Shown here piece after piece: positions 1-64,000 of a stretch of 64,000 bases of DNA. Source of the stretch: a virus (Duplodnaviria > Caudoviricetes). The notes beneath the pieces were generated by a model that saw only the letters and a program-made list of their open reading frames with translations, made no database searches and was not told the origin of the DNA. A program made the position numbers and the translations under genes. Where the stretch lies: IMG/VR virus record IMGVR_UViG_3300049988_000118, positions 9,989 through 73,988 of that record. One strand, written 5' to 3'. Positions within the stretch are counted from its first letter, which is position 1. Each line of letters starts with the position of its first letter.

Positions 1-2
1 TT

Positions 3-1076
3 TCCCCACTCGTCAGCAAGGCGACGGCGACCGCCCTCGACACCACGGGTGTCCCGAAGCGCGGAGGCGACTTCGTCGCCGGGGCTTTGGAAGCGGCCGT
101 CGACATTGACGCGATCACGCAGTCGGCCGTCGACGAGATGGTGCATTTCGGCGAGCTCAGGCGCTCTTGGCTCGCGTTCTGCGCCGGCGTGAAGCACGCG
201 GGCCACGTCCGCGACGCGATCCGGGCACGGGGGCTGACGTGCGAGGTCGTGTCGGGGGAGACCCCGAGCGGGGAGCGCGACCGCATCATCACGGCGTTCC
301 GCGCCGGCCGGATCCGTTGCCTGACCTCCGTGGGGGTGCTTTCGACCGGCTTCAACGTGCCGAGCGTGGATCTCGTTTCCCTGTTGCGCCCAACGGCGAG
401 CACCGGCCTGTACGTCCAGCAGGTCGGGCGCGCGCTCCGGCGGAGCCCGGGCAAAGAAGACGCCCTGATCCTCGACTATGCGGGCCTCGTGAAGACGCAT
501 GGCCCTATCGACGCCATCACGGCCAAGGGCAAGCCCAAGGCGCTGAAGGCGAAGGACGGCGAGGACGAGCCGCGCGCCAAGGAATGCCCGGACTGCCAGA
601 GCCTTGTCGCGCTCAATACTCGGACCTGCGTGACCTGCGGGCACGAATGGAGCTCCGAAGACACCGGCCCGAAGCACGAGGCCGTGGCTGACGCCGAGCA
701 TGCCATTCTCTCGGGCGGGGGTCCTGCTTGGCTCGACGTCTCCGGCGTCACCTTCGCCCGCCACCGCAAGATCGGCGGGACGGACAGCCTACGCGCCGAG
801 TTCCACTGCGGGATCGCGACCCATCGGGTGTGGTGCTGCCTGGAGCACGACGGTGGAGCTCGCAACAAGGCCCATGGCTGGTGGCGCCGCATGGGCGGCG
901 GTGAGCCGCCCCTCACCGTCGAAGACGGCTTGGCCCGCGCCGACGTCGAGCTCGTCTGGCCTCACGCCATTCAGGTCCGCCAGACCGGCAAGTTCTTCGA
1001 GGTGGTCGGCTATCGGTTCGCGGCCGGAGACGGTTGGTCGAGCCGAGCTGTCCTGAACGTGGAGGAGGCGGCGTGA
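3..1076 (+). CDS. SF2 (DEAD/DEAH-like) helicase, 5'-partial, with C-terminal Zn ribbon
   Basis: Helicase C-terminal motifs (VLSTGFNVPSVD, LYVQQVGRALR) and CxxC pairs (CPDC, CVTC). Frame stays open upstream of 87 to the window start. Confidence 0.85.
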   Translation, partial: SPLVSKATATALDTTGVPKRGGDFVAGALEAAVDIDAITQSAVDEMVHFGELRRSWLAFCAGVKHAGHVRDAIRARGLTCEVVSGETPSGERDRIITAFRAGRIRCLTSVGVLSTGFNVPSVDLVSLLRPTASTGLYVQQVGRALRRSPGKEDALILDYAGLVKTHGPIDAITAKGKPKALKAKDGEDEPRAKECPDCQSLVALNTRTCVTCGHEWSSEDTGPKHEAVADAEHAILSGGGPAWLDVSGVTFARHRKIGGTDSLRAEFHCGIATHRVWCCLEHDGGARNKAHGWWRRMGGGEPPLTVEDGLARADVELVWPHAIQVRQTGKFFEVVGYRFAAGDGWSSRAVLNVEEAA

Positions 1077-1444
1077 AGCGCCTTCAACCCGAGAAGCCGG
1101 GCTCCCCAGCCTATCGCCAGATCTGGCGCATCGTGGACGGCGCCGTAGCTTCGGCCTTTGCCGCTCACCCTGATTACGTAGCCTCGAATAAGCGCCTGCG
1201 GACCGTGCGCAACAGCATCGTCAAGCGGGTCGTCGGGGCGGTCACGAGCCATGCCGAGCAATCGGCACGGGTGCGGTCCGGGTCCAGCCCGGCGCACGAA
1301 AGGCCGGCGGTGGCGCTAACCGCCGCCGTGGGAGGCATCCGCGAAATGTCTCCCGACGACTGCCGCTGCTTCACGGTGGTCGTAGCCGGGGAGGTGGTCC
1401 AGCCCTCCCCGGCGCCATCACTCGGCGAAGGGATATTGCCATGA
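1073..1444 (+). CDS. Hypothetical phage protein
   Basis: GTGA overlap with the helicase stop; operon context. Confidence 0.55.
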   Translation: MKRLQPEKPGSPAYRQIWRIVDGAVASAFAAHPDYVASNKRLRTVRNSIVKRVVGAVTSHAEQSARVRSGSSPAHERPAVALTAAVGGIREMSPDDCRCFTVVVAGEVVQPSPAPSLGEGILP

Positions 1445-1830
1445 GCAACGTGATTGACCTGTTTTCCGAACGCGAGAAGCGAAAAGCCGAACCGGCGCAC
1501 GACGAGTTTCAGTTCACCGTTGATGTCTACGCCAACACCGAAGGCGACGTGTCCGGCAAGCTCTTCAATGTTGAAATCTTCGACGGCGTGTCGGACGCGG
1601 ATCGTTTCCGCATGATGGCCACTCGCCTCGAAGCGCTCGCGGTCATCTGCCACGACAAAGCAACCCATCTGGAGCCTGACGAAGACGGCTTCACACTGGC
1701 ACGGATCAAGGTGTTTGAGAGCAGCCGCGTGCGGGCTTGGTACAGCGACAAGATCGAAGGCGCCGAAAGCATCCAGTGGATGGAGCGCCGATTAGATGAC
1801 GCCAAGAGCATCATTGCTCCCCCGGCATGA
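1441..1830 (+). CDS. Hypothetical phage protein
   Basis: ATGA coupling on both sides. Confidence 0.6.
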   Translation: MSNVIDLFSEREKRKAEPAHDEFQFTVDVYANTEGDVSGKLFNVEIFDGVSDADRFRMMATRLEALAVICHDKATHLEPDEDGFTLARIKVFESSRVRAWYSDKIEGAESIQWMERRLDDAKSIIAPPA

Positions 1831-2231
1831 CCTTTCACCTCGACAACCCCGAGTCCTGCTTTCTCTGCCGACGCAGAGCGGACGGCCTCGGGGTCCTCAA
1901 AGGCAACCACGTCGGATGGCTGTGCCAGCAGTGCACCGATGGTGGCTACGGAATGAAAGCCATAGCGATGCGTGCCAGAGCATTCAACGAATATGAAACC
2001 CGAGCTCTCCAGGCGGCGGGGAACGCCGCAGGGGGCTACCTCGACCAGATCGGGCAGACCGACCTAGCGACGCTGGACCCGGCGAATTGGGATGTGTTCT
2101 GCCGCGTCCTCGTGGAGGAATTTGGCGAAGCCATCCGACGGGAGGTGGGGGTCGGTGTGATCCGTGTTCCGGAGGATCCAGGGGCAGCACCCCTTGAGCA
2201 CGAAGAGGTTTTTGACGCCGAGGTGCTGTGA
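1827..2231 (+). CDS. DUF6511-like Zn-binding protein that typically precedes phage primases
   Basis: CFLC...CQQC motif then the AGNAAGGYLDQIGQTDLATL segment. Confidence 0.6.
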   Translation: MTFHLDNPESCFLCRRRADGLGVLKGNHVGWLCQQCTDGGYGMKAIAMRARAFNEYETRALQAAGNAAGGYLDQIGQTDLATLDPANWDVFCRVLVEEFGEAIRREVGVGVIRVPEDPGAAPLEHEEVFDAEVL

Positions 2232-4630
2232 TGGCGAACCTCGGCTTTCCCTTTGACCCCGATGCCGTCGCGCGCCCATGCGCGTTTTCCGACTTGCCCG
2301 ACATTCCGGCGATCCAACGTTTGAAGAGCCGCCCGCAATGGGTGAGCTGGAAGTACGTCCAGCGCGAAGCGCACACCAAGCCCACAAAGCCACTCTACCA
2401 GCCTGCCAGCGGCATGCCGGCGAGCCACAGCAATCCATCGCACTGGGCGAGCTACGATGCGGCCGTGGCGCGGTCCGTGCGCTCGCGCATGAACGGCGTC
2501 GGGTACGTTCTGAGCTCCGATGATGACCTCACGGGCTACGACCTCGACAACTGCCGGGATCCGGACACGGGCGATATCGAGGCCTGGGCGCAGGCGATCG
2601 TCGATCTGGCCGAAACCTATTGCGAGGTGTCGCCGTCCGAGACCGGGTTGCGGCTCATCGCCGAGGGCAAGGTCGAAGCTGCCATCAAGCGTGATCCCGC
2701 AAGCGTCGAGGTCTACGGGGTCAGCCGTTACCTCACCATCACGGGCTGGCATCTGCCGGGCACGCCGACGGAAATCCGGCCAGCGCCGAAGACCCTTGCC
2801 GCCCTGAAGGCCCGCGTGGCCGAGTTCGACGCGGCCCTCGCCGCGGAGCGCGCTACCGGGTCCGAAGCCGGCATGACCGTTCCGAGCTCGGGTGAAGCGC
2901 TCGCGACGCACGTCCCGCAGGCGTCGGATGGAGGTTCGCCGTTCTTCCGCAACGTGAATTCCGCCGCGCTGGCGAGCCTGCACACCTGGGTGCCGTCGAT
3001 CTTCGGCGCGGCTGCCCGCTTTCAGCCTTCGACGGGGGCGTTCCGCGTCTCGTCCAAGGCACTCGGACGCAATCTTCAGGAAGACCTCTCCATCGCGCCG
3101 ACCGGCATCCGGGATTGGGGCGTGGGCGACATGGGCGACGCGCGCGGTGGAGCTCGCACGCCTATCGACCTCGTCATCACGTTCGGGTTCGAGCGGGAAG
3201 CGAAGGACGCTGCATTCTGGCTGTGCAATCGCCTGAGCAAGGATCCGGCCTCGTTCGGCTACGTCGATCGTGAAGCCGTGGGGGCCGAAGCCGCTACCAG
3301 CATCCTCGCCCGCAAGGTCGTCGAGGCCGAGGATGGGACGTTGGCGGACGCTGAGACGGGCGAGGTCATCGAGGCCCCTAGCCCCGAGCTCGGCGAGCTC
3401 CCGTCTCACCTTGCGACCCCGCCCGGACTTCTCGGCGAGGTAGCGGACTGGATCTGCGACACGGCTAGGCGCCCGCAACGCTCGCTCGCCATCGGGGCTG
3501 CCCTGTCGATCATCGGGACGCTCGCGGGCCGCCATATCGCCGGGCCGACAGGGTCGGGGACGCATCTCTATGTCGTGGGGCTGGCGCCGACAGGCGCCGG
3601 AAAAGACCACGCCATGCAGCAGATCCTGACCGCCATGACGGGCGCTGGTTGCGCCCACTTCATCGGGCCGGGCCAGTTCATTTCGATGCCGGCCGTCATC
3701 AACTTTCTCGTGCGCGCGCCGCTTAGCATCTGCGCCATGGACGAGTTCGGATCCTTCCTGAAGCGCATCAACTCCCGCAAGGCGTCGAGTTTCGAGGGCG
3801 CGATCTCCGGCATCATGCGGACGGCCTGGGGATCGTCGTTCAAGCCGATGCCGACGCCTGAATGGGCCGGTAAGCCGTCGGAGGTCATCATGGCGCCGGC
3901 CATGTCGATCTACGGCGTGTCGACGGCCGACGAGTTCTACGGGGCCATGGAAGGCGGCGATAGCACGAACGGCGTTCTGAACCGCCTTCTCGTCATCGAG
4001 ACCCGCAAGCGGCCGCAGGACCGCCCGCCAAAGCGACAGGAACACACGCTGACGCCGGAGCTCGAAGATCGGCTAAAGGCGGTCGTGAACCGCGGGGGGG
4101 CGATGGCCTTCGCCCAACTTCAACAGTTCGACCGGCCCCCGGCCATTCATCGTGTGCCGTGGGGTGCGGGGGCTGAAGCCGCGTTCGCCGCTATGGTCGA
4201 GGAAATCCACACGATCTGCGACGGCGACGTGATGGCCCAAGCCTTCTTCGCACGCGCCGCAGAGACGGCTGTTCGTATCGCGACCATCCTTGCCATCGGC
4301 ATCAATCCGGACCGGCCAGTGCTGACGCTGGAGGCGTTCGAGTGGGCGCGCGGGTTCTCGATGTGGTGCGCCAGAAACCTGCAACGCGGCGGCACGGAGC
4401 ACATCGCGGACAGCGAAAACCAATCCGCGGCAAACGCCGTCAGGCGGGCCGTGCGCGAGGCTGGAGGACGCATGAAGCACCGGGATCTGTTGCGTCGGCT
4501 CAACCACCGGATCAAGAACCGAGACCTCATCGACATCGTGAAGGCCCTCGTCGAGGCCGAGCAAATCACGGTCGAAAAGGTGGTGCCTGAGGGGGGCGGG
4601 CCACCGACAACGTGGTACAGCCTATGCTAA
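2228..4630 (+). CDS. Helper primase-polymerase (AEP-like) fused to P-loop helicase (DUF3987/D5-like)
   Basis: N-terminal prim-pol motifs (GYDLDNCRD, EVSPSETGLR); Walker A GLAPTGAGKD; Walker B ICAMDEFG. Confidence 0.8.
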   Translation: MMANLGFPFDPDAVARPCAFSDLPDIPAIQRLKSRPQWVSWKYVQREAHTKPTKPLYQPASGMPASHSNPSHWASYDAAVARSVRSRMNGVGYVLSSDDDLTGYDLDNCRDPDTGDIEAWAQAIVDLAETYCEVSPSETGLRLIAEGKVEAAIKRDPASVEVYGVSRYLTITGWHLPGTPTEIRPAPKTLAALKARVAEFDAALAAERATGSEAGMTVPSSGEALATHVPQASDGGSPFFRNVNSAALASLHTWVPSIFGAAARFQPSTGAFRVSSKALGRNLQEDLSIAPTGIRDWGVGDMGDARGGARTPIDLVITFGFEREAKDAAFWLCNRLSKDPASFGYVDREAVGAEAATSILARKVVEAEDGTLADAETGEVIEAPSPELGELPSHLATPPGLLGEVADWICDTARRPQRSLAIGAALSIIGTLAGRHIAGPTGSGTHLYVVGLAPTGAGKDHAMQQILTAMTGAGCAHFIGPGQFISMPAVINFLVRAPLSICAMDEFGSFLKRINSRKASSFEGAISGIMRTAWGSSFKPMPTPEWAGKPSEVIMAPAMSIYGVSTADEFYGAMEGGDSTNGVLNRLLVIETRKRPQDRPPKRQEHTLTPELEDRLKAVVNRGGAMAFAQLQQFDRPPAIHRVPWGAGAEAAFAAMVEEIHTICDGDVMAQAFFARAAETAVRIATILAIGINPDRPVLTLEAFEWARGFSMWCARNLQRGGTEHIADSENQSAANAVRRAVREAGGRMKHRDLLRRLNHRIKNRDLIDIVKALVEAEQITVEKVVPEGGGPPTTWYSLC

Positions 4631-5145
4631 ACGAAAACGTCCCACGCCGTCGAAAACCCAAGCTTTTTGGTGATGGCAAAAATATTACAACTCAAAACCC
4701 CAACGTCTTTACAGACGTCTGGAACTTTTCTGTTGGATCTTTTCCGGCTAGGTTGTGACGTCTCTCCTGTCACTACACATCTATTCGAGGGTGAGGCAAG
4801 ACAATATGAAATTAGAAACGGATCTTGCCCGATATTATCTATCTCTATGTCACTTAAATTCGGGGCATATCCCTTGCTGACAACCATTTGAACATGAGTC
4901 AAGTTTGCCTCCTCATCTAGAAGCAACTTATTTTTTACCTCTGAACTTTGTATCCAATCGTAAAGTTTGTCCTTATCACTATTTCCAGTACCTCCTTTGA
5001 CTTCTTCGAAGGTTTCTATGGGCATCTTTATTTTGCCTGCGTCAGCATAATGGACAACCCAAGTCCAAAACTCTGGGACTCGCTCAATTGGATAATAAGT
5101 ATTGTGAGCGGTAATAAGCGTATTGGCATCAAGAAGATACAACAC
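4627..5145 (-). CDS. DUF4411/PIN-like protein (putative toxin)
   Basis: YLLDANTLI N-terminus, DPFLISYC, CVVTGE, KVPDVC pattern. GTG start with AGGAG RBS; AT-rich. Confidence 0.75.
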   Translation of the reverse strand: MLYLLDANTLITAHNTYYPIERVPEFWTWVVHYADAGKIKMPIETFEEVKGGTGNSDKDKLYDWIQSSEVKNKLLLDEEANLTHVQMVVSKGYAPNLSDIEIDNIGQDPFLISYCLASPSNRCVVTGETSQPSRKRSNRKVPDVCKDVGVLSCNIFAITKKLGFSTAWDVFV

Positions 5146-6333
5146 TTAGGCAGCACTCCTCGATATTAACGCATCAACGTTTCTTGCTTTAACTCCAAGT
5201 ATCTTAGCGGCTCGCGTTGGTGTTATATTTCCCCCATCGAGGTTTCTTTTTACAAGAGCCAATAGTGGTGAGCCGAGCTTATGCCGTTTCACCACGTAAT
5301 AATCTGGCCCACTCTTTGACCTCGACTCTTTTGACTTAATTGCCGCTCTTTCTTGAAGGTATTCTTCACGAAAGTTTTTTGAGACAGATCTCCACGCTAC
5401 GCCCGAGATAGTCTTGTTAAGATAGAGACGATAAGCTATGGCCGATCGACTAACATTCAAGCCATTAGCAATTTCATTAATCGCCAGAATAATCTCATCA
5501 ATAGTGGTCAGATTTCTGCTCGATATTTTACCAACTTCTTCTTCCGCAACAAGAACAAGACTTGCAACATTATTGCAAAATTGCTCCAGTTTGCCATCAG
5601 CAAAAGCGTTGCTGATGCCGGTAGCTCCCAGCATAAGGTGAGCGATCTCATGAAGAAGAGTAAATGACCAAGCCGATTTTGCATCCTGGTCGTTTATTAC
5701 AATGAACGGCGCAATCGGGTCGGCAATTGCTATTCCACGAAACACCTCTGGATCTATCGAACTATGGTGCGATCCTAGATTTCCGATCAGTAGTACAAAT
5801 ATTCCAGCGGCCTCCGCCTGACTACGAACATATCTGAAAGCTTCTTCAACACCACGCCGCTTCCTGAATTCCTGTTTATCAAATCCAATAGTATCTATTA
5901 GAAAAGCAGATGCCGATTTAGGGCCAATGTCTATATCAATACAGCCGACAAAACTAAGCGGAGGAGTTTCTTCATCTTCCAGAATCGCACGAACGCCAGC
6001 CTGCCGTGCCCTCACGTCGCGCAAAAGCGCGTCAATGGCTGCAGCGCTCTCAGCCCTGCGATCGTCAGGCAAGCTTCGAAAGTCTTCGCCACGATCGGCT
6101 CGTGCCGGTGGCTCGGGGAGGTAGAATGTAAGGAGAGGGCGCCGGTAGGCTTTTGACATGGCCAGGAGCATTGGCCGTGTCGGCTCGTCGACGCCGGTCT
6201 CGAGCAGGCCGAGCCGGGTGACGGCACTCACGTATTTCGTATCACGCAGGCCGACTTTCGGCGCAGCCTGCTCCAGCGTGAGCCCTGAGGTCTCACGGGC
6301 CCATAGCAGGATCGCTGGGTTCACTCGGGTCAT
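5146..6333 (-). CDS. XRE-HTH + ImmA/IrrE (COG2856) metallopeptidase
   Basis: N-terminal HTH (LLWARETSGLTLEQAA), HEXXH in TLLHEIAH, EQFCNNVAS motif. Start placed at MTRVNP (6333). Confidence 0.85.
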   Translation of the reverse strand: MTRVNPAILLWARETSGLTLEQAAPKVGLRDTKYVSAVTRLGLLETGVDEPTRPMLLAMSKAYRRPLLTFYLPEPPARADRGEDFRSLPDDRRAESAAAIDALLRDVRARQAGVRAILEDEETPPLSFVGCIDIDIGPKSASAFLIDTIGFDKQEFRKRRGVEEAFRYVRSQAEAAGIFVLLIGNLGSHHSSIDPEVFRGIAIADPIAPFIVINDQDAKSAWSFTLLHEIAHLMLGATGISNAFADGKLEQFCNNVASLVLVAEEEVGKISSRNLTTIDEIILAINEIANGLNVSRSAIAYRLYLNKTISGVAWRSVSKNFREEYLQERAAIKSKESRSKSGPDYYVVKRHKLGSPLLALVKRNLDGGNITPTRAAKILGVKARNVDALISRSAA

Positions 6334-6436
6334 GCTCTTTTCATGCCCTAAAACGATCGTTTGCGCGACACCGCGATGCGCCACAGTTTGTAGATGAGCA
6401 TGGAACCATGAACGCTCCGTTCTGGTGCCGCTTCGG

Positions 6437-6700
6437 CTGACAGGACCACTGTCAGGAATGGTCGTTTGTCAGGATGACAAACGACGGTCACTTGGCTCGT
6501 ATGAGGCCAGCCACCCCAAAAATCGTGAGCGTTTGTCCGTTTGTCAGGCGTTCGTCAGGTCGAACCTGACAGTGCTAAACCATTGATTTATATCTTATAT
6601 ATATTCGTTTGTCATTTGTCAGTTAGAGAGAGGTAGCATACACACCCTTGTATGTAAGGGGTGTAGGGGGTAGAGAATACGCGTGCGCGCCTGACAAACG
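6437..6700. repeat. Iteron cluster, putative helper replication origin
   Basis: Many TGTCAG/CTGACA copies in both orientations, AT tract TATATCTTATATATAT, and dyad ACACCCTT..AAGGGGTGT. Confidence 0.65.
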
Positions 6701-6710
6701 GGGTTCGGCC

Positions 6711-7064
6711 ATGCTGACGGAAGCCTTCAAGCATATCGATCTCAAGGAGATCGCCGCCCGGGTCGAGCCGAGCGTGCAGAGGGTTTCGGCGCGCGGTCGG
6801 ACTTACGTGAAGACTGAGCCTGGAATGGCGGACTACGCGACGGTCGTGACGGGCTACGCCCTGGCCGAGATCTGGAAGGCCGACCCAGAGAAGGCGGTGC
6901 GGATGCCCGAGGTGGAGCCAACCCTGAAACAGTGGCTTGGGCCCGAGGCCGTGATACGCCTTGCGGCCGCGCTTAAGCGTCTGGCCCGAATCGGGCAGAT
7001 CAAACTGGATTTTGACCGCGATGGCGTCACTGTACGCCCAGGTTCAGCATGGATTGAGACATGA
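6711..7064 (+). CDS. Hypothetical protein
   Basis: ORF from ATG 6711; ATGA overlap with the next gene. Confidence 0.45.
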   Translation: MLTEAFKHIDLKEIAARVEPSVQRVSARGRTYVKTEPGMADYATVVTGYALAEIWKADPEKAVRMPEVEPTLKQWLGPEAVIRLAAALKRLARIGQIKLDFDRDGVTVRPGSAWIET

Positions 7065-7315
7065 CGCAGACATACAATCTACGGTTCACGGTTGTCGTTG
7101 ACAGCATTGCAGTCATCGCCCGCGATGGCACTGCTATGGCTCGCGGTCTAGCCGACAAGGCCAAAGAGAACGGAATGGACATCGGAGAGCCGCGCTATGC
7201 CGGAGCATCTCCTAAAATCGGTTATGCAGAAGCATACTATGATTGCTTCAACATTGATCCCGATTCTGCCATGTGGCTTCGGATGATGACGAGCGCGTCG
7301 GATATTTTGAGGTAG
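7061..7315 (+). CDS. Hypothetical protein
   Basis: ORF track; coupled start. Confidence 0.4.
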   Translation: MTQTYNLRFTVVVDSIAVIARDGTAMARGLADKAKENGMDIGEPRYAGASPKIGYAEAYYDCFNIDPDSAMWLRMMTSASDILR

Positions 7316-7421
7316 GTCAAAGATATCGGGGGTACGCCTTGCCTCCGCCGCCCACCTCGCTATTCTCGGATCCGCGCATACCCGACTGTTACCGCGGCGA
7401 CCCCGAGAGAGGCCGCCGAGG

Positions 7422-7604
7422 ATGTTTGAAACCGAACAGCACGAGCGCAACGCTCGCGCCTACTGCCGGAGTATCGGTGCCGACCCCGACGAGTGGGTCG
7501 AGGGCGTCGACGAGCTTCGCTTCGGCACGCGCGAACGCATGTCCTGCCCCCGTTGGCGCTGGTACGTCGGCGCCTCCGCCCCGCGCCTCCAAGCGGAGGG
7601 CTGA
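7422..7604 (+). CDS. Small hypothetical protein
   Basis: GAGG RBS; ends 3 nt before the NusG-like gene. Confidence 0.5.
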   Translation: MFETEQHERNARAYCRSIGADPDEWVEGVDELRFGTRERMSCPRWRWYVGASAPRLQAEG

Positions 7605-7607
7605 CCC

Positions 7608-8411
7608 ATGGGTGCGAAGCTCAACGGCCTGCGCCGACTGCCCCTGAACGACAACCTGCCGAAGCTCCAGCGTGGCTTGGACGAGATCCCGATCCCGGCC
7701 GAGGATTTTCGTCGGCCCCCGATGATCGAGCGGGAGACGGGCTTCCGCTGGTACTGCCTCGTCACAGGCGCGATGGGCGAGTACCGCTGCGCCGAGGGTC
7801 TGTCCGATCTCGGCATCGCCAGTTACGTCCCGACGGAGACGAAGTGGGTGTTTCGCACTCGGGGCCGTGAGCGGCGGCGTGAGCAGGTTCAGTCCCCACT
7901 GTTTCGCGCCTACGTGTTTGCCCGGCTGTCGCACGCCTTCGTTGAGGCAGAGGGCACGTTCGAGCGCCGCCTGGTGCTGGGCCCCGACTGGACGCCGATC
8001 TACGAGCGCGACGCCTTCCTGAAGAATCCACTCGGCATCCTCGGGGTGATGAGCAACTACGGCACCCCATCGCCGATGCCGCTGCGCGATGCGCACGCAG
8101 CCCGCTCAGGCCTGTCGGACCTCGCAGACGACGAACGGGCAGGCTGGTTCGACGAACGGCGCGTGGCGGCCCTCGTTGCCGGAAAGAACGCCAAGCCGCG
8201 CCCGGTGGTGATGAAAGGTGAGGAAGTGCGCCTTACGGCTGGCCCGCTCGCGAGCTTCCAGGGGGTTGCCGAGAACGACAACGACAAGACCGGGGTGCGC
8301 GTGTCGGTGGAGATCTTTGGCCGCTCTACACCCGTCTTCGTGCCGATCGCGGATCTCGAGAACCTGACGCGGCCGAATGCGAAAGCTGATGTCGCCGTGC
8401 GAAGGGCTTGA
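7608..8411 (+). CDS. Phage NusG-family transcription antitermination factor (late regulator)
   Basis: NGN-like RWYCLVT..GIASYVP..PLFRAYVFA and KOW GEEVRLTAGPLASFQG..VSVEIFGRSTPV; sits where lambda Q would. Confidence 0.85.
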   Translation: MGAKLNGLRRLPLNDNLPKLQRGLDEIPIPAEDFRRPPMIERETGFRWYCLVTGAMGEYRCAEGLSDLGIASYVPTETKWVFRTRGRERRREQVQSPLFRAYVFARLSHAFVEAEGTFERRLVLGPDWTPIYERDAFLKNPLGILGVMSNYGTPSPMPLRDAHAARSGLSDLADDERAGWFDERRVAALVAGKNAKPRPVVMKGEEVRLTAGPLASFQGVAENDNDKTGVRVSVEIFGRSTPVFVPIADLENLTRPNAKADVAVRRA

Positions 8412-8456
8412 GTTTCTAAACGTTGTCGCGAAAGCCGCTTTTGCCCTCGTGGCCTT

Positions 8457-8747
8457 ATGCCATTTCCCTTGGCACCAGACCGACTAGGTTGGTGGTGGTA
8501 TAGATGTGGCGAAGGAGGCCAGTGGATCATGGACCTTGATGAAAAACTTGACGGCCGAGACGTCCGCGATGCGATAGAGGAGGCCATCGAGAACTGGGCA
8601 TACGGCTACAACGATAAATTTCTAGCGCGCATCAAGGGTGATGATGCGGATGTGACTGCGATCAGATTGCGCGGGGAGTTGTCCAATCGCATCGTCATCG
8701 CGATCAAAAGCGTTTTGAAAGATCAAAACAGCGCCAATTCGGATTGA
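8457..8747 (+). CDS. Hypothetical moron
   Basis: ORF track; AT-richer than flanks. Confidence 0.4.
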   Translation: MPFPLAPDRLGWWWYRCGEGGQWIMDLDEKLDGRDVRDAIEEAIENWAYGYNDKFLARIKGDDADVTAIRLRGELSNRIVIAIKSVLKDQNSANSD

Positions 8748-8771
8748 CACGCCATAGTCTGCCTCTACTAT
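8744..8771 (+). promoter_or_regulatory. Sigma70-type promoter, candidate late promoter
   Basis: TTGACA (8744-8749), 16-nt spacer, TACTAT (8766-8771), upstream of the packaging/head operon. Confidence 0.6.
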
Positions 8772-8938
8772 GCGCCTTGCGTCGGATAGAGGCGGCCTAT
8801 CTTGAGGGCGCCACCATGAGGGTGAAACCCCGCCCCGATGCGAGAACGGATGTGGCCCTACACAGGCGCCTGCCGCTTCTCACGACGGGAAAGTTGTCCC
8901 AAAACGGTAGCAGCTAGACCTGCACGGCCTTACGATAC

Positions 8939-9157
8939 TCAGTCTGCCATGACCGGCTCAGGTTCGGGCAGCTCCTCACGCTTCATCCACAGTATGCCGG
9001 CGGGCGAATGGATGGCGTGCACGATCTGACCCTCAGCGATCTTGGCTTTGGCAGCCGCAAGAGCGTCGTCCGATGTCTTGAATTCGCCGCGATGCCAATC
9101 GCCTGTCGCCTCGTTCGAGCTGTCGCCCCAAAGAAGAACCCACATCGCTTCCTCCAT
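8939..9157 (-). CDS. Small hypothetical moron
   Basis: ORF track; plausible composition. Confidence 0.4.
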   Translation of the reverse strand: MEEAMWVLLWGDSSNEATGDWHRGEFKTSDDALAAAKAKIAEGQIVHAIHSPAGILWMKREELPEPEPVMAD

Positions 9158-9293
9158 TGCTGGAGTAGTAGCGGTTCACGGGCCCGTGAGGTTCCAACGA
9201 GCGGCACATGCCGCCCATGCCAGTCAGCTGTGCCGACGCTCATCCCCTATTCACCCCGCCGCACCCCGGTGGGCTTTGTCATCCGAGGCCATC

Positions 9294-9875
9294 ATGACCG
9301 GCCTGACGTTCTCTGGCGGTGGTGTGCTCCAGCGCTTTGCAGGTCAGCTCGACGAGCTCGGTGCCCGCGCCCCTGTCGCCCTGGCCCGCGCCCTCAACCA
9401 CACTGGCGCCAAGGCCAAGACAGCGGTTATCCGAAACCTCGTCGTTCAGACCGGACTGAAGCGCTCGACCATCGTGCGCGCGGTCCGGACGAACAGGGCC
9501 GCAGGACCGTCTGGCCTCACCAGCTACGGCGGCAGCCTCACCTACACGCTGACGACCACTGGCGGTGATATCAGCCTCAAGTTCTTCGGAGCGAAGGAGA
9601 CCAAAGCTGGCGTCTCGGCTGCACCTCGTGGGCGCCGTCAGGTCTTCTCCGGCACGTTCACAAAGGGCGGTCGCTTCCCGAACCGTAGGGGGTCGGTCAG
9701 CGGCGGCCACGTGTTCAGCAACATCGGCGGCCGTGCTGTCCGGTTCGAGAACTCCGGCGTGGTCATCCCCGACGAGATGATCCAGGGCGCTACGGCCGCG
9801 GCCTTCGACAAGATTATGGGGGACGAGCTTGAGGCTCGCATCGCCCACGACATCGGCACGTTCCTCGGTGGGTAG
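9294..9875 (+). CDS. Lambda gpZ-like minor tail/neck protein
   Basis: ALARALNHTGAKAKT..., GGDISLKFFG, GTF..GG.F pattern; GAGG RBS before ATG 9294. Confidence 0.65.
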   Translation: MTGLTFSGGGVLQRFAGQLDELGARAPVALARALNHTGAKAKTAVIRNLVVQTGLKRSTIVRAVRTNRAAGPSGLTSYGGSLTYTLTTTGGDISLKFFGAKETKAGVSAAPRGRRQVFSGTFTKGGRFPNRRGSVSGGHVFSNIGGRAVRFENSGVVIPDEMIQGATAAAFDKIMGDELEARIAHDIGTFLGG

Positions 9876-9976
9876 GCCCTCCGACCCCGCCCCGCATGCT
9901 GCGCCTCACTACCGCAGCGCACAATGGGTCCTCCGGAGACACCCCACCCCTCTGCGGGCAGAGTTGCTCCCGACTT
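9856..9976 (+). repeat. Helper cos region (121 bp, identical to 19466-19586)
   Basis: Read base by base as identical. Contains GGGTCCT (lambda cosQ sequence, 9926-9932), then 17 nt, then dyad CTCTGC-GG-GCAGAG (9950-9963). Directly upstream of terS. Confidence 0.85.
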
Positions 9977-10021
9977 CTGCCTCCCTGCAGGTCCGAAATT
10001 ATAGGTGAACGAGCGAACGAA

Positions 10022-10633
10022 ATGGCCGAACTCATCAGCCTGAGCGAGCTGGCTCGGCGCCTCGGCCGGGCCAAGTCCGGCCTCCACAAGCTCGCGGCCA
10101 ACGGGCAGATTCCGAAGGGGGGCGACGGCAAGTTCGACGAGGCGGCCGTGCGCGAGGCGCTCGCCGCCAACACCGATCCGTCCCGCCAATCGGAGCCGTT
10201 CACGACTGTTCACGGAACAGAGAACGCTGAGAACGGTGAACGCCCGGCCGCGCTGGCCGCCGTCGTTGCCCAAGCCACCGTCGAGGCTCACCTCGCCACC
10301 ACCCGCGTCCGCGAGATCCTGGCGGCCGAGGGCGTTGTCATCGCCGCCGACGAGCCGCTCACATTCAACCATGCCCGGACCGCCGAGAAGATCGTCCAGA
10401 CCTGGGAGCGCGACCGAGCGCATGCCGAGGCCGCCGGCCGGATGATCGACGCAGCGGTCGCAGAGCGTCGATGGGCAGACGAGATGGTGAAGTTCAGGGC
10501 TCGGCTTCTCGCGATCGCGGGCAAGGTCGCGATGCAGCTGTCCCACCTCACCCCGCACGAGGTGCAGGCAATCGACCAGGTGGTGCGGGATACGATGACG
10601 GACGCGGCGGGGGACGATGACGACGCTGCTTGA
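10022..10633 (+). CDS. terS: Terminase small subunit (helper)
   Basis: N-terminal wHTH (SLSELARRLGRAKSGL), C-terminal helical segment, overlaps terL start. Confidence 0.8.
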   Translation: MAELISLSELARRLGRAKSGLHKLAANGQIPKGGDGKFDEAAVREALAANTDPSRQSEPFTTVHGTENAENGERPAALAAVVAQATVEAHLATTRVREILAAEGVVIAADEPLTFNHARTAEKIVQTWERDRAHAEAAGRMIDAAVAERRWADEMVKFRARLLAIAGKVAMQLSHLTPHEVQAIDQVVRDTMTDAAGDDDDAA

Positions 10634-12518
10634 CCGCACCGTCGCCTTAGCGCTCCGCAAGGTCCGTCCCCCGCCCCGCCTGCCCCTGTCGCAATGGATC
10701 GAGGCCGGCAAGAAGAAGGGCCTGTGCCTGCCGGAGGGACTGGTCGCCGACCCCGGCCCCGTCCGTCTCTGGGCGTTCCAGCGAGAGATTGCCGACGCCA
10801 TCGGCGATCCGACCATCCCGCGGGTGACCGTCAAGAAATGCGTCCGCGTCGGCTACACCACCATCCTGGTCGGTGCGATTGCGGGCCACGTCGTCAACGA
10901 GCCGGCGCCGATCATGGTGCTGCTGCCCACCGACGACAGCTGCCGCGACTTCGTGGTGTCCGACCTCGAGCCGATCTTCGATTCGAGCGCGGTCGTTGCC
11001 GGCATCCTCGCGACAGATGCGGACGAGACCGGCCGCAACACGATGATGTACCGCCGCTTCCCCGGCGGCTCGCTCAAGATCAAGGCTGCCCGGTCGCCGC
11101 GCAACCTTCGGGCTCACACGGTCCGCGTCCTGCTGATCGACGAAGAGGATGCGATCGAGGTCACGGCGGAGGGCGACGCCCTCACGCTGGCGATCAACCG
11201 GACGCTGACCTTCTCCAACCGCAAGATCGTCCGCGGCTCGACCCCGAAGGACGAAGACACCTCGACGATCTGCCGGGAGTACGATGCCAGCGACCGCCGG
11301 ATCTATGAGATCCAGTGCGTCGAATGCGAGAAGTTCGCCGAGCCGAAATGGTCCCACATGGAGTGGGACAAGGAGAAGGACGCCCAGGGTCGGACGATCC
11401 GCCATCTGACCGAGACCGCGAAGTGGGCCTGCCCGAACTGTGGGGTGATGATCCCGGAGCGGCGCAAGGCCGAGATGGTCACGAAGGGCCGATGGCGCGC
11501 AACCCGTCCGGAGGTGAAGGGCCACGCTGGCTTCGCCCTGTCGGCTCTGATCTCGCCTCACGTCAACGCGTCCTGGTCGGAATTGGCGGCCGAGTACGTG
11601 GCGGCCTCCGGTCAGCCGGATCTGCTGCGCACCTTCCACAACACGAAGCTGGGCGAGGGCTGGTCCGAGAGCGTCGACCAGACCACCGCCGATGCGCTGG
11701 CCGACCGGGTCGAGGCCTTCGGTCTCAACATTGAGGTGCCGGACCCGAACGCGCCGGGCGGCAAGCGGATCCTGACAATTCCCGAGGCGGTCCTGCTCAT
11801 AACCGCCGGCGTCGACGTCCAGCCGGACCGCCTCGAAATCTCGATCTACGGCTGGGACCGCGATGGCGTCGCCTATGCGCTCGGCCACTTCGTCCTCTGG
11901 GGCAACACGCTGGAGGGTTTTGTCTGGCGCGAGCTCGACGAGTTGCTGCTCCAGCGCTGGGTTCACCCGTTCAGCGGCAAGATCGGCATCGAAGTTACCT
12001 GCGTCGATTCCGGCGACGGCGGCACGACGGAGGCGGTCTACGGATTCTGCTGGCCAAAGCTGAAGCGCGGAGTCCTGCCAATCAAGGGCATGGGCGGACG
12101 CCGGGCGATCATCGAAGCGTCCAAGGGCACGGTCTCGGGCGGCGCGCTCGGCGGTAAGGGCCGGCTTTGGATCGTTGGCGTCGACGAGGTGAAGCAGATC
12201 CTCCTAACCAAGTTCTCCCGGTATCCGGATCAGGTCCGGTTCTCGGAAAGCCTGCCGCTGTCGTGGTTCTCGCAGCTGACGTCCGAGCGTCGCATCGTAA
12301 AGCGCGTAGGTGGCCGACCGGTGCGGAAGTTCGAGCGGCTGAAGGGTGAGGCCGCCGAAGCGCTTGACGCCACTGTCTACGCTTTCGCCGCCCGCTACGT
12401 CCTGCCGCCGATCGATTTTGATGCACGCGAGAAGCGCCTTCGTGATCCTAGCTTTGCGCCGCTCGCGCCGACTGCGCCGCCACGTGACGTGCGTCGATCT
12501 AAGTACATGGAGCGCTGA
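10617..12518 (+). CDS. terL: Terminase large subunit, lambda GpA family
   Basis: KKCVRVGYT Walker A-like, LLIDEED Walker B, GSTP, CPNCG, TAGVDVQ.DRLE nuclease motif, EALDATVYA. Confidence 0.95.
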   Translation: MTTLLDRTVALALRKVRPPPRLPLSQWIEAGKKKGLCLPEGLVADPGPVRLWAFQREIADAIGDPTIPRVTVKKCVRVGYTTILVGAIAGHVVNEPAPIMVLLPTDDSCRDFVVSDLEPIFDSSAVVAGILATDADETGRNTMMYRRFPGGSLKIKAARSPRNLRAHTVRVLLIDEEDAIEVTAEGDALTLAINRTLTFSNRKIVRGSTPKDEDTSTICREYDASDRRIYEIQCVECEKFAEPKWSHMEWDKEKDAQGRTIRHLTETAKWACPNCGVMIPERRKAEMVTKGRWRATRPEVKGHAGFALSALISPHVNASWSELAAEYVAASGQPDLLRTFHNTKLGEGWSESVDQTTADALADRVEAFGLNIEVPDPNAPGGKRILTIPEAVLLITAGVDVQPDRLEISIYGWDRDGVAYALGHFVLWGNTLEGFVWRELDELLLQRWVHPFSGKIGIEVTCVDSGDGGTTEAVYGFCWPKLKRGVLPIKGMGGRRAIIEASKGTVSGGALGGKGRLWIVGVDEVKQILLTKFSRYPDQVRFSESLPLSWFSQLTSERRIVKRVGGRPVRKFERLKGEAAEALDATVYAFAARYVLPPIDFDAREKRLRDPSFAPLAPTAPPRDVRRSKYMER

Positions 12519-12520
12519 GC

Positions 12521-12775
12521 ATGGCCGGCACTGTGAAGACGCCGGCCGAGATCCGGGCGGACAAGCTCGCCGAGATCGAGCGCATCAACCGGAACCTCAC
12601 TCGGGGCATCAAGAAGGTCCGGGAAGAGGATCGCGAGATCGAGCACGTAGATCCGAAATACCTCATCCGCCGGCGCGACGAGCTTCTCGCCGAGACGGGC
12701 GGCGCCAACGAGACCGGGCCCGAACTAACGGCCCGCGTGCGGCAGGTCCGCATGATCGGGCGAAAGGGATACTGA
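12521..12775 (+). CDS. Head-tail joining protein (lambda gpW-like)
   Basis: Small ORF between terL and portal; TGATG coupling. Confidence 0.65.
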   Translation: MAGTVKTPAEIRADKLAEIERINRNLTRGIKKVREEDREIEHVDPKYLIRRRDELLAETGGANETGPELTARVRQVRMIGRKGY

Positions 12776-13943
12776 TGGGCCTTCTCAGCCGGATGTTCGG
12801 CGGCGCCAAGCGAGGTGCCGCGCGCGCCTTCTTCGCCCCAGGCTTCGGCTACGAGGGGGCACGCTTTTCGCGCCGGCTTCGCAGCTGGCTGCCGGAGCGC
12901 GCCAGCATCAACGCGCTGCAGGCGCAGGGCGGCGAGCTTCTCCGCGCCCGCGCCCGCCAGCTGGTGCGCGACAACGCCCTGGCCGCGTCCGCGATCGACA
13001 CGTGGGTCGGCTCCGTCGTGGGCGACGGCATCACGCCGTCTCCGACGATCGACGACAAGGCCCTGAAGACGGCCATCAAGGAGGCGTGGCTACGCTGGAC
13101 CGACGAGGCCGATGCCGACGGCCTGACGGATTTCTACGGCCTGCAGGCCCTCGTCGCCCGGTCGATGTTCACCGGTGGCGAGTGCTTCGTCCGGTTTCGG
13201 CCTCGCCGGATCGAGGACGGGTTCAGCGTTCCGCTGCAGCTTCAGATCTACGAGGCCGAGCAGCTGCCGCTGTCCTTCAACGTGCAGCGCTCGGACATCG
13301 GCAACGAGATTCGACACGGCATCGAGTTCGACCGGATCGGCCGGCGCCTCGCCTACCACTTCCTGAAGGTCCGGCCCGGCGACGGCGCCTATGCCTACGG
13401 CCTGGAGAATGGCGATCGCGTGCGCGTGGCGGCTTCCGAGGTCATGCACATCTACCGCCCCCTGGAGGCTGGACAGATCCGAGGGCAGACGCAGCTCGCC
13501 GCCGCGATGGTGCGGATGCACCTGCTCGACAGCTACGATGACGCCGAGCTCGACCGGAAGCGCGTCGCTGCGATGTTCGCAGGCTTCATCAAGAAGAACG
13601 CCATCGGCGACCCGCTCCCGGTCCCGGCCGGGTCCGACGCCTTCGGCGGTTTCGGTGGCGTGGGGGATCAGCCGCCTCCGATGGAGATCGAGCAGACCGT
13701 CGCCGACATGGAACCGGGCACGATGAACGTGCTCAACCCCGGCGAGGAGATCACGTTCTCGAACCCGGCCGACGTCGGCGGCTCCTACGAAGCCTTCATG
13801 TATCGGAACCTGCTCGCCATCGCGGCGGGGTGTGGCGTTCCCTACGCGGCCATGACCGGCGACCCGAGCAAGGGCAACTTCTCGTCCCAGCGCAGCATCG
13901 AGCTCGAATACAAGCGCCGGGTCTCGCAGTTCCAACATCAGAC
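12775..13943 (+). CDS. Portal protein, lambda family, 5' segment (interrupted by satellite)
   Basis: LRARARQLVRDN, GECFVRFR, GIEFDRIGRRLAYH, GQIRG, YAAMTGD.S..NFSS motifs. Junction at ...QFQHQT; continues at 31834. Confidence 0.95.
13934..13943 (+). repeat. attL core AACATCAGAC
   Basis: Exact 10-bp direct repeat with 31824-31833 at both portal breakpoints. Confidence 0.92.
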
Positions 13944-13979
13944 TATGTGCTTTGGGCTAAGCCCTTCGTAAATAACGAG

Positions 13980-14003
13980 AAAGCCGCTTTCGGGCGGCTT
14001 TTT
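13980..14003 (+). terminator. Intrinsic (likely bidirectional) terminator just inside attL
   Basis: AAAGCCGC-TTTCGG-GCGGCTTT-TT. Confidence 0.8.
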
Positions 14004-14128
14004 CTGTGGGCGCGCGGGTGGCCTGAGAAGTCTGCCTAAGTCGTTGAAGTCCCATGAGGACCGGCGGCGCCACGCGACATGCGCGCGACATTCGATGCGA
14101 CAACGAACGCGACAAAATCGGAGGGCCT

Positions 14129-14341
14129 ATGTCCATGCACCCTGAGCAGGATTTGCTCTACGGCGTCCCTGCCATTGCGACTTTCCTCGGCATCCGGCCA
14201 CGTCAGGCCAAGCACCGAGTTGCAACGGGCGAGATCCCCTCGTTCCGCATTGGGGAATCCATCTGCGCTCGCCGCTCAACTCTGACGGCGTGGCTTGCCG
14301 AGCGCGAGGCCGAGGCCCAGCGGAGCCGGTCCAATGCCTGA
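14129..14341 (+). CDS. Excisionase-like HTH protein
   Basis: LLYGVPAIATFLG..GEIPSFRIG.SICARRSTL..W (HTH_17/Xis pattern); GGAGG RBS; adjacent to att. Confidence 0.7.
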   Translation: MSMHPEQDLLYGVPAIATFLGIRPRQAKHRVATGEIPSFRIGESICARRSTLTAWLAEREAEAQRSRSNA

Positions 14342-14657
14342 CATCGCCAACACCAGCCTGTCCCCGGTCACGGCCAACCCGACCGCCCACCGCAACACTG
14401 ATGTCGCGCGCTTCGTCTGCCAGATCGGCGGCATCCGTCTCACGGGTGTCCGGCTGATGCGGATGCCCAACGGCGGCCACTTTGCCCAGCCGCAGTTGCG
14501 AACGAAGGGCAGGGGCACCCCGTCCGTCGGTACGACGATCACCGACCCGAACCTCATGAGCGCCATCACCTACGCGGCGCTCGCCCGCCTCTCCACGACG
14601 GACACCGACACGGCCGACGAAGGCCACAGGCACCGTGCCGTCCGCCGCCGGACTTAA
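14334..14657 (+). CDS. Satellite hypothetical protein
   Basis: ATG 14334 overlapping the xis end. Confidence 0.45.
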   Translation: MPDIANTSLSPVTANPTAHRNTDVARFVCQIGGIRLTGVRLMRMPNGGHFAQPQLRTKGRGTPSVGTTITDPNLMSAITYAALARLSTTDTDTADEGHRHRAVRRRT

Positions 14658-14946
14658 CCCCGACCGCCGAGCCGATCTCGCCGACGAGATCGCCGACCTC
14701 CGGCACCGGCTGGCCTGCATCGAGGCCGAACTAGGCTTAGGCTCGCCAGGATTGGCCCAGGACGGGCGAGACCCGTTCGCCGAGGGCCATCTCACCTTGC
14801 AGCGAGCCGCGGGCGCCTGGGGCGTCACCGACGAGGCGGCGCGGAAGAGGGCGCTTCGTCTCGCATCGCTGGGGATGGCCGAGCGGCGCCGGCCCGGCGG
14901 CTGGCGGATCTCGACAGCCGGTGTACGGTTCTATCTCGGAGGGTGA
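14635..14946 (+). CDS. Satellite hypothetical protein, possible HTH
   Basis: LTLQRAAGAWGVTDEAARKRA pattern. Confidence 0.5.
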   Translation: MPSAAGLNPDRRADLADEIADLRHRLACIEAELGLGSPGLAQDGRDPFAEGHLTLQRAAGAWGVTDEAARKRALRLASLGMAERRRPGGWRISTAGVRFYLGG

Positions 14947-14949
14947 CCC

Positions 14950-15456
14950 ATGCCGGACTATTCAGCGGAGATCGGCCGGGTGCTGGCCGAGCGCGACGGC
15001 GTGGATCCGCACGGGGACATCGCCGTGATGACCCGGGCGCTGATGAAGCGATTCCCCGGCGTCACCACCGAGATGATCTTGCGCGGTTGGGAGATCGCAC
15101 GGGAGATCATCGCCACCGACGCCAGGATGGCACCGAGCGTCCGGAAGGTGCCGGTGGTGTTCGGGGAGCCGACCTTGGCTTGGCGTTGCACGGAGCTGGA
15201 TCGGCTGTGGCTGAGCGCCAACGGCCGCGCCTACTTCATCCGCCCCGCGCTTGAAAACGAGACCTGGACCCTCGGAAAAAGCCTCCCCGCCGGCATGACC
15301 GCTCTTGCAATCGTCCGGGGCACCGATGGGTCGACGATCGCCTTCGCGTGCCGCGACCCCAGCGCGCTGACCGAAGCCTCGGACGATGCCCTTGCCGGCG
15401 TGTTCGATGACGAGATCGACGCGGCCGTCGAGCGGACCGCGCGCGGGCCGGAATGA
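14950..15456 (+). CDS. Satellite hypothetical protein
   Basis: GGAGG RBS; operon context. Confidence 0.5.
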   Translation: MPDYSAEIGRVLAERDGVDPHGDIAVMTRALMKRFPGVTTEMILRGWEIAREIIATDARMAPSVRKVPVVFGEPTLAWRCTELDRLWLSANGRAYFIRPALENETWTLGKSLPAGMTALAIVRGTDGSTIAFACRDPSALTEASDDALAGVFDDEIDAAVERTARGPE

Positions 15457-15569
15457 TGGCTCGCGCACGTCAGCGGGCAGGAGAATGGCCCGCCGGAGCT
15501 GGCGATAGGTTTTAGCCCCGGCAGGTAGCGGGTGCGGGGGAAAGCACTCTTGCGGTGATTCCGAGACAG

Positions 15570-16004
15570 CTAGACGGCCGTACCGTCGAACCACGCCAGG
15601 ACGCGTCCTTCCAGCAACCCGCGGAAGAGTTCGTAATCACTTGAGGCATATTTCGGCCCGCGACCGGAGGATCTTCCGTTGATCCATGGGTCTTCAGTGC
15701 CAATACTGTTTTCCCACAATCCAAATGCGAAGGCGGTCTGCTTGCAATTTGGGTCGGTCAACGTAACCGTTACGGTAATGCAGCCGCTTACGCCCTCGGC
15801 GCGGGCACTCGTATATTTCAGATTGCTCGTCTCTGTCGGGTCGCTCGCCGAGATAGCATCAGCCATAGCATTCAGATCATTGAAGATAAAATGATACTTC
15901 TGCATTATATGAGCTTCGAGGCCGGCGCGAGCGACTGGCTCGAATCTGTTAATGTACCGCGCAATACTTGTTCGAAACTCTGAGTAATCCCGCTCGTTAG
16001 CCAT
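15570..16004 (-). CDS. Satellite cargo, unknown function (AT-richer)
   Basis: GAAGGAG RBS before ATG 16004; counter-oriented. Confidence 0.6.
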   Translation of the reverse strand: MANERDYSEFRTSIARYINRFEPVARAGLEAHIMQKYHFIFNDLNAMADAISASDPTETSNLKYTSARAEGVSGCITVTVTLTDPNCKQTAFAFGLWENSIGTEDPWINGRSSGRGPKYASSDYELFRGLLEGRVLAWFDGTAV

Positions 16005-16070
16005 ACTCACTCCTTCGGCGCCGGCACCCATACCGCGCTCTGCTTCCCATTCATATCGGAGCATCTCAGC

Positions 16071-16469
16071 ATGCCGAAGTCGAGACGCCGCCCGCAAGCG
16101 GCCGATTCCGCGCGCCTGCCCGTCGTCCCCGAGGACTTCGAGGCGGTGACTGAGGCGGATCGCCGGTTCTTCCTACGGTATCCGCAGCGGTCCTATCGGG
16201 TTCGGCATACAAGCCGGGCAGAGATAGACCAGGGCGCACGCGCCGGCAGTGCGTTCGAGGCGCCTTACGCCAAGTTCCGCTGGTTCACCGCGATCCGACA
16301 GGTGGCGCCGGGGTGTCGGCTGCGTGTGTATCTCCAGGCGCCCGCGCTGTGCGAGACGGACATACCGGAAGCACTGGCGGCCGATATCTACCATCGGTTC
16401 GAGGGGCAAAGCGCTCGCGACACGACAATTCTTATGATGGATGCCCTGAGAAAGGCGGGCGCCCTATGA
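16071..16469 (+). CDS. Satellite hypothetical protein preceding primase
   Basis: GGAG RBS; ATGA coupling to primase. Confidence 0.55.
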   Translation: MPKSRRRPQAADSARLPVVPEDFEAVTEADRRFFLRYPQRSYRVRHTSRAEIDQGARAGSAFEAPYAKFRWFTAIRQVAPGCRLRVYLQAPALCETDIPEALAADIYHRFEGQSARDTTILMMDALRKAGAL

Positions 16470-18763
16470 CGACCGCCGCCGCGGGTGAGCGCCCGCCGAA
16501 ACCCGCCTATCAGCCCTTCACCGGCCTGCCGGACTTGCCGGCGCTGTGCGAGATGCGCGCCCGGCCTCAGTGGCTTGCCTGGGACTACGTGTGGCGCCCG
16601 GAAAAGGCGAAGTGGGACAAGCCCCCAATGAACGCCCGGACGGGCGGGGCCGGCTCGTCAACCGACGCCTCGACGTGGTCCACCTATGACCAGGCCGCGG
16701 CGCGTGCCTCTCGTGAGGGGCTGCCAGGCGTCGGCTACGTCCTGTCGCCGGAGGTCGAGGACAGCGGTGTCGACCTCGACAAGTGCCGCGATCCCGAGAC
16801 GGGTATACTTCAGGCATGGGCGCAGGTGGCCGTCGATTTCGCCGAGACCTACACCGAGGTGTCGCCGTCCGGTCGCGGGCTGCGCTTCTTCGTCAAGGGG
16901 TTAGTCGACGGTCGCAAGATCGATGCGGCCCAAGTGGAGATCTACACCAAGGGCCGATACCTGACCGTCACCGGGCAGCATATCCCTGGCACGCCCACGG
17001 AGATTCGGGAGGCGCCCCGGCTCATCGCCTACCTTCAGGAGCGCGCCGACCAGTTCCGAGAGGTCGAGCGTGCCGCCGCTGATCGCGCCCGAGAGAACGA
17101 GCGCAAGAAGGCCGAGAAGCATGCCGCCCGCGAGCCCCGCCCTGAGCCGGGCCCGACAGTCAGCGAGCGGGCCTCGGCGAGCGCTCGGCAGCGTGGTCCG
17201 CGCGAGGGCGGCGACTTCTGGCGAACCGTCAACGACCGCGCCCTTGCGAACCTTGGCGCATGGGTCCCGAGCGTGTTCCCCGGCGCCCGTTGGCAGGCTG
17301 GCACAGGCGCCTACCGCGTTGAGCAAAGCGCGCTTGGCGAGGGCTACGAGGAAGACCTGTCCCTGCACCCGGACGGCATTCGGGACTTTGGCAGCGGTGA
17401 CATGGGAGACTCGCGCGACGGCGCGCGGACGCCGATCGACGTGGTGGAAGCCTACCTGCCGGCGAGCGACGCCGCGGCGGCGGCCATGTGGCTGTGCGAT
17501 CGGCTCGGCATCCGGCCCGAGGACATCGGGTGGCGTGGCGGGCGTAACGAGGGTGCGGAGCGCCCGCGGTACGAGGGGCCCCAATCCGATCCGGGCCCCA
17601 CCGCCGAGTCGCCGCCGGCATTCCGGGCGCGTCCGTTCGTGTGGAAGGACCCGCACACCCTGCCGATGCGCGAATGGCTTCTCGGCCGGCACCTGATCCG
17701 AAAATACACGAGCGCCACCGTCTCGCCGGGTGGCCTGGGCAAGTCGTCCATCATCATCGTGGACGCGCTGGCCCTCGTGACGGGTCGCAACCTCATCGGA
17801 CACCAGCCGCATGGACGTCACCGGGCGATGATCTGGAACGGCGAAGACCCGATGGACGAATTGCAGAAGCGCATCACGGCGGCCTGCCTCTATTTCGAGA
17901 TCGACCGGACCGAGATCGAGGGGCGCTTGTTCGTCAACTCCGGACGCGACGACCCGATCACGGTGGCGAGAATGCACAGGGGTGACGTGGTGATTGCCGT
18001 GCCGGTGGTGGACGCTCTTAAGGCGACCATCTTGGCGAACGAGATCGACGTCGTGTTCGTGGACCCGTTCGTGTCCTGCCATGAGGTGACGGAGAACGAC
18101 AACAACGCCATTGATCGTGTGGCGAAGCTGTGGGGCCGGATCGCAGGCGAAACGAATTGCAGCATCGAGCTCGTCCACCATTCGCGGAAAACCGGCGGCG
18201 CCGAGATCACCGTCGAGGACGCGCGCGGCGCCGTGGCTTTGCTCGCCGCGGTTCGCTCGGCCCGGACCCTCAACGGCATGCAAAGGGACGAGGCTGAGAA
18301 GTGGGGTATTACGGATCGCGGGCTGTATTTCCGAGTGGACAACGGCAAGGCAAATCTCGCCCCGCCGCCGTCTGAAGGCTCGGCGTGGTTCAAGAAGCAA
18401 TCCGTTTCCCTCGGCAACGGCGGCAGCGTTGGGAGCATCGTGCTCGACGGTGACAGCGTTGGCGTGGTGGCAGCGTGGGAGCCGCCGAACCCAATGGATG
18501 GCGTGTCAGTCGATGATCTGAGAAAAGCTCAGGCAGCGACAAGGGAAGGCCGCTGGCGCGAGAACTCACAGGCTCGCGACTGGATCGGCAAGCCGATCGC
18601 CTACGCCCTCAGGCTCGACGCAGACAACAAGGCCGACCGCGCCCGCATCAAAGGGATGCTCGCCGTCTGGATGAAGACTGGCATGTTCGTGGCCGTCACC
18701 GGCAAGGACGACAAGGCGATGGACCGGACCTTCATTGAGGTTGGCGAGAGCGCAGTCGACTGA
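16466..18763 (+). CDS. Satellite primase-polymerase fused to AAA_25/RepA-like SF4 helicase
   Basis: Prim-pol N-terminus homologous to 2228-4630; Walker A SPGGLGKSS, VFVDPF, LVHHSRK, DARGA. Confidence 0.85.
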   Translation: MTTAAAGERPPKPAYQPFTGLPDLPALCEMRARPQWLAWDYVWRPEKAKWDKPPMNARTGGAGSSTDASTWSTYDQAAARASREGLPGVGYVLSPEVEDSGVDLDKCRDPETGILQAWAQVAVDFAETYTEVSPSGRGLRFFVKGLVDGRKIDAAQVEIYTKGRYLTVTGQHIPGTPTEIREAPRLIAYLQERADQFREVERAAADRARENERKKAEKHAAREPRPEPGPTVSERASASARQRGPREGGDFWRTVNDRALANLGAWVPSVFPGARWQAGTGAYRVEQSALGEGYEEDLSLHPDGIRDFGSGDMGDSRDGARTPIDVVEAYLPASDAAAAAMWLCDRLGIRPEDIGWRGGRNEGAERPRYEGPQSDPGPTAESPPAFRARPFVWKDPHTLPMREWLLGRHLIRKYTSATVSPGGLGKSSIIIVDALALVTGRNLIGHQPHGRHRAMIWNGEDPMDELQKRITAACLYFEIDRTEIEGRLFVNSGRDDPITVARMHRGDVVIAVPVVDALKATILANEIDVVFVDPFVSCHEVTENDNNAIDRVAKLWGRIAGETNCSIELVHHSRKTGGAEITVEDARGAVALLAAVRSARTLNGMQRDEAEKWGITDRGLYFRVDNGKANLAPPPSEGSAWFKKQSVSLGNGGSVGSIVLDGDSVGVVAAWEPPNPMDGVSVDDLRKAQAATREGRWRENSQARDWIGKPIAYALRLDADNKADRARIKGMLAVWMKTGMFVAVTGKDDKAMDRTFIEVGESAVD

Positions 18764-18765
18764 GC

Positions 18766-18891
18766 TTCCACACCCGAGGTTCGGGCCTTCGCGCGTCCAC
18801 ACCCCACCCCACACCCCTATAGGGGTGGTGGTGTGGAATGGAGTTTCCACACTTCCACACCATTCCACACCACGCCTCGCAAGGTGTGGGA
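18766..18891. repeat. Iteron cluster, putative satellite origin
   Basis: TTCCACAC at 18766, 18845, 18853, 18863; inverted GTGTGGAA at 18831; palindrome ACCCCTATAGGGGT at 18813-18826; directly after the primase stop. Confidence 0.75.
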
Positions 18892-19008
18892 GGCGACGAC
18901 ACGGCATGCTGTCACGATGGCCCTAATGCACGTGGTCGGGGACGATGCGGCTTGATGCATCCCGGGCGACCTGCGGTGTCACCCGGGATACCTGGTTCGT
19001 GAGCGGCG

Positions 19009-19383
19009 CTAGACCCGATTGAACTCGCGTGCGTGCAAGTTGCTACCCGCGCGCACCATCGTCACGTTGAGCCGCTTGAAGCACGCCAGGAAGTCGGCGA
19101 GCGACAGGGGAACGTCGACAGCGACCAGATCGATCGGCCCGTCCTGAGGCATGGCCTTCGTGGCCTCGTCGTAGCTGTTGCCCAGGGCATAGTGGGCCGT
19201 CAGCTTAGTGGACCCGTCTACCTCGCTCTGCCAGAGGTCGAAGGCCACGAGGAAGCGGCCGGCAGGGGCAAGCCCGCGGGCAGCGAGCGTCGCCCCCAAG
19301 TCATCGACGGCGGCATTGTCGGCCGCGGCCGAGCCCTCCCAATCGCCGTACTGCGTCTCAGCCTGCAAGCGCTCCATGACCAT
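19009..19383 (-). CDS. Satellite cargo, unknown function
   Basis: GGAG RBS before ATG 19383; counter-oriented between ori and cos. Confidence 0.55.
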   Translation of the reverse strand: MVMERLQAETQYGDWEGSAAADNAAVDDLGATLAARGLAPAGRFLVAFDLWQSEVDGSTKLTAHYALGNSYDEATKAMPQDGPIDLVAVDVPLSLADFLACFKRLNVTMVRAGSNLHAREFNRV

Positions 19384-19465
19384 GCTCCGTACAACCGTGG
19401 GCGGACGGCATACGACCAAGCGGAGGCCGGGCCTAGGGGCCAAGCGGCGATCGTCACGGAGACCC

Positions 19466-19586
19466 GCACGTTCCTCGGTGGGTAGGCCCTCCGACCCCGC
19501 CCCGCATGCTGCGCCTCACTACCGCAGCGCACAATGGGTCCTCCGGAGACACCCCACCCCTCTGCGGGCAGAGTTGCTCCCGACTT
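19466..19586 (+). repeat. Satellite copy of helper cos region (121 bp identical)
   Basis: Identical to 9856-9976; upstream of satellite terS. Confidence 0.9.
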
Positions 19587-19668
19587 TCGGCTCTCTGCAA
19601 GTTTGCCAAAAATAGGGGGGGCCGCTTCTTTTCGGTCCCTCGAAGCCTCGCTCCCGATGGAGAAACCG

Positions 19669-20187
19669 ATGAACGAGACCGCTTCGAACGCCGAGATGAT
19701 GGAGCTGTTCGGGGTCTCAGACCGGACCGTCGCGAAGCACGCCGCCAGCGGGATATTCGTGCGTGTTGGCCGCGGCCAGTACGACGTGAAGGCCTCGATC
19801 CGCACCTACGCTGAGCACCTCCGCAGCGCCGCATCCGGGCGGCCCAGCACCAACGAAGAGCTGCGAGCCGAGAAGATTCGACTGACCGCCGCCCAAGCTG
19901 ACCGCGCAGAGATGGACCGGGACGCCGAGGCCGAGGTGATGGTCAACGTGAAGGAATTCGACGACGCGTGGGGCCATGAAATCGTCAAGCTTCGGCAGGG
20001 GTTTCTCGGCTTGGCAAATAAGATCGCGGAGGCTCACCCCCACTTCACGCGCCACGAGATCCACACCATCGACGAAGTGATCCGCGCGATGATGGAGCGG
20101 GTTGCCGACGATGCCGATACACGCCTGGAAATCGCTCAGGCCAAAGAAGACAAGGGCGGAAAGTCGCGGCGCCGGTCCCGCCGCTGA
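19669..20187 (+). CDS. Satellite small terminase / Rpp-like (Nu1 family)
   Basis: MMELFGVSDRTV..AASG HTH; EELRAEKIRLTAAQADRAEM coiled coil typical of Nu1; GGAG RBS. Confidence 0.8.
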   Translation: MNETASNAEMMELFGVSDRTVAKHAASGIFVRVGRGQYDVKASIRTYAEHLRSAASGRPSTNEELRAEKIRLTAAQADRAEMDRDAEAEVMVNVKEFDDAWGHEIVKLRQGFLGLANKIAEAHPHFTRHEIHTIDEVIRAMMERVADDADTRLEIAQAKEDKGGKSRRRSRR

Positions 20188-20207
20188 ACGCGTAATTCGA
20201 TTTAATG

Positions 20208-20247
20208 GTTGGTTTTGGTTGGTTTTCCCCGGTCCAAAGTTGGTTTT
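20208..20247 (+). promoter_or_regulatory. Three helically phased direct repeats GTTGGTTTT
   Basis: Copies at 20208, 20218 and 20239 in the only AT-rich gap before the satellite morphogenesis operon. Confidence 0.5.
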
Positions 20248-20288
20248 CTCTCGTTGAATTAGGCCCTCGTCCGCCGGACACTTCCGGC

Positions 20289-20636
20289 ATGACAACCGCC
20301 AGCTTCCCCCGCTTCAGCACAACGCTGGACCACGAGACGGCCCGCGCCGTCACCCTCGCCGCCGCCGAACGGATGCAGAGTCGCGCCGACTTCATTCGTG
20401 ACGCGGTGGCCCACGAACTGAGCGTCCGACAGGCCGCCGCCGACGCCGTGCGATCCGAGGTCGAGCGCCAGGGAGCCGCCGCCCGCCGCCTCACCGCCGC
20501 ACTGGATCGGGGGCCGGGTGCAACCTCCCGTCTCACCGCCTCGCGCGTCGCCGCGCTCGCCCGGCCGGCCGCGCACACCATCCCCAACATCTCCACCCTC
20601 GACGCGGCCGAAGCCGCCGGAAAGGCATGCCCATGA
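20289..20636 (+). CDS. Ribbon-helix-helix-like regulator
   Basis: RFSTTLD beta-strand followed by two helices (..SRADFIRDAV). Confidence 0.5.
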   Translation: MTTASFPRFSTTLDHETARAVTLAAAERMQSRADFIRDAVAHELSVRQAAADAVRSEVERQGAAARRLTAALDRGPGATSRLTASRVAALARPAAHTIPNISTLDAAEAAGKACP

Positions 20637-21718
20637 AATCGCCGACGAAGCTGCTCAAGGCCACCGCCACGGCGTTCGGCCTTGCCCGTAAGGCCACCGA
20701 CGCCGAGGTCATCGAGGCTGCAATCGCGGAGGCACGCACGGCCATTGCGGAGGGCGAGCGCGACGGGGCCGAGGCCCAAGCGCGCTACGACGAATCCCTG
20801 CTCGCCGATGACGGCGACCCGGCCTTGATGCTCAACGCGATCCAGGCCGCCAAGATCAAGCGGGACCGCGGCGAGGCCCAGGTGGCCACCCTCACCGTGC
20901 GCCTGAACGATGTGCGGGAGGCCAGCGAGCAAGAACGCCGCGGCGCGATCTATCGGGATGCGGAGGCAAAAGCCGAAGCCGCCCGCGTTGCCCTGGTTCA
21001 GGAATACCCCGCCATCGCCCGACAGATGCATGGGCTACTCCGGCTTCTGGCCGAAGCCGAGATCAGGGTAGCGCAGGCGAACGCGGACCTACCGCACGGG
21101 GCCGCGCCCATCGCTTCGCCCGAGTGGCAGGTTCGGTATCCCGGGGCCAACCTGCCGCCGCTGCCGGCCCCAACGATGGTGAAGCTTTGGGCGCCCATGG
21201 GTGGAAGCGAGCCCGTGCCGGAGGAAGACCAGCAACGGGTTCGCCCGATGCCCGGTCGAGCGGAGTGGGTCGGCGCCCTCCGGCGTGATGACGGCTCCAC
21301 GCTGGAGTGTCATCGCCGTACCTTTCGGAAGTCGCTGGAATACGAGAAGCCCCACGGGGATTGGGGCACCAATCTGGCCGGGTCCGTGTGCCTGCCGGCC
21401 CTGTATCCCTTCACCCCGCCCGTGTGGCCGCAGAACCTCATCAACGGCAAGACATTCGACCGATCTGCTGATGTTGCGCTGTCGACCTTGGATGATGTTG
21501 AGCCCCTGAGCGCGGCAGTCTGGCGACGAGCGGAGGCGATTTTGAAGGTCGTCACCCGCTTCCGGGAGGAGGGCCGCCCCCTCAACGTAGTGGACGACGG
21601 AGCACCGCGCGTACCGCGCCACCAGCCTGTCACGGATCTCGCCCTTCGCCACCAGCCTGTCACGGATCTCGCCCTTTACGACGAGGATGACGGCGAAGCG
21701 GAGGGCGAGGCAGCATGA
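20633..21718 (+). CDS. Satellite protein with long helical/coiled-coil N-terminus, unknown function
   Basis: Ala/Glu/Arg-rich N-terminal half; ATGA coupling both sides. Confidence 0.65.
   Translation: MKSPTKLLKATATAFGLARKATDAEVIEAAIAEARTAIAEGERDGAEAQARYDESLLADDGDPALMLNAIQAAKIKRDRGEAQVATLTVRLNDVREASEQERRGAIYRDAEAKAEAARVALVQEYPAIARQMHGLLRLLAEAEIRVAQANADLPHGAAPIASPEWQVRYPGANLPPLPAPTMVKLWAPMGGSEPVPEEDQQRVRPMPGRAEWVGALRRDDGSTLECHRRTFRKSLEYEKPHGDWGTNLAGSVCLPALYPFTPPVWPQNLINGKTFDRSADVALSTLDDVEPLSAAVWRRAEAILKVVTRFREEGRPLNVVDDGAPRVPRHQPVTDLALRHQPVTDLALYDEDDGEAEGEAA
21617..21676 (+). repeat. 30-bp perfect tandem duplication (RHQPVTDLAL x2)
   Basis: CGCCACCAGCCTGTCACGGATCTCGCCCTT twice. Confidence 0.95.
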
Positions 21719-21978
21719 TGCGCGTCGTGCCGAAAGTCGATGGCGCCGAAGACGAACGGCGGGCGGCCAAGCGCCAACGGCTCACCGAAACCCTGGCCCT
21801 GCCGGAAGCGCAGGGCAGGGGCAACCTCCTCCCCTTCGCCCTGGCGTGCCGTTTCGATCTTCCCATGGCCCGCGTGAAGCAAGCCCTGGTCGACGCACCC
21901 GAGATGACCGACCCGAACGAAGTTGCCGAGTGGGCGGAGGCATACCCCGTCCGCTCAAAACTGGAGATCGTGAAATGA
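21715..21978 (+). CDS. Small protein resembling the lambda Nu3/gpC scaffold motif
   Basis: LALPEAQGR...L..AP pattern; coupled to the protease gene. Confidence 0.45.
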   Translation: MMRVVPKVDGAEDERRAAKRQRLTETLALPEAQGRGNLLPFALACRFDLPMARVKQALVDAPEMTDPNEVAEWAEAYPVRSKLEIVK

Positions 21979-23231
21979 ACGACTACGATGGCCGCCGCCT
22001 GATCTGCGAAGGTGCCTTGGTCCTCTATGGTGACGTGGGCGAGGCCGGATGGGCGGACGTCGATGGCTTCACCGCCTCCGATGTGCTGTTCGCGCTCGCG
22101 GAGATCGGCGCAGACCGTGACGTGACGGTGCGGATCAACTCTGGCGGCGGCAATGCCTTCGAGGGCCTCGCCATCCACGCGATCCTCTCGGCGCACCGCG
22201 GCAAGATCACCACCGTAGTCGAGGGCATCGCCGCGTCCGCCGCCTCCATCATCGCGATGGCGGGGAAGGACCGGATCGTCGCGCCCGGGTCGCTCATGAT
22301 GATCCACGACCCGTCGGGCCTGACGGTCGGCACGGCGGACGATCACGACGACACCGCCGCCATGCTGCGCACCCTGTCGGATGCGCTTGCGACCGTCTAC
22401 GCGACCGCCACCGGCCGAGCGAAGGCCGTCATCCTGGAGGAGATGAAGGCCGAGACGTGGCTCGACGCCGACGAATCCCTTGCCCGGCGGTACGCCACGG
22501 CGATCGGAACCGCCCCCGCCTCGACCGCCATGCTCCCGTTTCCGTTCGGAGCCTATGCGAAGGCACCCGCCCACCTCGTCGCCCTTGCGGAAACGAAGGG
22601 GTGGAGCGCCCGCCAGTTCACCGCCTCGCACGCCCTGGGCAAGTCGCGTTCCGAGCGCCACGCCGCTGCACCGCGCTCCTTCGATAAGGCGGCCACCGCG
22701 TCGGCGCCTGACGCCATCGCCCAGACGTGCGCTCTTGCCGGGTGCCCGGAGAGGGCCGCCGAGTTCATTGCGGCTGGGGCGTCGTCGGCCGACGTAGCGA
22801 AGCAGCTGCTAGCGGAAGCGGTGACCGGCACGGCCACCCAGGGCGCGAGCCAGAACCGTCTGTCTCGCGCCGATTCGGCGTCGGTCGCGACCCTGTGTCT
22901 CGACGCGAGCATTCCCGAGATGACGCCGACCATCCTCGCCCGAGCCACCACCGTGGATCAGGCCAAGGCGCTGATCCAGACCGGCACCGAAATGAAGGAC
23001 GTCGTGACCCTGGCGCGCCGGCACTGCCCGAGCGTGCCCGAGGATTTGGCGGTCACAGCGTTCGCCGCCGGAAAGACGGTCAAGCAGGTCCGCGACGAGG
23101 CCGTGAACCTGATGGCGGAAGAGGGCGACCGAACCGAAGTCCAGGGGAGCCGCCACCCCGCCGCGATCAATTCCGGCCCCGGGGCGGCGAAGCGGAACAT
23201 GCTGGCCCAACTCGCGCGGGCCACCCGCTGA
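21975..23231 (+). CDS. Satellite ClpP-like head maturation protease with scaffold extension
   Basis: INSGGG, GIAASAAS, MMIHDP, ETWLDA; paralog of 32215-33423. Confidence 0.9.
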   Translation: MNDYDGRRLICEGALVLYGDVGEAGWADVDGFTASDVLFALAEIGADRDVTVRINSGGGNAFEGLAIHAILSAHRGKITTVVEGIAASAASIIAMAGKDRIVAPGSLMMIHDPSGLTVGTADDHDDTAAMLRTLSDALATVYATATGRAKAVILEEMKAETWLDADESLARRYATAIGTAPASTAMLPFPFGAYAKAPAHLVALAETKGWSARQFTASHALGKSRSERHAAAPRSFDKAATASAPDAIAQTCALAGCPERAAEFIAAGASSADVAKQLLAEAVTGTATQGASQNRLSRADSASVATLCLDASIPEMTPTILARATTVDQAKALIQTGTEMKDVVTLARRHCPSVPEDLAVTAFAAGKTVKQVRDEAVNLMAEEGDRTEVQGSRHPAAINSGPGAAKRNMLAQLARATR

Positions 23232-23422
23232 TGGCCCTGGCAACCTCCGCCCTCCGCGTCCGCATCGTGGACACCCCGTCGGCCGGCGCTCTCCTCGACC
23301 TCGCCGACCGCTTGCGCCGACTCGCCCCGTCGCCCCGCGATCCGGAGCGCTTCCACGTCGAGAAGTCCGAGATTGAGGGCGAACTGCGCCGGCTCGCCCT
23401 GCCGCCCGCCCGGAGATCCTAA
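23231..23422 (+). CDS. Small satellite hypothetical protein (63 aa)
   Basis: TGATG coupling; LRRLAPSPRDPERFHVEKSEI. Confidence 0.55.
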   Translation: MALATSALRVRIVDTPSAGALLDLADRLRRLAPSPRDPERFHVEKSEIEGELRRLALPPARRS

Positions 23423-23425
23423 ACA

Positions 23426-23955
23426 ATGCCCAAAAGCTCCACTCGGAAGCGCGCCCCTGCCGCGCGGTCCCCCGCCCCGGACCTCCCGCCGCCGCGCTTC
23501 GTCATGCCGGTGCCGGATCATACCGTTCCGCTGATCCACCCGGTCGAGTACGCCGGCCGAACCTTCGCCAGCATCACCCGTCGACGCCCGTCTAGCGCCG
23601 TGCTGGGCCGGTGGTTCGAGCAGTTCACCGAGGGCGCGGCGGTCCCGGGCGACACGAATCTCAACGTGCCGATTTTCGTCGACGAGGCCGGCGACCTCGT
23701 ACCGGATGCGGTGCTCGGCTTTCTCGACGACGATGACCGGCAGGTCGTGTTCGAGGATGCTGACCGTTTTTTTCCCAAGCGGCTCGCGGTTGCCCTGGAA
23801 GCTCTGACGCAGGACTCAGCCCCTTCGTCTGGCGAACCTGCCGAGCCGACATCATCCGCTTGATAGGGGGCTCGCGGGCTGAGCTCGACGCCATGACCTG
23901 GGGCGAGTTCACCCGCGAGTGGTTCGAAGCCAAACGCGTTTCTGAGGGCCGCTGA
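23426..23955 (+). CDS. Satellite tail assembly chaperone (gpE-like, 23426-23863) with -1 frameshift extension to 23955
   Basis: Homologous to 48451-48834; T7 slippery run at 23767-23773; -1 frame open to TGA 23953-23955. Confidence 0.85.
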
Positions 23956-23956
23956 G

Positions 23957-26647
23957 ATGTCGACACGCACCGCAACCCTGATCGCCAACTTGGTCGATCA
24001 GGTCTCAGGTCCGGCCAAGGGCATGGCCGGCGCCCTGAAAAGCACCGCATCCGCCCTCGATGCACTGAAGGCCAAGGCCGGCAAGATCGACGCCTTCAAG
24101 CAGGCGAGCAAGTCGCTGGACGACGCCGCGCAGAAGTTCAGGCTGGCGCAGCAGAACGTGCGCAAGATCAAGGCCGAGATGGAGGCCGGCGGCGACGGCG
24201 CCAAAAAGCTCGGGAGCGCGCTGAAGGGCGCCGAGCGCAACGCCGATGCGGCGCGGGCCGCGTTCAAGAATCAGGGGCAGGAGGTCCGCGCGTTGCGCAC
24301 CGCCCTGGAGCAGGCCGGCGTGCCGCTCAACGCGCTCGCCGCGCACGAGCGCCAGTTGCAGACCCAGATCAACCACACCACCGAGGCGCTCAAGCGACGG
24401 AAGAAGGCGCTTGCGGATGTTGGCGCCGGGGCGCCGGCGAGCCGGATGGGGCCAGCCGCAGGCGGGCACGGGCCTCAAGCAGGGCGCGGGGGCGGTGGCA
24501 CGGGCGCCGCCGGGAGCGCCGTAGTGGGCGCCGGCGTGGCGCGCTTCGGCGTGGCAGCGGCCGGAATCGGTGGGGGTGCCTACATCATCGGCGATCAGAT
24601 CCGCCGGGCTGCGAAGTCGTCGATAGATTTCGAGCGCAGCATGATCGAGGTCGGCAAGGCCACCGACGCATCAGGGGCCGATCTCGAAAAATACTCCGAG
24701 GGCATCCTGGCGCTGGCCCGCGCCACCGGCAAGACGAAGGAAGACCTCGCCTCGATGCTCTCCTCGGCGGGCTTTGCCGGCCGCCCGAAGGAGGAGCTAA
24801 TGAACTTCACCGAGTACGCGGCGAAAGCGACCGTGGCTTGGGGCACGAGCGCCGAAGACACCGGCCAGGCGTTGGCCGAGATCGGCAACATCTACGACGC
24901 GAATCAGAAGCGCATCGAGGAGATCGGCGACGCGATCAACACGATGGCGGACAGCTCGGCATCGAAGGAATCCGACCTACTCGACTTCATGCGTCGGGCG
25001 GGTGCCTCGTCGAAGCAGGCCGGCATCTCAGCCGAGCATATGCTGGCGTTCGGCGCCTCGATGAAGGAAGTGGGCGTCCGGACCGACGTGGCCGCCACCG
25101 GCTTCGAGGCACTCCTGAACGTGATGAAGCTCGGCGAGGAGTTTTCGAAGAAAGCAGGCGAAGGTCTGAAGGATCTCGGCGTCAACTCCACCAAGATGCG
25201 CAAGGCGTTCGTCGCCAAGCCGGTCGAGACGATGCTTGGCCTGCTGGAAAAGATCAACAAGGTCGCGGACCCGCTCAAGAAAGCGGAGATTATGACCAAC
25301 CTTTTTGGCAAGGAATATCAGGACGACATCGCCAAGATGCTCAACGCCTTGCCGAAGGTGAACAAGTACATCGGCATCATGAGCGATCAGGCGAAGATTG
25401 CCGCCGGTGGCGTCCGGTTCCAGTTCGGTCAGAACCTCGACAAGGACGTGTCGAAGATCGACCGGGCCACGCAATCCATCGACGTTCTCTACAAGCGCAT
25501 CGGCGACCCGATCAAGATCCAGATCGGCGGCATCTCCGAGCAGGTCAATACGCTCGTCGACAGCCTGGAAAAGGGCGACACGATCCTTCAGCGCCTGGTG
25601 AAGCGCCTCAACGGCGGCGAAGCTGGCAAGCCGATCGAGCTGCCCGAAATGAATGGCGAAGGCGGCCTGGAAAAATGGTTCGAGGAAAAGCTGCCCTGGC
25701 TGAGCGGCAAGAAGTGGAACGACGAGGTCGACAAGCGGATCGGCAAGACCGGCGCTGACACGGACCGGATGAACCGCGAGGACGCCGACGGGCGGCGCGC
25801 CGCGGCCGAGCGGGAGGTGCTCGACCGCCCGGCCGACATCGAGACGAAGATCCAGCGCCAGCGCCGCGCACAGGATCAGGCCCGGCGGGAAGCGGTCGGG
25901 GCTACGGGGATGCGGCGCTCGCTGGCGGTGGAGCAGATCGGCAAGTCCGACGCCGAGGTGAAGCGCTTGGAGGGCGAGCTTGCCAAGGCTTGGGAGGCGA
26001 TCGGAGCCCTTCGCGCTCAGCACAAGCGGGACAAGGGGGCGTTCAGCGTCGACGGTCCGGCTGCGAAGGACGTGGAGACCATCGGCCCGGGCCGCTTCGG
26101 GCTTGGCCTACACGGCACGGACGTGCTGCCCTCGCGCCGGGTGCCGCTACCGCCGCCGCGACCCGCAGGGCTGACGCCCGGCGCAGAAATCACCATGCCG
26201 GAGATCAAGGTCGAGGTGGACACCTCCGGCTTCGATGAGGCCAGCCGCAAGGCCGATGAACTCGGTGCGCGGACCATCGCGCCGAAGGGCGACGGCGCCG
26301 GCTTGGCCCCCATCGGGACAGCGGCCGACGAGGCCAAGGCGAAGCTCTCTGAAATCAATGCCACCACCGTCACACCGAAGGGAGATGCCGCAGGGCTCGC
26401 GCCGCTCGGGACGGCCGCCGACGAAGCCAAGGCAAAGCTTTCGGCCCTCGCCGGGGTGAGCGTCGCGCCGACCGTCGACGCCTCATCCATCGCGGCGGCA
26501 GAAACCGCAGTAGATCGCCTCCTGGCGAAAATCGCCCGGGTCGGCCCAGCCCTGAAAGGCGCCAACGGGGCTGTTGCCTCGGGTGTCGTCCGTTCCGGCA
26601 ACGTCGCCCAGCGCCTCCAGAACACTTTCACCGACAAGGGGATGTGA
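23957..26647 (+). CDS. Satellite tail tape measure protein (896 aa)
   Basis: TP901-type core (SIDFERSMIEVGK...); N- and C-termini match helper TMP; follows chaperone. Confidence 0.92.
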   Translation: MSTRTATLIANLVDQVSGPAKGMAGALKSTASALDALKAKAGKIDAFKQASKSLDDAAQKFRLAQQNVRKIKAEMEAGGDGAKKLGSALKGAERNADAARAAFKNQGQEVRALRTALEQAGVPLNALAAHERQLQTQINHTTEALKRRKKALADVGAGAPASRMGPAAGGHGPQAGRGGGGTGAAGSAVVGAGVARFGVAAAGIGGGAYIIGDQIRRAAKSSIDFERSMIEVGKATDASGADLEKYSEGILALARATGKTKEDLASMLSSAGFAGRPKEELMNFTEYAAKATVAWGTSAEDTGQALAEIGNIYDANQKRIEEIGDAINTMADSSASKESDLLDFMRRAGASSKQAGISAEHMLAFGASMKEVGVRTDVAATGFEALLNVMKLGEEFSKKAGEGLKDLGVNSTKMRKAFVAKPVETMLGLLEKINKVADPLKKAEIMTNLFGKEYQDDIAKMLNALPKVNKYIGIMSDQAKIAAGGVRFQFGQNLDKDVSKIDRATQSIDVLYKRIGDPIKIQIGGISEQVNTLVDSLEKGDTILQRLVKRLNGGEAGKPIELPEMNGEGGLEKWFEEKLPWLSGKKWNDEVDKRIGKTGADTDRMNREDADGRRAAAEREVLDRPADIETKIQRQRRAQDQARREAVGATGMRRSLAVEQIGKSDAEVKRLEGELAKAWEAIGALRAQHKRDKGAFSVDGPAAKDVETIGPGRFGLGLHGTDVLPSRRVPLPPPRPAGLTPGAEITMPEIKVEVDTSGFDEASRKADELGARTIAPKGDGAGLAPIGTAADEAKAKLSEINATTVTPKGDAAGLAPLGTAADEAKAKLSALAGVSVAPTVDASSIAAAETAVDRLLAKIARVGPALKGANGAVASGVVRSGNVAQRLQNTFTDKGM

Positions 26648-26705
26648 CGACGGCAGTCGGCCGCGCAGAGACGGTCAGTAAATGGCTTGTGACGATCTGG
26701 GCAGC

Positions 26706-27050
26706 CTACCGCGCGTCCACGATGCGACAGGACGCGGCGCCGAGAGTTTTCCCGTCCGCCTCGGCGATGCCGATGAAGTTCCGGCCTGTGACGGTAGCGC
26801 CCGGTTTGATGTTGCGGATAACCGAGGCCGCTTCACCCACGGGAGACCCGCCCGGACTTGCTACGGAGCAACTGACCTCGGCGACCTCCACCCGCGCCGA
26901 GCCGGCATTCCTCACCTGAATCACGGTCTCGACGGTCTCGCCGATGGCGCGCGGGCGTCCGGCCGTGACCGAGAGGTCATCCGCCATCCCCGCCGCGTGT
27001 GCGGCGTACGATGACACGATCAGAGCGAGGGCGAGCAGGGCAGGGCGCAT
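26706..27050 (-). CDS. Secreted protein (FxLYD-like Ig fold)
   Basis: Signal peptide MRPALLALALIVSSYAAHA; V.N.G..V...V.C...G pattern. Confidence 0.55.
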   Translation of the reverse strand: MRPALLALALIVSSYAAHAAGMADDLSVTAGRPRAIGETVETVIQVRNAGSARVEVAEVSCSVASPGGSPVGEAASVIRNIKPGATVTGRNFIGIAEADGKTLGAASCRIVDAR

Positions 27051-27093
27051 GCCGGCAAGATAGCCGCCGGGGTGCAGTTGTCGAGACTAGCCC

Positions 27094-27246
27094 TCAACCG
27101 CGTACGGCATGCTGTTCACCCGCCGGGGCAGGCCGCTCGGCATGTGGATGCTTCCGGTTGAATCGGTACTTCAGCAGCGCGAAAAAACCGCCGCCTCCGA
27201 CCACTGCCAAGCCGAGAGCGGACCATAGGAGCAGGGTAGGTGTCAC
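27094..27246 (-). CDS. 50-aa single-TM protein (not in ORF track)
   Basis: GAGGAG RBS + GTG; MTPTLLLWSALGLAVVGGGGFFALLKYRFNRKHPH... Confidence 0.55.
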   Translation of the reverse strand: MTPTLLLWSALGLAVVGGGGFFALLKYRFNRKHPHAERPAPAGEQHAVRG

Positions 27247-27249
27247 GGA

Positions 27250-27621
27250 TCACTCCTCTGATTGCATCACAAGGAAATTTAGAACGTACGGGAAGATATG
27301 GAAGCCCAAAGAAATAACACACCATTGAACCGCGTTTCCGTCCAGAACCGCATCCGCGTCCCGAACGAACGGCACGATCGCCGCTGCCCCTAGAATGCCG
27401 GCCGCGAGAGTGTTGCAGAGCGCGTTGAAGTGCTTGAGGCACTCATTGATGCGCTTGGCGTCAAGCTTCCGCAATGCTGGGTTATCAGACGATGGCGGCG
27501 GTTTTCCTGAACCAAAACTTGGAGAATTTATTTTTCGAGCCAGTGCCTCTGCTTCACCTTCAGCGAAGCTGTCAATCGATCGAAGGGGTGTTGTGCTTTT
27601 CTTAATGGCGCCAGTCATCAA
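27250..27621 (-). CDS. Membrane protein, two TM segments (cargo)
   Basis: Hydrophobic segments in C-terminal half; AT-rich. Confidence 0.5.
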   Translation of the reverse strand: MMTGAIKKSTTPLRSIDSFAEGEAEALARKINSPSFGSGKPPPSSDNPALRKLDAKRINECLKHFNALCNTLAAGILGAAAIVPFVRDADAVLDGNAVQWCVISLGFHIFPYVLNFLVMQSEE

Positions 27622-27986
27622 CGTGACTGCCTTAAGATATTATAATTCATCAAATAAATCTCTCCCTTCGACGATCTAAAGGACATGATCACGAAGGATA
27701 GATAAAACTTGTGCGTTTCATCTTGAGCAAAGCTTTGGGTAATTCGCGCTCCGGTCGAGATTATATTGTCTCGACTTCGACGATGCACAAGAGATAGTAT
27801 TTGATCATCGTCCAATTGAATTGTGGTTTCGGTATCCGTGCTTTCGTCGATACTCAACTTAAATCTGAATCGATATTCAGGATCGTCGTCGAAGGGCATC
27901 ATAACGATGGTTTCTTCGGCGCCAAGAATAATTGAGCCTGAATGAATCAGCTCTCTTTTTCCGACTATGGCAGTGGGCCGAGTCAT
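27618..27986 (-). CDS. Cargo protein, unknown (possibly DUF6864-like)
   Basis: AT-rich; start at MTRPTAIV; overlaps the next gene by 4 nt. Confidence 0.5.
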   Translation of the reverse strand: MTRPTAIVGKRELIHSGSIILGAEETIVMMPFDDDPEYRFRFKLSIDESTDTETTIQLDDDQILSLVHRRSRDNIISTGARITQSFAQDETHKFYLSFVIMSFRSSKGEIYLMNYNILRQSR

Positions 27987-28224
27987 ATGCAGATCCCAAG
28001 CGCGATCGGTGGGCAAGCCGCACACGGCTCGATCCAAGCGCTGTGCCTCTACCCTACGCGCACGACGAAACCCCCATCGCCTTGCAGGGCGTGGGGTTGT
28101 CGTGTCATGATGAACGTAGAGCCTGAGAACTCTCGCGACGGTCCCTTGCAGGGGATAGCGTCGCATCCTGTGACGGAAGCCCAACACCTTGCAGGGTGAT
28201 GTGCCCCGTAATGAACGTGCTCAC

Positions 28225-28395
28225 CTCCCGGTGAGCGCGACCGGCTCACTATGCCGGGAGTGCGGCGACACGGTCAAGCAGAAATGCTCGACTGCGATAC
28301 AAGAGCCCTTCGGGGTAAAGGTCGCCGCGCACGTTCTCACAGGCGTGTTCTCAGCCTCCCGGCGCCAGCACCGCATGCTGGCGTGGCCGAAAGCC
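28225..28395 (+). ncRNA. Candidate structured immunity RNA (P4 CI / P1 c4-like)
   Basis: Multiple stems, plus GTTCTCACAGG and GTTCTCAG segments complementary to flanking upstream and downstream repeats. Confidence 0.45.
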
Positions 28396-28457
28396 CCTGA
28401 GAAGGCTCGAGGCCCCGGCCCTGAGAAGCCGGTTCGTACCTGTGAGAACCGAGATCC

Positions 28458-29147
28458 ATGACCACCACACAGACCCGCACGGCGCCTTCCCGGCGCGTGC
28501 CGCCGGCTGCCCGTCAGCCCGGCCCGGTGACGCTCGCCATACGCGCGCTGCGCCCGAACGAAGCCCCCACCTGGGAACAGCGTCAACGGGAGATCGATGC
28601 GGAGGAGCGGGCCACCCTGCGCGCCCTTCGCAAGCGCGTCGCTCAAGCCGTGTCGGACGGCATCGATTTCCTTGACGCAACCGGCAGGGATCCGGACCTC
28701 GATGCGGACTACACGACCACTGAGCGCGCCCCGGACGGCGGCCTACACACCGTCGGCCGCAGCACCGATGACGAGCCGAGCCTATGTGGCATCGGCGGCC
28801 ACTTCGCGTTCGGGCATCAGCACGAGTTCCCGCAGACGGGTGGCGGCTGCGGTGAAAACGCCCACGACCTTGAGGGTGAGGACGAGCACGGGAGCGACTG
28901 CGACCGTGGGGAGGATTCGCTAGGCTCGCTCGGGGGCACCGCAAATGCTGTCGGCCACTCCCAACTGAATTGGGCGGGCGGCGGTGCGAACGATCTGGAG
29001 GCCGTGGACGAGGACGGCGGCGATATCCAAGACGCCCCTCACGATGGTGACGAGCGCGAGGACGGCGACGACAACGGCATCGGCGACCTTGAAGGCTTGC
29101 ACGAACAGTTCGCCGGCACCCGGTACGCCTTCGCTGGTGCCGTATGA
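28458..29147 (+). CDS. Satellite hypothetical protein, acidic Gly/Asp-rich C-terminus
   Basis: ORF track; first gene after the structured leader. Confidence 0.55.
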   Translation: MTTTQTRTAPSRRVPPAARQPGPVTLAIRALRPNEAPTWEQRQREIDAEERATLRALRKRVAQAVSDGIDFLDATGRDPDLDADYTTTERAPDGGLHTVGRSTDDEPSLCGIGGHFAFGHQHEFPQTGGGCGENAHDLEGEDEHGSDCDRGEDSLGSLGGTANAVGHSQLNWAGGGANDLEAVDEDGGDIQDAPHDGDEREDGDDNGIGDLEGLHEQFAGTRYAFAGAV

Positions 29148-29605
29148 GCGCCCCCGCATCGCGCCGGGGATTCCTCTCCGGTCTCGCCGTCCTGCCGTCT
29201 CTCACGGTAGTGGCAACTGCCGCTGCAAGCCCCGACGCGCCGTTACTTGATTTGGCGCCGCGCCTTGTCCCGCTGCTGGACCGATACGACCGGCTTTGGG
29301 CGGCGCAGGGTGGCACCTACGAGGCCGGCATCGCTGAAGTGCAGCGAGCAACGAGGAGAGGGGCATCTTGGGGGGAGGCACAATCGGCTTCTCCCTTGTG
29401 GCGGAAGTACATGAGCGCCAGGGCGCCGGCCGATCGCATAGGGGACATAATCGACCCTCTGATTGAACCTTTATGGGATCATCGCGCGGTCACCGTGCCG
29501 GGCCTGTTACTCAAAGCCAGGATCGCCGCGACCTTCGATAGCTGGGAAGGCGACGTCTTCGATGACGTTCGCGCCATGGTGAAGGCAGGTACTCTCCTGA
29601 CTTAA
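29144..29605 (+). CDS. Satellite hypothetical protein with twin-arginine-like N-terminus
   Basis: SRRGFLSGLAVL; ATGA coupling. Confidence 0.55.
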   Translation: MSAPASRRGFLSGLAVLPSLTVVATAAASPDAPLLDLAPRLVPLLDRYDRLWAAQGGTYEAGIAEVQRATRRGASWGEAQSASPLWRKYMSARAPADRIGDIIDPLIEPLWDHRAVTVPGLLLKARIAATFDSWEGDVFDDVRAMVKAGTLLT

Positions 29606-29760
29606 CCCCCGGCCCGGCCGCCCGCACGGACGCCTCAGATCTGAGGGCGCGGTGCCGTACCGCGCCAATCCGGAGCCCGGCCGGGCCTCACGAACGCCGC
29701 TCGCGCAATCCCGCGCGGGCGGCATTCGCCGTACCGCACGGCGCAATTCGTGAGGATGCC

Positions 29761-30549
29761 ATGACCACGACACCCACGGTCCACATCACCGACGGCAAAC
29801 CCATGGCGGACAGCCGTGAGATCGCCGCCACTTTCGGCCGGCAGCACAAAGACGTGCTCCGAGCCTATCGAGAGCTCGCATGCTCCGCGGATTTCAGGCA
29901 GCGCAATTTTGCGCCGTTTCATTCCAAGGACTTAAGCGGGTCCACCCTCTCCCACGTCCTGATGACCAAGAACGGGTTCGCCTTCCTCGTCCTCGGCTTC
30001 ACCGGCGCGCCGGCCGCCGTCTTCAAGGAGGCGTACATCGAGCGGTTCGACGCGATGGAGGAGGCGCTACGGGGCAAGGCGATCCTGGCCGTTCCGACCA
30101 CCTTCGCCGAGGCCCTACAGCTTGCCGCCGACAACCAACGGCAGGTTGAAGCGCAGGCCGCACAGATCGCCGTCCTGGCCCCACGCAGCGAGGCCCTGGC
30201 GACCATCGCCGACGGGGAGGGGACGTTCTGCATCCGCGACGCGGCCAAGATGCTTCAGGTCACGGAAAGCGGCCTGACGGCCTACCTGTCGGGCAACGAC
30301 TGGATCTATCGACGCGAGCCCGGCGGGCCATGGGTGGCGACCGCCCGGCGGTTCGGACAGGGCTGGATCACCACGAAGGTGATTCCGGTCGAGGTCGGCA
30401 ACGGCAAGGTCTGGAACAAGCCGCAGGCCCGCATCACGAGCGCCGGCTTGACGGTCCTGGCGATGCGCTTGGGCAAGCCCGTGCCGGCGGGCCTCGCAGC
30501 ATCGGCCCCGCTCATCGAACACGCGGCTCGGCCGCAGGGAGGACACTGA
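29761..30549 (+). CDS. Rha-family regulator fused to ANT/KilAC antirepressor domain
   Basis: DSREIAATFGRQHKDVLRA, MTKNGFAFLVLGFTG..A..FKEAYIERF; then VPTTFAEALQLAAD and IRDAAKML...RITSAGL. Confidence 0.88.
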   Translation: MTTTPTVHITDGKPMADSREIAATFGRQHKDVLRAYRELACSADFRQRNFAPFHSKDLSGSTLSHVLMTKNGFAFLVLGFTGAPAAVFKEAYIERFDAMEEALRGKAILAVPTTFAEALQLAADNQRQVEAQAAQIAVLAPRSEALATIADGEGTFCIRDAAKMLQVTESGLTAYLSGNDWIYRREPGGPWVATARRFGQGWITTKVIPVEVGNGKVWNKPQARITSAGLTVLAMRLGKPVPAGLAASAPLIEHAARPQGGH

Positions 30550-30550
30550 G

Positions 30551-31753
30551 ATGGCGAGCGTCAGGAAGCTCAAGAAGGATGACCCCGCGTCTCCATGGAT
30601 CGTTGAATACACGGACCCGTCGACGGGCAAGCGGGTGCGCAAGACCCCTAAGTCGGGACTGAAAAAGGACGCCGATGCCCTGCGTCGGAAGATCGAGGCG
30701 GAGATCGATGGAGGCATTCACACCGCCCCTTCGACCTCGCCCACGATCGCTGACCTGGGCGACACCTTCGTTCGGAACGCGGCGGAGCGCCTATCGGACG
30801 GCCGGATCGGGCGAAGCCGTTATGCCATCATCGTCTACACGGTGGAGAATTGCCTAAAACCGCACCTTGGTCGCATGAAGCTTTGTGGCCTGAAGCGCGA
30901 GGACGTGGAGGGCTGGTATAACTGGCTGCGCAAGGAAAAGAAGCTTGCCCCGGTCACGTCGAAAGGGCGGGTCATCATTTTCCAGATGATCGAGGACTTT
31001 GCGGTCCGCCGGTCATGGACGAAGCTGACGCCGGTGCGCGACTACCTCAAGGATCTCACCGGCATCCGGCAATCACGTGTGCGGACCTTCAGCGCGGAGC
31101 AGGCCGCGCAGGTGCTCGCGACTGCCGCCCATCGAGCCCCCGGCTTCAAGCTGCGGGCGCACGCCTACACCGAATGCATGGTTAACCTCGCGGCTTGCTG
31201 TGGCCTCCGGTACGGGGAGATCCTGGGATTGTCCCTCGATGACGTGTTCTTCGATGACCGGCGCCTCTACATCCGGCACAGCCTCACGGACTGGGACGAG
31301 TTAAAGGGGCCGAAGACAGTCGCCGGCGTCCGCAACATTCCTTTGCCGCAGCACGTCGCTGACATGCTCACGGCCTGGATCGCCAACGGCTACGTGGCGA
31401 ACGAGCGCCGGTTGCTGTTCCGGACATCATCGGGCGGCATCATCAGTGCCGCGAGCTTCCACAAGGCGACGTGGGGGCCGTTGCTGATCCGTGCAGGGCT
31501 CGGCGAAGGGAAGCGTTTCCACTTCCACGCCCTGCGCCATTTCGCGTCGAGCTGGATGATCGCGAACGGCCTGCCCGTGACCGACGTGGCGCGCCTCATG
31601 GGGCACAGCCATTTCGACACGACGCTCCAGGTCTACGCGCACCCGGTCATCGCGAACCACCGGCACCAGGAGGCTTTCGACCGGATGGCGAGCAATCTGA
31701 AGCTGGAATTGCCTGCGCCAGGGGAGACCTCGCGCGACATGGCGCCGGCCTGA
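30551..31753 (+). CDS. int: Tyrosine integrase (satellite)
   Basis: Intact catalytic set: GLRYGE (R), KTVAG (K), FHALRH (HxxR), MGH, QVY (Y); ends 70 nt before attR. Confidence 0.95.
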   Translation: MASVRKLKKDDPASPWIVEYTDPSTGKRVRKTPKSGLKKDADALRRKIEAEIDGGIHTAPSTSPTIADLGDTFVRNAAERLSDGRIGRSRYAIIVYTVENCLKPHLGRMKLCGLKREDVEGWYNWLRKEKKLAPVTSKGRVIIFQMIEDFAVRRSWTKLTPVRDYLKDLTGIRQSRVRTFSAEQAAQVLATAAHRAPGFKLRAHAYTECMVNLAACCGLRYGEILGLSLDDVFFDDRRLYIRHSLTDWDELKGPKTVAGVRNIPLPQHVADMLTAWIANGYVANERRLLFRTSSGGIISAASFHKATWGPLLIRAGLGEGKRFHFHALRHFASSWMIANGLPVTDVARLMGHSHFDTTLQVYAHPVIANHRHQEAFDRMASNLKLELPAPGETSRDMAPA

Positions 31754-31823
31754 ACGCGACATAAATGCGGATGCGGCTGGACGCATCCAGCGTTTTCAAT
31801 GACTTAGCACATGGGTAAGAGTT

Positions 31824-31833
31824 AACATCAGAC
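31824..31833 (+). repeat. attR core AACATCAGAC
   Basis: Matches 13934-13943; portal frame resumes right after. Confidence 0.92.
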
Positions 31834-32200
31834 GCTCGTGTTCCAACTGTGCCGGCCGGTCTGGGCGCGCTGGATCGCGACCGCCGCGCTTGCCGGCTCC
31901 ATCCCGGGGCTGACGCCGGCGACCTTCGCCCGCAATCGCGCGGCGCTTTCGACGGTGAAGTGGCAGCCCCCGAAGTGGGACTGGGTCGATCCGCTAAAAG
32001 ACCTCAAGGCCGACGAGCTCGCGATCAAGATGGGCATCCTGCCCAGGTCGGACGCGATCGAGGCCCGCGGCGGCGACGCCGAAGAGGTCGATGCGCGGCG
32101 CAAGGAAGACCAGGACCGCGCCAACAGCCTCGAGCTTCGGCTCGACGGCGGCACGGTCGACGATCCGAACCCGGTCACCGACGCCGCTGACGCGGCCTGA
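31834..32200 (+). CDS. Portal protein 3' segment
   Basis: LVFQLCRPVW..WQPPKWDWVDPLKD..G.LPRSDAIEARGGDAEEV; in frame with the 5' segment after excision. Confidence 0.95.
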
Positions 32201-32214
32201 ACGGACACCCCATC

Positions 32215-33423
32215 ATGGATTATGGCTACGGCTCCGGCCGCGACCTCTTGGTCGATGGCTGCCTCGTGCTTCACGGCATGGTCGGCGGTGACTTCTGGGA
32301 CGAGGGCTTCACCTCGACCGACGTCATCCGCGCGCTCGCCGTCCTCGGCCGCAACGCCGACGTGACGGTGCGGATCAACTCCGGTGGCGGCATCGCCACC
32401 GAGGGCTCGGCGATCCACGCCATCCTCACGGCCCACAAGGGCCGCGTCACCACCGTCGTCGAGGGCATCGCCGCGTCCGCCGCCTCCATCATCGCGATGG
32501 CCGGCGACGAGCGCGTCATGGCGATGGGCGCCCTGATGATGATCCACGATCCGTCGGGCCTGACCATGGGCACGGCCGAGGACCACCTCGACACCGCCCA
32601 GGCGCTTGAGGTGATCGCGGCGTCGATGGCGTCGATATACGCCGAGGCCACCAAGCGGCCCGTCGAAGAGATCCGTGCCGAGATGTCGGCCGAGACGTGG
32701 CTGACGGCCGAAGAGGCCATCGCCAAGGGCTATTCCGATCGCGTCGGCGCCGCCAACGACGACGAGCCCGCACCCTTCCCCTTCCGCTCCTACGCACACG
32801 CCCCTGAGCGCTTCGTCGCCATGGCGGATGCCCGGGGCTGGAGCGGGCGAAAGCCCGTCACCCCGCGAGCCCCTGCGCTCGCGTCCACCCATCCCACCAA
32901 GGAGGCACCCATGCCGGGTTCCGACACCACGGCTGCGGGCGCTTCCGCGGCCGACACCACGGCCAACACCGACAACGTCGTCCAGCTCGACGAGGCCCGC
33001 GCCGCCGGCCGCGCCGAGGCCCTCGCCACCGCCGTGCCGCGCGCGGCGGCCTCCGAGATCGCCAAGCTGTGCCTCGACGGCGGCGTGGCGGAGATGACCG
33101 CTTCGCTCCTCGCCGAGGGCGCCTCGGTCGAGCAGGCCAAGGGCCGCATCCAGGCGGCCGGCCAGATCAAGGAGCTCGTCGCCCTGGCGCGCCGCTCCAA
33201 CCCGCAGATCCCCGAGGTTTTCGCCTCGACCATGCTGTCCGAGGGCAAGACCCTCGACCAGGCCCGCGCGGCGCTCTTCGACCAGATGGTCGCCCGCGAC
33301 GAGGAGACCACGGTCACCTCACACCAGCCCTCGACCCGCCAGGGGCCCGCCGGGCCCGCCGCGGCGAAGGCGAACATGCGCGCTCAGCTCGAGCGGTCCG
33401 GCCTCATTAAGAAGGGAGCCTGA
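32215..33423 (+). CDS. Helper ClpP-like head maturation protease/scaffold
   Basis: INSGGG, GIAASAAS, MIHDP, ETWLTAEEA; between portal and decoration/capsid genes. Confidence 0.92.
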   Translation: MDYGYGSGRDLLVDGCLVLHGMVGGDFWDEGFTSTDVIRALAVLGRNADVTVRINSGGGIATEGSAIHAILTAHKGRVTTVVEGIAASAASIIAMAGDERVMAMGALMMIHDPSGLTMGTAEDHLDTAQALEVIAASMASIYAEATKRPVEEIRAEMSAETWLTAEEAIAKGYSDRVGAANDDEPAPFPFRSYAHAPERFVAMADARGWSGRKPVTPRAPALASTHPTKEAPMPGSDTTAAGASAADTTANTDNVVQLDEARAAGRAEALATAVPRAAASEIAKLCLDGGVAEMTASLLAEGASVEQAKGRIQAAGQIKELVALARRSNPQIPEVFASTMLSEGKTLDQARAALFDQMVARDEETTVTSHQPSTRQGPAGPAAAKANMRAQLERSGLIKKGA

Positions 33424-33425
33424 AC

Positions 33426-33809
33426 ATGGCACTGACCCTGAACAGCCCCGTCTATGTGGCGGACTGGCTGAAGTACGAATCCCCCAGCTACCATTCGCGG
33501 GACACCGCCACCATTGCCTCGGGTAGCGGGGTGCTGGTCTCTGGCACCGTGCTGGCCAAGGTCACGGCGACCGGCAAGTACGTGCCCGCCGCGGCCACGG
33601 GTGCCGATGGCTCCCAGACCGCCGTCGCTTGCCTTATCACCCCCGTCGACGCGACCAGCGCCGACGTCAAGGCGGTGATCCTCACCCGCCACGCCGACGT
33701 GAGCCACGCCGGCATCACCTATGGCCCCACCATCACCGATGCAACGAAGCGCGCGACTGTTCAGACACAGCTCGCTGCGGTGGGCATCGTCACGCGTGAA
33801 GGAGCGTAA
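33426..33809 (+). CDS. Head decoration protein (lambda gpD-like)
   Basis: SRDTATIASG..GTVLAKVTATGKY..A..GSQTAVACL. Confidence 0.8.
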   Translation: MALTLNSPVYVADWLKYESPSYHSRDTATIASGSGVLVSGTVLAKVTATGKYVPAAATGADGSQTAVACLITPVDATSADVKAVILTRHADVSHAGITYGPTITDATKRATVQTQLAAVGIVTREGA

Positions 33810-33812
33810 CCG

Positions 33813-34859
33813 ATGCCCGAGATCCTCGACATCTTCAACGACGCCGCGTTCAGCGCCGTCTCGCTGACGGACACCGTCAATATCGTCCCGAACACCTACG
33901 GGCGGATCAACGAACTCGGCCTGTTCCAGAACGAGCCCGTGAGCACCACGTCGGTGGCGATCGACATCGCCAACGGCGTGCTCAACCTGCTGCCGATGCG
34001 CCCCCGCGGCGGGCCGGCCAGCGTTGGCACCCGTGAGCGCCAGAACCTCCAGGCGTTCGTAGTCCCGCACATCCCGCACGACGACAGCGTCCTGGCGCTC
34101 GACGTGCAGAACATGCTGGCCCGGGCCCCGCAGCTCGGCCTGGAATCGGTGATCGGCGCGGTGAACCGCAAGCTCATCACCATGCGCCGGAAGCATGCGA
34201 TCACCCTGGAGAACCTCCGCATGGGGGCGCTCAAGGGCCGGATCCTCGACTACGACGGCACCGTCGTGATCGACCTGTTTGCCCGCTTCGGCGTCACCGA
34301 GAAGACGATCGACTTCGCTCTCGGCACGCCCGGCACGGACGTCGGCGGCAAGCTCCGTGAGCTTTCGGGCTACATGGAAGACAGCCTGATGGGCGACACC
34401 ATGACGGGCGTCCATGGCTTCGCGTCGCCCACGTGGTTCGCGAAGTACATCGCCCACGCCAGCGTCAAGGACGCCTTCAAGTTCTACACCTCGACGCAGG
34501 ACCCGAATCGCCAGGATGTGCGGCGCGGCTTCACCTACCAGGGCGTGACCATCGAGGAGTACCGCGGCTCGGCGACCTACCTCAATGCTGACGGCACCAC
34601 CTCGACCGTGACCCGCTTCATCCCCGATGGCGACGTGCGGTTTTTCCCCATCGGTACTGGCGAGACCTTCGTCAACTGGTGGGCCCCACCGGACTTCGTC
34701 GACGAGGTCAACACGGCCCCGGGCCTCGAAGCCCAGGTCTTCGTCGCTCCCCTCGAGCGGATGAAGTTCGGCAAGGGCGTGGACGTCCACACCGAGTCCA
34801 ACCCGCTCCCCCTCTGCAAGCGCCCGAACCTACTGGTTCGCGGCTTCTCCTCGAACTGA
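33813..34859 (+). CDS. Major capsid protein, lambda gpE family
   Basis: FSAVSLTDTVN.VPN..GRINELGLF, ITLENLRMGALKG, ESNPLPLCKRP. Confidence 0.92.
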   Translation: MPEILDIFNDAAFSAVSLTDTVNIVPNTYGRINELGLFQNEPVSTTSVAIDIANGVLNLLPMRPRGGPASVGTRERQNLQAFVVPHIPHDDSVLALDVQNMLARAPQLGLESVIGAVNRKLITMRRKHAITLENLRMGALKGRILDYDGTVVIDLFARFGVTEKTIDFALGTPGTDVGGKLRELSGYMEDSLMGDTMTGVHGFASPTWFAKYIAHASVKDAFKFYTSTQDPNRQDVRRGFTYQGVTIEEYRGSATYLNADGTTSTVTRFIPDGDVRFFPIGTGETFVNWWAPPDFVDEVNTAPGLEAQVFVAPLERMKFGKGVDVHTESNPLPLCKRPNLLVRGFSSN

Positions 34860-34870
34860 CGGAGGCCGAC

Positions 34871-35092
34871 ATGGCACTGATCAAGGAAAAGGGCGGCAAG
34901 GACGAGGACGCCGTGCCCATGGACTTCGGGCAGGCTCAGTCCGCGCTCGCTACGGGCAAGTACGTCGAGGTCCTGCCGGAAGGCGCCGAGGCCGGCCCGG
35001 AGATCCACGGCGGCGTCTGGGGCAACGAGCCCGTGGACGCGAAGGCCGAGGATGTGAAGGCCAAGGCCGACGCCGGACACAAGGGCAAGTAG
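34871..35092 (+). CDS. Small head-associated protein
   Basis: GGAGG RBS; follows MCP. Confidence 0.55.
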   Translation: MALIKEKGGKDEDAVPMDFGQAQSALATGKYVEVLPEGAEAGPEIHGGVWGNEPVDAKAEDVKAKADAGHKGK

Positions 35093-35099
35093 CCCGCAC

Positions 35100-35513
35100 G
35101 TGTCCGTCTTTAACGACGTCGACGACGACATGCAGGATGCCCTCGACGACGCGTTCGGCGAGGGCATCCGCATCATCCCGCAGGGTGAGCGGGGCTGGCG
35201 CGGGCAGGGTGGTATCGACCCCAATCGCCCGGTCCGGGACATTCAGGGCCGGTATCGCTCGACACCGACCACCTCCGAGATGGAGGGCAACCGCGAGGGC
35301 TCGCGCTTCCAGAGCATGAGCCGGATCTCGACCCGGTCGCATGCCCTGCGGATCTCCCCGGCTGAGATCACAGCGCTGGGCTATGCACCGATCGCCGGCG
35401 ACACCGTCACTCTCACCACCCGCATCGACCAACCGACGTTCACCGTCACTTCCGTCGGCCTGCGCGATAGCGGGGAGACGCAGCTCGAACTCGTCTCCGG
35501 AGCGGTCGCATGA
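35100..35513 (+). CDS. Head-tail connector (FII-like)
   Basis: Position; GDTV.L.....TV..V motif. Confidence 0.55.
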   Translation: MSVFNDVDDDMQDALDDAFGEGIRIIPQGERGWRGQGGIDPNRPVRDIQGRYRSTPTTSEMEGNREGSRFQSMSRISTRSHALRISPAEITALGYAPIAGDTVTLTTRIDQPTFTVTSVGLRDSGETQLELVSGAVA

Positions 35514-36301
35514 GCCTCGTCGCCTACGCGATCCGAACCTGCCTCGGAGCGGCCTTGGTGAACCGGACCCTCGCCGAGGGCCGGGTCTACGATTCCGCCG
35601 TCCAGGCCATTGACGAGATGATCAAGCCGGGCGTGAAGCCCTTCATTGTCATCTCGACGGACGACGAGGAATACGACCTCCAGGGCTGGCAGCTTCTCGA
35701 CGCCAGCCGCGCCGTCAACGTCGTCATTGAGATCGCCGTCGGCGGCATCACGGCGGTCGACCTCCCGGCCGAGGAGGGCGGGGGTCAGGCGATGCGCCTC
35801 GACATTCCCCACACCGACGAGGGCCTCGAGACCTCGCTCAACATGATCGGCCGGCAGGTCTTCCGTGAGATCCTCGTCGGCGGCCCATGGTCGGACCTGC
35901 TGCGCAGCATCGTCTTCATGCCGAAGAAGATGACCGTCCGCCGGGGCGCCAACGCCGAAGGTGGCGTGCGCTTCGCGGCGCGCCAGTACGTCATCACGGC
36001 CGACACCATCGCCGAGCCGGACTTCGGCATCGAGGCCGAGGGGCATTTCGCGCGCCTGCTGGACATGATGCGCGCCGATCCGCGCCTCGCCGGCGACGTC
36101 CCGCTCCTTGAGACCATGATCGTCGGCGACGTTCTCCCGGACTGGCGCCGCATACAGGCCGATCTCGGCCTCACAGACGCGTCCTACCTCGCCCTGGGCC
36201 TCGGCCCGCTGTTCCGGGAGGTCGGCGAGCCGCTGGCCCAGCGCTTCACCCTTCGCGGCCAGAGCCGCGCCACCGTCGTCGAGGCCGAGCTTACGCCGTG
36301 A
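35510..36301 (+). CDS. Tail completion/terminator-like protein
   Basis: Position between neck and baseplate genes; ATGA coupling. Confidence 0.5.
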   Translation: MSLVAYAIRTCLGAALVNRTLAEGRVYDSAVQAIDEMIKPGVKPFIVISTDDEEYDLQGWQLLDASRAVNVVIEIAVGGITAVDLPAEEGGGQAMRLDIPHTDEGLETSLNMIGRQVFREILVGGPWSDLLRSIVFMPKKMTVRRGANAEGGVRFAARQYVITADTIAEPDFGIEAEGHFARLLDMMRADPRLAGDVPLLETMIVGDVLPDWRRIQADLGLTDASYLALGLGPLFREVGEPLAQRFTLRGQSRATVVEAELTP

Positions 36302-36897
36302 GCGACTTCGACGATCTCCTCCGGGCTCACCTGAAGCTGCAGCACACCGTCGAGGAGCTGCGCCACCAGGCGGCCACCATGCTGCGCGTCGGCACCATCA
36401 AGGAGGTCGACGGCAAGAAGGGCTACCAGGTCGAATTCGGCAACGATGACGACGGAAAGCCCCTCCCGAGCGCGTGGTTTCCGCATCCCGAGCAGGGCGG
36501 CGCCTTCAAGACGTGGCGGCCCCTGACCAAGGGGCAGATCGTTCACGTGTTCGCCCCGGGCGGCGACCAGCGTCAGGCGCACATCATTCCGAAGGGCGGC
36601 TTCTCCGACGAGAACCCGCAGCCGTCCGAGAAGCTCGATGAGAACGTCGAGACCTACGGCAAGGTGCGCACGACTTGGAGCGCGGACGGCACGAAGAAAG
36701 AAGTCGGCGACAAGGTCTCGGTCACCACCACGACCGAGAGCAGCACCGTCAAGACCGAGAACGCCGGGCACGTCACCGGCAAGGACAACGTCGTCGCGTC
36801 CGCCGGAGCCAGCACCCACACCGTCGACCCAAAGCGGGTCGTCGCCGATGCGTCGCTGTTCCGGGCGACGCGCAAGGTCATCCTGGCGAGCGGCTGA
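36298..36897 (+). CDS. Baseplate spike gpV-like
   Basis: LRVGTIKEVD OB fold, WRPLTKGQIV.VFAPGGD, short C-terminal beta-helix. Confidence 0.8.
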   Translation: MSDFDDLLRAHLKLQHTVEELRHQAATMLRVGTIKEVDGKKGYQVEFGNDDDGKPLPSAWFPHPEQGGAFKTWRPLTKGQIVHVFAPGGDQRQAHIIPKGGFSDENPQPSEKLDENVETYGKVRTTWSADGTKKEVGDKVSVTTTTESSTVKTENAGHVTGKDNVVASAGASTHTVDPKRVVADASLFRATRKVILASG

Positions 36898-36900
36898 ACC

Positions 36901-37674
36901 ATGCCTATCGAGCTGCCCGCCGTCCTTAAGTTGCTCAACGGCAACCCGCTGATGAAGGTCAAGCAGGTCATCGGCGAGCACCTGCCCCTCACCAAGTCGC
37001 TCGACGGCGGAGCCGGCCTCGATGGGCTGGTGTCGAAGGTCATGTCTGGCGGTCTTGCATCCGTAATCCCGAACCCGATGGCGGCCATCACCGGCCAGCT
37101 TCAAGGCGTCCTCGGCAGCGCGGCGGGCCAGATCACCGGCTCGCTGGGCGAGGGCGGGGCCGGCTTGGTTTCGGCCCTCACCGGCGCGGGCGGTCTCGGC
37201 GGCGCCGTATCCGGCCTCGCCTCGGCCGGCAACGGCTTGCTCAGCGCCTCCGGCATCCTCTCCGTCGTCGGGCACGCCGGTGTCGCCGACATGGCTGGCG
37301 CCGCCCTGCCGGGTGGTCTCGGCATCGCCACCGTCCTCGGCCCGCTCAACGCCGATGCGGCGGTCGGCGGCATTACGCAGTGGGTGCCCTCAATGGTCGC
37401 TCAGGTCATCAACGGCACCCTGCCGGTGGACACCGCCATCGCTCAGGTCGAGGCGCATACCGCGACCCTGACCGGCATCACCAGCGCCAGCGCGACGGCG
37501 CTCGCGACCGTCGAGGCCATGGCGCCCAACCTCGCGGCGGTCTCCACCGTGGCGGCCGCCCTGGTCGCTGCGCCCGCCGAGATCCGCGCCGTCTTCGAAC
37601 GGGCCATCGCCCCCGAGGATCTTGCGACGATGCGCGCGTCCGTCGCCGGCCACTCCGCCGAACCCCAAGACTGA
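36901..37674 (+). CDS. Ala/Gly-rich hypothetical protein
   Basis: ORF track; operon context. Confidence 0.55.
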   Translation: MPIELPAVLKLLNGNPLMKVKQVIGEHLPLTKSLDGGAGLDGLVSKVMSGGLASVIPNPMAAITGQLQGVLGSAAGQITGSLGEGGAGLVSALTGAGGLGGAVSGLASAGNGLLSASGILSVVGHAGVADMAGAALPGGLGIATVLGPLNADAAVGGITQWVPSMVAQVINGTLPVDTAIAQVEAHTATLTGITSASATALATVEAMAPNLAAVSTVAAALVAAPAEIRAVFERAIAPEDLATMRASVAGHSAEPQD

Positions 37675-37688
37675 TCGGGAGACCCCCC

Positions 37689-37958
37689 ATGTCGAAGAAG
37701 ACCTACCGGGTTGGCGAAGGCGCCAACTTCGAAGCACTCCCCCGTGGCACCAAGGTCGGCGACGAGATCCGGCTGAGCCCGGCCGCCGCGATGTACGAGG
37801 TCGACATGGGCCGCATCATCGACGTCGAAGCCGAGGCAGCTGCCGCCAGCGAGCCCCACGCCGCCGAAACCGACGGCATCGAGAAGACGCCCGTCGAGGG
37901 CGATACCCTCGCCGTCCCCGAGGACGAGGCCATCGCGTCGAAGTCCCGGCGCCGCTGA
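37689..37958 (+). CDS. Small acidic hypothetical protein
   Basis: GGAG RBS before ATG 37689. Confidence 0.5.
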   Translation: MSKKTYRVGEGANFEALPRGTKVGDEIRLSPAAAMYEVDMGRIIDVEAEAAAASEPHAAETDGIEKTPVEGDTLAVPEDEAIASKSRRR

Positions 37959-37961
37959 TCC

Positions 37962-38372
37962 ATGACCTCGCACGGCCTCGACCGGTTCACCGGGCGCCAT
38001 CTGTCTGGTTGGGCGCACGTGCTGCAATCGGTCGACGTCATCTTCGAGACGGAGATCGGCAGCCGCATGATGCTCCGGCACTTCGGCGGCGGCCTGCGGC
38101 GCATGCTCGGCCGTCGGATCACGCCGGACGTCCTGGCCCTGGCCGCTTCGATCTTCGCGCTGTCGATCGCGATCTGGGAGCCGCGCCTGCGCGTCGTGCG
38201 CGTGGTGGTGGCGCCCTCGGTCGAAGAGGTCCGGCAGGGCACCGTCTCCTTCATCATGCAGGTCGCCTACCGGCCGAACGGCCACCGCGGCGATCCCACC
38301 GAGGAGGTCGCCTACATCGGCGTCGGGTTCGATGACGCCGGCGACCTCACCACCATGGCGGTGCCGGCATGA
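37962..38372 (+). CDS. Baseplate wedge gpW/gp25-like
   Basis: G.DRFTG..L.GW.HV.QS...I..T.IGSR.M.R.FG, WEPRLRV. Confidence 0.9.
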   Translation: MTSHGLDRFTGRHLSGWAHVLQSVDVIFETEIGSRMMLRHFGGGLRRMLGRRITPDVLALAASIFALSIAIWEPRLRVVRVVVAPSVEEVRQGTVSFIMQVAYRPNGHRGDPTEEVAYIGVGFDDAGDLTTMAVPA

Positions 38373-39235
38373 GCACGACCCTCACCGACCTGCAGAACCT
38401 GCCTGCGCCGAACCTCCTTCAGCCGGTCGATCACGCCGCTGCGCTCGCCGCCCGCCTTGACCGCCTCGTCGCGCTGCTGACCGAGGCCGGCATCCCGTTC
38501 GACGTCGAGAACCTGAAGACCGACCCCCTCGTCATCACCGAGGAGGCCGGCGCCTACCGTGACACGCTCCAGGCCCAGGCGATCAACGACGCGGCCCGCC
38601 AGCTGCTCGTCGCCTTCGCCCGCGGGACCAACCTCGACCACCGCGGCGCCGGTGTCTCCACCCCGCGCCTGCCGGCCGAGACCGACGACCACTACCGCGA
38701 GCGCATCGCCAACGCCCTGGAGCGCCCGTCCACTGCCGGATCCGCCGCGGGCTACCGCGAGCATGCCAAGGCCGCCGACCCGGACGTGTTCGATGTCGCC
38801 ATCGTGCGTCCCGGCCCGCCCCGGGTCAGGGTCTACGTGCTCGGGTACGCCGGCGCGCCTACATCCGCGACGCTGGCCGCCGTCACCGCCGCCGTGTCCG
38901 CCGAGGATGTGCGCCCGATGAACGACGTGGTTGAGGTCCTGGCGGCCGACGTCGTCGCGATCACGGTCACCGGCACCTACGACCTCTATCCCGGCGCCGA
39001 CGCGGGCAGCGTGAAGGCGGCGGGTGATGCCGGAATCGCCGCGTACTTCACCCGGCACTTCGCGCTCGGTCACGACATCACCCTCCCGGGCGTCATCGCC
39101 GCCGGCACCGTGGCCGGCGTGAAGAGCTTCCGGCCGCTCCTCGACGGTTCGGCCGACGACATCGTCCTCGATGGCACCCAGGCGCCGATCCTCGGCACGC
39201 TCGCCACCACCGTGAGCCCGATCCGCGATGTCTGA
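38369..39235 (+). CDS. Baseplate J-like protein
   Basis: DLQNLPAP.., FARGTNLDH, ETDDHYRERI, STAGSAAGY, VRPMND.V.V. Confidence 0.92.
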   Translation: MSTTLTDLQNLPAPNLLQPVDHAAALAARLDRLVALLTEAGIPFDVENLKTDPLVITEEAGAYRDTLQAQAINDAARQLLVAFARGTNLDHRGAGVSTPRLPAETDDHYRERIANALERPSTAGSAAGYREHAKAADPDVFDVAIVRPGPPRVRVYVLGYAGAPTSATLAAVTAAVSAEDVRPMNDVVEVLAADVVAITVTGTYDLYPGADAGSVKAAGDAGIAAYFTRHFALGHDITLPGVIAAGTVAGVKSFRPLLDGSADDIVLDGTQAPILGTLATTVSPIRDV

Positions 39236-40385
39236 GGCCGTCGCCCACCTTCTCCCGCCGGAGAGTTCGACGCCGCTCGAGCGCGCGCTGTCGGTCATCG
39301 ATGGCGAGCGCCTAGCGCTTTACCCCCCGGCCCGGCTTCTCGACGTCCTCGACCCAGCCACGTGCCCGGCGGCCTTCCTCCCAGCCCTGGCCTACGAGAG
39401 TTCGGTCGAGGAGGAATGGCATCTCGCGACGACCGAGGCGCAGCAGCGCGCGCTGATCGCCAACGCCTACGCCCTGAACACGAAGAAAGGCACGCCGTTC
39501 GCGATCAAGCGCGGGCTCGCCGTCATCGGTTATCCGGGTGTCACCCTGGTGGAGGGCTTCCCCGCCCTCGCGCACGACGCGGCGATCCTGAAGCGCAACG
39601 GCCGGGTCAGCTACAATTCGGACGGCCGCTGGGCGCTGTTCGATGTCCGTGTGCCCCTGACGGGCGACCAGGCCTTCGACGACCCCGAGCGCCTGCGCGT
39701 CCTGCGCGGCATCGAGATCTGGCAGCGCGCCGCCTGCTACCTGCGCGCCCTCAGCCTCACCACCATCCTCACCGTCATCCGCCCGGAGGCGGCCAGCGCC
39801 CTCCTGCGCGCGCATGTCGGGCTCCACCTCACCACCCGCCGCGACACGCCGCGCGACGGTCGCTTCCGGCGGGCCGGCCTGCGCCGCATTCGATACGACG
39901 GCGCGGTCGCGCATGATGGCGCGCCGATTCGCGACGGCGCCGCGCTGCCCCTGGCCGGCGACGTTCTGCGCTTTGGCGTCCAGCAGATTGATCCGCGCTT
40001 CGGCGTCCACCTTCAGGTGACGCAGGCGCGCCCGGCGTCGATCCGATTCGATGCCGCCATCCGCCGCGATGGCAGCCTCCCCCGGGGCTACACCGGCGCG
40101 CTGATGCGCCGGCATCGTCGATCCGACCTCGGCGGGTTCTCGGTGGTCGCCCTGCGGCCGACCCTGCGCGATGGCTCGGCCCTCTTCGGCGGCGCCCTCC
40201 AGCGCGGCACAGGCGTGCCGGCGGCGTCCACCGACCTGCGCATGCATCGCCTGCTGCGCCACGACGGCAAGCGGCTCCGCAGCGGCCAGACCTACGACGG
40301 GATCGCGGCGCGTGCCGGCGCCCTCCACCGCGACACGGCCCCCCGCTTCACGGCCACCGGCCGCATCACCGCGAGCGTCCCATGA
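39228..40385 (+). CDS. P2 gpI-like tail protein with C-terminal extension
   Basis: LLPPESSTPLERAL, CPAAFLPALA, KKGTPFAIKRGL. Confidence 0.85.
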   Translation: MSEAVAHLLPPESSTPLERALSVIDGERLALYPPARLLDVLDPATCPAAFLPALAYESSVEEEWHLATTEAQQRALIANAYALNTKKGTPFAIKRGLAVIGYPGVTLVEGFPALAHDAAILKRNGRVSYNSDGRWALFDVRVPLTGDQAFDDPERLRVLRGIEIWQRAACYLRALSLTTILTVIRPEAASALLRAHVGLHLTTRRDTPRDGRFRRAGLRRIRYDGAVAHDGAPIRDGAALPLAGDVLRFGVQQIDPRFGVHLQVTQARPASIRFDAAIRRDGSLPRGYTGALMRRHRRSDLGGFSVVALRPTLRDGSALFGGALQRGTGVPAASTDLRMHRLLRHDGKRLRSGQTYDGIAARAGALHRDTAPRFTATGRITASVP

Positions 40386-40732
40386 TCTACCGCGCCTATT
40401 ACGACGCCCTGCGCCGGCTCCTCGGGGACGGCAACCTCGCCAAGCAGGTGACGCACATCGGCTTCGGCTCGTCGGCCGCTTCGCCGAACGCCGAGGTCTC
40501 CACGCTCACCACCCCGGTGCTGACCCCGATCGCCGCCGTCGTTCACCACCCCACCGACACGCGCCGGACGGCCTTCCACTTCCTGCTGCCCCTCGACGAA
40601 GGCGTGGGCCTGACCATCCGCGAGATCGGACTTCTCACCGCCGACGGCACCCTCGTCTACCGCGAGGTCCGGGCGCCCATCACGAAGACCGCCGACATGG
40701 AGTTCGGCGACGTCCTCAACCTTCAGGTCTGA
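40382..40732 (+). CDS. Tail-fibre N-terminal/collar-like protein
   Basis: VTHIGFG..., TIREIGL.TADGTL. Confidence 0.65.
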   Translation: MIYRAYYDALRRLLGDGNLAKQVTHIGFGSSAASPNAEVSTLTTPVLTPIAAVVHHPTDTRRTAFHFLLPLDEGVGLTIREIGLLTADGTLVYREVRAPITKTADMEFGDVLNLQV

Positions 40733-40745
40733 CGAGGAACCCATC

Positions 40746-43700
40746 ATGGATTACCTGCCCCCCGTGTCCGATCCGGCGTTCCGCGATGTGTCGATCCTCG
40801 GCGTCGACGAGCCCGTGCTCGGCGGATTCGACGGCGTCGACAACCGGCCCCACCGTGAGCTCGCCGAACGCGACGACTTCCTGCTGGCCAAGGCCAAGGG
40901 CCAGGACGAGCTGATCAAGCTGCTCAAGGCGCAGGTCGACAGCCTGAACCTGAACTCGTCCTCGGCCGTCCGCACCGCCGTTCTGCTCAACTGGCTCTAC
41001 GGCGACGCCTCGCCGAGCTTCGAGTTGTGGGGGGCCGGCTTCTCCTGGCGGGACATCGCCCCCATCGCCATCACGGCCACGGTCGCCGGCGACGACACGG
41101 TCGACGTGGTCTCCACCGCCGGCCTGATCCAGGGCCGGACCTACTGCATCGTCAACCCGGCCGGCGTGCAGCTGGAGACCGTCAAGGTCTCCGTGATCCT
41201 CACCGCCACCCGCTTCCGGGCCGAACTCAACCTCGCGAACTCTCTCAATGCCCAGAGCGGCGCCGTCGTCGCCCGCACCGCCGCCCAGGTCCTCGACGGC
41301 TACGCCGTCTTCAGCCACGGCGACCACTTCTACAGCCGCGTCATCGATGAGCTGCGCGCGCAGACCAGCGGCCAGCTCGTGCTGCGCCGCTCGGCCGACG
41401 GCATCGGCACCTTCGCCGTCTCCTACCGCGCCGCCGGCTCGGAGGCCTGGGCGCTCGCGCCGCTGGCCAGCACCGCGTCCCGCGCCGCCAACACCCGCGA
41501 CGAGACCTTCACCATCGGCATCGGCGGCCGGATCGAGCTGCGCATCGTCTACACCGCCCCGGCCGGCAACCTCACCGCCACCGATCGCGTCGAGCACATG
41601 GCCCTCCTGCCACCGTCGCGCGCAGACGCGGCCTCGGCCGTGTCGCGCCCGTCGAACGTCTCCCCGGCGGATCAGGCGGCCAACGTCGGCCAGACCCCGA
41701 CCCTGACCGGCTCGGCCTTCCTGAGCCTCTACGGCCTCGCCCAGGCCGGTGCCGAGTTCCGAGTGTCGCGTAACCCGTCGATGTCGGACCTGGTGTTCAA
41801 CTCGTCGACGGATTTCCTCGCGGCGTGGCTCGCCGTGTCGGGCCAGTCGACGTCGTTCGCCGACCTCGTCGCCACCGGCCCAAAGGCTTTCACCGCCATC
41901 GCCAACGCCGTGTCGATCCGGACCACGGATGGCGGCCTGACCTGGGCCACGGGCACCGTCACGGGCGACCTGCGCCGGGTCCATGCCGACCCCGCCGCCA
42001 ACCTGCTCGCGGCCGTTGGCGCATCCGGCGCGATTCGCACCTCGGCCGACCTCGGCCTGAGCTACACCACCCGCACCCCGGCCAACTCCTACACCGGCAC
42101 CTTCGCGGGCGTGTTCGTGCGCGGCGCCTTCGTCACCGTGGTCGGCGACGCCGGTACGATCCAGCGCTCGATCAACGGCGGCGCCATCTTCAACGCCGTG
42201 ACCCAGGCGGCCGCCTACGCCGGCACATTCACGGATCTCGCCGGCGACGCCAACGGCAACCTCATCGCCGTGGGCTCGGCCGGCGAGATCCAGACGTCCA
42301 GCAACGACGGCCAGACGTGGACCCACCGCAACAGCCCGGGCGGCTACGCGGGGGCCTATCAGGCCGTCTCCATGGATGACCTCGGCAACGCCGTCGCGGT
42401 CGGCGCCAACGGCGCGGTCCACACCTCGGCCGACTATGGCGCGACCTGGACCGCCCGGGCGGCGGCCGGGGCCTTCGCCGGCACGTTCTACGGCGTTGCG
42501 ATCCGGGGCAAGCGCGTGGTCGTCGTCGGCACCGGCGGCGAGATCCAGACCTCGAACGACCTTGGCGCGACGTGGGTCAAGCGGGCGGCCGGCGGTGGCG
42601 CCACGGCGCAGATCAACGCGGTGGCGCTCGATGCCAACGCCTATGGCCTCGCCGTCGGTGCTGCTGGCCTCGTCCAGCGCACCAACCGCGTCGACAGCGC
42701 CACCACCACGTACACCGTTCCGGCCGGGACCGACTTCCTCCAGACCAACGCCGTCTACTGGTGGCAGGTCCGGTATCAGGACACGGCGGGGGCCTACTCG
42801 CCGTGGTCGGTGCCGACCGCCTTCGCCACCATGGCGGTGTTCAACTACGTCGCCGCCCCGTCCAATCTGTCGCCGGCCGCCGGGGACACCGGCGTGTCGC
42901 TCCTGCCGACCCTCCAGTCCTCGGCCTTCGCCTTCGTCGGCGCGGCCGACACGCACAGCCGGAGCCAGTGGCAGATCGCGAGCGCCGCGAGCTTCGCCTC
43001 GGTGTTCTACGACAGCGGCGAGGTCACCGATCTCACCGCGCACACCGTCGCGTCGAACGGCCTCCTGGCCTCGCAGGCGACCTACTTCTGGCGCGTCCGG
43101 CACAAGGGCACGAACAACGGCTACGGCGCCTGGTCGGAGCCGACGAGCTTCACGGCGCAGGCCCGGCCGAGCAAGCCCGCGATCACGGCGCCGACGGACG
43201 GCGCCACGGGCGTCGCTCTGGCACCGACGCTCACCAGCTCGGCGTTCTCCATGCCGGGCGGCGGCACCCATAGCCGTTCGCAGTGGCAGGTGTCCCAGCT
43301 GTCATCGTTCGCCTCCGTCTTCCACGACAGCGGCGACGTGACCAGCCTGACGGCCTACACCCTGCCGGCCGGCACCCTCGCGCTCAAGACGACGTACTAT
43401 GCCCGGGTCCGGCACAAGGAGACCGGCGGCACTTACAGCGCTTGGTCGAACGTGGTCGGGTTCACCACGATCCAGGCGGCACAGGTCGCGGACCTTTTCA
43501 ACGCCAACGTCCGCAACGGTACAGGCGGCGTCGCCAGCATCTACACTGGCGTCGATCTGACCTCGGCTGGCGGGCTCATCATCTCGGCGAACCGCATTCC
43601 GCCCTCGACCATCGCTAACGGCCCCAACTCGATCGTGGCTGTCGACACGGTGCGGGGCATCGCCCCGCTCGGGACCAACACGTCCATCCTCGACCTGACG

Positions 43701-44438
43701 TACACGAACCCCGAGCAGTCCAACGCAGACTTCCTCGGTAGCCTTACGGCTACGGGCTTTTCGGCCGGCTCCATCGCCAGCATGAACGGCAAGCCGTACC
43801 TCGATCTGACCTTCAAGCAGGCCCCCAAGTTCTTCAAGGTAGTGCAGGTCAACCACGTGGCAGGGACGGCCGATGCCGTCGATCTGTCGAGCCTCGGGAC
43901 CCCAGGGTTCATCCTGGCCCGCAGCCGAAACTTCGGCTTCGCGGAGCAGGTCGAGGCGACGTGGTACGCGTGGCACCGTGGTCTCGCCACTGGCGAGACG
44001 ATCCCCTTCGCCGACGGCGGCGTGAAGCAGAACAACAACCTGTTGCGCGTGAACGCCGGCACGCTCGTGCTGAGCGCCAGCCTCCCGACCGGGAACTACA
44101 TGGTCTACGGCTGGGCTCATGATCCGGACGACGCGACCGGCATCGTGAAGTGCCTGAGCTTCTCGACCAACGCGTCGGGCGCTGCCGCCGTCCCGACGGG
44201 GTGGGGCAACAATGCCCAGCTCGCCCTGATCAAGCGCGTCAACGGCGGGAATATCGAGCTGTTCGACACGGCTCGCTCTCCCGGCTTCACCGGGCAGGAC
44301 AAGTCGCTCCGGTTCTACCAGGGCGAGCCCGAGTTCAGCAGCGACCGTCTCAGCATCGGCGCCGACGGCATCCTGAACGTGCAGAACACCCAGCCGAGCA
44401 GCGATTTTATCGCGATGTTCGTCCGGGCGGCCTCCTGA
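40746..44438 (+). CDS. Large tail fibre/receptor-binding protein (3 FN3-like repeats, Asp-box beta-propeller)
   Basis: Fibre N-terminus EPVLGG.DG.DN.P.RELAER; repeated S.D.G.TW Asp-boxes; Y.WRVR...W FN3 motifs. Confidence 0.85.
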   Translation: MDYLPPVSDPAFRDVSILGVDEPVLGGFDGVDNRPHRELAERDDFLLAKAKGQDELIKLLKAQVDSLNLNSSSAVRTAVLLNWLYGDASPSFELWGAGFSWRDIAPIAITATVAGDDTVDVVSTAGLIQGRTYCIVNPAGVQLETVKVSVILTATRFRAELNLANSLNAQSGAVVARTAAQVLDGYAVFSHGDHFYSRVIDELRAQTSGQLVLRRSADGIGTFAVSYRAAGSEAWALAPLASTASRAANTRDETFTIGIGGRIELRIVYTAPAGNLTATDRVEHMALLPPSRADAASAVSRPSNVSPADQAANVGQTPTLTGSAFLSLYGLAQAGAEFRVSRNPSMSDLVFNSSTDFLAAWLAVSGQSTSFADLVATGPKAFTAIANAVSIRTTDGGLTWATGTVTGDLRRVHADPAANLLAAVGASGAIRTSADLGLSYTTRTPANSYTGTFAGVFVRGAFVTVVGDAGTIQRSINGGAIFNAVTQAAAYAGTFTDLAGDANGNLIAVGSAGEIQTSSNDGQTWTHRNSPGGYAGAYQAVSMDDLGNAVAVGANGAVHTSADYGATWTARAAAGAFAGTFYGVAIRGKRVVVVGTGGEIQTSNDLGATWVKRAAGGGATAQINAVALDANAYGLAVGAAGLVQRTNRVDSATTTYTVPAGTDFLQTNAVYWWQVRYQDTAGAYSPWSVPTAFATMAVFNYVAAPSNLSPAAGDTGVSLLPTLQSSAFAFVGAADTHSRSQWQIASAASFASVFYDSGEVTDLTAHTVASNGLLASQATYFWRVRHKGTNNGYGAWSEPTSFTAQARPSKPAITAPTDGATGVALAPTLTSSAFSMPGGGTHSRSQWQVSQLSSFASVFHDSGDVTSLTAYTLPAGTLALKTTYYARVRHKETGGTYSAWSNVVGFTTIQAAQVADLFNANVRNGTGGVASIYTGVDLTSAGGLIISANRIPPSTIANGPNSIVAVDTVRGIAPLGTNTSILDLTYTNPEQSNADFLGSLTATGFSAGSIASMNGKPYLDLTFKQAPKFFKVVQVNHVAGTADAVDLSSLGTPGFILARSRNFGFAEQVEATWYAWHRGLATGETIPFADGGVKQNNNLLRVNAGTLVLSASLPTGNYMVYGWAHDPDDATGIVKCLSFSTNASGAAAVPTGWGNNAQLALIKRVNGGNIELFDTARSPGFTGQDKSLRFYQGEPEFSSDRLSIGADGILNVQNTQPSSDFIAMFVRAAS

Positions 44439-44472
44439 CCCTCATGACGAGCAACAGAGAAGGACGGATCGC

Positions 44473-45078
44473 ATGAGCGACGGCATGTACTATCTGGCGA
44501 CGCTGGCCAACCCGGCGCCGCAGGCGCTCCCGCCGGTGTTCGCGGGGCGCTACGACCTGCGCGCCCTCGACGACAACGCGCTGGCGCGCATCGCCTGGGT
44601 CCGGGCGGCGCCCCCGACCGTCGACCCCGACTTCGAGCGGGTCGCGGTCGCGTTCGCCGAGGGTGAGGACGGCTGGCAGGCAACCTACAGCGTCGTGCCG
44701 GTCGACCTGCCCCAGGCGCTCGACAACGCCTTCCGGCTGCTCGCCACGCGCGCGTGGATGGCCGAGGTCGGCGGAATGACCTTCAACGGCGCCACCATCC
44801 CGACCGACCGCGAGGTGACGCAGCCCCGCGCGATCAGCGTCGGCATCGCCGCTCAGAACGATCCGGACCTCACCGTCACCAACTGGAAGCTCGCTCCGGG
44901 CGTGTTCCTCACCCTCGACAATGCTCGGCTGATCGAACTCGGCAAAGCCATGTCCGCCCACGTCCAGGCCCGGTTCGACCGCGAGGCCGCGATCACCAAG
45001 CTCCTGCAGGCCAAGAAGAAGACCGAGAGCATCAGCGCGACCCTCGCCGAAGAGCTCGACAAGGGCTGGCCGGCCTAA
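44473..45078 (+). CDS. Tail fibre assembly protein (DUF4376-like)
   Basis: Follows fibre; EVGGMTFNG..IPTDRE..WK...G.F.TL..HVQARFDRE. Confidence 0.7.
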   Translation: MSDGMYYLATLANPAPQALPPVFAGRYDLRALDDNALARIAWVRAAPPTVDPDFERVAVAFAEGEDGWQATYSVVPVDLPQALDNAFRLLATRAWMAEVGGMTFNGATIPTDREVTQPRAISVGIAAQNDPDLTVTNWKLAPGVFLTLDNARLIELGKAMSAHVQARFDREAAITKLLQAKKKTESISATLAEELDKGWPA

Positions 45079-45168
45079 GGCCGCCCGACACCACCACGCT
45101 CAACCCGCGATCCCTCTCGTCTCCCCTGCCGCTTCGCCGGTGGGGTCTCTCACCGTGGAGACAGCATC

Positions 45169-46428
45169 ATGACCTCCGGCGTCACCTTCGGCACCATCGA
45201 CCAGCGGTTCGCAGACGAGCCGCTGCCCACCGGCCCGGTGGACTTCTCCAAGATCGCCTTCGTCTCGACCTCGACGGGCGCGGACGCGGCCAAGTTCCCC
45301 CCGGGTGAGCCCGTGCGGTTCACCTCGTCCGACGTGTCCTTCACCTCGAAGCTCGGCACCGGCTACCTCGCCGACGCCGTGCGCGGCGTGAACGCCCAGA
45401 TCGCCCCCGGCGGGCAGGCGGCCGACATCACCGTGATCCGCGTCGAGGAAGGGGTCTCCGCGACCCCGGCGACGAAACTCGAGCAGACGATGGCCAACGT
45501 CATCGCCGGGCTCAGCACCCTCAAGCGCGTGCCGTCCCGCATCAACGCCACCCCGCGCCTCGTCGGCACCCCGGGCTATACCGCCCAGACGCTCGGCTCC
45601 GACGCCAACCCGGTGATCGCGGCCCTGCCGGAGACCTTGGCGGCCCTGCTCGCCATCGCGGTGGTCGACGTGGACGACACCAGCCGCGACGGCGCCATCG
45701 AGGCGCGCGAGGCCATCGGCTCCGACCGCATCATGCCGGTCGGCGTGGCCGCGCGCGTGTTCGACGTGGACGGCACCACGGTGCTGACCCGGCCCATGGC
45801 CTCGCGCATCCTCGGCCTCATCAACCGGGTCGATTTCCAGAACGGCGGCAAGCCGTTCGAGCCCTTCGCCAACCGCCAGATCTTCGGCCTGGTGAACACC
45901 AGCCGCGCCATCGAGTTCGACCTGCGCGACGGTTCGGTCGAGGGCCAGCAGCTGCTCGCCTCCGAGGTGTCGATCGTCGTGCGCGGTGAGACCGACGTCG
46001 ACGGCGCCATCGCCGACGGCGGGTTCGTCTTCATCGGCACCGACAACGGCGCTTCCGACGGCGACCTCTGGCAGCAGATCCACCAGGTGCGCGGCGCCGA
46101 CATCATCGACGTCGAGCACATGCGTCTGACCCGGCAGTTCCTGGGCCGTAAGATCTCGGCCGGCAACGCCGAGGCCTGGATCAACTCGCTCCGGTTCAAC
46201 CTGCGCGACCACAAGGCCGACACCGACATCCTCGGCTACAAGACCGAGTTCAAGCCGGACCAGAACAGCCCCGAGGAAGTGCGAGCCGGCCGCCTCACCA
46301 TCGACCTCGGCATCGAGACGGCGCCGGTCTTCCGCGTCGCGAAGCGCAACGTGCGCCGCTACCGCCAGGCCGTGAACGACCTCGTGGCCGACATCGCCGC
46401 CCGCATCAACGCGTCCTCCATCCTCTGA
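45169..46428 (+). CDS. Contractile tail sheath (P2 FI-like)
   Basis: PRLVGTPG, RILGL..RVD...G.PF..FAN, A.LLASEV. Confidence 0.9.
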   Translation: MTSGVTFGTIDQRFADEPLPTGPVDFSKIAFVSTSTGADAAKFPPGEPVRFTSSDVSFTSKLGTGYLADAVRGVNAQIAPGGQAADITVIRVEEGVSATPATKLEQTMANVIAGLSTLKRVPSRINATPRLVGTPGYTAQTLGSDANPVIAALPETLAALLAIAVVDVDDTSRDGAIEAREAIGSDRIMPVGVAARVFDVDGTTVLTRPMASRILGLINRVDFQNGGKPFEPFANRQIFGLVNTSRAIEFDLRDGSVEGQQLLASEVSIVVRGETDVDGAIADGGFVFIGTDNGASDGDLWQQIHQVRGADIIDVEHMRLTRQFLGRKISAGNAEAWINSLRFNLRDHKADTDILGYKTEFKPDQNSPEEVRAGRLTIDLGIETAPVFRVAKRNVRRYRQAVNDLVADIAARINASSIL

Positions 46429-46475
46429 TCGGCCGCCGCGCCGCCTCTCATCCCTCGCGCTGAAGGAACGCCGTC

Positions 46476-47009
46476 ATGGCTGCCCAGTACCCCTACATCA
46501 TGGAAGCGATCGACGTGCGCCGGGCGACCCAGCCCGACAGCTCGCGGCGCCGGATCATCAAGTCGATGGCGCTGCCCGCGCTGACCCGCGTCACGGCGGA
46601 GATGATGTCGGGCGGATCGATCGCGAAGCTCAACCTGAGCTTCCCTCAGATCGAGGCGCTCGAGCCGAAGTTCTCCACCTTCGGCCCCGACCTCGACGTG
46701 CTGAAGAACTTCGGCCTCACCCCCGGCAACGCGATGGACCGGTGGGTCTTCGCCGGATCGATGCGTATCCGCAAAAGCCAGGACCCTGTGCCGGTCCGGG
46801 CGACCATCGAGGGCGTCGTCAACGCTTGGGAGCCCGACGAGAACACGCCCACGGAGCTGATGGGCTGCAACCACACCCTGGCCGAGGTGACACACTACGA
46901 GCTCGTCATCGACGGTGTGGAAATGTTCTACTTCGACGACGACGAGAACGAGGCCCGGTCGAACGGCAAGTCGTGGTTCGCAGCCACCCGCCGGGCCCTG
47001 GGCATCTGA
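46476..47009 (+). CDS. Tail tube (P2 FII-like)
   Basis: LPALTRV...GG, LEPKF, HYEL.IDG.E..YFD. Confidence 0.88.
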   Translation: MAAQYPYIMEAIDVRRATQPDSSRRRIIKSMALPALTRVTAEMMSGGSIAKLNLSFPQIEALEPKFSTFGPDLDVLKNFGLTPGNAMDRWVFAGSMRIRKSQDPVPVRATIEGVVNAWEPDENTPTELMGCNHTLAEVTHYELVIDGVEMFYFDDDENEARSNGKSWFAATRRALGI

Positions 47010-47687
47010 TCAGCCGCGGGGCGGCCGCCACCCGGCCGCCTTCGCCTCGTCCTCCGAACAAAACATCCGCTCGCCGGACTTCTCGCTGATCCGGGTCCGC
47101 TCGTAATCGCGGGTTCCGGGTACGTGATAGATCTTGTCGCCCTTCGCCGAGATATTGCCCTTAATGGCGCAGCCGCCGGCCGCGACCGCTGCCGGCGCCG
47201 TGTCTTCGCCGCCCGATCGCTTCGCCTTGCGATAGTCGCTGGGCTCCTGGAACGTCCCCGCCCAGATCCCGCGCTTCGTCGCCTTGGCGGTGGTCTCGGC
47301 CGCAACGTAGTCGGTGGAGTATCGCCGGTAGGCGATGGCGTGCCCCTGGGCGACCATCCAGGCGTTCAAGTCTTCGCTGCCCTTCCGGCATACCGCGACG
47401 GTCCGGCCATAGCGGTCGGTGTCGCGCGGCTCGCACGAGATCGGGGATTCGCCGATGCGGTCGGACAGGGCCAGCGCCGCGGCCTGGCCGCATCGGTAGT
47501 CCTTGCCCGCCGCGTCCTGGCAGGTCTGAGCGCTCTCCGGTGCGTCGATGCCGTGGAGGCGGATGCGGGTGTTCCGGATCACCACCGTGTCGCCATCGGT
47601 GACGCTGGCGCGGCCGACGATGGGTTCGGCGGCAAGGGCGGGCGTGGCGATCAGGAGGAGGGCGAAAAGGCCACGCACTCCGATCAC
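47010..47687 (-). CDS. Secreted thermonuclease (SNase) with C-terminal ExoI/sunset-like domain
   Basis: V.DGDT, RIRLHGIDAPE, DRYGRTVA, KRGIWAG; CAIKGNIS..KIYHVPG...FCSE.EA.AAGWR. Confidence 0.88.
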   Translation of the reverse strand: MIGVRGLFALLLIATPALAAEPIVGRASVTDGDTVVIRNTRIRLHGIDAPESAQTCQDAAGKDYRCGQAAALALSDRIGESPISCEPRDTDRYGRTVAVCRKGSEDLNAWMVAQGHAIAYRRYSTDYVAAETTAKATKRGIWAGTFQEPSDYRKAKRSGGEDTAPAAVAAGGCAIKGNISAKGDKIYHVPGTRDYERTRISEKSGERMFCSEDEAKAAGWRPPRG

Positions 47688-47869
47688 TTGCCGGAGCACT
47701 TCGTTTTCGAAGAGCTGAGCGAGCCGTCGTTGCAGAGGTACTTGTCGCCTTGGCAGGCTTTGACGCCGCCCTTCTTCTGCGAGCACGGATAGTTGCGAGC
47801 TTCCGCCGTGGTCCCAACCGTGAGAAGTGCGCCGGCCCCGACGAGGGCCAGCGTGAGAGCGCGAATCAT
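47684..47869 (-). CDS. Small secreted Cys-rich protein (YdcA-like)
   Basis: Signal peptide + RNYPCSQKKGGVKAC..KYLCNDGSLSSSKTKC. Confidence 0.75.
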   Translation of the reverse strand: MIRALTLALVGAGALLTVGTTAEARNYPCSQKKGGVKACQGDKYLCNDGSLSSSKTKCSGK

Positions 47870-47978
47870 TCTGTTGTTCCTCCCGTGGTTGCAGAGGATG
47901 TGCAGAGGCGAGGTGAGGACGCAAGCTCAGGATAGATCGCAAATTGTCCGTTCGGCACTCCGAGAGGTAAGCCGCGGC

Positions 47979-48461
47979 CTACTCAACGCTGAACCATATG
48001 CCGGCCACTCCTTGCGGCATCAGTTTGTAGGTTGCACCGTCCAGAATAACTTGCGTTTTTCGCCCTTCTTTGAGGCCGCGGAGAAGTTCGCGAAAAGCTT
48101 GCCCTCTTTCTTCTTTACTTGCGCTGGGCGACCAAGCGAGAATTGAAACTACTACGGCTTCAGTGAAGTAAACTGGATCTGAGTTTTTTGCGAGCATGAT
48201 CGTAAGATCGCTCGCTTTTGAAAGATCTGCGGTATCGGACGCAGCAACCGCGCCTAACTGTCCGGTCAATGAGATTGTACAAACTCGGGCCTTATCAGAA
48301 GAGCATTCTCTAAGAACCATCCGTGATTTAAATCCACCCTTCTCGGCCGCCTTGTTATAGGCTTCGTGCGCCTTTTCGATGCTTCCTAACGATACAGCGC
48401 CGGCTTCAATTGGAGCCATGGCGACCAGGGCAACAACTGCGAGCTTGAAAATGGACACCAC
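47979..48461 (-). CDS. Secreted hypothetical moron
   Basis: N-terminal signal peptide; AT-richer. Confidence 0.55.
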   Translation of the reverse strand: MVSIFKLAVVALVAMAPIEAGAVSLGSIEKAHEAYNKAAEKGGFKSRMVLRECSSDKARVCTISLTGQLGAVAASDTADLSKASDLTIMLAKNSDPVYFTEAVVVSILAWSPSASKEERGQAFRELLRGLKEGRKTQVILDGATYKLMPQGVAGIWFSVE

Positions 48462-48932
48462 GTCTCAATCTCCCCGTTATGTGAACGACAAGCCTCGCCA
48501 CGCGACGATTACGCTCGACTGGCCCATCGAGTTCGAGGGGACCACATACACCGAGATCGGGTTGCGGCGCCTGACCGCCGGCGAGGTTGCGGCGTTCATG
48601 GACACCGCGCGCGCGAAGGTCGAGGCCGACCCCGAAGCAAACCCCCGCGCGCCCATTTTCATCGACGCCGACGGTGAGCCCATCCCGGATGGTCTGTTCG
48701 ATGCCCTCGACGACGACGACGGCTTCAAGCTGGACGGGGCAGCGAAGGATTTTTTGCCCCGCCGATTCCAGGCGGTTCCAAGGGTGAGCGATTCCACCCC
48801 GATGGATGGCAGCGATACCGAGCCGACATCCTGAAGCAGATCGGCGGTACCCGGGCAGAGCTTATGGCGATGCCTTGGTCCGAGTTTTTCGACGAGTGGG
48901 TGATCGCGCGCGCGATGGCCCGGGGGCGCTAA
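48451..48932 (+). CDS. Helper tail assembly chaperone gpE-like (to 48834) with -1 frameshift extension (to 48932); exact start uncertain
   Basis: ITLDWPIEFEG...LRRL; TTTTTTG at 48750-48756; -1 frame ends TAA 48930-48932, 3 nt before TMP. Confidence 0.85.
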
Positions 48933-48935
48933 TCG

Positions 48936-51842
48936 ATGGCCAACCGTACCGCGACCCTCACCGCGCGTCTTATCGACGACATCAGCGGCCCTGCCAAAGG
49001 GGCTGCCGGTGCGCTGAAGGGGCTCGGTGCGTCCGCCGGCGAACTGAACAAGCTCGGCGCAGCCAACCCGAAGCTTGGGAAGCTGCTGGCCGATCTCGAA
49101 AGGCTGAAAGCCGCTCAGAAGGGCATCGGCGATTATCGGGATGCCGGTCGGTCGTGGATGGATCTGGGCAAGCGGCTGCGCTCGACCCAGGACGAAATCA
49201 AGCAGACCCTCACGGCCCTCGACCAAGCGAAGAAGAAAGCCGCGTCCTTCGACGGGGTGAAGGGGTTCGCTCGCGGTGGCGCCATCGCCAAGGAGATGGC
49301 CGACGCCCGTAAGGAGGTCGTCCGCCTCGAGAGCACCTACAAGAACCTCCAGCGCGACGCTGCCGGCGTTGCGGCCGCCTTCGAGAAGCAGGGGCAGGCG
49401 ACCCGCGGACTGAAGGCTGGCCTGCTGGAAGCGGGCGTTTCGCTCAAGAGCCTGCGTACCGCCGAATCCGGGGTGAAGGCCGCGATCGACGCGACCACTT
49501 CGTCGATCGAGCGGCAGGCCAACGCCATCCGGCAGAACGCCGCTGCTACGGATCGGATGCGGGAGAGCGCACGGGCGCAGCTTCGTGCCGCCGTTGAGAG
49601 CGGAAAGGCCCAGCGCCGCGAGCGCCAGGAGGCGCAGGCCGCCGCCGTCAAGGCGCGGGAGCACGCCACGCTGGAGCACCAGGCTCTACGGGACCGGCGC
49701 TTGGGCGCTGTCGGCGCCACCGCTGGAATCGTGGGGGGCTACAAGGCCAAGGAGTTCGGGGTCAACGCGATCAACCAAGCCGCCGACATGGACATCGCTG
49801 TCCGCAAACAGCGGATCGCGACCGACGTCACGGAGGCCATGCAGAACCGGTTGCTGATCCCGCAGGCCAAGCGGATCGGCCAGGACACCCAGTATTCGAA
49901 CATCGACATCGTCAAGGCGCAGACCGCGACGATGCAGAGCCTGCCCTTCAACGATGCCGACCTAAAAGCTGAGATCGGCGCCGGCATCATCGGCGAGGTG
50001 AAAAACTACGCGCAGATCATGGAAGCGGACATGACGCGCTCGGCCGAGGGCCTGCGGTCGTTTTTGCAGACTACGAACAAGGACATCTCATCGAAGGAAA
50101 AGGCCATCGCCGAGGCCACGCGCGGCACCAACCTGTTGGTGAAGATGGCCAAGCGGGGCGGCATGTCGGACGACGACGTGCAGGCCTTCGTGAAGTTCGG
50201 GTTTCCGACCGCCACCCAGGCAGGGTTCACCGACACCACCACTGCGGCCCTCGGATCGGTCGGCCGACGCGGTGGCTTGCGCGGTGATGAGCTCGGCGTG
50301 TTCGTGCGTGCCGCGGCCTCGAAGCTCATCGCACCAACTCAGAAAGGTCGCGAGGCCGAGATCGCGGCCGGCATTGATCGCGACAAGTACACGCGTATGC
50401 CGGGCGGTCTCAGCACCGACACGCTGGAGAAGTTTCAGAAAAACCGCTTCGGCAAGTCCTTCAGCGATGATCAGCGCGCGCGGATCACCGGCATCATTCA
50501 GAACGAGGATACAGGTCTCCCCGAACGGGAAGACTTCATTACGCAAATCTCGGCTATCGTATCCGAGAGCTTTGATAAGACGAAGAAGGGAAAAACCAAA
50601 GCCCAGGATGCCCAGAAGATAGCTAAAATGGTTGGCGACTTCTACAAGATGTCGGTTGAAAGTACCGATATCGAAGGCCTGCTGCGAGAGCATCTTGCCA
50701 ACCCCCGCATGACGCCCGCCCTCCGGAACGCGTTCTGGACGGACAAGCACGGCGGCAAGATGGGCGTCATCGCCAACAAGTCCGACCAGCTGCGCGAGGA
50801 TAAGGCGGAACTGGACCACGTGACCCAAGATCCCGGGTTCGCCGCGCGCAAGGCGGTCGAGATCATGGCCGGCATGGGCGGTTCGCTGAACCAGCTGAAG
50901 GGCGCGGTCGAGACGCTCACCCTGTCGTTTGGTGAAGCGAACTCCAGCATCGCCAAGAGCGGCTTCGACAAGCTCTCGGGTGTCGCCGAGGCCCTCACTG
51001 CGCTGCCGGATGGAGCGAAACAGGCAGCAACGGCGCTCGCGGCCGTTGGGGCGACCTACGGCGCCGTGAAGGGCGTTCAAGGCTTCCTCGGCGGCTTCGG
51101 CCTTGCCGCGTCCGCGACGGCGCTCGACGGCTCGGCTGCCGCCCTGACGGCCGCTGCCGTGAAGCTCGGGGCAACCGGCGGCCTGCCGGACGTGCCGGGC
51201 GGGGCGAGCAAGGGCGGCAAGGCCGGCCGGTTCGGAAAGCTCGGGGGCCTGGGCTTCATCGGTGCCGCCGGTCTTGGCGTCGGCGCAGTCGCGCTCGCGG
51301 CCGATTTGCTCGACCAGAACGATCCTCACGCCAATCGCGCGAACGGGTATCGCGGCGGGCGGGGCCGGCCGAACCTACAGTCCTACCCCTCATCGTGGGG
51401 TGCGGGAGGTACGAACGTTTCGGCCGGCATGGGCGTCCCGGGTGGCGGCTACTCCACCAATCGGCCCAAGACTTGGAACGAGACGCTCTTCGGCGGGACG
51501 GCCACCTTCCGCGGCGGCCGCGATCCCACGAAGGTCGACCTGCCGATTCCGGCCAGCATGGGCAACGCCACGCCGAAAGTGGACGTGTCGTCGGTCGAAG
51601 CGGTGAAGCCGAAGGCGGATGAGGCCAAGGCGGCAATTGAGGGTCTCAACGTCACCGCAACGCCCAACATCGTTGCCACGTCCATCATGGCCGCCAACGC
51701 CGCCGTGCTGGAGCTGCTCGGCAATCTCAACCGCGTCCCTGGCGCGGTTGCAGCTGGCGTGGCGGCAGCAACGGCCGGCGCAGCGAAAACCGGCAACGTC
51801 GCACAGCGCCTCCAGAACGCGCGCACCGACACGGGGATGTAG
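48936..51842 (+). CDS. Helper tape measure protein (968 aa)
   Basis: Long helical Ala-rich ORF between chaperone and gpU. Confidence 0.92.
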   Translation: MANRTATLTARLIDDISGPAKGAAGALKGLGASAGELNKLGAANPKLGKLLADLERLKAAQKGIGDYRDAGRSWMDLGKRLRSTQDEIKQTLTALDQAKKKAASFDGVKGFARGGAIAKEMADARKEVVRLESTYKNLQRDAAGVAAAFEKQGQATRGLKAGLLEAGVSLKSLRTAESGVKAAIDATTSSIERQANAIRQNAAATDRMRESARAQLRAAVESGKAQRRERQEAQAAAVKAREHATLEHQALRDRRLGAVGATAGIVGGYKAKEFGVNAINQAADMDIAVRKQRIATDVTEAMQNRLLIPQAKRIGQDTQYSNIDIVKAQTATMQSLPFNDADLKAEIGAGIIGEVKNYAQIMEADMTRSAEGLRSFLQTTNKDISSKEKAIAEATRGTNLLVKMAKRGGMSDDDVQAFVKFGFPTATQAGFTDTTTAALGSVGRRGGLRGDELGVFVRAAASKLIAPTQKGREAEIAAGIDRDKYTRMPGGLSTDTLEKFQKNRFGKSFSDDQRARITGIIQNEDTGLPEREDFITQISAIVSESFDKTKKGKTKAQDAQKIAKMVGDFYKMSVESTDIEGLLREHLANPRMTPALRNAFWTDKHGGKMGVIANKSDQLREDKAELDHVTQDPGFAARKAVEIMAGMGGSLNQLKGAVETLTLSFGEANSSIAKSGFDKLSGVAEALTALPDGAKQAATALAAVGATYGAVKGVQGFLGGFGLAASATALDGSAAALTAAAVKLGATGGLPDVPGGASKGGKAGRFGKLGGLGFIGAAGLGVGAVALAADLLDQNDPHANRANGYRGGRGRPNLQSYPSSWGAGGTNVSAGMGVPGGGYSTNRPKTWNETLFGGTATFRGGRDPTKVDLPIPASMGNATPKVDVSSVEAVKPKADEAKAAIEGLNVTATPNIVATSIMAANAAVLELLGNLNRVPGAVAAGVAAATAGAAKTGNVAQRLQNARTDTGM

Positions 51843-51845
51843 CGG

Positions 51846-52292
51846 ATGCTGTTCATCGTCGGCCCGCTGGTCATCTCCCGGCGTCCCTACAACATCGAGG
51901 AGTGGGACCGGGAGACGAACGCCTCGTGGGCGAAGCAGGATCTCCTCGACCGCCGGCCCGACCGTCAGTTCACCGGTGAGGGCGACGAGACACTCAACCT
52001 TTCCGGCACCCTGTACCCGTTCAACCGGAACGCCCTCGCCGGCCTGTCGAGCCTGGAGCTCGCGGAATCGCTGTGCCGCGCGGGCCAGCCCGTGTTCGTC
52101 ACCCGGGGCGACGGTCAGGTTTTCGGCTTCTACGCGATCGAGAGCGTGAAGCAGAGCAACAGCGCCATCGGTCCGCAGACCGGGGGCGTCGGCCAGGCGA
52201 TCAAGCACGAGCTGAAGCTGGTCCCCGTGGGCCAGCCCAGCGCCACCGTCGGCGCCAACATGCTGTCCGACCTCATCAGCCTCTTCGGGTAG
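51846..52292 (+). CDS. P2 gpU-like tail protein
   Basis: WA..D.L.RRP..QFTGEG.ETL.LSG.L.P. Confidence 0.88.
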   Translation: MLFIVGPLVISRRPYNIEEWDRETNASWAKQDLLDRRPDRQFTGEGDETLNLSGTLYPFNRNALAGLSSLELAESLCRAGQPVFVTRGDGQVFGFYAIESVKQSNSAIGPQTGGVGQAIKHELKLVPVGQPSATVGANMLSDLISLFG

Positions 52293-52299
52293 CAGCGCC

Positions 52300-52539
52300 A
52301 TGGCCACGCCGATCACGGTCAAGCGGGACTACCTGACGGTCGAGCTACTGCTATGGCAGCACGGCAAGCGCCGCGGCGCGACCTCGGCCCGACTGTCGGA
52401 GACCCTGGAGATGAATCCGGGCCTCGCCGCCCTCGGCCCGTACCTGCCGCTCGGTACCGTGGTGGTGATCCCCGACCTGCCGCCGATCTCTGACCGCACC
52501 GCTATGGCGCCGGCGGCCGTGTCCCTGTTCGACGACTGA
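52300..52539 (+). CDS. P2 gpX-like tail protein
   Basis: LEMNPGLAALGPYLPLGT.V.IP. Confidence 0.88.
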   Translation: MATPITVKRDYLTVELLLWQHGKRRGATSARLSETLEMNPGLAALGPYLPLGTVVVIPDLPPISDRTAMAPAAVSLFDD

Positions 52540-52546
52540 GGCCGCG

Positions 52547-53590
52547 ATGCCCCTGACCGTTCCCTGGTCCATCTCCATCGCCGGCAAGCCCGCGACGAGT
52601 GCGTTCAACCCCTACGTCGTGGAGATCGAGGTCACCGACGGCTCGGGCGAGGACGGAGATTCCGCCCGGATCACCCTGCGCGACGATGGCCGGATCATCA
52701 TGCCCCGCAAGGGAGCCGAGATCACCATCAGCATCATGGGGCAGCAGGTCTTCACCGGTATCCTGAAATCGCCCCGCTGCACCACCGCCAAGGGCCAGGG
52801 CGGGCTGATGATGCTCAACGCCACCGGCCACGACACCGAGGGCAAGGGCAAAGAGGGGCAGCGGTTCGTCAAGGAGGACGGCACCCTCGAGGAGTACCTC
52901 ACCGGGCTCGGCAAGAAGGCCGGGTTCACGGTGAAAATCGACCCGGCCCTGGCGAAGATCAAGCGCACCCTCTGGGCCTCGGACGGACGCTCGTTCCTCC
53001 ACCACGCCCAGCAGCTCGCCACCGAAAACGGCGCCACCCTCAAGATCTCAGGCAAGAAGGCGGTGATCGCCAAGCGCGGGGCCGGGATGACGCCGTCGGG
53101 CAAGGCGCTCCCGACGATCCGGGCGACGGCTGGCGTGAACCTGATCTCGGCCGACATCGAGCCGTTCGAGGCCAGCGCGGTCTACCGCGACGTGCGGTTC
53201 TCGTTCTTCGACCGGAAGAAGGCGAAGTTCGAGGAGGAGAAGGCCGACATCCGGACTGGTACTGGCGCCTCCGGAGGAGCCACGGCGGTCCTGCGGGGCA
53301 AGGCGGCCGACAAGCAGGACGCCAAGGACCGGAGCGAGGGACGGAAGAACGAGGCCGAGCGCGACAAAGGCGGCGGCTCCGTTGAGATCCAGATCGAGCC
53401 CCTGGCCAAGGCCGAGGGCACCTGCATCCTCGCGGGCGTGAGGGCCGGCATCGGTGGCAGCTACCGGATCGAGAGCGCGACCCACACCCTGCGCGCGGCC
53501 GAGAGCGGTGGTGCGAGCACGAAGCTCACGCTGAAGCAGCCCGACGACAAAGCCGGCAAGGACGACCGCAAGGCCGGCGACACCGAATAG
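52547..53590 (+). CDS. P2 gpD-like baseplate hub / late control protein
   Basis: TDG.G.D.D.A.I.L.D, SD..FL..LA..NGA.LK. Confidence 0.88.
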   Translation: MPLTVPWSISIAGKPATSAFNPYVVEIEVTDGSGEDGDSARITLRDDGRIIMPRKGAEITISIMGQQVFTGILKSPRCTTAKGQGGLMMLNATGHDTEGKGKEGQRFVKEDGTLEEYLTGLGKKAGFTVKIDPALAKIKRTLWASDGRSFLHHAQQLATENGATLKISGKKAVIAKRGAGMTPSGKALPTIRATAGVNLISADIEPFEASAVYRDVRFSFFDRKKAKFEEEKADIRTGTGASGGATAVLRGKAADKQDAKDRSEGRKNEAERDKGGGSVEIQIEPLAKAEGTCILAGVRAGIGGSYRIESATHTLRAAESGGASTKLTLKQPDDKAGKDDRKAGDTE

Positions 53591-53601
53591 GACTGCGCAG
53601 C

Positions 53602-53967
53602 ATGACGGCTTCCCCCGCGCCCCTCCAGGTGCCGCAGCGCGACGTCGCGATCTGGCGCGGCGACGACGACCCGCCCCTCGTCTGGGAATTCGGCGATACC
53701 TCGACGCCTGACATTCTGCAGGGCTCGACGTTCCTGCTCATCGTCCAATCAACGGGCTACGAGGTGGCCCTCCGATCGGAAGATCCGGCCTCCACCCTCA
53801 CCGTCGACGTTGCGGCTCGAACCGTGACCTGGGCCTACACACAAGCGGAGTCGGCCGCGCTCCCTCAGGGACCGGCCCGATACGAGCTGAAACGGATCAT
53901 CGCGGGCAAGACGCGCACCTGGGTTTGGGGCGCGCTCAGGGTCATGTCGGGGTTGCTCCATGCCTGA
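53602..53967 (+). CDS. Virion accessory protein (BppU-like N-domain?)
   Basis: WRGDD..L.W.F pattern; position only. Confidence 0.45.
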   Translation: MTASPAPLQVPQRDVAIWRGDDDPPLVWEFGDTSTPDILQGSTFLLIVQSTGYEVALRSEDPASTLTVDVAARTVTWAYTQAESAALPQGPARYELKRIIAGKTRTWVWGALRVMSGLLHA

Positions 53968-54589
53968 GTTTCCGGCGGTTCGGGTTCCTGCGATCTCGTG
54001 CGTGGCGGCCACCCTCGTGTCTGCACCTATGGTGCCGCCCGTCGCGATCGTGCGGCCCGGGCCCATCGGTCCGGCCGGCGGCCCCGGTCCGGAAGGCCCC
54101 GCCGGCGCCCCCGGCAACTATGGCGCCGTCCGCTTCGGCGAGATGATGGGCGCCGCCGTCACCGACATGGAGGCGAACACCGACACCGCCTTTATCGTCA
54201 CGGCGCCGCGCGAGGTCTTTAACGGGCTGCAGGGGCCGTTCCACGGCTTCGACTTCCTCGACGAGGCCGGCGTGCTGCGCGCGCGCAAGGCCGGCGATTC
54301 CTACCAGCTGTCCCTGCGCGTCACCGCGATCCCGCAGCTGTTCGGCGGCTGGATCAAGATCGGCATCTACATCGCCGGCAACATCTCCGGCCTCGACGGG
54401 GCCACGTCGGAGCGCACCGTGCCGCTCACCGAAGCCGCCGGCACCCCGCATCGGATCGACGAGCTGTTCCAAGTCTTCCCGCGCGCCGGGTTCATCGCCA
54501 ACGGCGCGGTGATCATGCTGCGCGCGTCCGTGCCGGTCCGCCTGTCCCAAGAGACCCTATTCGTGACACCCCTGGTGGCCGCGCCGTGA
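53960..54589 (+). CDS. Protein with short collagen-like repeat
   Basis: GPIGPAGGPGPEGPAGAPG. Confidence 0.6.
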   Translation: MPEFPAVRVPAISCVAATLVSAPMVPPVAIVRPGPIGPAGGPGPEGPAGAPGNYGAVRFGEMMGAAVTDMEANTDTAFIVTAPREVFNGLQGPFHGFDFLDEAGVLRARKAGDSYQLSLRVTAIPQLFGGWIKIGIYIAGNISGLDGATSERTVPLTEAAGTPHRIDELFQVFPRAGFIANGAVIMLRASVPVRLSQETLFVTPLVAAP

Positions 54590-55191
54590 TCCTCGTCCAG
54601 TACCTGCCCGATCGGAACGTCCTGTGCGTCACGGGCGTGGCGACGCCGTTCCCCGCAGGCTCGCTCGAGGCGCGCCGCCAGGGCGACATGCTCGCCGTCG
54701 CTTCGCCGCACGAGGACTACCTGCTGACGCAGTGGACCGTCTTCAGCAGGTGGATCCGTCCGAACGGCCAGCCCTTCACCTCGACGGACGAGGCCTTCGC
54801 CTACCTTGATGCGACGTGCCGGGAGAAGCGTCCGGTCGGCTTGCCGCCGATCACCTTCACGGCCGGCGAGCCCCTGAGCGGACACCGGGCCGTGCGCCTC
54901 GCCGGATCCGGCACCGTGCGTGTCGCCTCCGCCGACGACATCGCCCAGGCCGGGCTCGTCGCGGGCGTCACGCTGCATGCAGCCGAAGAGGGCGAGCCGG
55001 TCGCGGTGGCCATCGTCGGAGAGGTCGTCGAGCCGTCGTGGTCCTTCGCCCCCGGCCCCGTATTCCTCGGCCTCAACGGCGCCCTCGTTCAGGCCCCGCC
55101 CGCCTCCGGCTTCGTCCAGCCCATGGGCACCGCCATCACGCCGACCCGGCTCATCGTCGAGCGCGGCGCCCCGATCATCCTCGCGCAGTAG
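54586..55191 (+). CDS. Putative virion cement/fibre-base protein (DUF2190-like C-domain)
   Basis: AGE.LSGHRAV...G...A...GE.V.V...G...W...PGPVFL. Confidence 0.5.
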   Translation: MILVQYLPDRNVLCVTGVATPFPAGSLEARRQGDMLAVASPHEDYLLTQWTVFSRWIRPNGQPFTSTDEAFAYLDATCREKRPVGLPPITFTAGEPLSGHRAVRLAGSGTVRVASADDIAQAGLVAGVTLHAAEEGEPVAVAIVGEVVEPSWSFAPGPVFLGLNGALVQAPPASGFVQPMGTAITPTRLIVERGAPIILAQ

Positions 55192-55200
55192 GAGCCTGCC

Positions 55201-55713
55201 ATGCCGGCCAAGAAGTACCTCGTCGCCCAGAACGGCCAGACCGCCGAGAGGTTCGCCACCGTCGTCAGCACCGGCGCGGCCAACGGGGGCGACATCCTCG
55301 CCGCCGACGACACGGGCCGCCTCGATGTCAGCGTCCTGCCTGTCGGCGTCGGCCCTGACGTGGCGAGCCTGCCGACCACCGAAGCCCTGGCCGCGGGCGA
55401 CTTCGTGAACCTCTACTCCAACGCCGGCGCGTTCGCGGTCCGCAAGGCCGATGCATCCGCGGCCGGCAAGGAGGCCCACGGCTACGTCCTGGGAGCCGTC
55501 ACGTCCGGCGCCACGGCCACCGTTTACTTCGACGGGCGCAACACCGCCGTCTCCGGCCAGTCGCCGGGCGTCGTGTTCCTGTCCGCCACCAACGCCGGCA
55601 AGGGCACCGCCACCTGTCCCACCGGCGCCGGCCAGATCCAGCAGCGCCTCGGCGTCGCGGTCGCGGCCACGGAGTTGAACTTCGAGGCGACGCCGCCGAT
55701 CCTGCTGGCGTAA
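55201..55713 (+). CDS. Putative virion cement protein (DUF2190-like)
   Basis: EALAAGDFVN..., G..ATVYFDG, PGVVFLS, QRLGVA. Confidence 0.55.
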   Translation: MPAKKYLVAQNGQTAERFATVVSTGAANGGDILAADDTGRLDVSVLPVGVGPDVASLPTTEALAAGDFVNLYSNAGAFAVRKADASAAGKEAHGYVLGAVTSGATATVYFDGRNTAVSGQSPGVVFLSATNAGKGTATCPTGAGQIQQRLGVAVAATELNFEATPPILLA

Positions 55714-55719
55714 CCCGCC

Positions 55720-56091
55720 ATGGCGCGCCGCCGTCCCCTCGTCGCCGGATCGGGCCAGCCCAGCGAGCTGTCTGCCGGCGACCGCCTCACTGGCCTCTGG
55801 GCCAAGGCCATCGCCGTCCCCGTCGGCGGCACGGTCTCCGTCACGATCCCGGCGGGGATCTTCGCAGCCCTGCCGGTGGTCAGCCATTCGATCCAGAGCA
55901 CGGGCACCCGGGACTACGTCCTGCGGATCTCCGGCCTCGCCCTCAACGCCGACAAAACCATCACCCTCACGGGCGTGGTCCGGCAGTCCCGAATGCTCCC
56001 CGGAACGCTGCTGGTGTCCGGAGGGAATGAGACCTTCGAGACGTTGGCGAGTGCCGTGACGCTGCATCTGGTGGCGATGGAGAGCGATTGA
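55720..56091 (+). CDS. Hypothetical virion protein
   Basis: Operon context. Confidence 0.45.
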   Translation: MARRRPLVAGSGQPSELSAGDRLTGLWAKAIAVPVGGTVSVTIPAGIFAALPVVSHSIQSTGTRDYVLRISGLALNADKTITLTGVVRQSRMLPGTLLVSGGNETFETLASAVTLHLVAMESD

Positions 56092-56266
56092 TGCCTTTCG
56101 CCATGACCGACACCGAGCGCGCCTACTGCACCCTCTGCTGGACCGTCTGGATGGCGGGGGTGGAGCTTTGGTTCGAGCGGTGGGGCTCCCCTCCTAAGCT
56201 CCCCTCCTAACGATCCCCCGCGCCGGCCGGGCAACGCCGCGCGATCCCCGCACCCGGAGAAAAACC

Positions 56267-57160
56267 ATGGCCGCTGCGAATTTCGCCGCGTGGCTGAAAC
56301 TTGAGCTGACCTTCGAGGGCGGCCGAGTGGATGACCCGCAAGATCCTGGCGGCCGGACCGCGTTCGGCGTCACCGCCCGCGTCTACAACGGCTACCGCAA
56401 GAAGCGCGGCTTGCCACTCCGGGACGTTTTCCTGATCGAGGCACAAGAGATCAAGGACATCTACGACGCCGGGTACTGGGACAAGGTCCGCGGCGACGAA
56501 CTGCCGGACGGGCTCGACATCGTCGTGGCGGACGGTGCGATCAACTCCGGCGTCGGCCAGTCCGTGAAATGGCTGCAGCGCGCCCTGGGCGAGGGCTACA
56601 GGGGCCGCGTCGATGGAATCATGGGCGACACCACCGTGGCAGCGGCCAAGGGCGTGGACGATGTGGACAAGCTCATCGCCGATGTCCTCGCCCGCCGCAT
56701 GGCCTTCCTGCGCTCTCTGAAGACGTTCAAGCGCTTCGGGCGCGGCTGGACCTCCCGTGTGGACCAGCTTCGGAAGATCGGCCAGGCACGCGCTACCGGC
56801 AGCGTCGGCCCGGCTCCGGTCAAGGCTCCCGAGATGTACCGCAAGGCACTCCTGGAGGACGCCAAGGCGCCGATCCCGAAGGCGGACGCGGTGTGGGGCG
56901 CCGGCGCCTCGGGCGGCACCATCGCTCAAGCCATCGAGGTCCTGACGCCGGTCAGCGACCGCATGCCGAGCCTCGGCACCATCCTCACCATCCTCACGGC
57001 GCTCGGCGTCGTCCTGACCATCGCCGGCCTGCTCTACCGCGACTGGGCCAAGTCCCGGAACGATGCGCTCACCGATGCGCTCGACACCCGCCCCCGGCTG
57101 CGCGTGGACACCAGCGCCAACGACGAGGCCCCCGAGGGCCTTGAGGAGCAACCCGCATGA
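56267..57160 (+). CDS. Endolysin, glycoside hydrolase family 108 with PG-binding domain and C-terminal TM
   Basis: FEGG..DDPQDPGG.T.FGVT, YWD.V.GD.LP.G.D..V.D.A.NSG..WLQ, FGRGW..R. Confidence 0.92.
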   Translation: MAAANFAAWLKLELTFEGGRVDDPQDPGGRTAFGVTARVYNGYRKKRGLPLRDVFLIEAQEIKDIYDAGYWDKVRGDELPDGLDIVVADGAINSGVGQSVKWLQRALGEGYRGRVDGIMGDTTVAAAKGVDDVDKLIADVLARRMAFLRSLKTFKRFGRGWTSRVDQLRKIGQARATGSVGPAPVKAPEMYRKALLEDAKAPIPKADAVWGAGASGGTIAQAIEVLTPVSDRMPSLGTILTILTALGVVLTIAGLLYRDWAKSRNDALTDALDTRPRLRVDTSANDEAPEGLEEQPA

Positions 57161-57597
57161 TCACGGTCGGCCTTTGGGCCGCATCCCTGTGGCCGCGCCT
57201 GCTTTCGTTCGCGGCGACCCTCCTCACCGCCTGCCTTGAGGTGCTCATCAAGCCAGCTGCGTGGCTCCTGCTGAGCGCGGCGATCCTCGGGGGCTACGTC
57301 TACGGCGGGCACGTCGAGAAAGCCGCCTGCGGTCGCGCCATGCAGGACAGCGTCAACGCCGCGCGCACCGTGGACCGCCAGGCCGCCGAGGCCGCCCACG
57401 CCACCATGCAGGACCAGATCGCCGCTCGCGATGCGCGGGCCATCGAGGCCGACCGCCAGATCAAGGAATACGAAGATGCCCTCGCGAAGCAGCCGGATCG
57501 CCGTTGCGACCTCGATGACGATGACCTGCGGGCTCTTGGCCGGATGCAACAGCACCGCGTTCCAGGCCGTCCGAAGGGATCTGCCGGTCAGCGCTGA
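57157..57597 (+). CDS. i-spanin (Rz-like)
   Basis: N-terminal TM then helical periplasmic domain; follows the lysin. Confidence 0.65.
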   Translation: MITVGLWAASLWPRLLSFAATLLTACLEVLIKPAAWLLLSAAILGGYVYGGHVEKAACGRAMQDSVNAARTVDRQAAEAAHATMQDQIAARDARAIEADRQIKEYEDALAKQPDRRCDLDDDDLRALGRMQQHRVPGRPKGSAGQR

Positions 57598-57766
57598 CGT
57601 GATCCCGGCCGTGGTGGCGTGCGCCCGCCCGGCCAAGGGGCAGAACGCCAAGGTCTACGCCGCGAAGCTGAAGGTGTGCGCCGAAGAGCGGGGCATCGCC
57701 TTGGATGACGCCCGAGTGAACTACGAGTCCGTGCGCGCGGCTTATGGGTCAGGGACGGCGCGCTGA
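57476..57766 (+). CDS. o-spanin lipoprotein (Rz1-like), overlapping i-spanin
   Basis: AAGGA RBS, ATG 57476, lipobox LLAGC. Confidence 0.7.
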   Translation: MPSRSSRIAVATSMTMTCGLLAGCNSTAFQAVRRDLPVSADVIPAVVACARPAKGQNAKVYAAKLKVCAEERGIALDDARVNYESVRAAYGSGTAR

Positions 57767-57858
57767 TGCTCGCCTCCCTCTACCCCGTCCTGACGGCATT
57801 CTGCGCGGTCGGCATCGTCGGGCTCGTCGTCTGCGCCTTCGTCCTCTGGGTGCGGTGA
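57766..57858 (+). CDS. 30-aa single-TM peptide (not in ORF track)
   Basis: TGATG coupling; MLASLYPVLTAFCAVGIVGLVVCAFVLWVR. Confidence 0.45.
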   Translation: MLASLYPVLTAFCAVGIVGLVVCAFVLWVR

Positions 57859-58070
57859 GATCGCGCCATGTGCCCGCCGCCGCGGATGCCGAAAAGCTGT
57901 GAGATGCAATGGCCGGTGAAGAGAACCGCTACACCGCTGCCGAGTGGGAGCGTATCCAGAGCCAGTATCAGGAACAGCCAAAACGGGGGGTTCGGGCGAT
58001 GTTCCCGGACCCCACGGAGGAATGCGAGCTCGGACCGTTCGTCCCGCAGGGTGGCTTTCGATCACCGCGC

Positions 58071-58376
58071 ATGACGACCCCATCCTTCGAGCCCCACCCC
58101 CATCTGCGGGTCTGGTTCGCCTCTCTCAGCGAGGACGACGTGAAGAGCCTTCAGGCTCTCCTCAGCCTTCGGCCGGAGACCATCACGTGGGTCGGGCAGA
58201 AGAACGACAAGGAGCTGAAGCAGCTCGACGGGGCGGTGGAGTTCATCACGTCGTCGCGCACCGCTGCGCGCGTCCTGATGTGGTGCTGCGGGACCGCCGT
58301 GGCCTTCGTCGCCGGTGTCGTCGCGCTCACGAAGAACGGCATCGACATGTTCCAGATCCTACGAGGGGGCAAATGA
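58071..58376 (+). CDS. Membrane protein, holin candidate
   Basis: C-terminal TM in lysis cassette. Confidence 0.45.
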   Translation: MTTPSFEPHPHLRVWFASLSEDDVKSLQALLSLRPETITWVGQKNDKELKQLDGAVEFITSSRTAARVLMWCCGTAVAFVAGVVALTKNGIDMFQILRGGK

Positions 58377-58831
58377 GCCTACGCATCTTTGGCTACGCCT
58401 GCCTCATGGTGATCTGCGCTGCGATCCTCGGCGCGGCGTCGCTGCTGGCCTACTATGCGGCCGACCGGCAGGTCCCCGTGGATGTTCTGGAGAGCGAGGT
58501 TCTGACGCCTATCGTGCGGCCCGGCGGAAAGCTCATCATTCGTCAGAAGCTCCGCTACACGCGGGAGTGCCGAGGGCACATCGACCGCGCGCTCTACGAC
58601 TCGCAGACGCACCGCAAATGGCTGTCGGACGTGGACTACGAGCGCCCGCCGCGCGGCCTCGGCGAGTTCACCGTCACCTTCGTGGAGGACGTGCCGAGCT
58701 ACTTCGATCCCGGGGAGGCGAGCTACCGAGCGACACCCGTCTACGCGTGCAATCTGCTCCACCAGTACGTCTGGCCCCTGGTGAGGAACGACACAGTCCT
58801 GCGGTTCAAGGTCGAGGGGCAACCGTTTTGA
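58373..58831 (+). CDS. Membrane-anchored periplasmic protein
   Basis: N-terminal TM; ATGA coupling. Confidence 0.55.
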   Translation: MSLRIFGYACLMVICAAILGAASLLAYYAADRQVPVDVLESEVLTPIVRPGGKLIIRQKLRYTRECRGHIDRALYDSQTHRKWLSDVDYERPPRGLGEFTVTFVEDVPSYFDPGEASYRATPVYACNLLHQYVWPLVRNDTVLRFKVEGQPF

Positions 58832-58995
58832 CTTGCCCGCCCGTCGAGCCGCAGGATCTCGGCCTCGTCTACACGCTGATCGCAGGCCTCATCGGCCTCA
58901 TCCTGGGAGGAACGGTCGGCAAGCCGTAGGGCTGGCACGGCCTATGCGAAGCATCGGGTTCCCCTCCAAGCCTCTCCTGGACTTGGATCCAACTC

Positions 58996-59026
58996 ACCCG
59001 CCCGGCTCACGCCGCGGCGGGTTTTT
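58996..59026 (+). terminator. Intrinsic terminator ending the late operon
   Basis: ACCCGCC...GGCGGGT followed by a T-run. Confidence 0.7.
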
Positions 59027-59092
59027 GCTTCCTACTCATTCTTAATTGACTCTATCGTTGTGACCGCCGATCAGCGGCGACGAGGTGCTCCA

Positions 59093-59461
59093 ATGGATAG
59101 CGAGAAGCTTGCGGCTGCTTTCGAGCAATTGGCTTCACAGGTTCGAAGCGCCCCGATCATTGGACAAAAGATTGTAGTCCACGCGGCCCAGGGAGCAGGT
59201 CCAACCGTAGGACTCAGCATCAACGTCACAGGCGGATCTGGATCGGGCGATGTGATCGGCCAGAAGATCTCGGTCTCGTCAGGGCAAAACGATGGGCTCG
59301 TCCAAGAACTACATGAAGCCGCACAACTGGTACGCTCCGGTACCGCCCCTGTGTCCATGCTAAAATCTCTCGCAAGCCGTGCTGCTGGCGCACTAGGTAA
59401 CGCAGCCGCCGGTGCGGGCACTACTGGGCTCATCGGGTATATAGTCTCGCAACTCGAGTGA
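59093..59461 (+). CDS. Hypothetical moron
   Basis: GAGG RBS; own downstream terminator. Confidence 0.5.
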   Translation: MDSEKLAAAFEQLASQVRSAPIIGQKIVVHAAQGAGPTVGLSINVTGGSGSGDVIGQKISVSSGQNDGLVQELHEAAQLVRSGTAPVSMLKSLASRAAGALGNAAAGAGTTGLIGYIVSQLE

Positions 59462-59477
59462 GCTGACCGACCTGTCT

Positions 59478-59512
59478 AGCCCGGCCGCCCATAATGGTGC
59501 GCCGGGCTTTTT
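59478..59512 (+). terminator. Intrinsic terminator
   Basis: AGCCCGG...CCGGGCT followed by a T-run. Confidence 0.65.
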
Positions 59513-59833
59513 GCGTTCTAGGCCCCGACCACTTACATCGACCGCCGCCGGATCTCGACCGCCCCTACTGCACCCGACCCTCGCCCGCCGGCTCGTCGAG
59601 GTTTCGCGCAATCACCACCCCAATCCGTAGCATCAGCGCTCGCATGAGCCCCGCCAACTGCGGGTCGTTCAGGGCGAACACGTCCTCGGCCAGCGCGATG
59701 GTCCGTTCCCCAAGGCGCTCGCGGGCCGCGGCATCCAGATCCTTGGGCTTCAGCGGATTGGGCACGGGGCCACTCCTTGCGAGACAACATAAATGCACGC
59801 CTTGGTTGCGCCGTCGAGGGGGCGGGCTCGCGC

Positions 59834-60088
59834 CTACCCGCCTTGGAGGCTCTCTGCGAAGTCCTCCGGGATCTCGCCGAACTGGCCGAGAATCGTCGCC
59901 GCCTCGAGTTCACCGGTCTCGTCGTCCGCCACGACCCGGATTGCGGCGGTACCCGGGAGCCTGCCCGCCATGGCCTCGGCTTTTTTCAGGGCGCCGTGCT
60001 CGGTTACCGCCACCTCACGGTCGCCGGGGACCAGACGCTTGCGCTTGATGGCGAAGGTCTGGACCAGGAACGTCGTTTTCATCGCCAT
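59834..60088 (-). CDS. Small hypothetical protein divergent from umuD
   Basis: FLVQTF..., A...AE.MA...G..AI..D.ETGE..LG.FGE.PE. Confidence 0.6.
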
Positions 60089-60182
60089 CAATCCACACTC
60101 CATACACAAGCGCCACGGGGCGTGATCCCCGCTATCCACACGCGGCATCCACGAGCTTGACCGTGGAACCGAACGCGCGCTT

Positions 60183-60197
60183 GTTCTCTTTCTGTTC
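60183..60197 (+). promoter_or_regulatory. Alphaproteobacterial LexA (SOS) box
   Basis: GTTC-TCTTTCT-GTTC = GTTC-N7-GTTC, 20 nt upstream of umuD. Confidence 0.85.
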
Positions 60198-60217
60198 TAT
60201 CACAGAGGGAACGTGCA

Positions 60218-60673
60218 GTGGGCCTTTTTCGGGTCGCGGAGCTTGTGAGGGACGGGGACAATCTCGTCCGGATCCCGATCATGGGACAGGCGCTGTGCGC
60301 AGGCTTCCCATCGCCGGCGGACGACTTTCTCGAAGGTGCCCTGGAGCTGCCGCGCTGGCTTGCGCCGAACCCGCCCGCGACCTTCGCCTGGAACATCTCT
60401 GGCGATTCGATGCGCGCGGCCGGTATCTTCGATCGCGACCTCGCGGTGGTGGATCGGAGCCTGAAGCCGGGCAACGGCAGCGTGGTGGTGGCCGCCATCG
60501 ACGGCGAGATGTCGGTGAAGCGCCTGCGCATCGAGGGCAACGTCGCGCGCCTGGCCTTCGAGAACCCAGACCTGCCAGCCTTCGCCGTTCAGGAGGCCGC
60601 CGAGGGCGAGATCTGGGGTGTGGTCCGTTTCTCGATCCGCTGGCACATCGCCCGCGCCGGCCTCGTCCGATGA
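60218..60673 (+). CDS. umuD: UmuD-like S24 peptidase
   Basis: [10 protein letters not shown] cleavage site, GDSM (Ser), SVKRL (Lys). Confidence 0.92.
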
Positions 60674-61962
60674 GCCGCGCGATCGCGCTCATCGACGGGA
60701 ACAGCTTCTATTGCTCGTGCGAGCGCGTGTTCGACCCCAAGCTCGCCCGCGTGCCGGTGATCGTGCTGAGCAATAATGATGGATGTGCGATAGCCCGCAC
60801 CGCCGAGGCCAAAGCCCTCGGGATCAAGATGGGCGACCCGTATTTCAAGATCCGCGAGCAGTGCCGGCGCGACGGCGTGCGGGTGTTCTCCTCGAACTAC
60901 ACCCTCTACGGCGACATGAGCTCGCGCACGAACGCGGTCTACCGGGACTTCTCCCCGCGGGTGGAGATCTACTCGATCGACGAATCCTTCCTCGACCTGT
61001 CGGACGTGCATCCGGACCTGCGCGTCGAGCTGGCGCGGGATCTTCGCGCGACAGTGCGGGCCTGGACCGGCATCCCGACCTGCGTCGGCATCGGCGCAAC
61101 GAAGACCCTGGCGAAGCTCGCCAACCACATCGCCAAGACGCAGCCCGACCTCGACGGCGTGTGCGACCTGACCGACCCCGTGGCCTACGACCACTGGCTC
61201 TGCCGGATCGCGGCGGCCGAGGTCTGGGGGATCGGCAGGGCTTCGGCCGCCAAGATCGAAGCCATGGGCGTCGACACCGTGGCGGACCTCCGCGACCTCG
61301 ATCCCCGGCCGGTGCGGAAAGCCATGACGGTGGTGGGCGAGCGCATCATCTACGAGCTGCGCGGTCTGTCGTGCCTGCCGCTTGAGCTGGTGCCGGCCCA
61401 GCGGAAGGGCTGCGCCGTCACGCGGTCGTTCTCCCGTCGGGTCGAGGATCGGGGGACGATCGAACAGGCGGTGGCGGCGCACGCGACGCGCCTCGGCGAG
61501 AAGCTCCGGCGCGAGGGGCTTGGCACTGACCAGATCACGATTTTCTACCACACCTCGACCCACGACCGCGGCGACCCGATGCGCTCGGTTTCCACGACCG
61601 TGACGCTGCCCGAGGCGACGAACGATTCCCTCGTGCTGATCCAGGCTGCGCAGCTCGGCGTTGCCCGGACCTGGCGCGAGGCGCCGGGCGACCGGCCGTG
61701 GCGGTTCAGCAAGGCAGGCGTCATCACCACCGACCTCACGCCGCTCCTGCACAGCCCGCGCGCGCTCATCGGCCGGCTCGACCGGGAGCGCAGTGGCCCA
61801 CTCATGGCGGCGATGGACGCGTGCAACAGCCGGTTCGGCCGAGGGGCGGTGGTGCCGGCTCGAGCCGGGCTCACCGAGAAGCGGACGTGGTCGACGAAGT
61901 TCGAGATGCGCTCGCCCCGCTACACCACGCAGGTGACCGAGCTGCCGACGGCACACGCGTAA
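60670..61962 (+). CDS. umuC: Y-family DNA polymerase V catalytic subunit
   Basis: [43 protein letters not shown]. Confidence 0.95.
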
Positions 61963-62113
61963 CGACCCCGCCGCCCGATCTGATCACGGGCCGGCGGGGT
62001 GGGACGCCCATCTCACGTTCGAGCCGGTACGCAACGTGGCTCGACCGCACGATGGCGGCCGACGGGTTATCGGCGGCTCAAGGGGCGAGCTGCGCTTCTC
62101 TCCCGATTCGGGA

Positions 62114-62398
62114 TCACACCTTCTCCGGCCGAGCAAGCAGGATGGCGGTACGCACGGCGGCGCGCTTGAGATGGTCGGTGGCCTCCCGGTTCGCGGTCGT
62201 GACGGAGGCCCATTCGTGCGCGCGCACCGCCTCGGCGAGGTCGAGGCGATAGCCCTCGCCGAACAGGAATGCCGTGGTGCACGGATCGGCCATGAAGGCG
62301 TCCACTGCGGCGGCGATATCCGCGTCGGTCACGGGCTTGGCCTTGAACAGCTCGCCGGTAGTCTGAGGAGCGTTGGCCATGAGCTTGAGATAGGGCAT
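62114..62398 (-). CDS. Hypothetical protein
   Basis: ORF from MPYLKL; plausible composition. Confidence 0.5.
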   Translation of the reverse strand: MPYLKLMANAPQTTGELFKAKPVTDADIAAAVDAFMADPCTTAFLFGEGYRLDLAEAVRAHEWASVTTANREATDHLKRAAVRTAILLARPEKV

Positions 62399-62496
62399 GG
62401 GCGCATAGCGCCAAGCTCGGCGTAGCTGATGCCGCCTCTGCCCAACTCGCGAACGGCTGGCATAGATGGGAATATCGGCAGTTACCGCGATCGATC

Positions 62497-62748
62497 CTAT
62501 AGGGGACCATCGCCAACCCATCGGCCGGAAAACGTAAGCGCCGCTGTGTAGACGGTCACATCATTCTCATCGCGCACCGAAAGTGCGAATTGCTGCCGGT
62601 CCCCGTCCTTGGGGATCGTGTCTTTTGCGATCGCAGTTAGCGTAGCCACCGCCTGATGCCGAGCACTTTGGAGGGTCGCGCACTCTGTTCCGACTGTATC
62701 CCTTGAAGATACGTCGCCATCGTCGATGTCGAAAAAGTAGCGAGCCAC
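62497..62748 (-). CDS. DUF6894-family small protein
   Basis: AAGGA RBS + GTG; ARYFFDIDDG..D..G.E...ARHQA. Confidence 0.7.
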   Translation of the reverse strand: MARYFFDIDDGDVSSRDTVGTECATLQSARHQAVATLTAIAKDTIPKDGDRQQFALSVRDENDVTVYTAALTFSGRWVGDGPL

Positions 62749-62889
62749 ACAATTTTCCTTATGCTTCCATAAGGCCAAATTTTTCATATGAACGGCATCG
62801 TTGCCAATCACCTGAAGCATGTTTGCGACTTTTATTTCAATTTTATTGCACGCTCCTAACGCGACCACTTTGAGTTGAGATTGGGCGAG

Positions 62890-63270
62890 CTACCCCGACC
62901 GCCCAAATAGCCAGATCGGCACGGCGCCCGTCGGCCGGCCCGGCGTGTCCCGGTAGTGGGCCGTGTTCAGGAACGCGATGCGGTTGGCGGTGAGGGCTGA
63001 GACCTTGTCGCCCGACATGACGATTCCGCCGCAAAAGTCCGGACGGATCAGGCCAGCCTCGGGGTGCACGCCGAACAATTCGAGGGTGGTCCACCCCAGG
63101 CCCGCGGCCTCATCGGCCCAGCGGTCGAGGAAGTCGACGCACTTCTCGTGGACGCCAGCCCAACTCTGCTGCGTCAGGCCCGGGCACGGCACGACGCTCG
63201 GACGAAGGTTCAGGAAGCCCTGGCGCCAGGCCTGAGGATCGGCGGGGATGATCGTGATTGCGGCTGACAT
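62890..63270 (-). CDS. Hypothetical prophage protein
   Basis: PCPG...W..FLDRWADEA..LGWTTLELFG. Confidence 0.6.
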   Translation of the reverse strand: MSAAITIIPADPQAWRQGFLNLRPSVVPCPGLTQQSWAGVHEKCVDFLDRWADEAAGLGWTTLELFGVHPEAGLIRPDFCGGIVMSGDKVSALTANRIAFLNTAHYRDTPGRPTGAVPIWLFGRSG

Positions 63271-63373
63271 GGGGTCCGGTGCGTGGTGGCCGGACGGGAT
63301 AGGCGGGCGCGGGGCAGGGGGCTAGGGATTGCCTGTCGCAGGCAAGAGTGTCCGCTGTACGCGCGAGCTAAGG

Positions 63374-63580
63374 CTACCCGCCGGCGGCCCGCGTATCAGC
63401 CCAGGCCTCGCTTTCGATCCGCCTCAGTTCGGCCAGTTCTTCGGCGGTGATCTGGCCCACCGGCGTATGGGCCGCAGATCCGTCATCGTAGCTGTCGAGG
63501 AAGGACACGCTCTCATTGGCGAGAACGATCCGCATGTAGCGCTTGAGCAGGTCGCGGTACTCGATCGCCTTCATATTCAT
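63374..63580 (-). CDS. Small hypothetical protein
   Basis: GGAGGAGG RBS before ATG 63580. Confidence 0.55.
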   Translation of the reverse strand: MNMKAIEYRDLLKRYMRIVLANESVSFLDSYDDGSAAHTPVGQITAEELAELRRIESEAWADTRAAGG

Positions 63581-64000
63581 CCTCCTCCGCTCCATCCCGA
63601 GCCAGGCCGTCATTCCGACGCGCCGGGCTCATTGCATTTTAGGCTACCCAAACTCCCCCGTCCCCAACACCTTCAACAACTCCCGCCCGGCCGGCGTCAG
63701 AAACCGCCCCAACTCCCCCGGCCTTGCCCCGTGCCACCGGGCCTGTCGTTCCTCGACGTATCCGAGTTCGATCAGAGCTGGCATGGAGGATGGGTGGGCT
63801 GAGAGCCGTAGCCCGCGCGGGTGAAGGGCGACGGCGCGCAGGGCTTACCCAGTCGCCGACCGCACACCTCATGACGCCCTCAAGCGTGTGGATCGCGATT
63901 TCATTGTCGGAAAGGAATGCGACCTTGCCCGTTGCGTTAGCGCCAGCCAGCCATGGCGGAACCTCATGCTTCAGATCGTGGTGATACGCCTCGACCAAAA

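What the first reader, a model, noticed from the sequence alone, without database searches (positions are those of the whole stretch)
12775..32200. A satellite sits inside its helper prophage's portal gene; excision rebuilds the portal (reversible genetic switch)
Seen: the portal ORF breaks at AACATCAGAC (13934-13943) and resumes after the same 10-mer (31824-31833). Joining 12775-13943 to 31834-32200 gives 1536 nt = 511 aa + stop, reading ...SQFQHQT|LVFQLCRPVW... with no frameshift. The integrase is intact and I saw no decay in the late genes. Known: the portal is essential for head assembly, and integrative elements can act as reversible gene switches (skin in sigK, SPbeta in spsM). Inference: the helper cannot make virions until the satellite leaves, so helper morphogenesis depends on prior satellite excision. 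I know of no described satellite that uses its helper's essential structural gene as attB.
Basis: partly seen in the sequence, partly recalled or inferred. Interest (0 to 1): 0.96.

Follow-up and report, generated by a model that had tools for sequence, protein, structure and literature searches.

The report
Satellite embedded in helper phage's portal gene
A 17.9-kb phage satellite sits precisely inside the portal gene of a Methylobacterium-type phage and would rebuild that gene on excision; this lifestyle was published in 2023 for E. coli relatives ("helper-embedded PICIs"), but here an unrelated integrase family in Alphaproteobacteria does it, apparently undescribed.

Summary
Observation confirmed. 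AACATCAGAC occurs only at 13934-13943 and 31824-31833. Joining the flanks gives a 511-aa portal that differs at 6 residues from an uninterrupted portal in another sample.

The insert (13944-31823) looks like a satellite. It has an integrase, an Xis-like HTH, a primase-helicase, TerS, and homologues of the helper's protease/scaffold, tail chaperone and tape measure. A 137-bp block is 96% identical to the helper's TerS start region. No TerL, portal, capsid or tail-body gene was detected.

The novelty claim is wrong. Tommasini, Mageeney and Williams 2023 (PMC10111431) described helper-embedded PICIs: an integrase clade targeting 14 prophage late-gene sites, with satellite excision shown after induction. 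This scan had already met such elements on other DNA (e1-146870, e1-473607).

What differs:
- The integrase is only 20% identical to the founding HE-PICI integrase.
- It lies at the downstream end of the island.
- HE-PICIs were reported only from Enterobacteriaceae.

Relatives of this integrase sit directly upstream of truncated TerS, TerL, portal, protease or capsid genes in about 30 other contigs. Three more joins restore the broken gene.

Excision and helper dependence were not shown here: only contigs were available, and none carried attB or attP. Verdict: a new variant of a known kind.

The parts
9856..9992 (+). Helper copy of a 137-bp block shared with the island, straddling the TerS start; candidate packaging-recognition (cos-like) region
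   Evidence: blastn gives 96% identity to island 19466-19602. It is by far the closest match among five short blastn matches between island and helper; next is 51 bp at 88% at the TMP 3' end.
9896..10633 (+). Helper small terminase; the true start is probably 9924
   Evidence: Position upstream of TerL. Island TerS residues 1-27 align at 81% to 9924-10001. Only a weak HTH_17 Pfam match.
10617..12518 (+). Helper large terminase (lambda gpA type)
   Evidence: Pfam GpA_ATPase 2.6e-73 and GpA_nuclease 3.4e-74
12521..12775 (+). 84-aa gene in the gpW position
   Evidence: No Pfam hit. 98.8% identical to the L001 gene in the same place. L062 has Pfam gpW at this position.
12775..13943 (+). Portal gene, N-terminal part (residues 1-390); the open frame runs on to 13971 through 8 island codons
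   Evidence: Phage_portal_2 1.2e-109; 384 of 390 residues identical to P0001
13934..13943 (+). attL core (AACATCAGAC)
13980..14001 (.). 8-pair GC-rich hairpin with T-runs just inside the left island end (terminator-like)
   Evidence: sequence
14054..14341 (+). First island gene: HTH_17 (AlpA/excisionase-type) candidate
   Evidence: Pfam HTH_17 E = 1.4e-4, 22.4 bits, below the 27-bit cut-off, covering profile positions 1-50 of 51. The region is 81% identical in DNA to the left end of the L001 island.
14073..14091 (+). Two CGCGACAT repeats on the left arm of attP (candidate arm-type integrase sites)
   Evidence: All 5 copies in the window lie in the island's end regions: four within about 150 nt of a junction and one about 460 nt inside the left end. 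GCGACAT lies within 40 nt of the integrase stop in at least 10 related loci.
16313..18763 (+). Island primase-helicase
   Evidence: AAA_25 4.7e-32. PHROG primase and primase/helicase families, 2e-45 to 3.5e-36. 46% identical to helper gene 2228-4630.
19466..19602 (+). Island copy of the 137-bp TerS-start block
19534..20187 (+). Island small terminase
   Evidence: phrog_57 terminase small subunit 2.4e-25
20205..20636 (+). Ribbon-helix-helix protein
   Evidence: RHH_1 2.1e-4, above the cut-off. 73% identical homologue in the L001 island.
20627..21718 (+). u363: unknown protein made of a long helical hairpin plus a small beta domain
   Evidence: No Pfam or PHROG hit. 240 homologues found. AlphaFold mean pLDDT 79.6. 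No PDB match at E <= 0.001. Homologues lie in similar primase-bearing elements.
21687..23231 (+). ClpP-type prohead protease / scaffold homologue (514 aa)
   Evidence: CLP_protease 3.5e-27; phrog_94 6e-53; 43% identical over 483 aa to helper gpC
23426..23863 (+). Homologue of the helper gene that precedes its tape measure (tail-chaperone position)
   Evidence: 35% identity to 48472-48831. No family hit.
23957..26647 (+). Island tape measure protein (896 aa)
   Evidence: PhageMin_Tail 2.6e-31; phrog_28 7.5e-67. N- and C-termini match the helper TMP 48936-51842, which is 968 aa.
29761..30549 (+). Rha / KilAC (ANT) antirepressor-type protein
   Evidence: Phage_pRha 8e-23 and ANT 3.4e-20
30551..31753 (+). 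Tyrosine integrase at the downstream end of the island
   Evidence: PF00589 3e-26; phrog_1 2.9e-55
31733..31762 (+). Two CGCGACAT repeats on the right arm of attP
31768..31791 (.). Hairpin with T-run after the integrase gene
31824..31833 (+). attR core
31834..32200 (+). Portal gene, C-terminal part (residues 391-511)
   Evidence: 121 of 121 residues identical to P0001. 71% identical to the fragment behind the L004 integrase.
32215..34859 (+). Helper gpC-type ClpP protease, gpD decoration protein and gpE major capsid protein
   Evidence: CLP_protease 4e-30, HDPD 4.3e-34, Phage_cap_E 2.2e-97
36298..57160 (+). Helper contractile-tail and lysis genes: baseplate, fibre, sheath, TMP 48936-51842, endolysin 56267-57160
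   Evidence: PHROG hits

Best explanation
The 17.9-kb insert is a helper-embedded phage satellite. It is an alphaproteobacterial counterpart of the HE-PICIs of Enterobacteriaceae.

Integration. Its tyrosine integrase recombined a 10-bp core in the element's attP with the same 10-mer at codons 387-390 of the lambda-family portal gene. The target is a roughly 56-kb phage with a lambda-type head and a contractile tail, probably from a Methylobacterium-like host on leaves. attP carries no replacement sequence, so the portal loses its conserved last 121 residues.

What the satellite carries and lacks. It keeps replication (primase-helicase), a small terminase next to a near-identical copy of the helper's TerS-start region, and diverged copies of the helper's protease/scaffold, tail chaperone and tape measure. 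It lacks a large terminase, portal, capsid, tail sheath, tube, baseplate and lysis genes, so it would have to borrow these.

Inferred cycle, by analogy with the published E. coli experiments. After induction the composite replicates. Integrase plus the HTH_17 protein encoded by the first island gene then excise the satellite. This restores the portal reading frame and the continuity of the late operon. Helper-made particles then package both genomes. The satellite is about one third of the helper's size.

Shown here: the precise reconstructable insertion, the gene content, and the clade-wide tropism for head genes. Inferred: excision, its timing, helper dependence and packaging.
For: (1) Precise insertion. 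The joined ORF is 98.8% identical to an uninterrupted portal.

(2) Same codon in other phages. The 78%-identical integrase in L004 and the 38%-identical ones in L030/L031 are each followed within 150 nt by a portal fragment starting at residue 387-388.

(3) Clade tropism.
- Of 8 integrase homologues picked from the general protein database, 6 sit directly upstream of a truncated or nearby TerS, TerL or portal gene. One more is in a phage context and one is chromosomal.
- Among 47 IMG/VR loci, the frame just downstream is a head-module gene in about 30, and clearly truncated in about 24. Targets include gpA-type and TerL_ATPase/nuclease terminases, Phage_portal_2 and Phage_portal portals, CLP/S49/S78 proteases, and Phage_capsid, Major_capside and gpE capsids.
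- No tRNA gene lies next to any of these integrases.

(4) Both halves are present in three more loci, and joining them restores the gene: ClpP in L015 and L011, TerL in L039. Those islands are 9.5-10.4 kb.

(5) Near-identical helpers carry related islands elsewhere: in TerL at residue 527 (L005) and in gpE after codon 12 (L001). The L001 island's left end is 81% identical to this island's left end.

(6) Satellite content and homology to the helper, including the 137-bp block at 96% identity at the TerS start.

(7) attP architecture. All five CGCGACAT copies in the window lie in the island's end regions: four within about 150 nt of a junction and one about 460 nt inside the left end. The motif recurs next to the integrase stop across the clade.

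(8) No clade integrase is found in 50,697 GenBank phage genomes.

(9) Published precedent with excision measured by qPCR and deep sequencing (PMC10111431).
Against: There is no direct evidence of excision. Only assembled contigs were available, and none joins 13943 to 31834 or 31823 to 13944.

The Xis candidate is below Pfam's cut-off.

The outer phage shows no integrase or host flank in the 74-kb record, so "prophage" is unproven.

The truncated portal retains the whole Pfam domain, so loss of function is inferred only from conservation of the C-terminus.

Several island ORFs have no known function, so a hidden capsid or other structural gene cannot be fully excluded.

IMG/VR loci are biased towards phage contexts.

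One clade member sits at a chromosomal site.
Confidence: 0.78

Rival explanations
1. Dead-end insertion. An integrative element hit the portal gene once and killed the phage. The composite is a decaying remnant with no regulated excision.
For: No attB or attP contig in the source run. No outer integrase in the record. Tommasini et al. note that many helpers of such satellites look truncated.
Against: Both portal halves, the integrase, both att cores and all helper late genes are intact. The C-terminal portal piece is identical in protein to an uninterrupted homologue. The same and neighbouring head-gene sites are used repeatedly by related integrases in different phages. Depth is even across island and flanks.
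Confidence: 0.1
2. The insert is mobile but not a satellite. It could be a defective small prophage or a cargo island that uses phage head genes merely as conserved landing sites, with no dependence on the surrounding phage for transfer.
For: Many island ORFs are unknown. Other clade islands carry cargo such as DprA, RloB with an AAA ATPase, and transposases. One clade member is at a chromosomal site.
Against: The island has TerS beside a 96%-identical copy of the helper's TerS-start region. It also has diverged homologues of the helper's protease/scaffold, tail chaperone and tape measure, whose ends match the helper's. It lacks TerL, portal, capsid and tail-body genes. Sister islands carry a capsid and/or chaperone-plus-TMP pairs. 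Its size is about one third of the helper's.
Confidence: 0.1
3. Assembly artefact: a metagenomic chimera joining two unrelated elements inside a shared 10-mer.
For: The record comes from a metagenome-derived virus collection.
Against: Independent Logan contigs of the source run cross both junctions with 0 mismatches at depth about 33. The two breakpoints fit one reading frame. The integrase sits at the junction. The same arrangement recurs in many unrelated assemblies.
Confidence: 0.01

Closest known systems
Helper-embedded PICIs (HE-PICIs), founding element Eco567.11capE in E. coli NRG857c (Tommasini, Mageeney and Williams 2023, NAR Genom Bioinform 5:lqad036, PMC10111431)
   Same: [quoted passage not shown] The identity block is short (about 10 bp) with no replacement sequence, so the gene is broken and would be rebuilt by excision. 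The integrase clade has switched repeatedly among head and late-gene sites, including Phage_portal_2, CLP_protease and Phage_cap_E. Both have a primase, a Bro/ANT-type protein and captured helper late genes. Both share a short near-identical segment with the helper at the packaging region.
   Different: The integrase is only 20% identical (25.8 bits) to the 11capE integrase and lies on a very long branch from it. It sits at the downstream end next to an antirepressor gene, not at the upstream end next to alpA. The arm motif is CGCGACAT, not the doubled TGTATTGC. The portal site, at the end of the Pfam profile (about position 354), is not among the published portal sites 21, 38, 227 and 241. 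Hosts are Alphaproteobacteria, whereas the paper found phage surroundings only in Enterobacterales. The helper has a contractile tail. The island carries TerS and a chaperone-plus-tape-measure pair.
Classical PICIs / SaPIs and P4
   Same: An integrase, a primase-type replication gene, dependence on helper structural genes, packaging redirection through its own TerS (as in some SaPIs), and a genome about one third of the helper's.
   Different: Those integrate at chromosomal sites and interact with the helper only in trans. No AlpA at Pfam threshold, and no Sid, Psu, Delta or Cpm homologues, were detected here.
Regulated gene integrity elements (skin in sigK, SPbeta in spsM, phi10403S in comK)
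   Same: An integrative element interrupts a coding gene, and precise excision restores it.
   Different: Those interrupt host genes and serve host development or physiology. Here the interrupted gene belongs to another mobile element, and the benefit would go to the satellite.

Membership tests
HE-PICI (Tommasini et al. 2023) | [quoted passage not shown] | tested here: met
   The portal is split at residue 390, and the main island genes are on the same strand as the late operon.
HE-PICI (Tommasini et al. 2023) | Short att identity block without a replacement sequence; joining the flanks restores the late gene | tested here: met
   10-bp core; the joined ORF is 98.8% identical to the uninterrupted P0001.
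HE-PICI (Tommasini et al. 2023) | Integrase belongs to the 11capE clade (the paper's cut-off was 400 bits to the 11capE integrase) | tested here: not met
   25.8 bits and 20% identity to L057:1204-2439. Branch of 5.5-8.7 changes per column in the tree.
HE-PICI (Tommasini et al. 2023) | Zone order: integrase plus AlpA at the upstream end, then Bro, replication and late zones | tested here: not met
   The order here is HTH_17, primase, TerS and late genes, Rha/ANT, integrase. The integrase is the last gene. Compare 11capE.
HE-PICI (Tommasini et al. 2023) | Doubled TGTATTGC motif at fixed distances on both sides of the attP centre | tested here: not met
   No exact copy in the window and none near the island ends even with 1 mismatch. 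A different motif, CGCGACAT, occupies both arms.
HE-PICI (Tommasini et al. 2023) | Satellite excision from the composite after induction | not testable with these tools
   Only contigs were available, and no attB or attP joint was seen.
Phage satellite (general sense) | Lacks a full set of virion genes but has its own integration and replication genes and a means to be packaged by a helper | tested here: met
   Integrase, primase-helicase and TerS are present, plus the 137-bp helper-identical block. No TerL, portal, capsid, sheath, tube, baseplate or lysis gene was found by Pfam or PHROGs.
Phage satellite (general sense) | Mobilised by, and interfering with, a specific helper phage | not testable with these tools
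   Inferred only from gene content and position.
Capsid-forming PICI (cf-PICI) | Own capsid, portal, protease, head-tail connectors and terminase | tested here: not met
   Only a protease/scaffold homologue and TerS were found in this island. Sister islands L011 and L015 do carry a Phage_capsid gene.
P4-like satellites | Sid, Psu, Delta and a P4-type alpha primase | tested here: not met
   No such Pfam or PHROG hits. For u363, P4 Psu appears only as an insignificant fold match, E = 1.7.

The most novel reading that the evidence does not exclude
A second integrase clade, phylogenetically distant from that of HE-PICIs, has independently acquired a tropism for phage head genes in Alphaproteobacteria (Methylobacterium, Sphingomonas, Azospirillum and others). 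It uses at least ten sites in TerS, TerL, portal, protease and capsid genes, in both lambda-type and HK97-type head modules. Its satellites characteristically carry their own tail chaperone and tape measure.

If so, embedding in the helper's head genes would be a convergent, general satellite strategy and not a quirk of enterobacterial PICIs. The cluster of synonymous changes at the empty attB of a sister helper would then hint at helpers escaping integration by recoding the site.
Probability: 0.55. Interest if true: 0.7.

Novelty: new variant of a known kind. Interest (0 to 1): 0.55.

Why it matters
That part is confirmation, not discovery.

What this window adds is breadth. The published survey found such elements only in Enterobacterales and only with one integrase clade. 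Here the same lifestyle appears with an unrelated integrase, the opposite gene order and a different arm motif. The helper phages are different, the bacterial class is different, and there are dozens of relatives at many head-gene sites. This suggests convergent evolution and a much wider distribution. It also gives a ready-made list of att sites for finding satellites in plant-associated Alphaproteobacteria.

The recurrent chaperone-plus-tape-measure pair is an unexplored kind of satellite cargo. It may let the satellite alter tail length or the DNA-delivery step.

Tried and rejected
- **Read evidence for excision.** No contig joins 13943 to 31834 (attB) or 31823 to 13944 (attP). Contigs drop rare variants, so this says nothing either way. 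Run X13 holds both portal flanks at depth 4-5 and almost nothing of the island, but no contig bridges the site, so it is only a hint of an island-free helper.
- **Single-protein integrase scans.** Scans of genome contigs and viral contigs found no relevant close relative; the only hit was a 26%-identical partial match (L003). An alignment-based scan was needed.
- **tRNA target hypothesis.** Rejected. There is no tRNA in the window or next to any clade integrase.
- **u363 as capsid, portal, Sid or Psu.** No Pfam or PHROG hit. The Atlas gives only unnamed clusters, with a 0.84 lead to a cluster in which 20% of members carry Psu. The AlphaFold model has no PDB match at E <= 0.001. Its function remains unknown.
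- **L011 crossover.** A 19-bp repeat first looked like the crossover, but the reading frame is restored at the 8-bp core TGGACGTT. The 19-mers are repeats inside the arms.
- **Terminator count.** The number of terminator-like sites across the island is no higher than in shuffles. Only the position of the two strongest hairpins, at the island ends, is suggestive.
- **Literature.** Searches for a description of this alphaproteobacterial clade found none in the held library. This is not proof of absence.

Full report
**1.

The 10-mer AACATCAGAC is present at 13934-13943 and 31824-31833 and nowhere else in the window on either strand. Joining 12775-13943 to 31834-32200 gives 1536 nt, a 511-codon ORF reading ...SQFQHQT|LVFQLCRPVW. 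On its own the left piece continues for 8 island codons to a stop at 13971.

Pfam Phage_portal_2 matches residues 32-387 of the left piece at E = 1e-109. The break therefore lies at the very end of the profile.

A search of about 5.8 billion proteins returned P0001, a 511-aa uninterrupted portal. It differs from the joined protein at 6 positions and is identical over the last 121 residues. Its contig, L001, comes from another sequencing run and has TerL, the 84-aa gene, the portal, the ClpP protease and gpD in the same order.

At the DNA level the empty site in L001 reads CAGCACCAGACC where the window has CAACATCAGAC, a match at 8 of 10 positions.

GenBank phage portals align through residues 491-511, so the C-terminal piece is a normal part of this portal family. 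The closest is Acidithiobacillus phage AcaML1, a 59-kb genome, at 49% identity.

**2. Where the window comes from**

The window is bases 9989-73988 of a 73,988-bp IMG/VR virus record that CheckV rates 91% complete. The best-named portal relatives are from Methylobacterium. The only sequencing run that holds the whole stretch is a leaf metagenome, which is probably the source. In that run, contigs cross both junctions without mismatches at depth about 33, and the island has similar depth. An assembly chimera is therefore very unlikely.

**3. The outer phage**

- Early region: deaminase, AAA_24, PD-(D/E)XK nuclease, methylase, helicase, a DUF3987 primase and a NusG-like protein at 7608-8411.
- Lambda-type head module: gpA terminase, portal, ClpP gpC, gpD and gpE.
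- P2/Mu-like contractile tail with its own 968-aa tape measure, followed by an endolysin.

No second integrase and no clear host flank lie in the record. That the outer phage is an integrated prophage is therefore plausible but not shown. Without the island the record measures 56.1 kb.

**4. The island (13944-31823, 17,880 bp)**

In order, nearly all on the + strand, it contains:
- an 8-pair hairpin with T-runs at 13980-14001;
- a 95-aa HTH_17 protein, sub-threshold at E = 1.4e-4 but covering the whole domain;
- small unknown ORFs;
- an 816-aa primase-helicase;
- TerS (phrog_57, 2.4e-25);
- an RHH protein;
- the unknown protein u363;
- a 514-aa ClpP protease/scaffold homologue;
- a 145-aa protein;
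- an 896-aa tape measure;
- further unknown ORFs;
- a Rha/ANT protein;
- the 400-aa tyrosine integrase;
- a second hairpin at 31768-31791.

No TerL, portal, capsid, sheath, tube, baseplate or lysis gene was detected.

Comparison with the helper:

| Island feature | Match in the helper |
|---|---|
| Primase | 46% identical to the helper's primase |
| Protease/scaffold | 43% identical over 483 aa to gpC |
| 145-aa protein | 35% identical to the gene in front of the helper's tape measure |
| Tape measure | Matches the helper's only at its N- and C-termini |
| 137-bp block straddling the TerS start codon | 96% identical in both elements |

This parallels the 258-bp cos-region segment shared by 11capE and its helper. 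The island is about one third of the helper's size, the ratio typical of satellites that redirect capsid size. That comparison rests on general knowledge of P4 and SaPIs, not on a test here.

u363 folds as a long helical hairpin plus a small beta domain (pLDDT 79.6) and has no PDB match. Its homologues lie in similar primase-bearing elements.

**5. The att sites**

Only the 10-mer is shared between attL and attR. All five copies of CGCGACAT in the 64-kb window lie in the island's end regions:
- two at 69-91 nt before the right core;
- two at 130-141 nt after the left core;
- one inverted copy at 14401.

The total count equals the chance expectation, but the clustering does not. GCGACAT also lies within about 40 nt of the integrase stop codon in at least ten related loci, and at the left end of the L001 island. 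These are probably arm-type integrase sites.

**6. Relatives**

The integrase has 271 homologues at E <= 1e-30.

| Locus | Integrase identity | What follows the integrase |
|---|---|---|
| L004 | 78% | Portal fragment from residue 387, in a different phage (S49 protease) |
| L005 | 66% | TerL fragment from residue 527, in a helper whose portal is 99% identical to P0001 |
| L006 | about 47% | Portal from residue 126 |
| L008 | about 46% | Portal from residue 71 |
| L007 | about 46% | TerS/TerL |
| L062 | about 46% | gpA terminase of 478 aa, against about 630 aa when intact |
| L061 | about 45% | Lies among phage genes |
| L060 | about 45% | Chromosomal site in Lichenihabitans |

An alignment-based scan of IMG/VR gave 47 more loci. 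By tblastn and Pfam, the frame right behind the integrase is a head-module gene in about 30 of them and clearly truncated in about 24:
- portal from residues 388 (L030/L031), 403, 200 and 73;
- HK97-type Phage_portal from profile positions 48 and 68;
- gpA terminase from residues 96, 111 and 471;
- TerL_nuclease C-terminal parts;
- CLP_protease from position 116-118, three times;
- Phage_capsid from positions 151 and 174;
- Major_capside from position 36.

No tRNA gene is adjacent to any of these integrases.

In three loci both halves of the target gene are present, and joining them restores it:
- L015: ClpP, 14-bp core, 9.8-kb island;
- L039: TerL, 9-bp core, 10.4-kb island;
- L011: ClpP, 8-bp core, 9.5-kb island.

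Those islands carry Bro-N/ANT proteins, capsid genes, a chaperone-plus-tape-measure pair, or DprA. Large tape-measure-type genes also occur in the islands of L004, L006 and L007.

L001, the contig with the intact portal, itself has gpE broken after codon 12. The break is followed by sequence 81% identical to this island's left end, and further on by RHH and u363 homologues. Near-identical helpers therefore carry related islands in three different genes: TerL, portal and gpE.

No clade integrase occurs in 50,697 GenBank phage genomes. This fits elements that are not part of packaged helper genomes, although few alphaproteobacterial phages are in that set.

**7. What is already known**

They describe helper-embedded PICIs:
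- the founding element 11capE sits in the capsid gene E of a lambdoid prophage of E. coli NRG857c;
- a single integrase clade has subclades that follow the sites;
- identity blocks are short with no replacement sequence, described as "regulated gene integrity" serving the satellite;
- after mitomycin C, the composite excises, then replicates, then the satellite excises, restoring the gene.

All their elements are from Enterobacteriaceae. They state that phage surroundings were found only among Enterobacterales. No other paper in the held library uses the term or describes an alphaproteobacterial equivalent.

**8. How this case differs**

- The integrase is 20% identical (25.8 bits) to the 11capE integrase taken from NC_017634. 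In a quick maximum-likelihood tree that integrase sits on a branch of more than 5 changes per column from the whole clade.
- The integrase is the last gene of the island, preceded by an antirepressor-type gene. In HE-PICIs it is the first gene, followed by alpA.
- The HE-PICI attP motif TGTATTGC is absent. CGCGACAT takes its place.
- The portal site is a new one.
- The helper has a contractile tail.
- The cargo includes TerS and a chaperone-plus-tape-measure pair.

This works like an HE-PICI but fails three defining membership features: integrase clade, zone order and arm motif. I therefore file it as a new variant of a known kind, not as a member of that family.

**9. Proposed mechanism and its status**

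Shown from sequence:
- a precise, in principle reversible insertion;
- an intact recombination module;
- satellite-type gene content;
- a clade-wide tropism for head genes.

Inferred:
- The truncated portal is non-functional. Its missing 121 residues are 71% conserved between distinct helpers.
- The island also separates TerS, TerL and the portal N-part from the rest of the late operon by 17.9 kb with hairpins at both ends.
- Helper late transcription, perhaps antiterminated by the NusG-like protein, may enter the island and first meet the HTH_17 gene, triggering excision.
- The TerS and the shared block direct packaging by the helper's TerL.
- The protease/scaffold and tape-measure copies modify head or tail assembly.

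None of these could be tested with the available data.

**10. A side observation**

Between the joined portal and L001's uninterrupted portal, differences run at about 3 per 60 nt. The 60-nt bin holding the junction has 13, and 16 lie within nt 1131-1191. Nearly all are synonymous. This could be mosaic recombination. It could also reflect helpers recoding the attB to avoid integration: L001's site matches the core at only 8 of 10 positions, and its island sits in gpE instead of the portal. One comparison cannot decide between these.

Noticed in passing
L001:7248-13252 (contig with the uninterrupted portal): The major capsid gene gpE is broken after codon 12. The break is followed by sequence 81% identical to this island's left end (L001:7473-7981 matches window 14154-14662), then a KilA-N/ANT gene, and RHH and u363 homologues. 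This is a related island in a different head gene of a near-identical helper.
   Followed up: partly
L005:820-3690: An integrase 66% identical to this one sits directly upstream of a TerL fragment starting at residue 527, in a helper whose portal is 99% identical to P0001. This is a third insertion site in the same helper lineage.
   Followed up: partly
window 13905-13943 and 31834-31865, compared with L001:5229-5289: A hotspot of mostly synonymous differences lies exactly at the att site: 13 differences in the 60-nt bin with the junction against about 3 per bin elsewhere. It may reflect recoding of attB or local mosaicism.
   Followed up: partly
window 14073-14091, 14401-14408, 31733-31762: All five CGCGACAT copies of the window lie in the island's end regions: four within about 150 nt of a junction and one about 460 nt inside the left end. 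GCGACAT recurs next to the integrase stop codon in at least 10 related loci. These are probably arm-type integrase sites.
   Followed up: yes
window 23426-26647; also L011:6128-8624, L007:1004-4193, L004:1373-4951: Islands of this clade repeatedly carry a tail-chaperone-like gene plus a tape measure gene. In the window, only the two ends of the island's tape measure resemble the helper's (896 aa against 968 aa). This is unusual cargo for a satellite.
   Followed up: partly
window 7608-8411: The helper encodes a NusG-like protein just upstream of its late operon. It may be a processive antiterminator able to read through the hairpin at the island's left end.
   Followed up: no
window 4001-6000: This stretch of the helper's early region has 50% G+C against about 66% elsewhere, which suggests a foreign insert or moron.
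   Followed up: no
window 60157-61962: A UmuC-type Y-family polymerase gene (IMS, IMS_C, DUF4113) lies near the right end of the record. It could be phage cargo or the start of host DNA.
   Followed up: no
window 47010-47942 (- strand): A 310-aa nuclease-like protein with a membrane-protein-like tail is encoded on the opposite strand, between the gene after the tail sheath (46476-47009, PHROG 'head closure') and the tape-measure region of the helper.
   Followed up: no
L060:10001-11209 (Lichenihabitans psoromatis chromosome): A clade integrase (45% identical) lies between chromosomal genes, not in a phage. It may be an off-target or chromosomal-site lineage like those reported for HE-PICIs.
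   Followed up: no
L011:1726-1744 and 11168-11186: A 19-bp direct repeat (CGCAGAAATCCGCCATTTT) lies inside both arms of that island, flanking the true 8-bp core TGGACGTT. This is another arm-site pattern within the clade.
   Followed up: partly

What the first reader, a model, noticed from the sequence alone, without database searches (positions are those of the whole stretch)
13934..31833. Possible new satellite class: no capsid, but carries packaging, head-scaffold and tail-length hijack modules
Seen: int, xis, primase-helicase + ori, cos + terS, ClpP/scaffold, tail chaperone and TMP, but no recognisable MCP, portal, TerL, sheath, tube or baseplate. Known: P4 uses Sid/Psu/Delta, Gram-negative PICIs use Rpp, and cf-PICIs encode their own head but no tail. 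The closest precedent I recall is V. cholerae PLE, reported to use its own TMP/chaperone. Inference: this gene set matches none of these families and may define an alphaproteobacterial tail-remodelling satellite family.
Basis: partly seen in the sequence, partly recalled or inferred. Interest (0 to 1): 0.93.

Follow-up and report, generated by a model that had tools for sequence, protein, structure and literature searches.

The report
Capsid-less phage satellite with own tape measure
A 17.9-kb phage parasite sits inside the portal gene of its helper prophage in a Methylobacterium-like leaf bacterium; it has no capsid or tail genes but carries its own packaging signal, head protease-scaffold, tail chaperone and tail ruler, which combines two satellite strategies already published separately, in a lineage I found no report of.

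Summary
Window 13934-31833 is a discrete element flanked by a 10-bp repeat. It encodes xis, primase-helicase with iterons, a cos copy plus terS, a ClpP protease-scaffold, a tail chaperone with a -1 frameshift, a tape measure protein (TMP), an antirepressor and an integrase. No capsid, portal, TerL, sheath, tube or baseplate gene was found. It splits the portal gene of a prophage with a lambda-type head and a contractile tail. A 98%-identical intact portal elsewhere shows that excision would restore the gene.

The "new class" reading is only partly right. Satellites embedded in helper late genes were published in 2023 (HE-PICIs, Enterobacteriaceae). Satellite-encoded TMP and chaperone building chimeric tails were published in 2026 (Vibrio PLEs).

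This element belongs to neither family. Its integrase is unrelated to the P4/HE-PICI clade and its gene order differs. It falls in an alphaproteobacterial integrase clade in which at least 13 of 39 reference-genome loci abut truncated TerL, portal or protease genes. Three further elements share its core (replication, cos/terS, a conserved about 320-360-aa protein, chaperone, TMP), and the two seen to their end carry the integrase last.

This scan has noted helper-embedded and TMP-carrying satellites on other DNA before. Verdict: a real, apparently intact satellite and a new variant of known kinds. Function is inferred, not shown.

The parts
12775..13943 (+). Helper portal gene, N-terminal 390 codons, then 8 foreign codons and a stop at 13971
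   Evidence: Pfam Phage_portal_2 2-354/354, E 2.6e-109. It is 97-98% identical to the intact 511-aa portal P0125.
13934..13943 (+). attL core (AACATCAGAC)
   Evidence: Identical 10-mer at 31824-31833. The empty site in L054 reads CAGCACCAGAC.
13980..14001 (+). G+C-rich hairpin just inside attL, after the truncated portal stop
   Evidence: Seen in the sequence and listed by the terminator scan on the minus strand only. The scan as a whole is not above chance.
14054..14341 (+). Excisionase-like HTH_17 gene at the upstream end
   Evidence: Pfam HTH_17 E 1.4e-4; phrog_18541 and phrog_66. Homologues (42-58% identity) stand at the left end of the three related elements examined there.
14295..15456 (+). 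Three small ORFs of unknown function (14295-14657, 14635-14946, 14950-15456)
   Evidence: No hit in Pfam, PHROGs or PADLOC. 14154-14662 is 81% identical in nucleotides to the L054 element.
16313..18763 (+). Primase plus AAA_25 helicase
   Evidence: Pfam AAA_25 E 4.7e-32; primase PHROGs. The N-terminal domain is 46% identical to the helper primase, and the helicase part differs.
18762..18890 (.). Iteron cluster, candidate replication origin
   Evidence: Six or more TTCCACAC(C) copies in both orientations directly after the primase stop.
19466..19586 (+). cos-like copy, 121 bp identical to the helper segment upstream of the helper terS
   Evidence: blastn 96% over 137 nt, with the first 121 identical. 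Regions 77-79% identical lie upstream of terS in L105 and L106.
19657..20187 (+). Small terminase subunit (ORF opens at 19534)
   Evidence: phrog_57 E 2.4e-25. Only the C-terminal 52 residues resemble the helper TerS, at 37%.
20205..20636 (+). Ribbon-helix-helix protein
   Evidence: Pfam RHH_1, 21.5 bits against a cut-off of 20.5. Conserved in the L054 element.
20627..21718 (+). Conserved 363-aa protein 'X': long helical hairpin plus a small beta domain, function unknown
   Evidence: 240 cluster representatives with E<=1e-3. Model pLDDT 79.5. No significant fold match. It follows terS in L054, L100, L105 and L106.
21978..23231 (+). ClpP-type prohead protease fused to a scaffold-like C-terminal domain (ORF opens at 21687)
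   Evidence: Pfam CLP_protease E 3.5e-27; phrog_94. It is 45% identical over its full length to the helper protease. The stretches GIAASAASIIAMAG and LMMIHDPSGLT are identical in both proteins.
23426..23955 (+). Tail assembly chaperone with a -1 frameshift extension (slippery T TTT TTT at 23767-23773; the -1 frame runs to 23955)
   Evidence: 32% identical to helper ORF 48379-48834, which matches Phage_TAC_7. The helper carries T TTT TTG at the same place, and the two -1-frame peptides share conserved stretches by eye.
23957..26647 (+). Tape measure protein, 896 aa
   Evidence: Pfam PhageMin_Tail E 2.6e-31; phrog_28 E 7.5e-67. Only the first roughly 30 residues and the last 91 residues (44% identical) resemble the 968-aa helper TMP.
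26650..28190 (.). Lower-G+C stretch with small unassigned ORFs, then three CCTTGCAGGG palindromes at 28080, 28144 and 28187
   Evidence: G+C 0.60. No Pfam, PADLOC or Rfam hit. Repeats found.
28189..29605 (+). Three ORFs (28189-28461, 28458-29147, 29144-29605); the first two recur in related elements
   Evidence: Homologues in L003, L005, L069, L070, L088 and L105. No family assignment.
29761..30549 (+). Rha / KilAC (Ant) antirepressor-type protein
   Evidence: Pfam Phage_pRha E 8e-23 and ANT E 3.4e-20.
30551..31753 (+). Tyrosine integrase at the downstream end, pointing outward
   Evidence: Pfam Phage_integrase E 3e-26; phrog_1. Relatives at 78% and 66% identity also abut a portal and a TerL fragment.
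31824..31833 (+). attR core
31834..32200 (+). Helper portal gene, C-terminal 121 codons
   Evidence: phrog_537 and phrog_21. 100% identical to the C-terminus of the intact portal P0125.

Best explanation
The stretch is an apparently intact, helper-dependent phage satellite of 17.9 kb.

Integration. Its tyrosine integrase has inserted it at a 10-bp core in codons 388-390 of the portal gene of a temperate phage. That phage has a lambda-type head (TerS, TerL, gpW, portal, ClpP protease, decoration protein, gpE-type capsid protein) and a contractile tail. The host is a Methylobacterium-like alphaproteobacterium from a leaf metagenome.

Shown by sequence:
- The insertion truncates the portal, and excision at the core would restore it exactly.
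- The element lacks every major virion structural gene.
- It carries a 121-bp exact copy of the helper's terS-proximal (cos-like) segment.
- It carries diverged paralogues of five helper genes: terS, protease-scaffold, chaperone, TMP and the primase N-domain. In terS and the TMP the resemblance is confined to the termini, which I read as the helper-contacting ends.

Inferred mechanism:
1. On helper induction the satellite excises, using xis and int, and replicates from its own iterons with its own primase-helicase.
2. Its TerS binds its own cos-adjacent DNA and recruits the helper TerL through its helper-like C-terminus.
3. Its protease-scaffold co-assembles with the helper capsid protein. This may produce smaller heads, since 17.9 kb is about 0.32 of the roughly 56-kb helper. 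Alternatively, trimers of 53.7 kb could fill normal heads.
4. Its chaperone and TMP replace the helper's inside helper sheath, tube and baseplate, giving chimeric tails, as shown experimentally for Vibrio PLEs.
5. While the satellite stays integrated the helper cannot make a full-length portal, so the satellite gates helper particle production.
For: Insertion is precise.
- att cores found.
- The intact portal P0125 (511 aa) is 97-98% identical to the N part and 100% identical to the C part, and the two parts abut at HQT.
- An empty site is present in L054.

Helper genes are present in the window: TerL, MCP, decoration protein, baseplate, sheath, tube and TMP.

Similarity to the helper sits where helper contacts are expected.
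- cos copy, 121/121 identical.
- TerS, C-terminal 52 aa only.
- TMP, N-terminal about 30 aa and C-terminal 91 aa only.
- Protease-scaffold, 45% over the full length with two motif stretches identical.
- Chaperone, 32% identical, with a slippery heptamer at the same place and a -1-frame peptide with conserved stretches.

The element looks intact rather than decayed. I saw no frameshift or internal stop in any assigned gene, and both att cores are identical.

The pattern recurs.
- Integrase relatives at 78% and 66% identity abut a portal C-fragment at the same site (L003) and a TerL C-fragment (L004).
- A related element interrupts the MCP gene of a 97%-identical helper (L054).
- At least 13 of 39 reference-genome loci from the same integrase clade abut truncated TerL, portal or ClpP genes.
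- Mapped elements measure 11, 11.5 and 21.3 kb. Each has xis at the left end and int at the right end.

The core recurs.
- terS, X, chaperone and TMP occur in L105 (TMP 87-97% identical), L106 (85%) and L100.
- The Methylobacterium sp. Leaf123 element, at the same portal site, has terS and a TMP of a different family, phrog_24. It also holds an 85-bp, 98.8%-identical copy of a helper segment just upstream of its terS.

The TMP type fits the helper's tail. Phage L107 has sheath and tube 71-87% identical to this helper's, and it uses the satellite's type of chaperone and TMP (63-73% identical).
Against: - No experiment or read evidence shows excision, replication, packaging or chimeric virions. 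The contigs laid on the stretch show only the integrated form.
- cos function is inferred from position and identity alone.
- Capsid-size redirection is conjecture. L105 and L106 lack the protease-scaffold, so it is not a family core gene.
- The helper's ends, and therefore its size, are not mapped.
- Helper viability is unknown.
- The closest primase relative (76% identity, L005) lies beside HK97-type protease and capsid genes. The replication module is therefore shared with a capsid-encoding element.
Confidence: 0.75

Rival explanations
1. It is a decayed second prophage. A once-complete temperate phage integrated into the portal gene and has since lost its capsid, portal, TerL and most tail genes by deletion.
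For: - Every late gene it carries has a phage homologue.
- Its primase is 76% identical to one that lies beside HK97 protease and capsid genes in L005.
- Its TMP type is used by a full myovirus, L107.
Against: - I saw no broken gene, and the chaperone frameshift signal is kept.
- The retained genes are those a parasite needs: int, xis, replication, cos/terS and interface-matched assembly proteins.
- The same reduced core recurs, in the same order, in L105, L106 and L100. These have different replication modules, and L105 sits at a different integration site.
- Three mapped clade members are only 11-21 kb.
- Random decay would not produce this repeatedly.
Confidence: 0.08
2. It is an integrative element that merely uses a phage gene as its att site. 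The surrounding prophage does not mobilise it. A different phage may do so, or none.
For: - HE-PICI integrases also land off-target (PMC10111431).
- The satellite TMP is closer to that of phage L107 than to the surrounding prophage's TMP.
- Relatives such as L105 sit in the chromosome.
Against: - The 121-bp cos-like copy is identical to the surrounding prophage's.
- The protease gene shares 78% nucleotide identity with it over 298 nt.
- The last 51 nt of the two TMP genes are 88% identical.
- The TerS C-terminus matches the surrounding prophage's TerS.
- These point to continuing exchange with, and adaptation to, this phage or a very near relative.
Confidence: 0.12
3. It is not a separate element but a mosaic segment of the phage genome: duplicated late and replication genes within one large 74-kb phage.
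For: - The genes are co-oriented with the late operon.
- Depth is uniform, about 28-33x, across the junctions in the source assembly.
Against: - The portal reading frame is broken, and 8 foreign codons follow the break.
- A 98%-identical phage has the uninterrupted portal.
- Identical 10-bp repeats flank a unit that encodes both int and xis.
Confidence: 0.03

Closest known systems
HE-PICIs (helper-embedded PICIs; founder Eco567.11capE in E. coli NRG857c), Tommasini, Mageeney & Williams 2023, NAR Genom Bioinform, PMC10111431
   Same: [quoted passage not shown]
- A 10-bp identity block at the att sites.
- No replacement sequence for the broken gene, so the gene is restored only by excision.
- Own primase, a cos-like copy shared with the helper, and a late zone of helper-derived genes.
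- An integrase clade that repeatedly switches among late-gene sites, including portal, TerL and ClpP protease.
   Different: - Integrase lineage. This integrase is 20% identical to the 11capE integrase (E 0.002), and the match to P4 integrase has E 0.25. In contrast 11capE against P4 gives E 6e-17. In the tree the two enterobacterial integrases sit outside the alphaproteobacterial clade on branches of about 5 changes per site.
- Gene order. Here xis is at the upstream end and int at the downstream end pointing outward. HE-PICIs have int and AlpA first.
- Host. The published survey covers Enterobacteriaceae only.
- Site. The portal site here lies just past the end of the Phage_portal_2 profile. 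Published portal sites are at profile positions 38, 227 and 241, with a putative one at 21.
- That paper does not mention a tape measure gene (term search).
PLEs of Vibrio cholerae (PLE11, PLE4 and others): satellite-encoded TMP, chaperone and baseplate hub building chimeric tails with phage ICP1, Mathur, Boyd et al. 2026, Nature, PMC12987554
   Same: - The satellite carries its own chaperone and TMP beside a contractile-tailed helper's sheath, tube and baseplate.
- The satellite TMP is shorter than the helper's. Here it is 72 aa shorter, and in PLE11 it is 95 aa shorter, which gave tails about 10 nm shorter.
   Different: - No baseplate hub gene was found here.
- The helper here is a temperate prophage, not a virulent phage.
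- This element also carries terS, cos and a protease-scaffold.
- No Rta-like inhibitor was identified.
- No sequence relationship to PLE was tested.
cf-PICIs (capsid-forming PICIs) and cos-type Gram-negative PICIs
   Same: Small integrative elements with int, replication genes, their own terS or a cos site, and dependence on a helper for missing virion parts. A sampling of cf-PICIs with putative tmp genes is shown in PMC12987554.
   Different: cf-PICIs encode their own capsid protein, portal and connectors and borrow only tails (established knowledge, not tested here). This element has none of these and instead borrows the head proteins.
EPIPs of Mycolicibacterium aichiense (bioRxiv 2025, PMC12822802)
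   Same: Satellites that carry a small terminase subunit, a scaffold and a TMP. Altered tail length was observed.
   Different: EPIPs are actinobacterial, use a serine integrase, are isolated as free particles and are not embedded in the helper. No sequence comparison was made.
P4 (satellite of P2)
   Same: The genome-size ratio to the helper is about one third. It parasitises a contractile-tailed temperate phage with a cos site.
   Different: No Psu, Sid or Delta family was hit. The primase and integrase are unrelated to P4 alpha and P4 int. P4 carries no terS, protease or TMP (annotation).

Membership tests
HE-PICI | [quoted passage not shown] | tested here: met
   The portal is split at HQT (codons 388-390), and an intact homologue aligns across the break.
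HE-PICI | Integrase belongs to the HE-PICI clade, a branch within the P4/PICI integrases | tested here: not met
   Against the 11capE integrase: E 0.002, 20% identity. Against P4 integrase: E 0.25. 11capE against P4: E 6e-17. In the tree the two sit outside the alphaproteobacterial clade on very long branches.
HE-PICI | Zone order: integration (int plus AlpA) first, then Bro, replication and late | tested here: not met
   The order here is xis, unknown ORFs, replication, late genes, accessory genes, Rha/Ant, int.
PLE | Satellite-encoded TMP and chaperone, plus a baseplate hub | tested here: inconclusive
   TMP and chaperone are present. No baseplate hub was recognised among the element ORFs.
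PLE | Sequence relationship to V. cholerae PLE genes, and parasitism of virulent phage ICP1 | not tested
   No PLE sequence was fetched. The host and helper here are clearly different, being a Methylobacterium-like bacterium and a temperate prophage.
cf-PICI | Own HK97-fold capsid protein, portal and head-tail connectors | tested here: not met
   No such Pfam or PHROG hit in any element ORF. The 363-aa unknown does not have an HK97 or portal fold.
P4-like | psu, sid, delta, an alpha-type primase and a P4-type integrase | tested here: not met
   No Psu, Sid or Delta family hit. The Psu structure 3RX6 appears only at E 1.2. P4 alpha and P4 int show no significant similarity.
PICI (Gram-negative, cos type) | 10-20 kb; int, an AlpA-like regulator and primase; a cos or terS hijack of a lambdoid helper; no structural genes beyond a few captured late genes | tested here: inconclusive
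   Size, replication genes, cos copy and terS fit. Integrase lineage and gene order do not fit.
Alphaproteobacterial terS-X-TAC-TMP satellites (proposed here) | Core order: replication, HTH, cos-like site and terS, X protein (about 320-360 aa), chaperone, TMP, integrase last; no capsid, portal or TerL gene | tested here: met
   L105 and L106 share X (34-36% identity), the chaperone (84-95%) and the TMP (85-97%). L100 shares terS, X and a TMP of the helper's type, but its contig ends inside the TMP gene.

The most novel reading that the evidence does not exclude
The element may represent an undescribed, conserved family of alphaproteobacterial phage satellites. Its core would be cos/terS, protein X, a tail chaperone and a tape measure. 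Such satellites would swap the helper's tail ruler for an alternative allele that also circulates among helper-type phages.

Some members would, through an integrase clade unrelated to that of HE-PICIs, have independently evolved embedding in the helper's TerL, portal, protease or capsid genes. A further speculative step concerns why they carry their own TMP. An embedded satellite must enter cells that already hold the helper, and its own TMP might let its DNA enter despite helper-encoded exclusion aimed at the helper's TMP.
Probability: 0.4. Interest if true: 0.72.

Novelty: new variant of a known kind. Interest (0 to 1): 0.6.

Why it matters
Two satellite strategies have each been shown in one bacterial group: living inside the helper's late genes (Enterobacteriaceae) and replacing the helper's tape measure (Vibrio). 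This locus combines both in Alphaproteobacteria, using an unrelated integrase clade. That argues that both strategies are convergent, general solutions rather than curiosities.

The family offers a natural system for three questions:
- How a TMP is selected into a tail. The termini match the helper while the middle differs, and two TMP alleles circulate among phages with nearly identical sheath and tube.
- What the conserved protein X does.
- How a satellite gates helper particle production by holding the portal gene apart.

It also matters for annotation. Prophage predictors report such composites as a single virus; here the record is 74 kb and rated 91% complete.

Tried and rejected
- tblastx of the element against the rest of the window gave only compositional noise.
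- IMG/VR scans with the integrase and with protein X found no relatives.
- Protein X. The Atlas gave only a weak Psu lead, score 0.84. Fold searches against PDB and BFVD found nothing with E <= 0.001, and Psu (3RX6) appears at E 1.2. I drop the Psu/Sid idea.
- PADLOC on ten unknown ORFs and Rfam on 13-33 kb found nothing.
- Terminator-like and promoter-like sites are not above shuffled expectation. The attL hairpin is therefore recorded, but no regulatory claim rests on it.
- Sequencing runs.
  - Only Logan contigs were available.
  - The probable source run covers the integrated form evenly, and no contig joins 13943 to 31834 or 31833 to 13934. Contigs cannot show rare excised forms.
  - Run X2 holds short contigs of the portal flanks and almost nothing of the element. 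No contig bridges the site, so this is not counted as evidence of an empty site.
- The Leaf123 element's TMP showed no similarity to the 38 kb of flanking helper DNA with this query. Whether its termini match its helper's TMP therefore could not be tested.
- Helper ends. No terminal repeat and no convincing direct repeat was found between the record's ends, so the helper size of about 56 kb is approximate.
- L005 as a "full head-tail relative". It shares only the replication module and a few small genes. Its integrase is 37% identical and its head genes belong to another family, so it does not show that the element is a deletion derivative.

Full report
**What is there**

The window is part of a 73,988-bp IMG/VR virus record rated 91% complete by CheckV. 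G+C is about 66%, so I chose genes by third-position G+C and assigned them with Pfam and PHROGs.

Outside the finding lies a prophage with a lambda-type head and a contractile tail:

| Gene | Window coordinates |
|---|---|
| terS | 9896-10633 |
| TerL | 10617-12518 |
| gpW-like | 12521-12775 |
| Portal | split by the element (see below) |
| ClpP protease | 32215-33423 |
| Decoration protein | 33426-33809 |
| gpE-type capsid protein | 33813-34859 |
| Baseplate | 36298-40385 |
| Fibres | 40746-45078 |
| Sheath | 45169-46428 |
| Tube | 46476-47009 |
| Chaperone (Phage_TAC_7) | 48379-48834 |
| TMP (968 aa) | 48936-51842 |

**The finding's stretch is an insertion in the portal gene**

- AACATCAGAC stands at 13934-13943 and again at 31824-31833.
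- The portal frame runs from 12775 to ...SQFQHQT. Eight unrelated codons and a stop follow.
- The frame starting at 31826 reads HQTLVFQLC... and matches portal C-termini.
- An intact 511-aa portal from another sample (P0125) is 97-98% identical to the first part and 100% identical to the second. It aligns across the break without a gap.
- Excision at the core would therefore rebuild the gene exactly.

**Gene content of the element**

Nearly all genes are on the + strand, in this order:
- HTH_17/excisionase-like gene.
- Three small unknown ORFs.
- Primase plus AAA_25 helicase, followed directly by an iteron cluster.
- A 121-bp exact copy of the helper segment that precedes the helper terS.
- terS.
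- An RHH protein.
- A 363-aa unknown, here called X.
- A ClpP protease with a scaffold-like C-terminal half.
- A 145-aa chaperone.
- An 896-aa TMP.
- About 3 kb of small ORFs, with three CCTTGCAGGG palindromes.
- A Rha/KilAC antirepressor-type protein.
- A tyrosine integrase.

No ORF matches a capsid, portal, TerL, sheath, tube or baseplate family. X was modelled from a 50-sequence alignment (pLDDT 79.5). It is a long helical hairpin plus a small beta domain and has no significant structural neighbour.

**Relation to the surrounding phage**

Five element genes are paralogues of helper genes. In terS and the TMP the similarity is confined to the ends, which I take to be the parts that touch other helper components.
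- TerS: only the C-terminal 52 residues match, at 37%.
- TMP: only the first roughly 30 and the last 91 residues match. The last 51 nt of the genes are 88% identical.
- Protease-scaffold: 45% identical throughout. The stretches GIAASAASIIAMAG and LMMIHDPSGLT are identical, and one 298-nt stretch is 78% identical in DNA.
- Chaperone: 32% identical. Both genes have a T TTT TTN slippery heptamer at the same place, and their -1-frame peptides share conserved stretches.
- Primase: the N-domain is 46% identical.
- In L003's helper the scaffold is a separate gene. It matches the C-terminal parts of both protease proteins here, which supports reading those halves as scaffold.

This is the pattern expected of a parasite that plugs its own parts into the helper's machinery. 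It is not the pattern of random remnants.

**Relatives**

The two closest integrases tell the same story.
- The 78%-identical integrase (L003) abuts a portal C-fragment cut at the same codons, in a related prophage.
- The 66%-identical integrase (L004) abuts a TerL C-fragment. A gpW and a portal 98-99% identical to this helper's follow it.
- The contig that holds the intact portal (L054) carries another related element starting 36 nt into the capsid gene. It is 77-81% identical in nucleotides to the xis region and the RHH/X region of this element.

A scan of one genome per species returned 39 loci, of which 32 are from Alphaproteobacteria (31-49% identity). The seven weakest matches are from other groups or unassigned proteobacterial MAGs. 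In at least 13 loci the sequence directly after the integrase is a truncated TerL, portal or ClpP-protease gene. Both lambda-type and HK97-type helper modules occur. None of the 20 loci checked has a tRNA gene nearby.

Where both halves of the target gene were found, the elements measure 11.5, 11 and 21.3 kb. All three have the xis homologue at the left end and int at the right end.

In a maximum-likelihood tree the late-gene targets are interspersed within a 30-row clade with 94/87 support. The type HE-PICI integrase and the P4 integrase lie outside it on branches of about 5 changes per site.

**A conserved core**

The closest TMP relatives (91% and 85% identical) lie in two further capsid-less elements, L105 and L106. 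Both have this order: replication genes, HTH_17, a cos-like region 77-79% identical to this one, terS, an X homologue, small ORFs, a chaperone (84-95% identical), the TMP, accessory genes, and an integrase.
- L105 sits between chromosomal genes.
- The three replication modules differ: primase plus AAA_25 here, DnaB plus DUF1376 in L105, and VapE/DUF5906 in L106.
- An X homologue in L100 follows Prim-Pol/D5_N and terS. It precedes a TMP of the other type, 49% identical to this helper's TMP.
- The Leaf123 element, at the same portal site, has terS and a TMP of yet another family. It also has an 85-bp, 98.8%-identical copy of a helper segment upstream of its terS.
- A full myovirus (L107) has sheath and tube 71-87% identical to this helper's but uses the satellite's type of chaperone and TMP (63-73% identical). 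The satellite's TMP is thus an allele that already works with this kind of tail.
- The protease-scaffold is found only in the window's element, so it is an add-on and not part of the core.

**Comparison with what is published**

- Helper-embedded satellites were described by Tommasini, Mageeney & Williams (2023). They report 491 HE-PICIs at 14 late-gene sites, all in Enterobacteriaceae. The integrases form a branch of the P4/PICI clade, int and AlpA come first in the element, and helper late genes are captured.
- Satellite-encoded TMP, chaperone and baseplate hub that build chimeric, about 10-nm-shorter tails were shown for Vibrio PLEs. Putative tmp genes were noted in PLE-like elements and in some cf-PICIs.
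- EPIPs of Mycolicibacterium also carry a TMP.
- This element works like both kinds but is a member of neither. Its integrase has only generic similarity to the 11capE and P4 integrases, its gene order differs, and it has no P4, cf-PICI or PLE hallmark genes.
- I found no paper on such elements in Alphaproteobacteria or Methylobacterium in the searchable library.
- This scan's own notebook already holds many helper-embedded and TMP-carrying satellites from other genomes. They include alphaproteobacterial ones with an "unrelated integrase lineage". I reached the same conclusion independently.

**What is shown and what is inferred**

Shown by sequence:
- The precise insertion and the fact that excision would restore the portal.
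- The gene set and the absences.
- The exact cos-like copy.
- The terminus-restricted similarity of TerS and TMP to the helper's.
- The recurrence of both the lifestyle and the core.

Inferred:
- Excision on induction and cos packaging by the helper TerL.
- Altered capsid size. The element is 17.9 kb against a helper of about 56 kb, a ratio of 0.32. Three copies make 53.7 kb, so packaging of trimers in normal heads is equally possible.
- Chimeric tails.

No read evidence of excision was obtainable, because only assembled contigs were on hand.

**Verdict**

This is a real, apparently intact, capsid-less satellite and a new variant of known kinds. It is interesting for showing that helper-embedding and tape-measure replacement have arisen together in an independent lineage. 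It is not a categorically new class.

Noticed in passing
L054:7284-13252 (Logan contig of SRR19730691): A helper 97% identical to this one around the portal-to-decoration genes has an intact portal. It carries a different related element starting 36 nt into its capsid gene, with xis, KilA-N/ANT, terS, RHH and an X homologue, and with no primase in the 6 kb seen.
   Followed up: partly
L004:1-3691: An element with a 66%-identical integrase abuts the last 95 codons of TerL. gpW and portal genes 98-99% identical to this helper's follow. The same phage lineage is therefore hit at TerL, portal and capsid genes by sister elements.
   Followed up: partly
L005 (IMGVR_UViG_2643221868_000001, 32838-55273): Ant, int, xis, primase (76% identical) and HNH run uninterrupted. 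Tail-gene fragments lie upstream, and HK97-type protease and capsid genes lie downstream. This could be a tandem of two elements, an unintegrated form, or a capsid-encoding relative. It is unresolved.
   Followed up: partly
window:21617-21676: A perfect 30-bp tandem duplication at the 3' end of the X gene repeats the peptide RHQPVTDLAL. It lies in the low-confidence tail of the model.
   Followed up: no
window:28080-28196: Three copies of the palindrome CCTTGCAGGG stand just upstream of and across the start of ORF 28189-28461. The surrounding region is about 80% identical in nucleotides in L003, and the ORF's homologues recur in other clade members. It looks like an operator set for the satellite's own switch.
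   Followed up: no
L107 (Logan ERR11040775 contig, 28330-45312) against window 45169-51842: Two phages with sheath and tube 71-87% identical use chaperone-TMP cassettes that are only about 30% identical to each other. The chaperone and TMP behave as an exchangeable allelic cassette in this phage group.
   Followed up: partly
window:47010-47942 (- strand): A reverse-strand gene with endonuclease-like and membrane-protein PHROG hits sits between the helper's tube and chaperone genes. It may be a moron or a homing-type insertion.
   Followed up: no
window:4001-6400: A low-G+C patch (0.50 against about 0.66) holds reverse-strand ORFs 4627-5145 and 5146-6384, just after the helper primase. It is a likely accessory or defence cargo of the helper.
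   Followed up: no
L098:11632-11716 against L104 (G006:C12 about 382402-382486): In Methylobacterium sp. Leaf123 the 21.3-kb portal-embedded element holds an 85-bp, 98.8%-identical copy of the helper segment that lies just upstream of the helper portal gene. The copy is placed just upstream of the element's terS. This is a second case of putative cos mimicry.
   Followed up: partly

Follow-up and report, generated by a model that had tools for sequence, protein, structure and literature searches.

Identical copies of a 121-bp lambda cos-like repeat lie upstream of two terS genes, one of them in a putative satellite embedded in the phage portal gene

The window is the whole stretch of DNA that was analyzed, 64,000 nucleotides in length, and consists of positions 9,989 to 73,988 of the 73,988-bp IMG/VR virus record IMGVR_UViG_3300049988_000118 (Caudoviricetes). 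All coordinates are positions in the window. Profile matches show a phage with a lambda-type head module and a P2-type baseplate and tail. A tail-completion gene (9042–9875, +; phrog_27, E-value = 2e-14) precedes the genes for a 203 aa small terminase subunit, TerS (10022–10633, +; phrog_57, E-value = 3e-20, with a weak HTH_17 match), and a large subunit of the gpA family, TerL (10617–12518, +; GpA_ATPase and GpA_nuclease, E-value ~1e-73). The head module continues with a lambda-family portal, a ClpP-type protease (32215–33423), a gpD-like protein (33426–33809) and a gpE-like capsid protein (33813–34859). A six-frame search of the whole record with the gpA family gives a single TerL match. The phage group has a GC content of 67%. 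The closest TerL sequences of cultured phages are about 30–31% identical, and the enterobacterial gpA proteins stand at about 30%. The phage is best explained as temperate.

Several other features of the phage were recorded. Positions 7608–8411 encode a NusG-like protein, a phage NusG paralogue. In the early region a low-GC (0.44) gene at 5146–6384 (−) encodes a protein with an HTH and an M78 peptidase (ImmA/IrrE-like). A 1230-aa fibre-like gene at 40746–44438 contains repeats of 126–129 nt encoding Asp-box/BNR-like motifs. An SNase-like nuclease gene (47010–47942, −), together with a low-GC stretch at about 48000–48900, is found inserted between the tail tube and tape-measure genes.

The portal gene is split by a 17,890-bp insertion (13944–31833) that shows a 10-bp direct repeat at both ends. 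The attL core (13934–13943, +) lies inside the portal gene. The attR core (31824–31833, +) is where the portal frame resumes, running on to 32200. The two portal parts are 12775–13971 and 31826–32200; the first stops at 13971 after nine foreign codons, and integration leaves a truncated portal of 398 aa. Joined, the parts give a 511-aa frame, and the alignment of this frame with the intact portal of a related phage (L005) is gapless. The empty site is found in three related phages with TerL sequences 79–89% identical, where homology jumps from 13941 straight to 31835.

The insertion carries its own set of genes. These encode an AlpA/excisionase-like HTH protein (14129–14341; HTH_17, phrog_66), a primase-helicase (16313–18763, +; AAA_25, E-value = 5e-32, and primase and helicase PHROG families), a 176 aa TerS (19657–20187, +; phrog_57, E-value = 3e-25, with a weak Phage_Nu1 match) and a tyrosine integrase (30551–31753, +; Phage_integrase, E-value = 3e-26). 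An RHH protein, a 363-aa protein of unknown function and a Rha/ANT protein are also encoded. The order is alpA, replication, late genes, Rha/ANT and int, and the reading frames for integrase, primase and TerS are unbroken. The late-type cargo includes a TAC homologue and a ClpP protease-scaffold protein 45% identical to that of the phage. It also includes a tape-measure homologue (23957–26647) which has only the first ~30 and the last ~90 residues in common with the phage tape-measure protein (48936–51842); the last 51 nt of the two genes are 88% identical. A perfect 30-bp tandem duplication (21617–21676) is present at the 3′ end of the 363-aa open reading frame, immediately ahead of the protease-scaffold gene. 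A search for a sigma-70-like promoter of the insertion operon gave none.

Thus the insertion displays PICI-like features: an integrase, an AlpA-like regulator, its own replication module and att repeats. No second gpA-type TerL was found in the six-frame search of the record, and profile searches gave no capsid or portal family on the open reading frames of the insert. Because there is one gpA-type TerL in the record and the insert has this gene content, the insert is read as a putative satellite-like element embedded in a presumed helper phage. The original prediction had assigned these helper and satellite roles, and the assignment agrees with the flanking 10-bp repeat, the three empty-site relatives and the single TerL. 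No close relatives of the satellite integrase or the satellite TerS were found in IMG/VR, and a search of the GTDB species genomes with the integrase gave a 26% partial match and nothing closer.

A 121-bp sequence is present once in the helper (9856–9976, +) and once in the satellite (19466–19586, +), and pairwise comparison shows that the two are identical base for base. BLAST with the repeat as query yields these two copies and no more in the full record of 73,988 bp. An exact 121-mer cannot have arisen by chance in 64 kb. The helper copy consists of the last 20 nt of the tail-completion gene with its stop codon, a 50-nt spacer, the heptamer GGGTCCT, a 23-nt spacer and a conserved block. In the satellite copy, situated within the insertion, the 20 bases that match the end of the tail-completion gene do not code for protein, and the adjacent gene runs in the opposite direction. 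Each copy is followed directly by terS, with a gap of 46 nt to 10022 in the helper and 70 nt to 19657 in the satellite. The site is upstream of a Nu1-type TerS and a gpA-type TerL in the helper, and upstream of TerS alone in the satellite. The repeat finder shows a weak match continuing 16 nt further to the left.

The exact identity of the copies (121/121 bp), their position directly upstream of terS and the succession of GGGTCCT, 17 nt and a dyad had all been noted in the original prediction and hold for both copies. The heptamer is found at 9926–9932 and 19536–19542 (+), and the dyad (6+2+6) at 9950–9963 and 19560–19573, 17 nt after the heptamer. The prediction that the sequences diverge immediately downstream is right as to divergence and wrong as to its abruptness. 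Identity ends 13 nt past the dyad and is followed by about 25 nt at ~70% similarity, an element conserved in 14/14 family members, after which similarity stops.

The heptamer is that of lambda cosQ. In the lambda record it is found at 48473–48479, 23 nt before the left cohesive end, and the 12-mer located 23 nt after the heptamer in the window shares its first 4 bases, and 6/12 overall, with the lambda cohesive end. The lambda-like cosQ-cosN geometry that had been proposed is supported, both in the heptamer and in the 23-nt spacing. The 121-bp repeat is best read as the core (cosQ and cosN) of a putative lambda-type cohesive-end site, and we infer that TerL would cut at the cosN-like block. 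The nick placements given by +17, by +23 and by the symmetry center differ by a few nt.

Pattern scans added nine distinct loci of phages and three of satellite type (L016, L019 and L023). With the window pair included, the resulting 14-sequence alignment holds 10 phages and 4 satellite-type loci. The heptamer and 4 further bases form an 11-nt cosQ block that is invariant in 14/14 sequences; spacer and flanks are variable. The cosN-like block, the presumed nick-site region (helper 9954–9972, satellite 19564–19582; +), is invariant at 18 of its 19 positions across the 10 phages and 4 satellite-type loci. Spacing from heptamer to invariant block is 23 nt in six sequences (the window pair, L004, L016, L019 and L023) and 22 nt in eight phages. 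The block contains a symmetric CGGG/CCCG pair flanking 10 nt, and the same frame is seen in phages Arya and R20L. The dyad taken as a cosN feature in the original prediction is present, with its inner 4 bp found in 11/14 sequences, but the full 6-bp arms are specific to the window pair. Since the outer bases differ among relatives in the alignment, the 6-bp dyad was rejected as the defining feature of cosN. Past the cosN-like block there is a semi-conserved segment (helper 9973–9995, satellite 19583–19605; +), partly conserved in 14/14 sequences, which shows phage-type and satellite-type variants. It is positionally comparable to I2, for which a role is described in lambda (PMC4669245).

The heptamer also appears in very distant phages whose TerL is about 30% identical to that of the window. 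In the deposited records its distance to the right end is 23 nt for Vibrio phage R20L and 17 nt for Enterobacter phage Arya, and Xanthomonas phage M29 has it too. It is absent from the last 200 nt of the circular record of Bas97, the fourth distant phage examined. A scan of 401 sampled Alphaproteobacteria genomes for the cos pattern gave no match, and none of the related metagenome contigs examined ends at the cos site. Four contigs of related phages (L017, L018, L022 and L024) break 80–190 nt from cos; these breaks probably reflect assembly-graph branching at the shared cos/TerS start and not physical ends. In two other contigs (L010:779–4097 and L015:2084–5529) cos and TerS, and in L010 part of TerL as well, are joined directly to homologues of the tail-gene region at 52.0–53.6 kb of the window. 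These look like deletion derivatives that retain cos and TerS.

In lambda-type systems cosN and the highly conserved cosQ function in termination, and cosB together with TerS gives initiation specificity (PMC4669245). The cosB candidates in the window, which are defined by conservation alone, differ between helper and satellite. The phage-type candidate (9996–10021, +) has an A/T tract and, after it, a motif that is conserved in 10/10 phages of the alignment. The satellite-type candidate (19606–19656, +) is an A-tract followed by a G-run; it is unlike the phage motif, and a similar G-run is present in L023 and L016, so that three satellite loci are of this type. Over the 45 nt past the core, the helper is 82–87% identical to six of its nine phage relatives and 69% identical to the other three, compared with 56% to the satellite and a median of 64% for all pairs. 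The putative cosB side is divergent, as had been proposed.

The two TerS proteins show a parallel pattern. They have unrelated N-terminal DNA-binding ends and show 42% identity over the last 50 residues. Short TerS sequences like that of the satellite form a large family, with 2,166 representatives at an E-value of 1e-10 or better. The fold model (pLDDT 83) has a Nu1/MerR-like N-terminal winged helix, and a fold search with this domain gave weak matches (E-values 0.08–0.25) to TerS, lambda Nu1, a TerS chain of an Rpp complex and Xis/MerR winged-helix domains. A sequence search of the PDB with either TerS gave no match. The TerS of satellite-type L023 has the same short architecture and a C-terminus 64% identical to phage TerS. 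In L019, also of satellite type, both the TerS N-terminus and the cosB motif are phage-like; in the window satellite and L023 the N-terminus is of a different kind and goes with the G-run element. L016 has the G-run DNA, and no TerS is identifiable on its short contig. That specificity is set by TerS and cosB had been put forward in the original prediction; the parts that sequences can address are in agreement, as the N-termini are unrelated, the C-termini alike and the cosB candidates different.

Identity between the two copies goes beyond what is conserved in the family. Over the 70 nt upstream of the heptamer, helper and satellite are 100% identical, and any other pair in the alignment has a median of 61% and a maximum of 83%. 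Over the 51-nt core they are again 100% identical, against a median of 82%. Family-wide conservation covers approximately 50 bp of the repeat and the other 70 bp is otherwise unconserved. Since only about 50 bp appears conserved by function and all 121 bp is identical, the identity points to a recent conversion patch. It is best explained by a recent gene conversion, presumably between the same-orientation copies 9.6 kb apart on one molecule. Recent capture or gene conversion had been predicted; a recent exchange fits the 70-nt comparison, but a first capture of cos does not, as the satellite lineage already had its own cos.

The direction of conversion was most likely from phage to satellite, over a pre-existing satellite cos, as suggested by phage-like bases upstream and a satellite-type right flank. 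The bases just upstream of the heptamer are up to 73% like those of phage relatives and 53–60% like satellite types, and to the right of the repeat the satellite carries the variant common to other satellite-type loci. The end of the helper tail-completion gene also aligns loosely with the gene ends of relatives. The C-terminus of the tail-completion protein is aberrant when compared with nine relatives, starting exactly at the repeat boundary; given this, conversion from satellite to phage may be considered, but is less likely.

A more general idea is that embedding in cis might keep the cosQ/cosN of a satellite identical to that of its current helper through intramolecular conversion, with TerS and cosB staying private. 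This is put forward tentatively, and we rather doubt it at present, with the pattern known from one helper/satellite pair. If true, it would give a simple mechanism by which a parasite could track the packaging signal of its host. If general, helper-embedded satellites should show sharply bounded cos patches of ~100% identity and free chromosomal satellites should be without them.

Taken together, the element is likely to be a cos-type, helper-embedded satellite that redirects the TerL of its helper by means of its own TerS and cosB. As proposed from these sequences, the satellite would excise and then replicate with its own primase-helicase. Its TerS would bind the private cosB through the divergent winged-helix N-terminus and recruit the sole helper TerL through the C-terminus that resembles that of helper TerS. 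The helper TerL would then nick the shared cosN, and packaging would end at the next usable cosQ/cosN. As long as the satellite is integrated, the composite exceeds normal length by 17.9 kb and has two like-oriented cos sites separated by 9.6 kb. Because of the truncated portal, the two cos sites and the 17.9 kb of excess length, excision should precede helper packaging as well, and precise excision would restore the 511-aa portal frame. Three satellite units amount to 53.7 kb and the phage DNA of the record to no more than 56.1 kb, and small-capsid monomers and full-capsid trimers are therefore both conceivable. For EcCICFT073, the proposed packaging mode involves the skipping of two cos sites (PMC6092414).

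Other explanations of the repeat were weighed. The cos could be genuine and the satellite packaged by helper TerS through the partly conserved downstream segment, the satellite TerS serving mainly to interfere, by TerL titration or mixed TerS oligomers in the manner of Rpp. Its C-terminal likeness to helper TerS would permit competition for TerL or mixed oligomers, and Rpp of the E. coli PICIs does act by binding phage TerS (PMC9026076). However, the satellite lacks the phage-type cosB motif that is invariant in 10 phages, and the satellite-type loci match the type of TerS with the type of downstream DNA, so that we give this explanation about a one-in-ten standing and regard it as unlikely. 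We consider it slightly less probable again that the repeat serves chiefly as regulatory DNA common to both operons, for example as a late promoter or as a site where the NusG paralogue loads, by which the satellite operon fires with the helper late genes, the resemblance to cos being secondary. Both copies do head late-type operons, the helper encodes the NusG-like protein at 7608–8411, and the satellite operon requires a promoter of its own, given that the gene preceding the satellite copy runs the other way. Yet no promoter-like or convincing terminator-like site was found at either copy. The 70 nt upstream of the heptamer is unconserved among phages, where the gap from gene to heptamer ranges from 36 to 1172 nt, and the conserved blocks are those that match cosQ/cosN of lambda, Arya and R20L.

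It is also improbable, and more so than the regulatory explanation, that the satellite copy is a functionless recombination scar in a decaying element or in a defective prophage no longer packaged. The atypical cargo, including tape-measure and protease-scaffold genes, would be compatible with decay. Against it, the satellite integrase, primase and TerS frames are open throughout, and three other satellite-type loci keep cosQ/cosN blocks of their own, with TerS directly downstream in L019 and L023; retention of these separate versions points to selection in that lineage. Finally, the record is a linear IMG/VR contig and several related metagenome contigs break near cos, as might be seen if the duplication or the nesting were an assembly artefact, a chimeric join at the shared repeat. 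But the gene order at each copy is that of independent relatives (tail-completion, cos, TerS and TerL in phages; primase, cos, TerS, TAC and TMP in L019), and neither a 10-bp target duplication nor a portal frame restored without gaps is expected from a mis-join. Misassembly was rejected on this synteny and att/portal-frame evidence, and its probability is very low indeed. Redirection of helper TerL by the satellite's own TerS and cosB is the reading preferred here.

On this preferred reading, PICI cos mimicry and the helper-embedded lifestyle would be extended to a group of high-GC phages which combine a lambda-type head with a P2-type tail and lack cultured relatives. Helper-identical cosQ/cosN, when combined with a Nu1-like satellite TerS and a private cosB candidate, would offer a natural system for dissecting packaging specificity by cos sub-site and TerS domain. 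The lambda cosQ heptamer and spacing appear conserved across very distant phages with gpA terminases, far beyond the lambda group, and this may be useful for predicting cos ends in uncultured phage genomes.

Cos mimicry by satellites is a known strategy, and the claim made here is the modest one that it is seen in a new phage group. P4 uses the cos of its helper P2 and is about one third of the helper length. P4 integrates in the chromosome, unlike the window satellite. P4 is not known to carry a terminase subunit, and P2 has a terminase outside the gpA family. The differences from known cases, also of modest weight, are the phage group, the integrase, the gene order, the satellite's own TerS and the sharply bounded patch of 100% identity.

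E. coli PICIs keep the cosQ and cosN of the helper and have a different cosB (PMC9026076, PMC6092414). The EcCICFT073-type PICIs (PICI-A, -B, -C and -G, with lambda/phi80-type helpers) are similar to the window satellite in having near-identical cosQ/cosN, matching spacing and a foreign cosB. They also place cos as in the phage, with cos followed by terS, and helper TerL makes the cut, which in the window is presumed from the sequence (PMC6092414, PMC9026076). However, these PICIs have no TerS and use Rpp, which heterodimerises with phage TerS, whereas the window element has a full TerS homologue with a presumed TerL-side C-terminus. No Rpp was recognized in the window satellite. The phages differ as well: compared with the E. 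coli PICI helpers, the window phage group has a GC content of 67% and a TerL about 30% identical to enterobacterial gpA proteins.

Helper-embedded PICIs (HE-PICIs), found in helper late genes, were described by Tommasini, Mageeney and Williams in 2023 (PMC10111431). As in the window, they lie inside a late gene of the helper in the same orientation as the gene, and the portal (Phage_portal_2) is among their 14–15 target sites. They often carry late genes captured from helpers; the window satellite likewise carries protease-scaffold, TAC and TMP genes, as do the "elongated" PICIs. The survey followed one integrase clade, and restriction to Enterobacterales is stated for the non-embedded fis PICIs (PMC10111431). 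The window integrase has no close relative in IMG/VR or the GTDB species genomes, and it is situated at the far end from alpA, unlike the HE-PICI integrases. The HE-PICI zone order is int-alpA, Bro, replication and late. Circular permutation does not bring the window satellite into this order, as its Rha/ANT gene separates the late zone from int. In the type pair 11capE/50icd, 258 bp at 90% identity is common at the cos position, whereas the window patch is 100% identical and sharply bounded; 11capE is described as lacking terS, and the window satellite has its own (PMC10111431).

SaPIs, as summarized in PMC6092414, offer a further comparison. The TerS of SaPI1 and SaPIbov1 redirects helper TerL to satellite DNA, as is proposed here, but it does so at pac sites and with headful packaging, unlike the cos site of the window. 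SaPIbov5 carries the helper cos and is described there as having no TerS, whereas the window satellite combines the two, a cos core identical to that of its presumed helper and a TerS of its own (PMC6092414).
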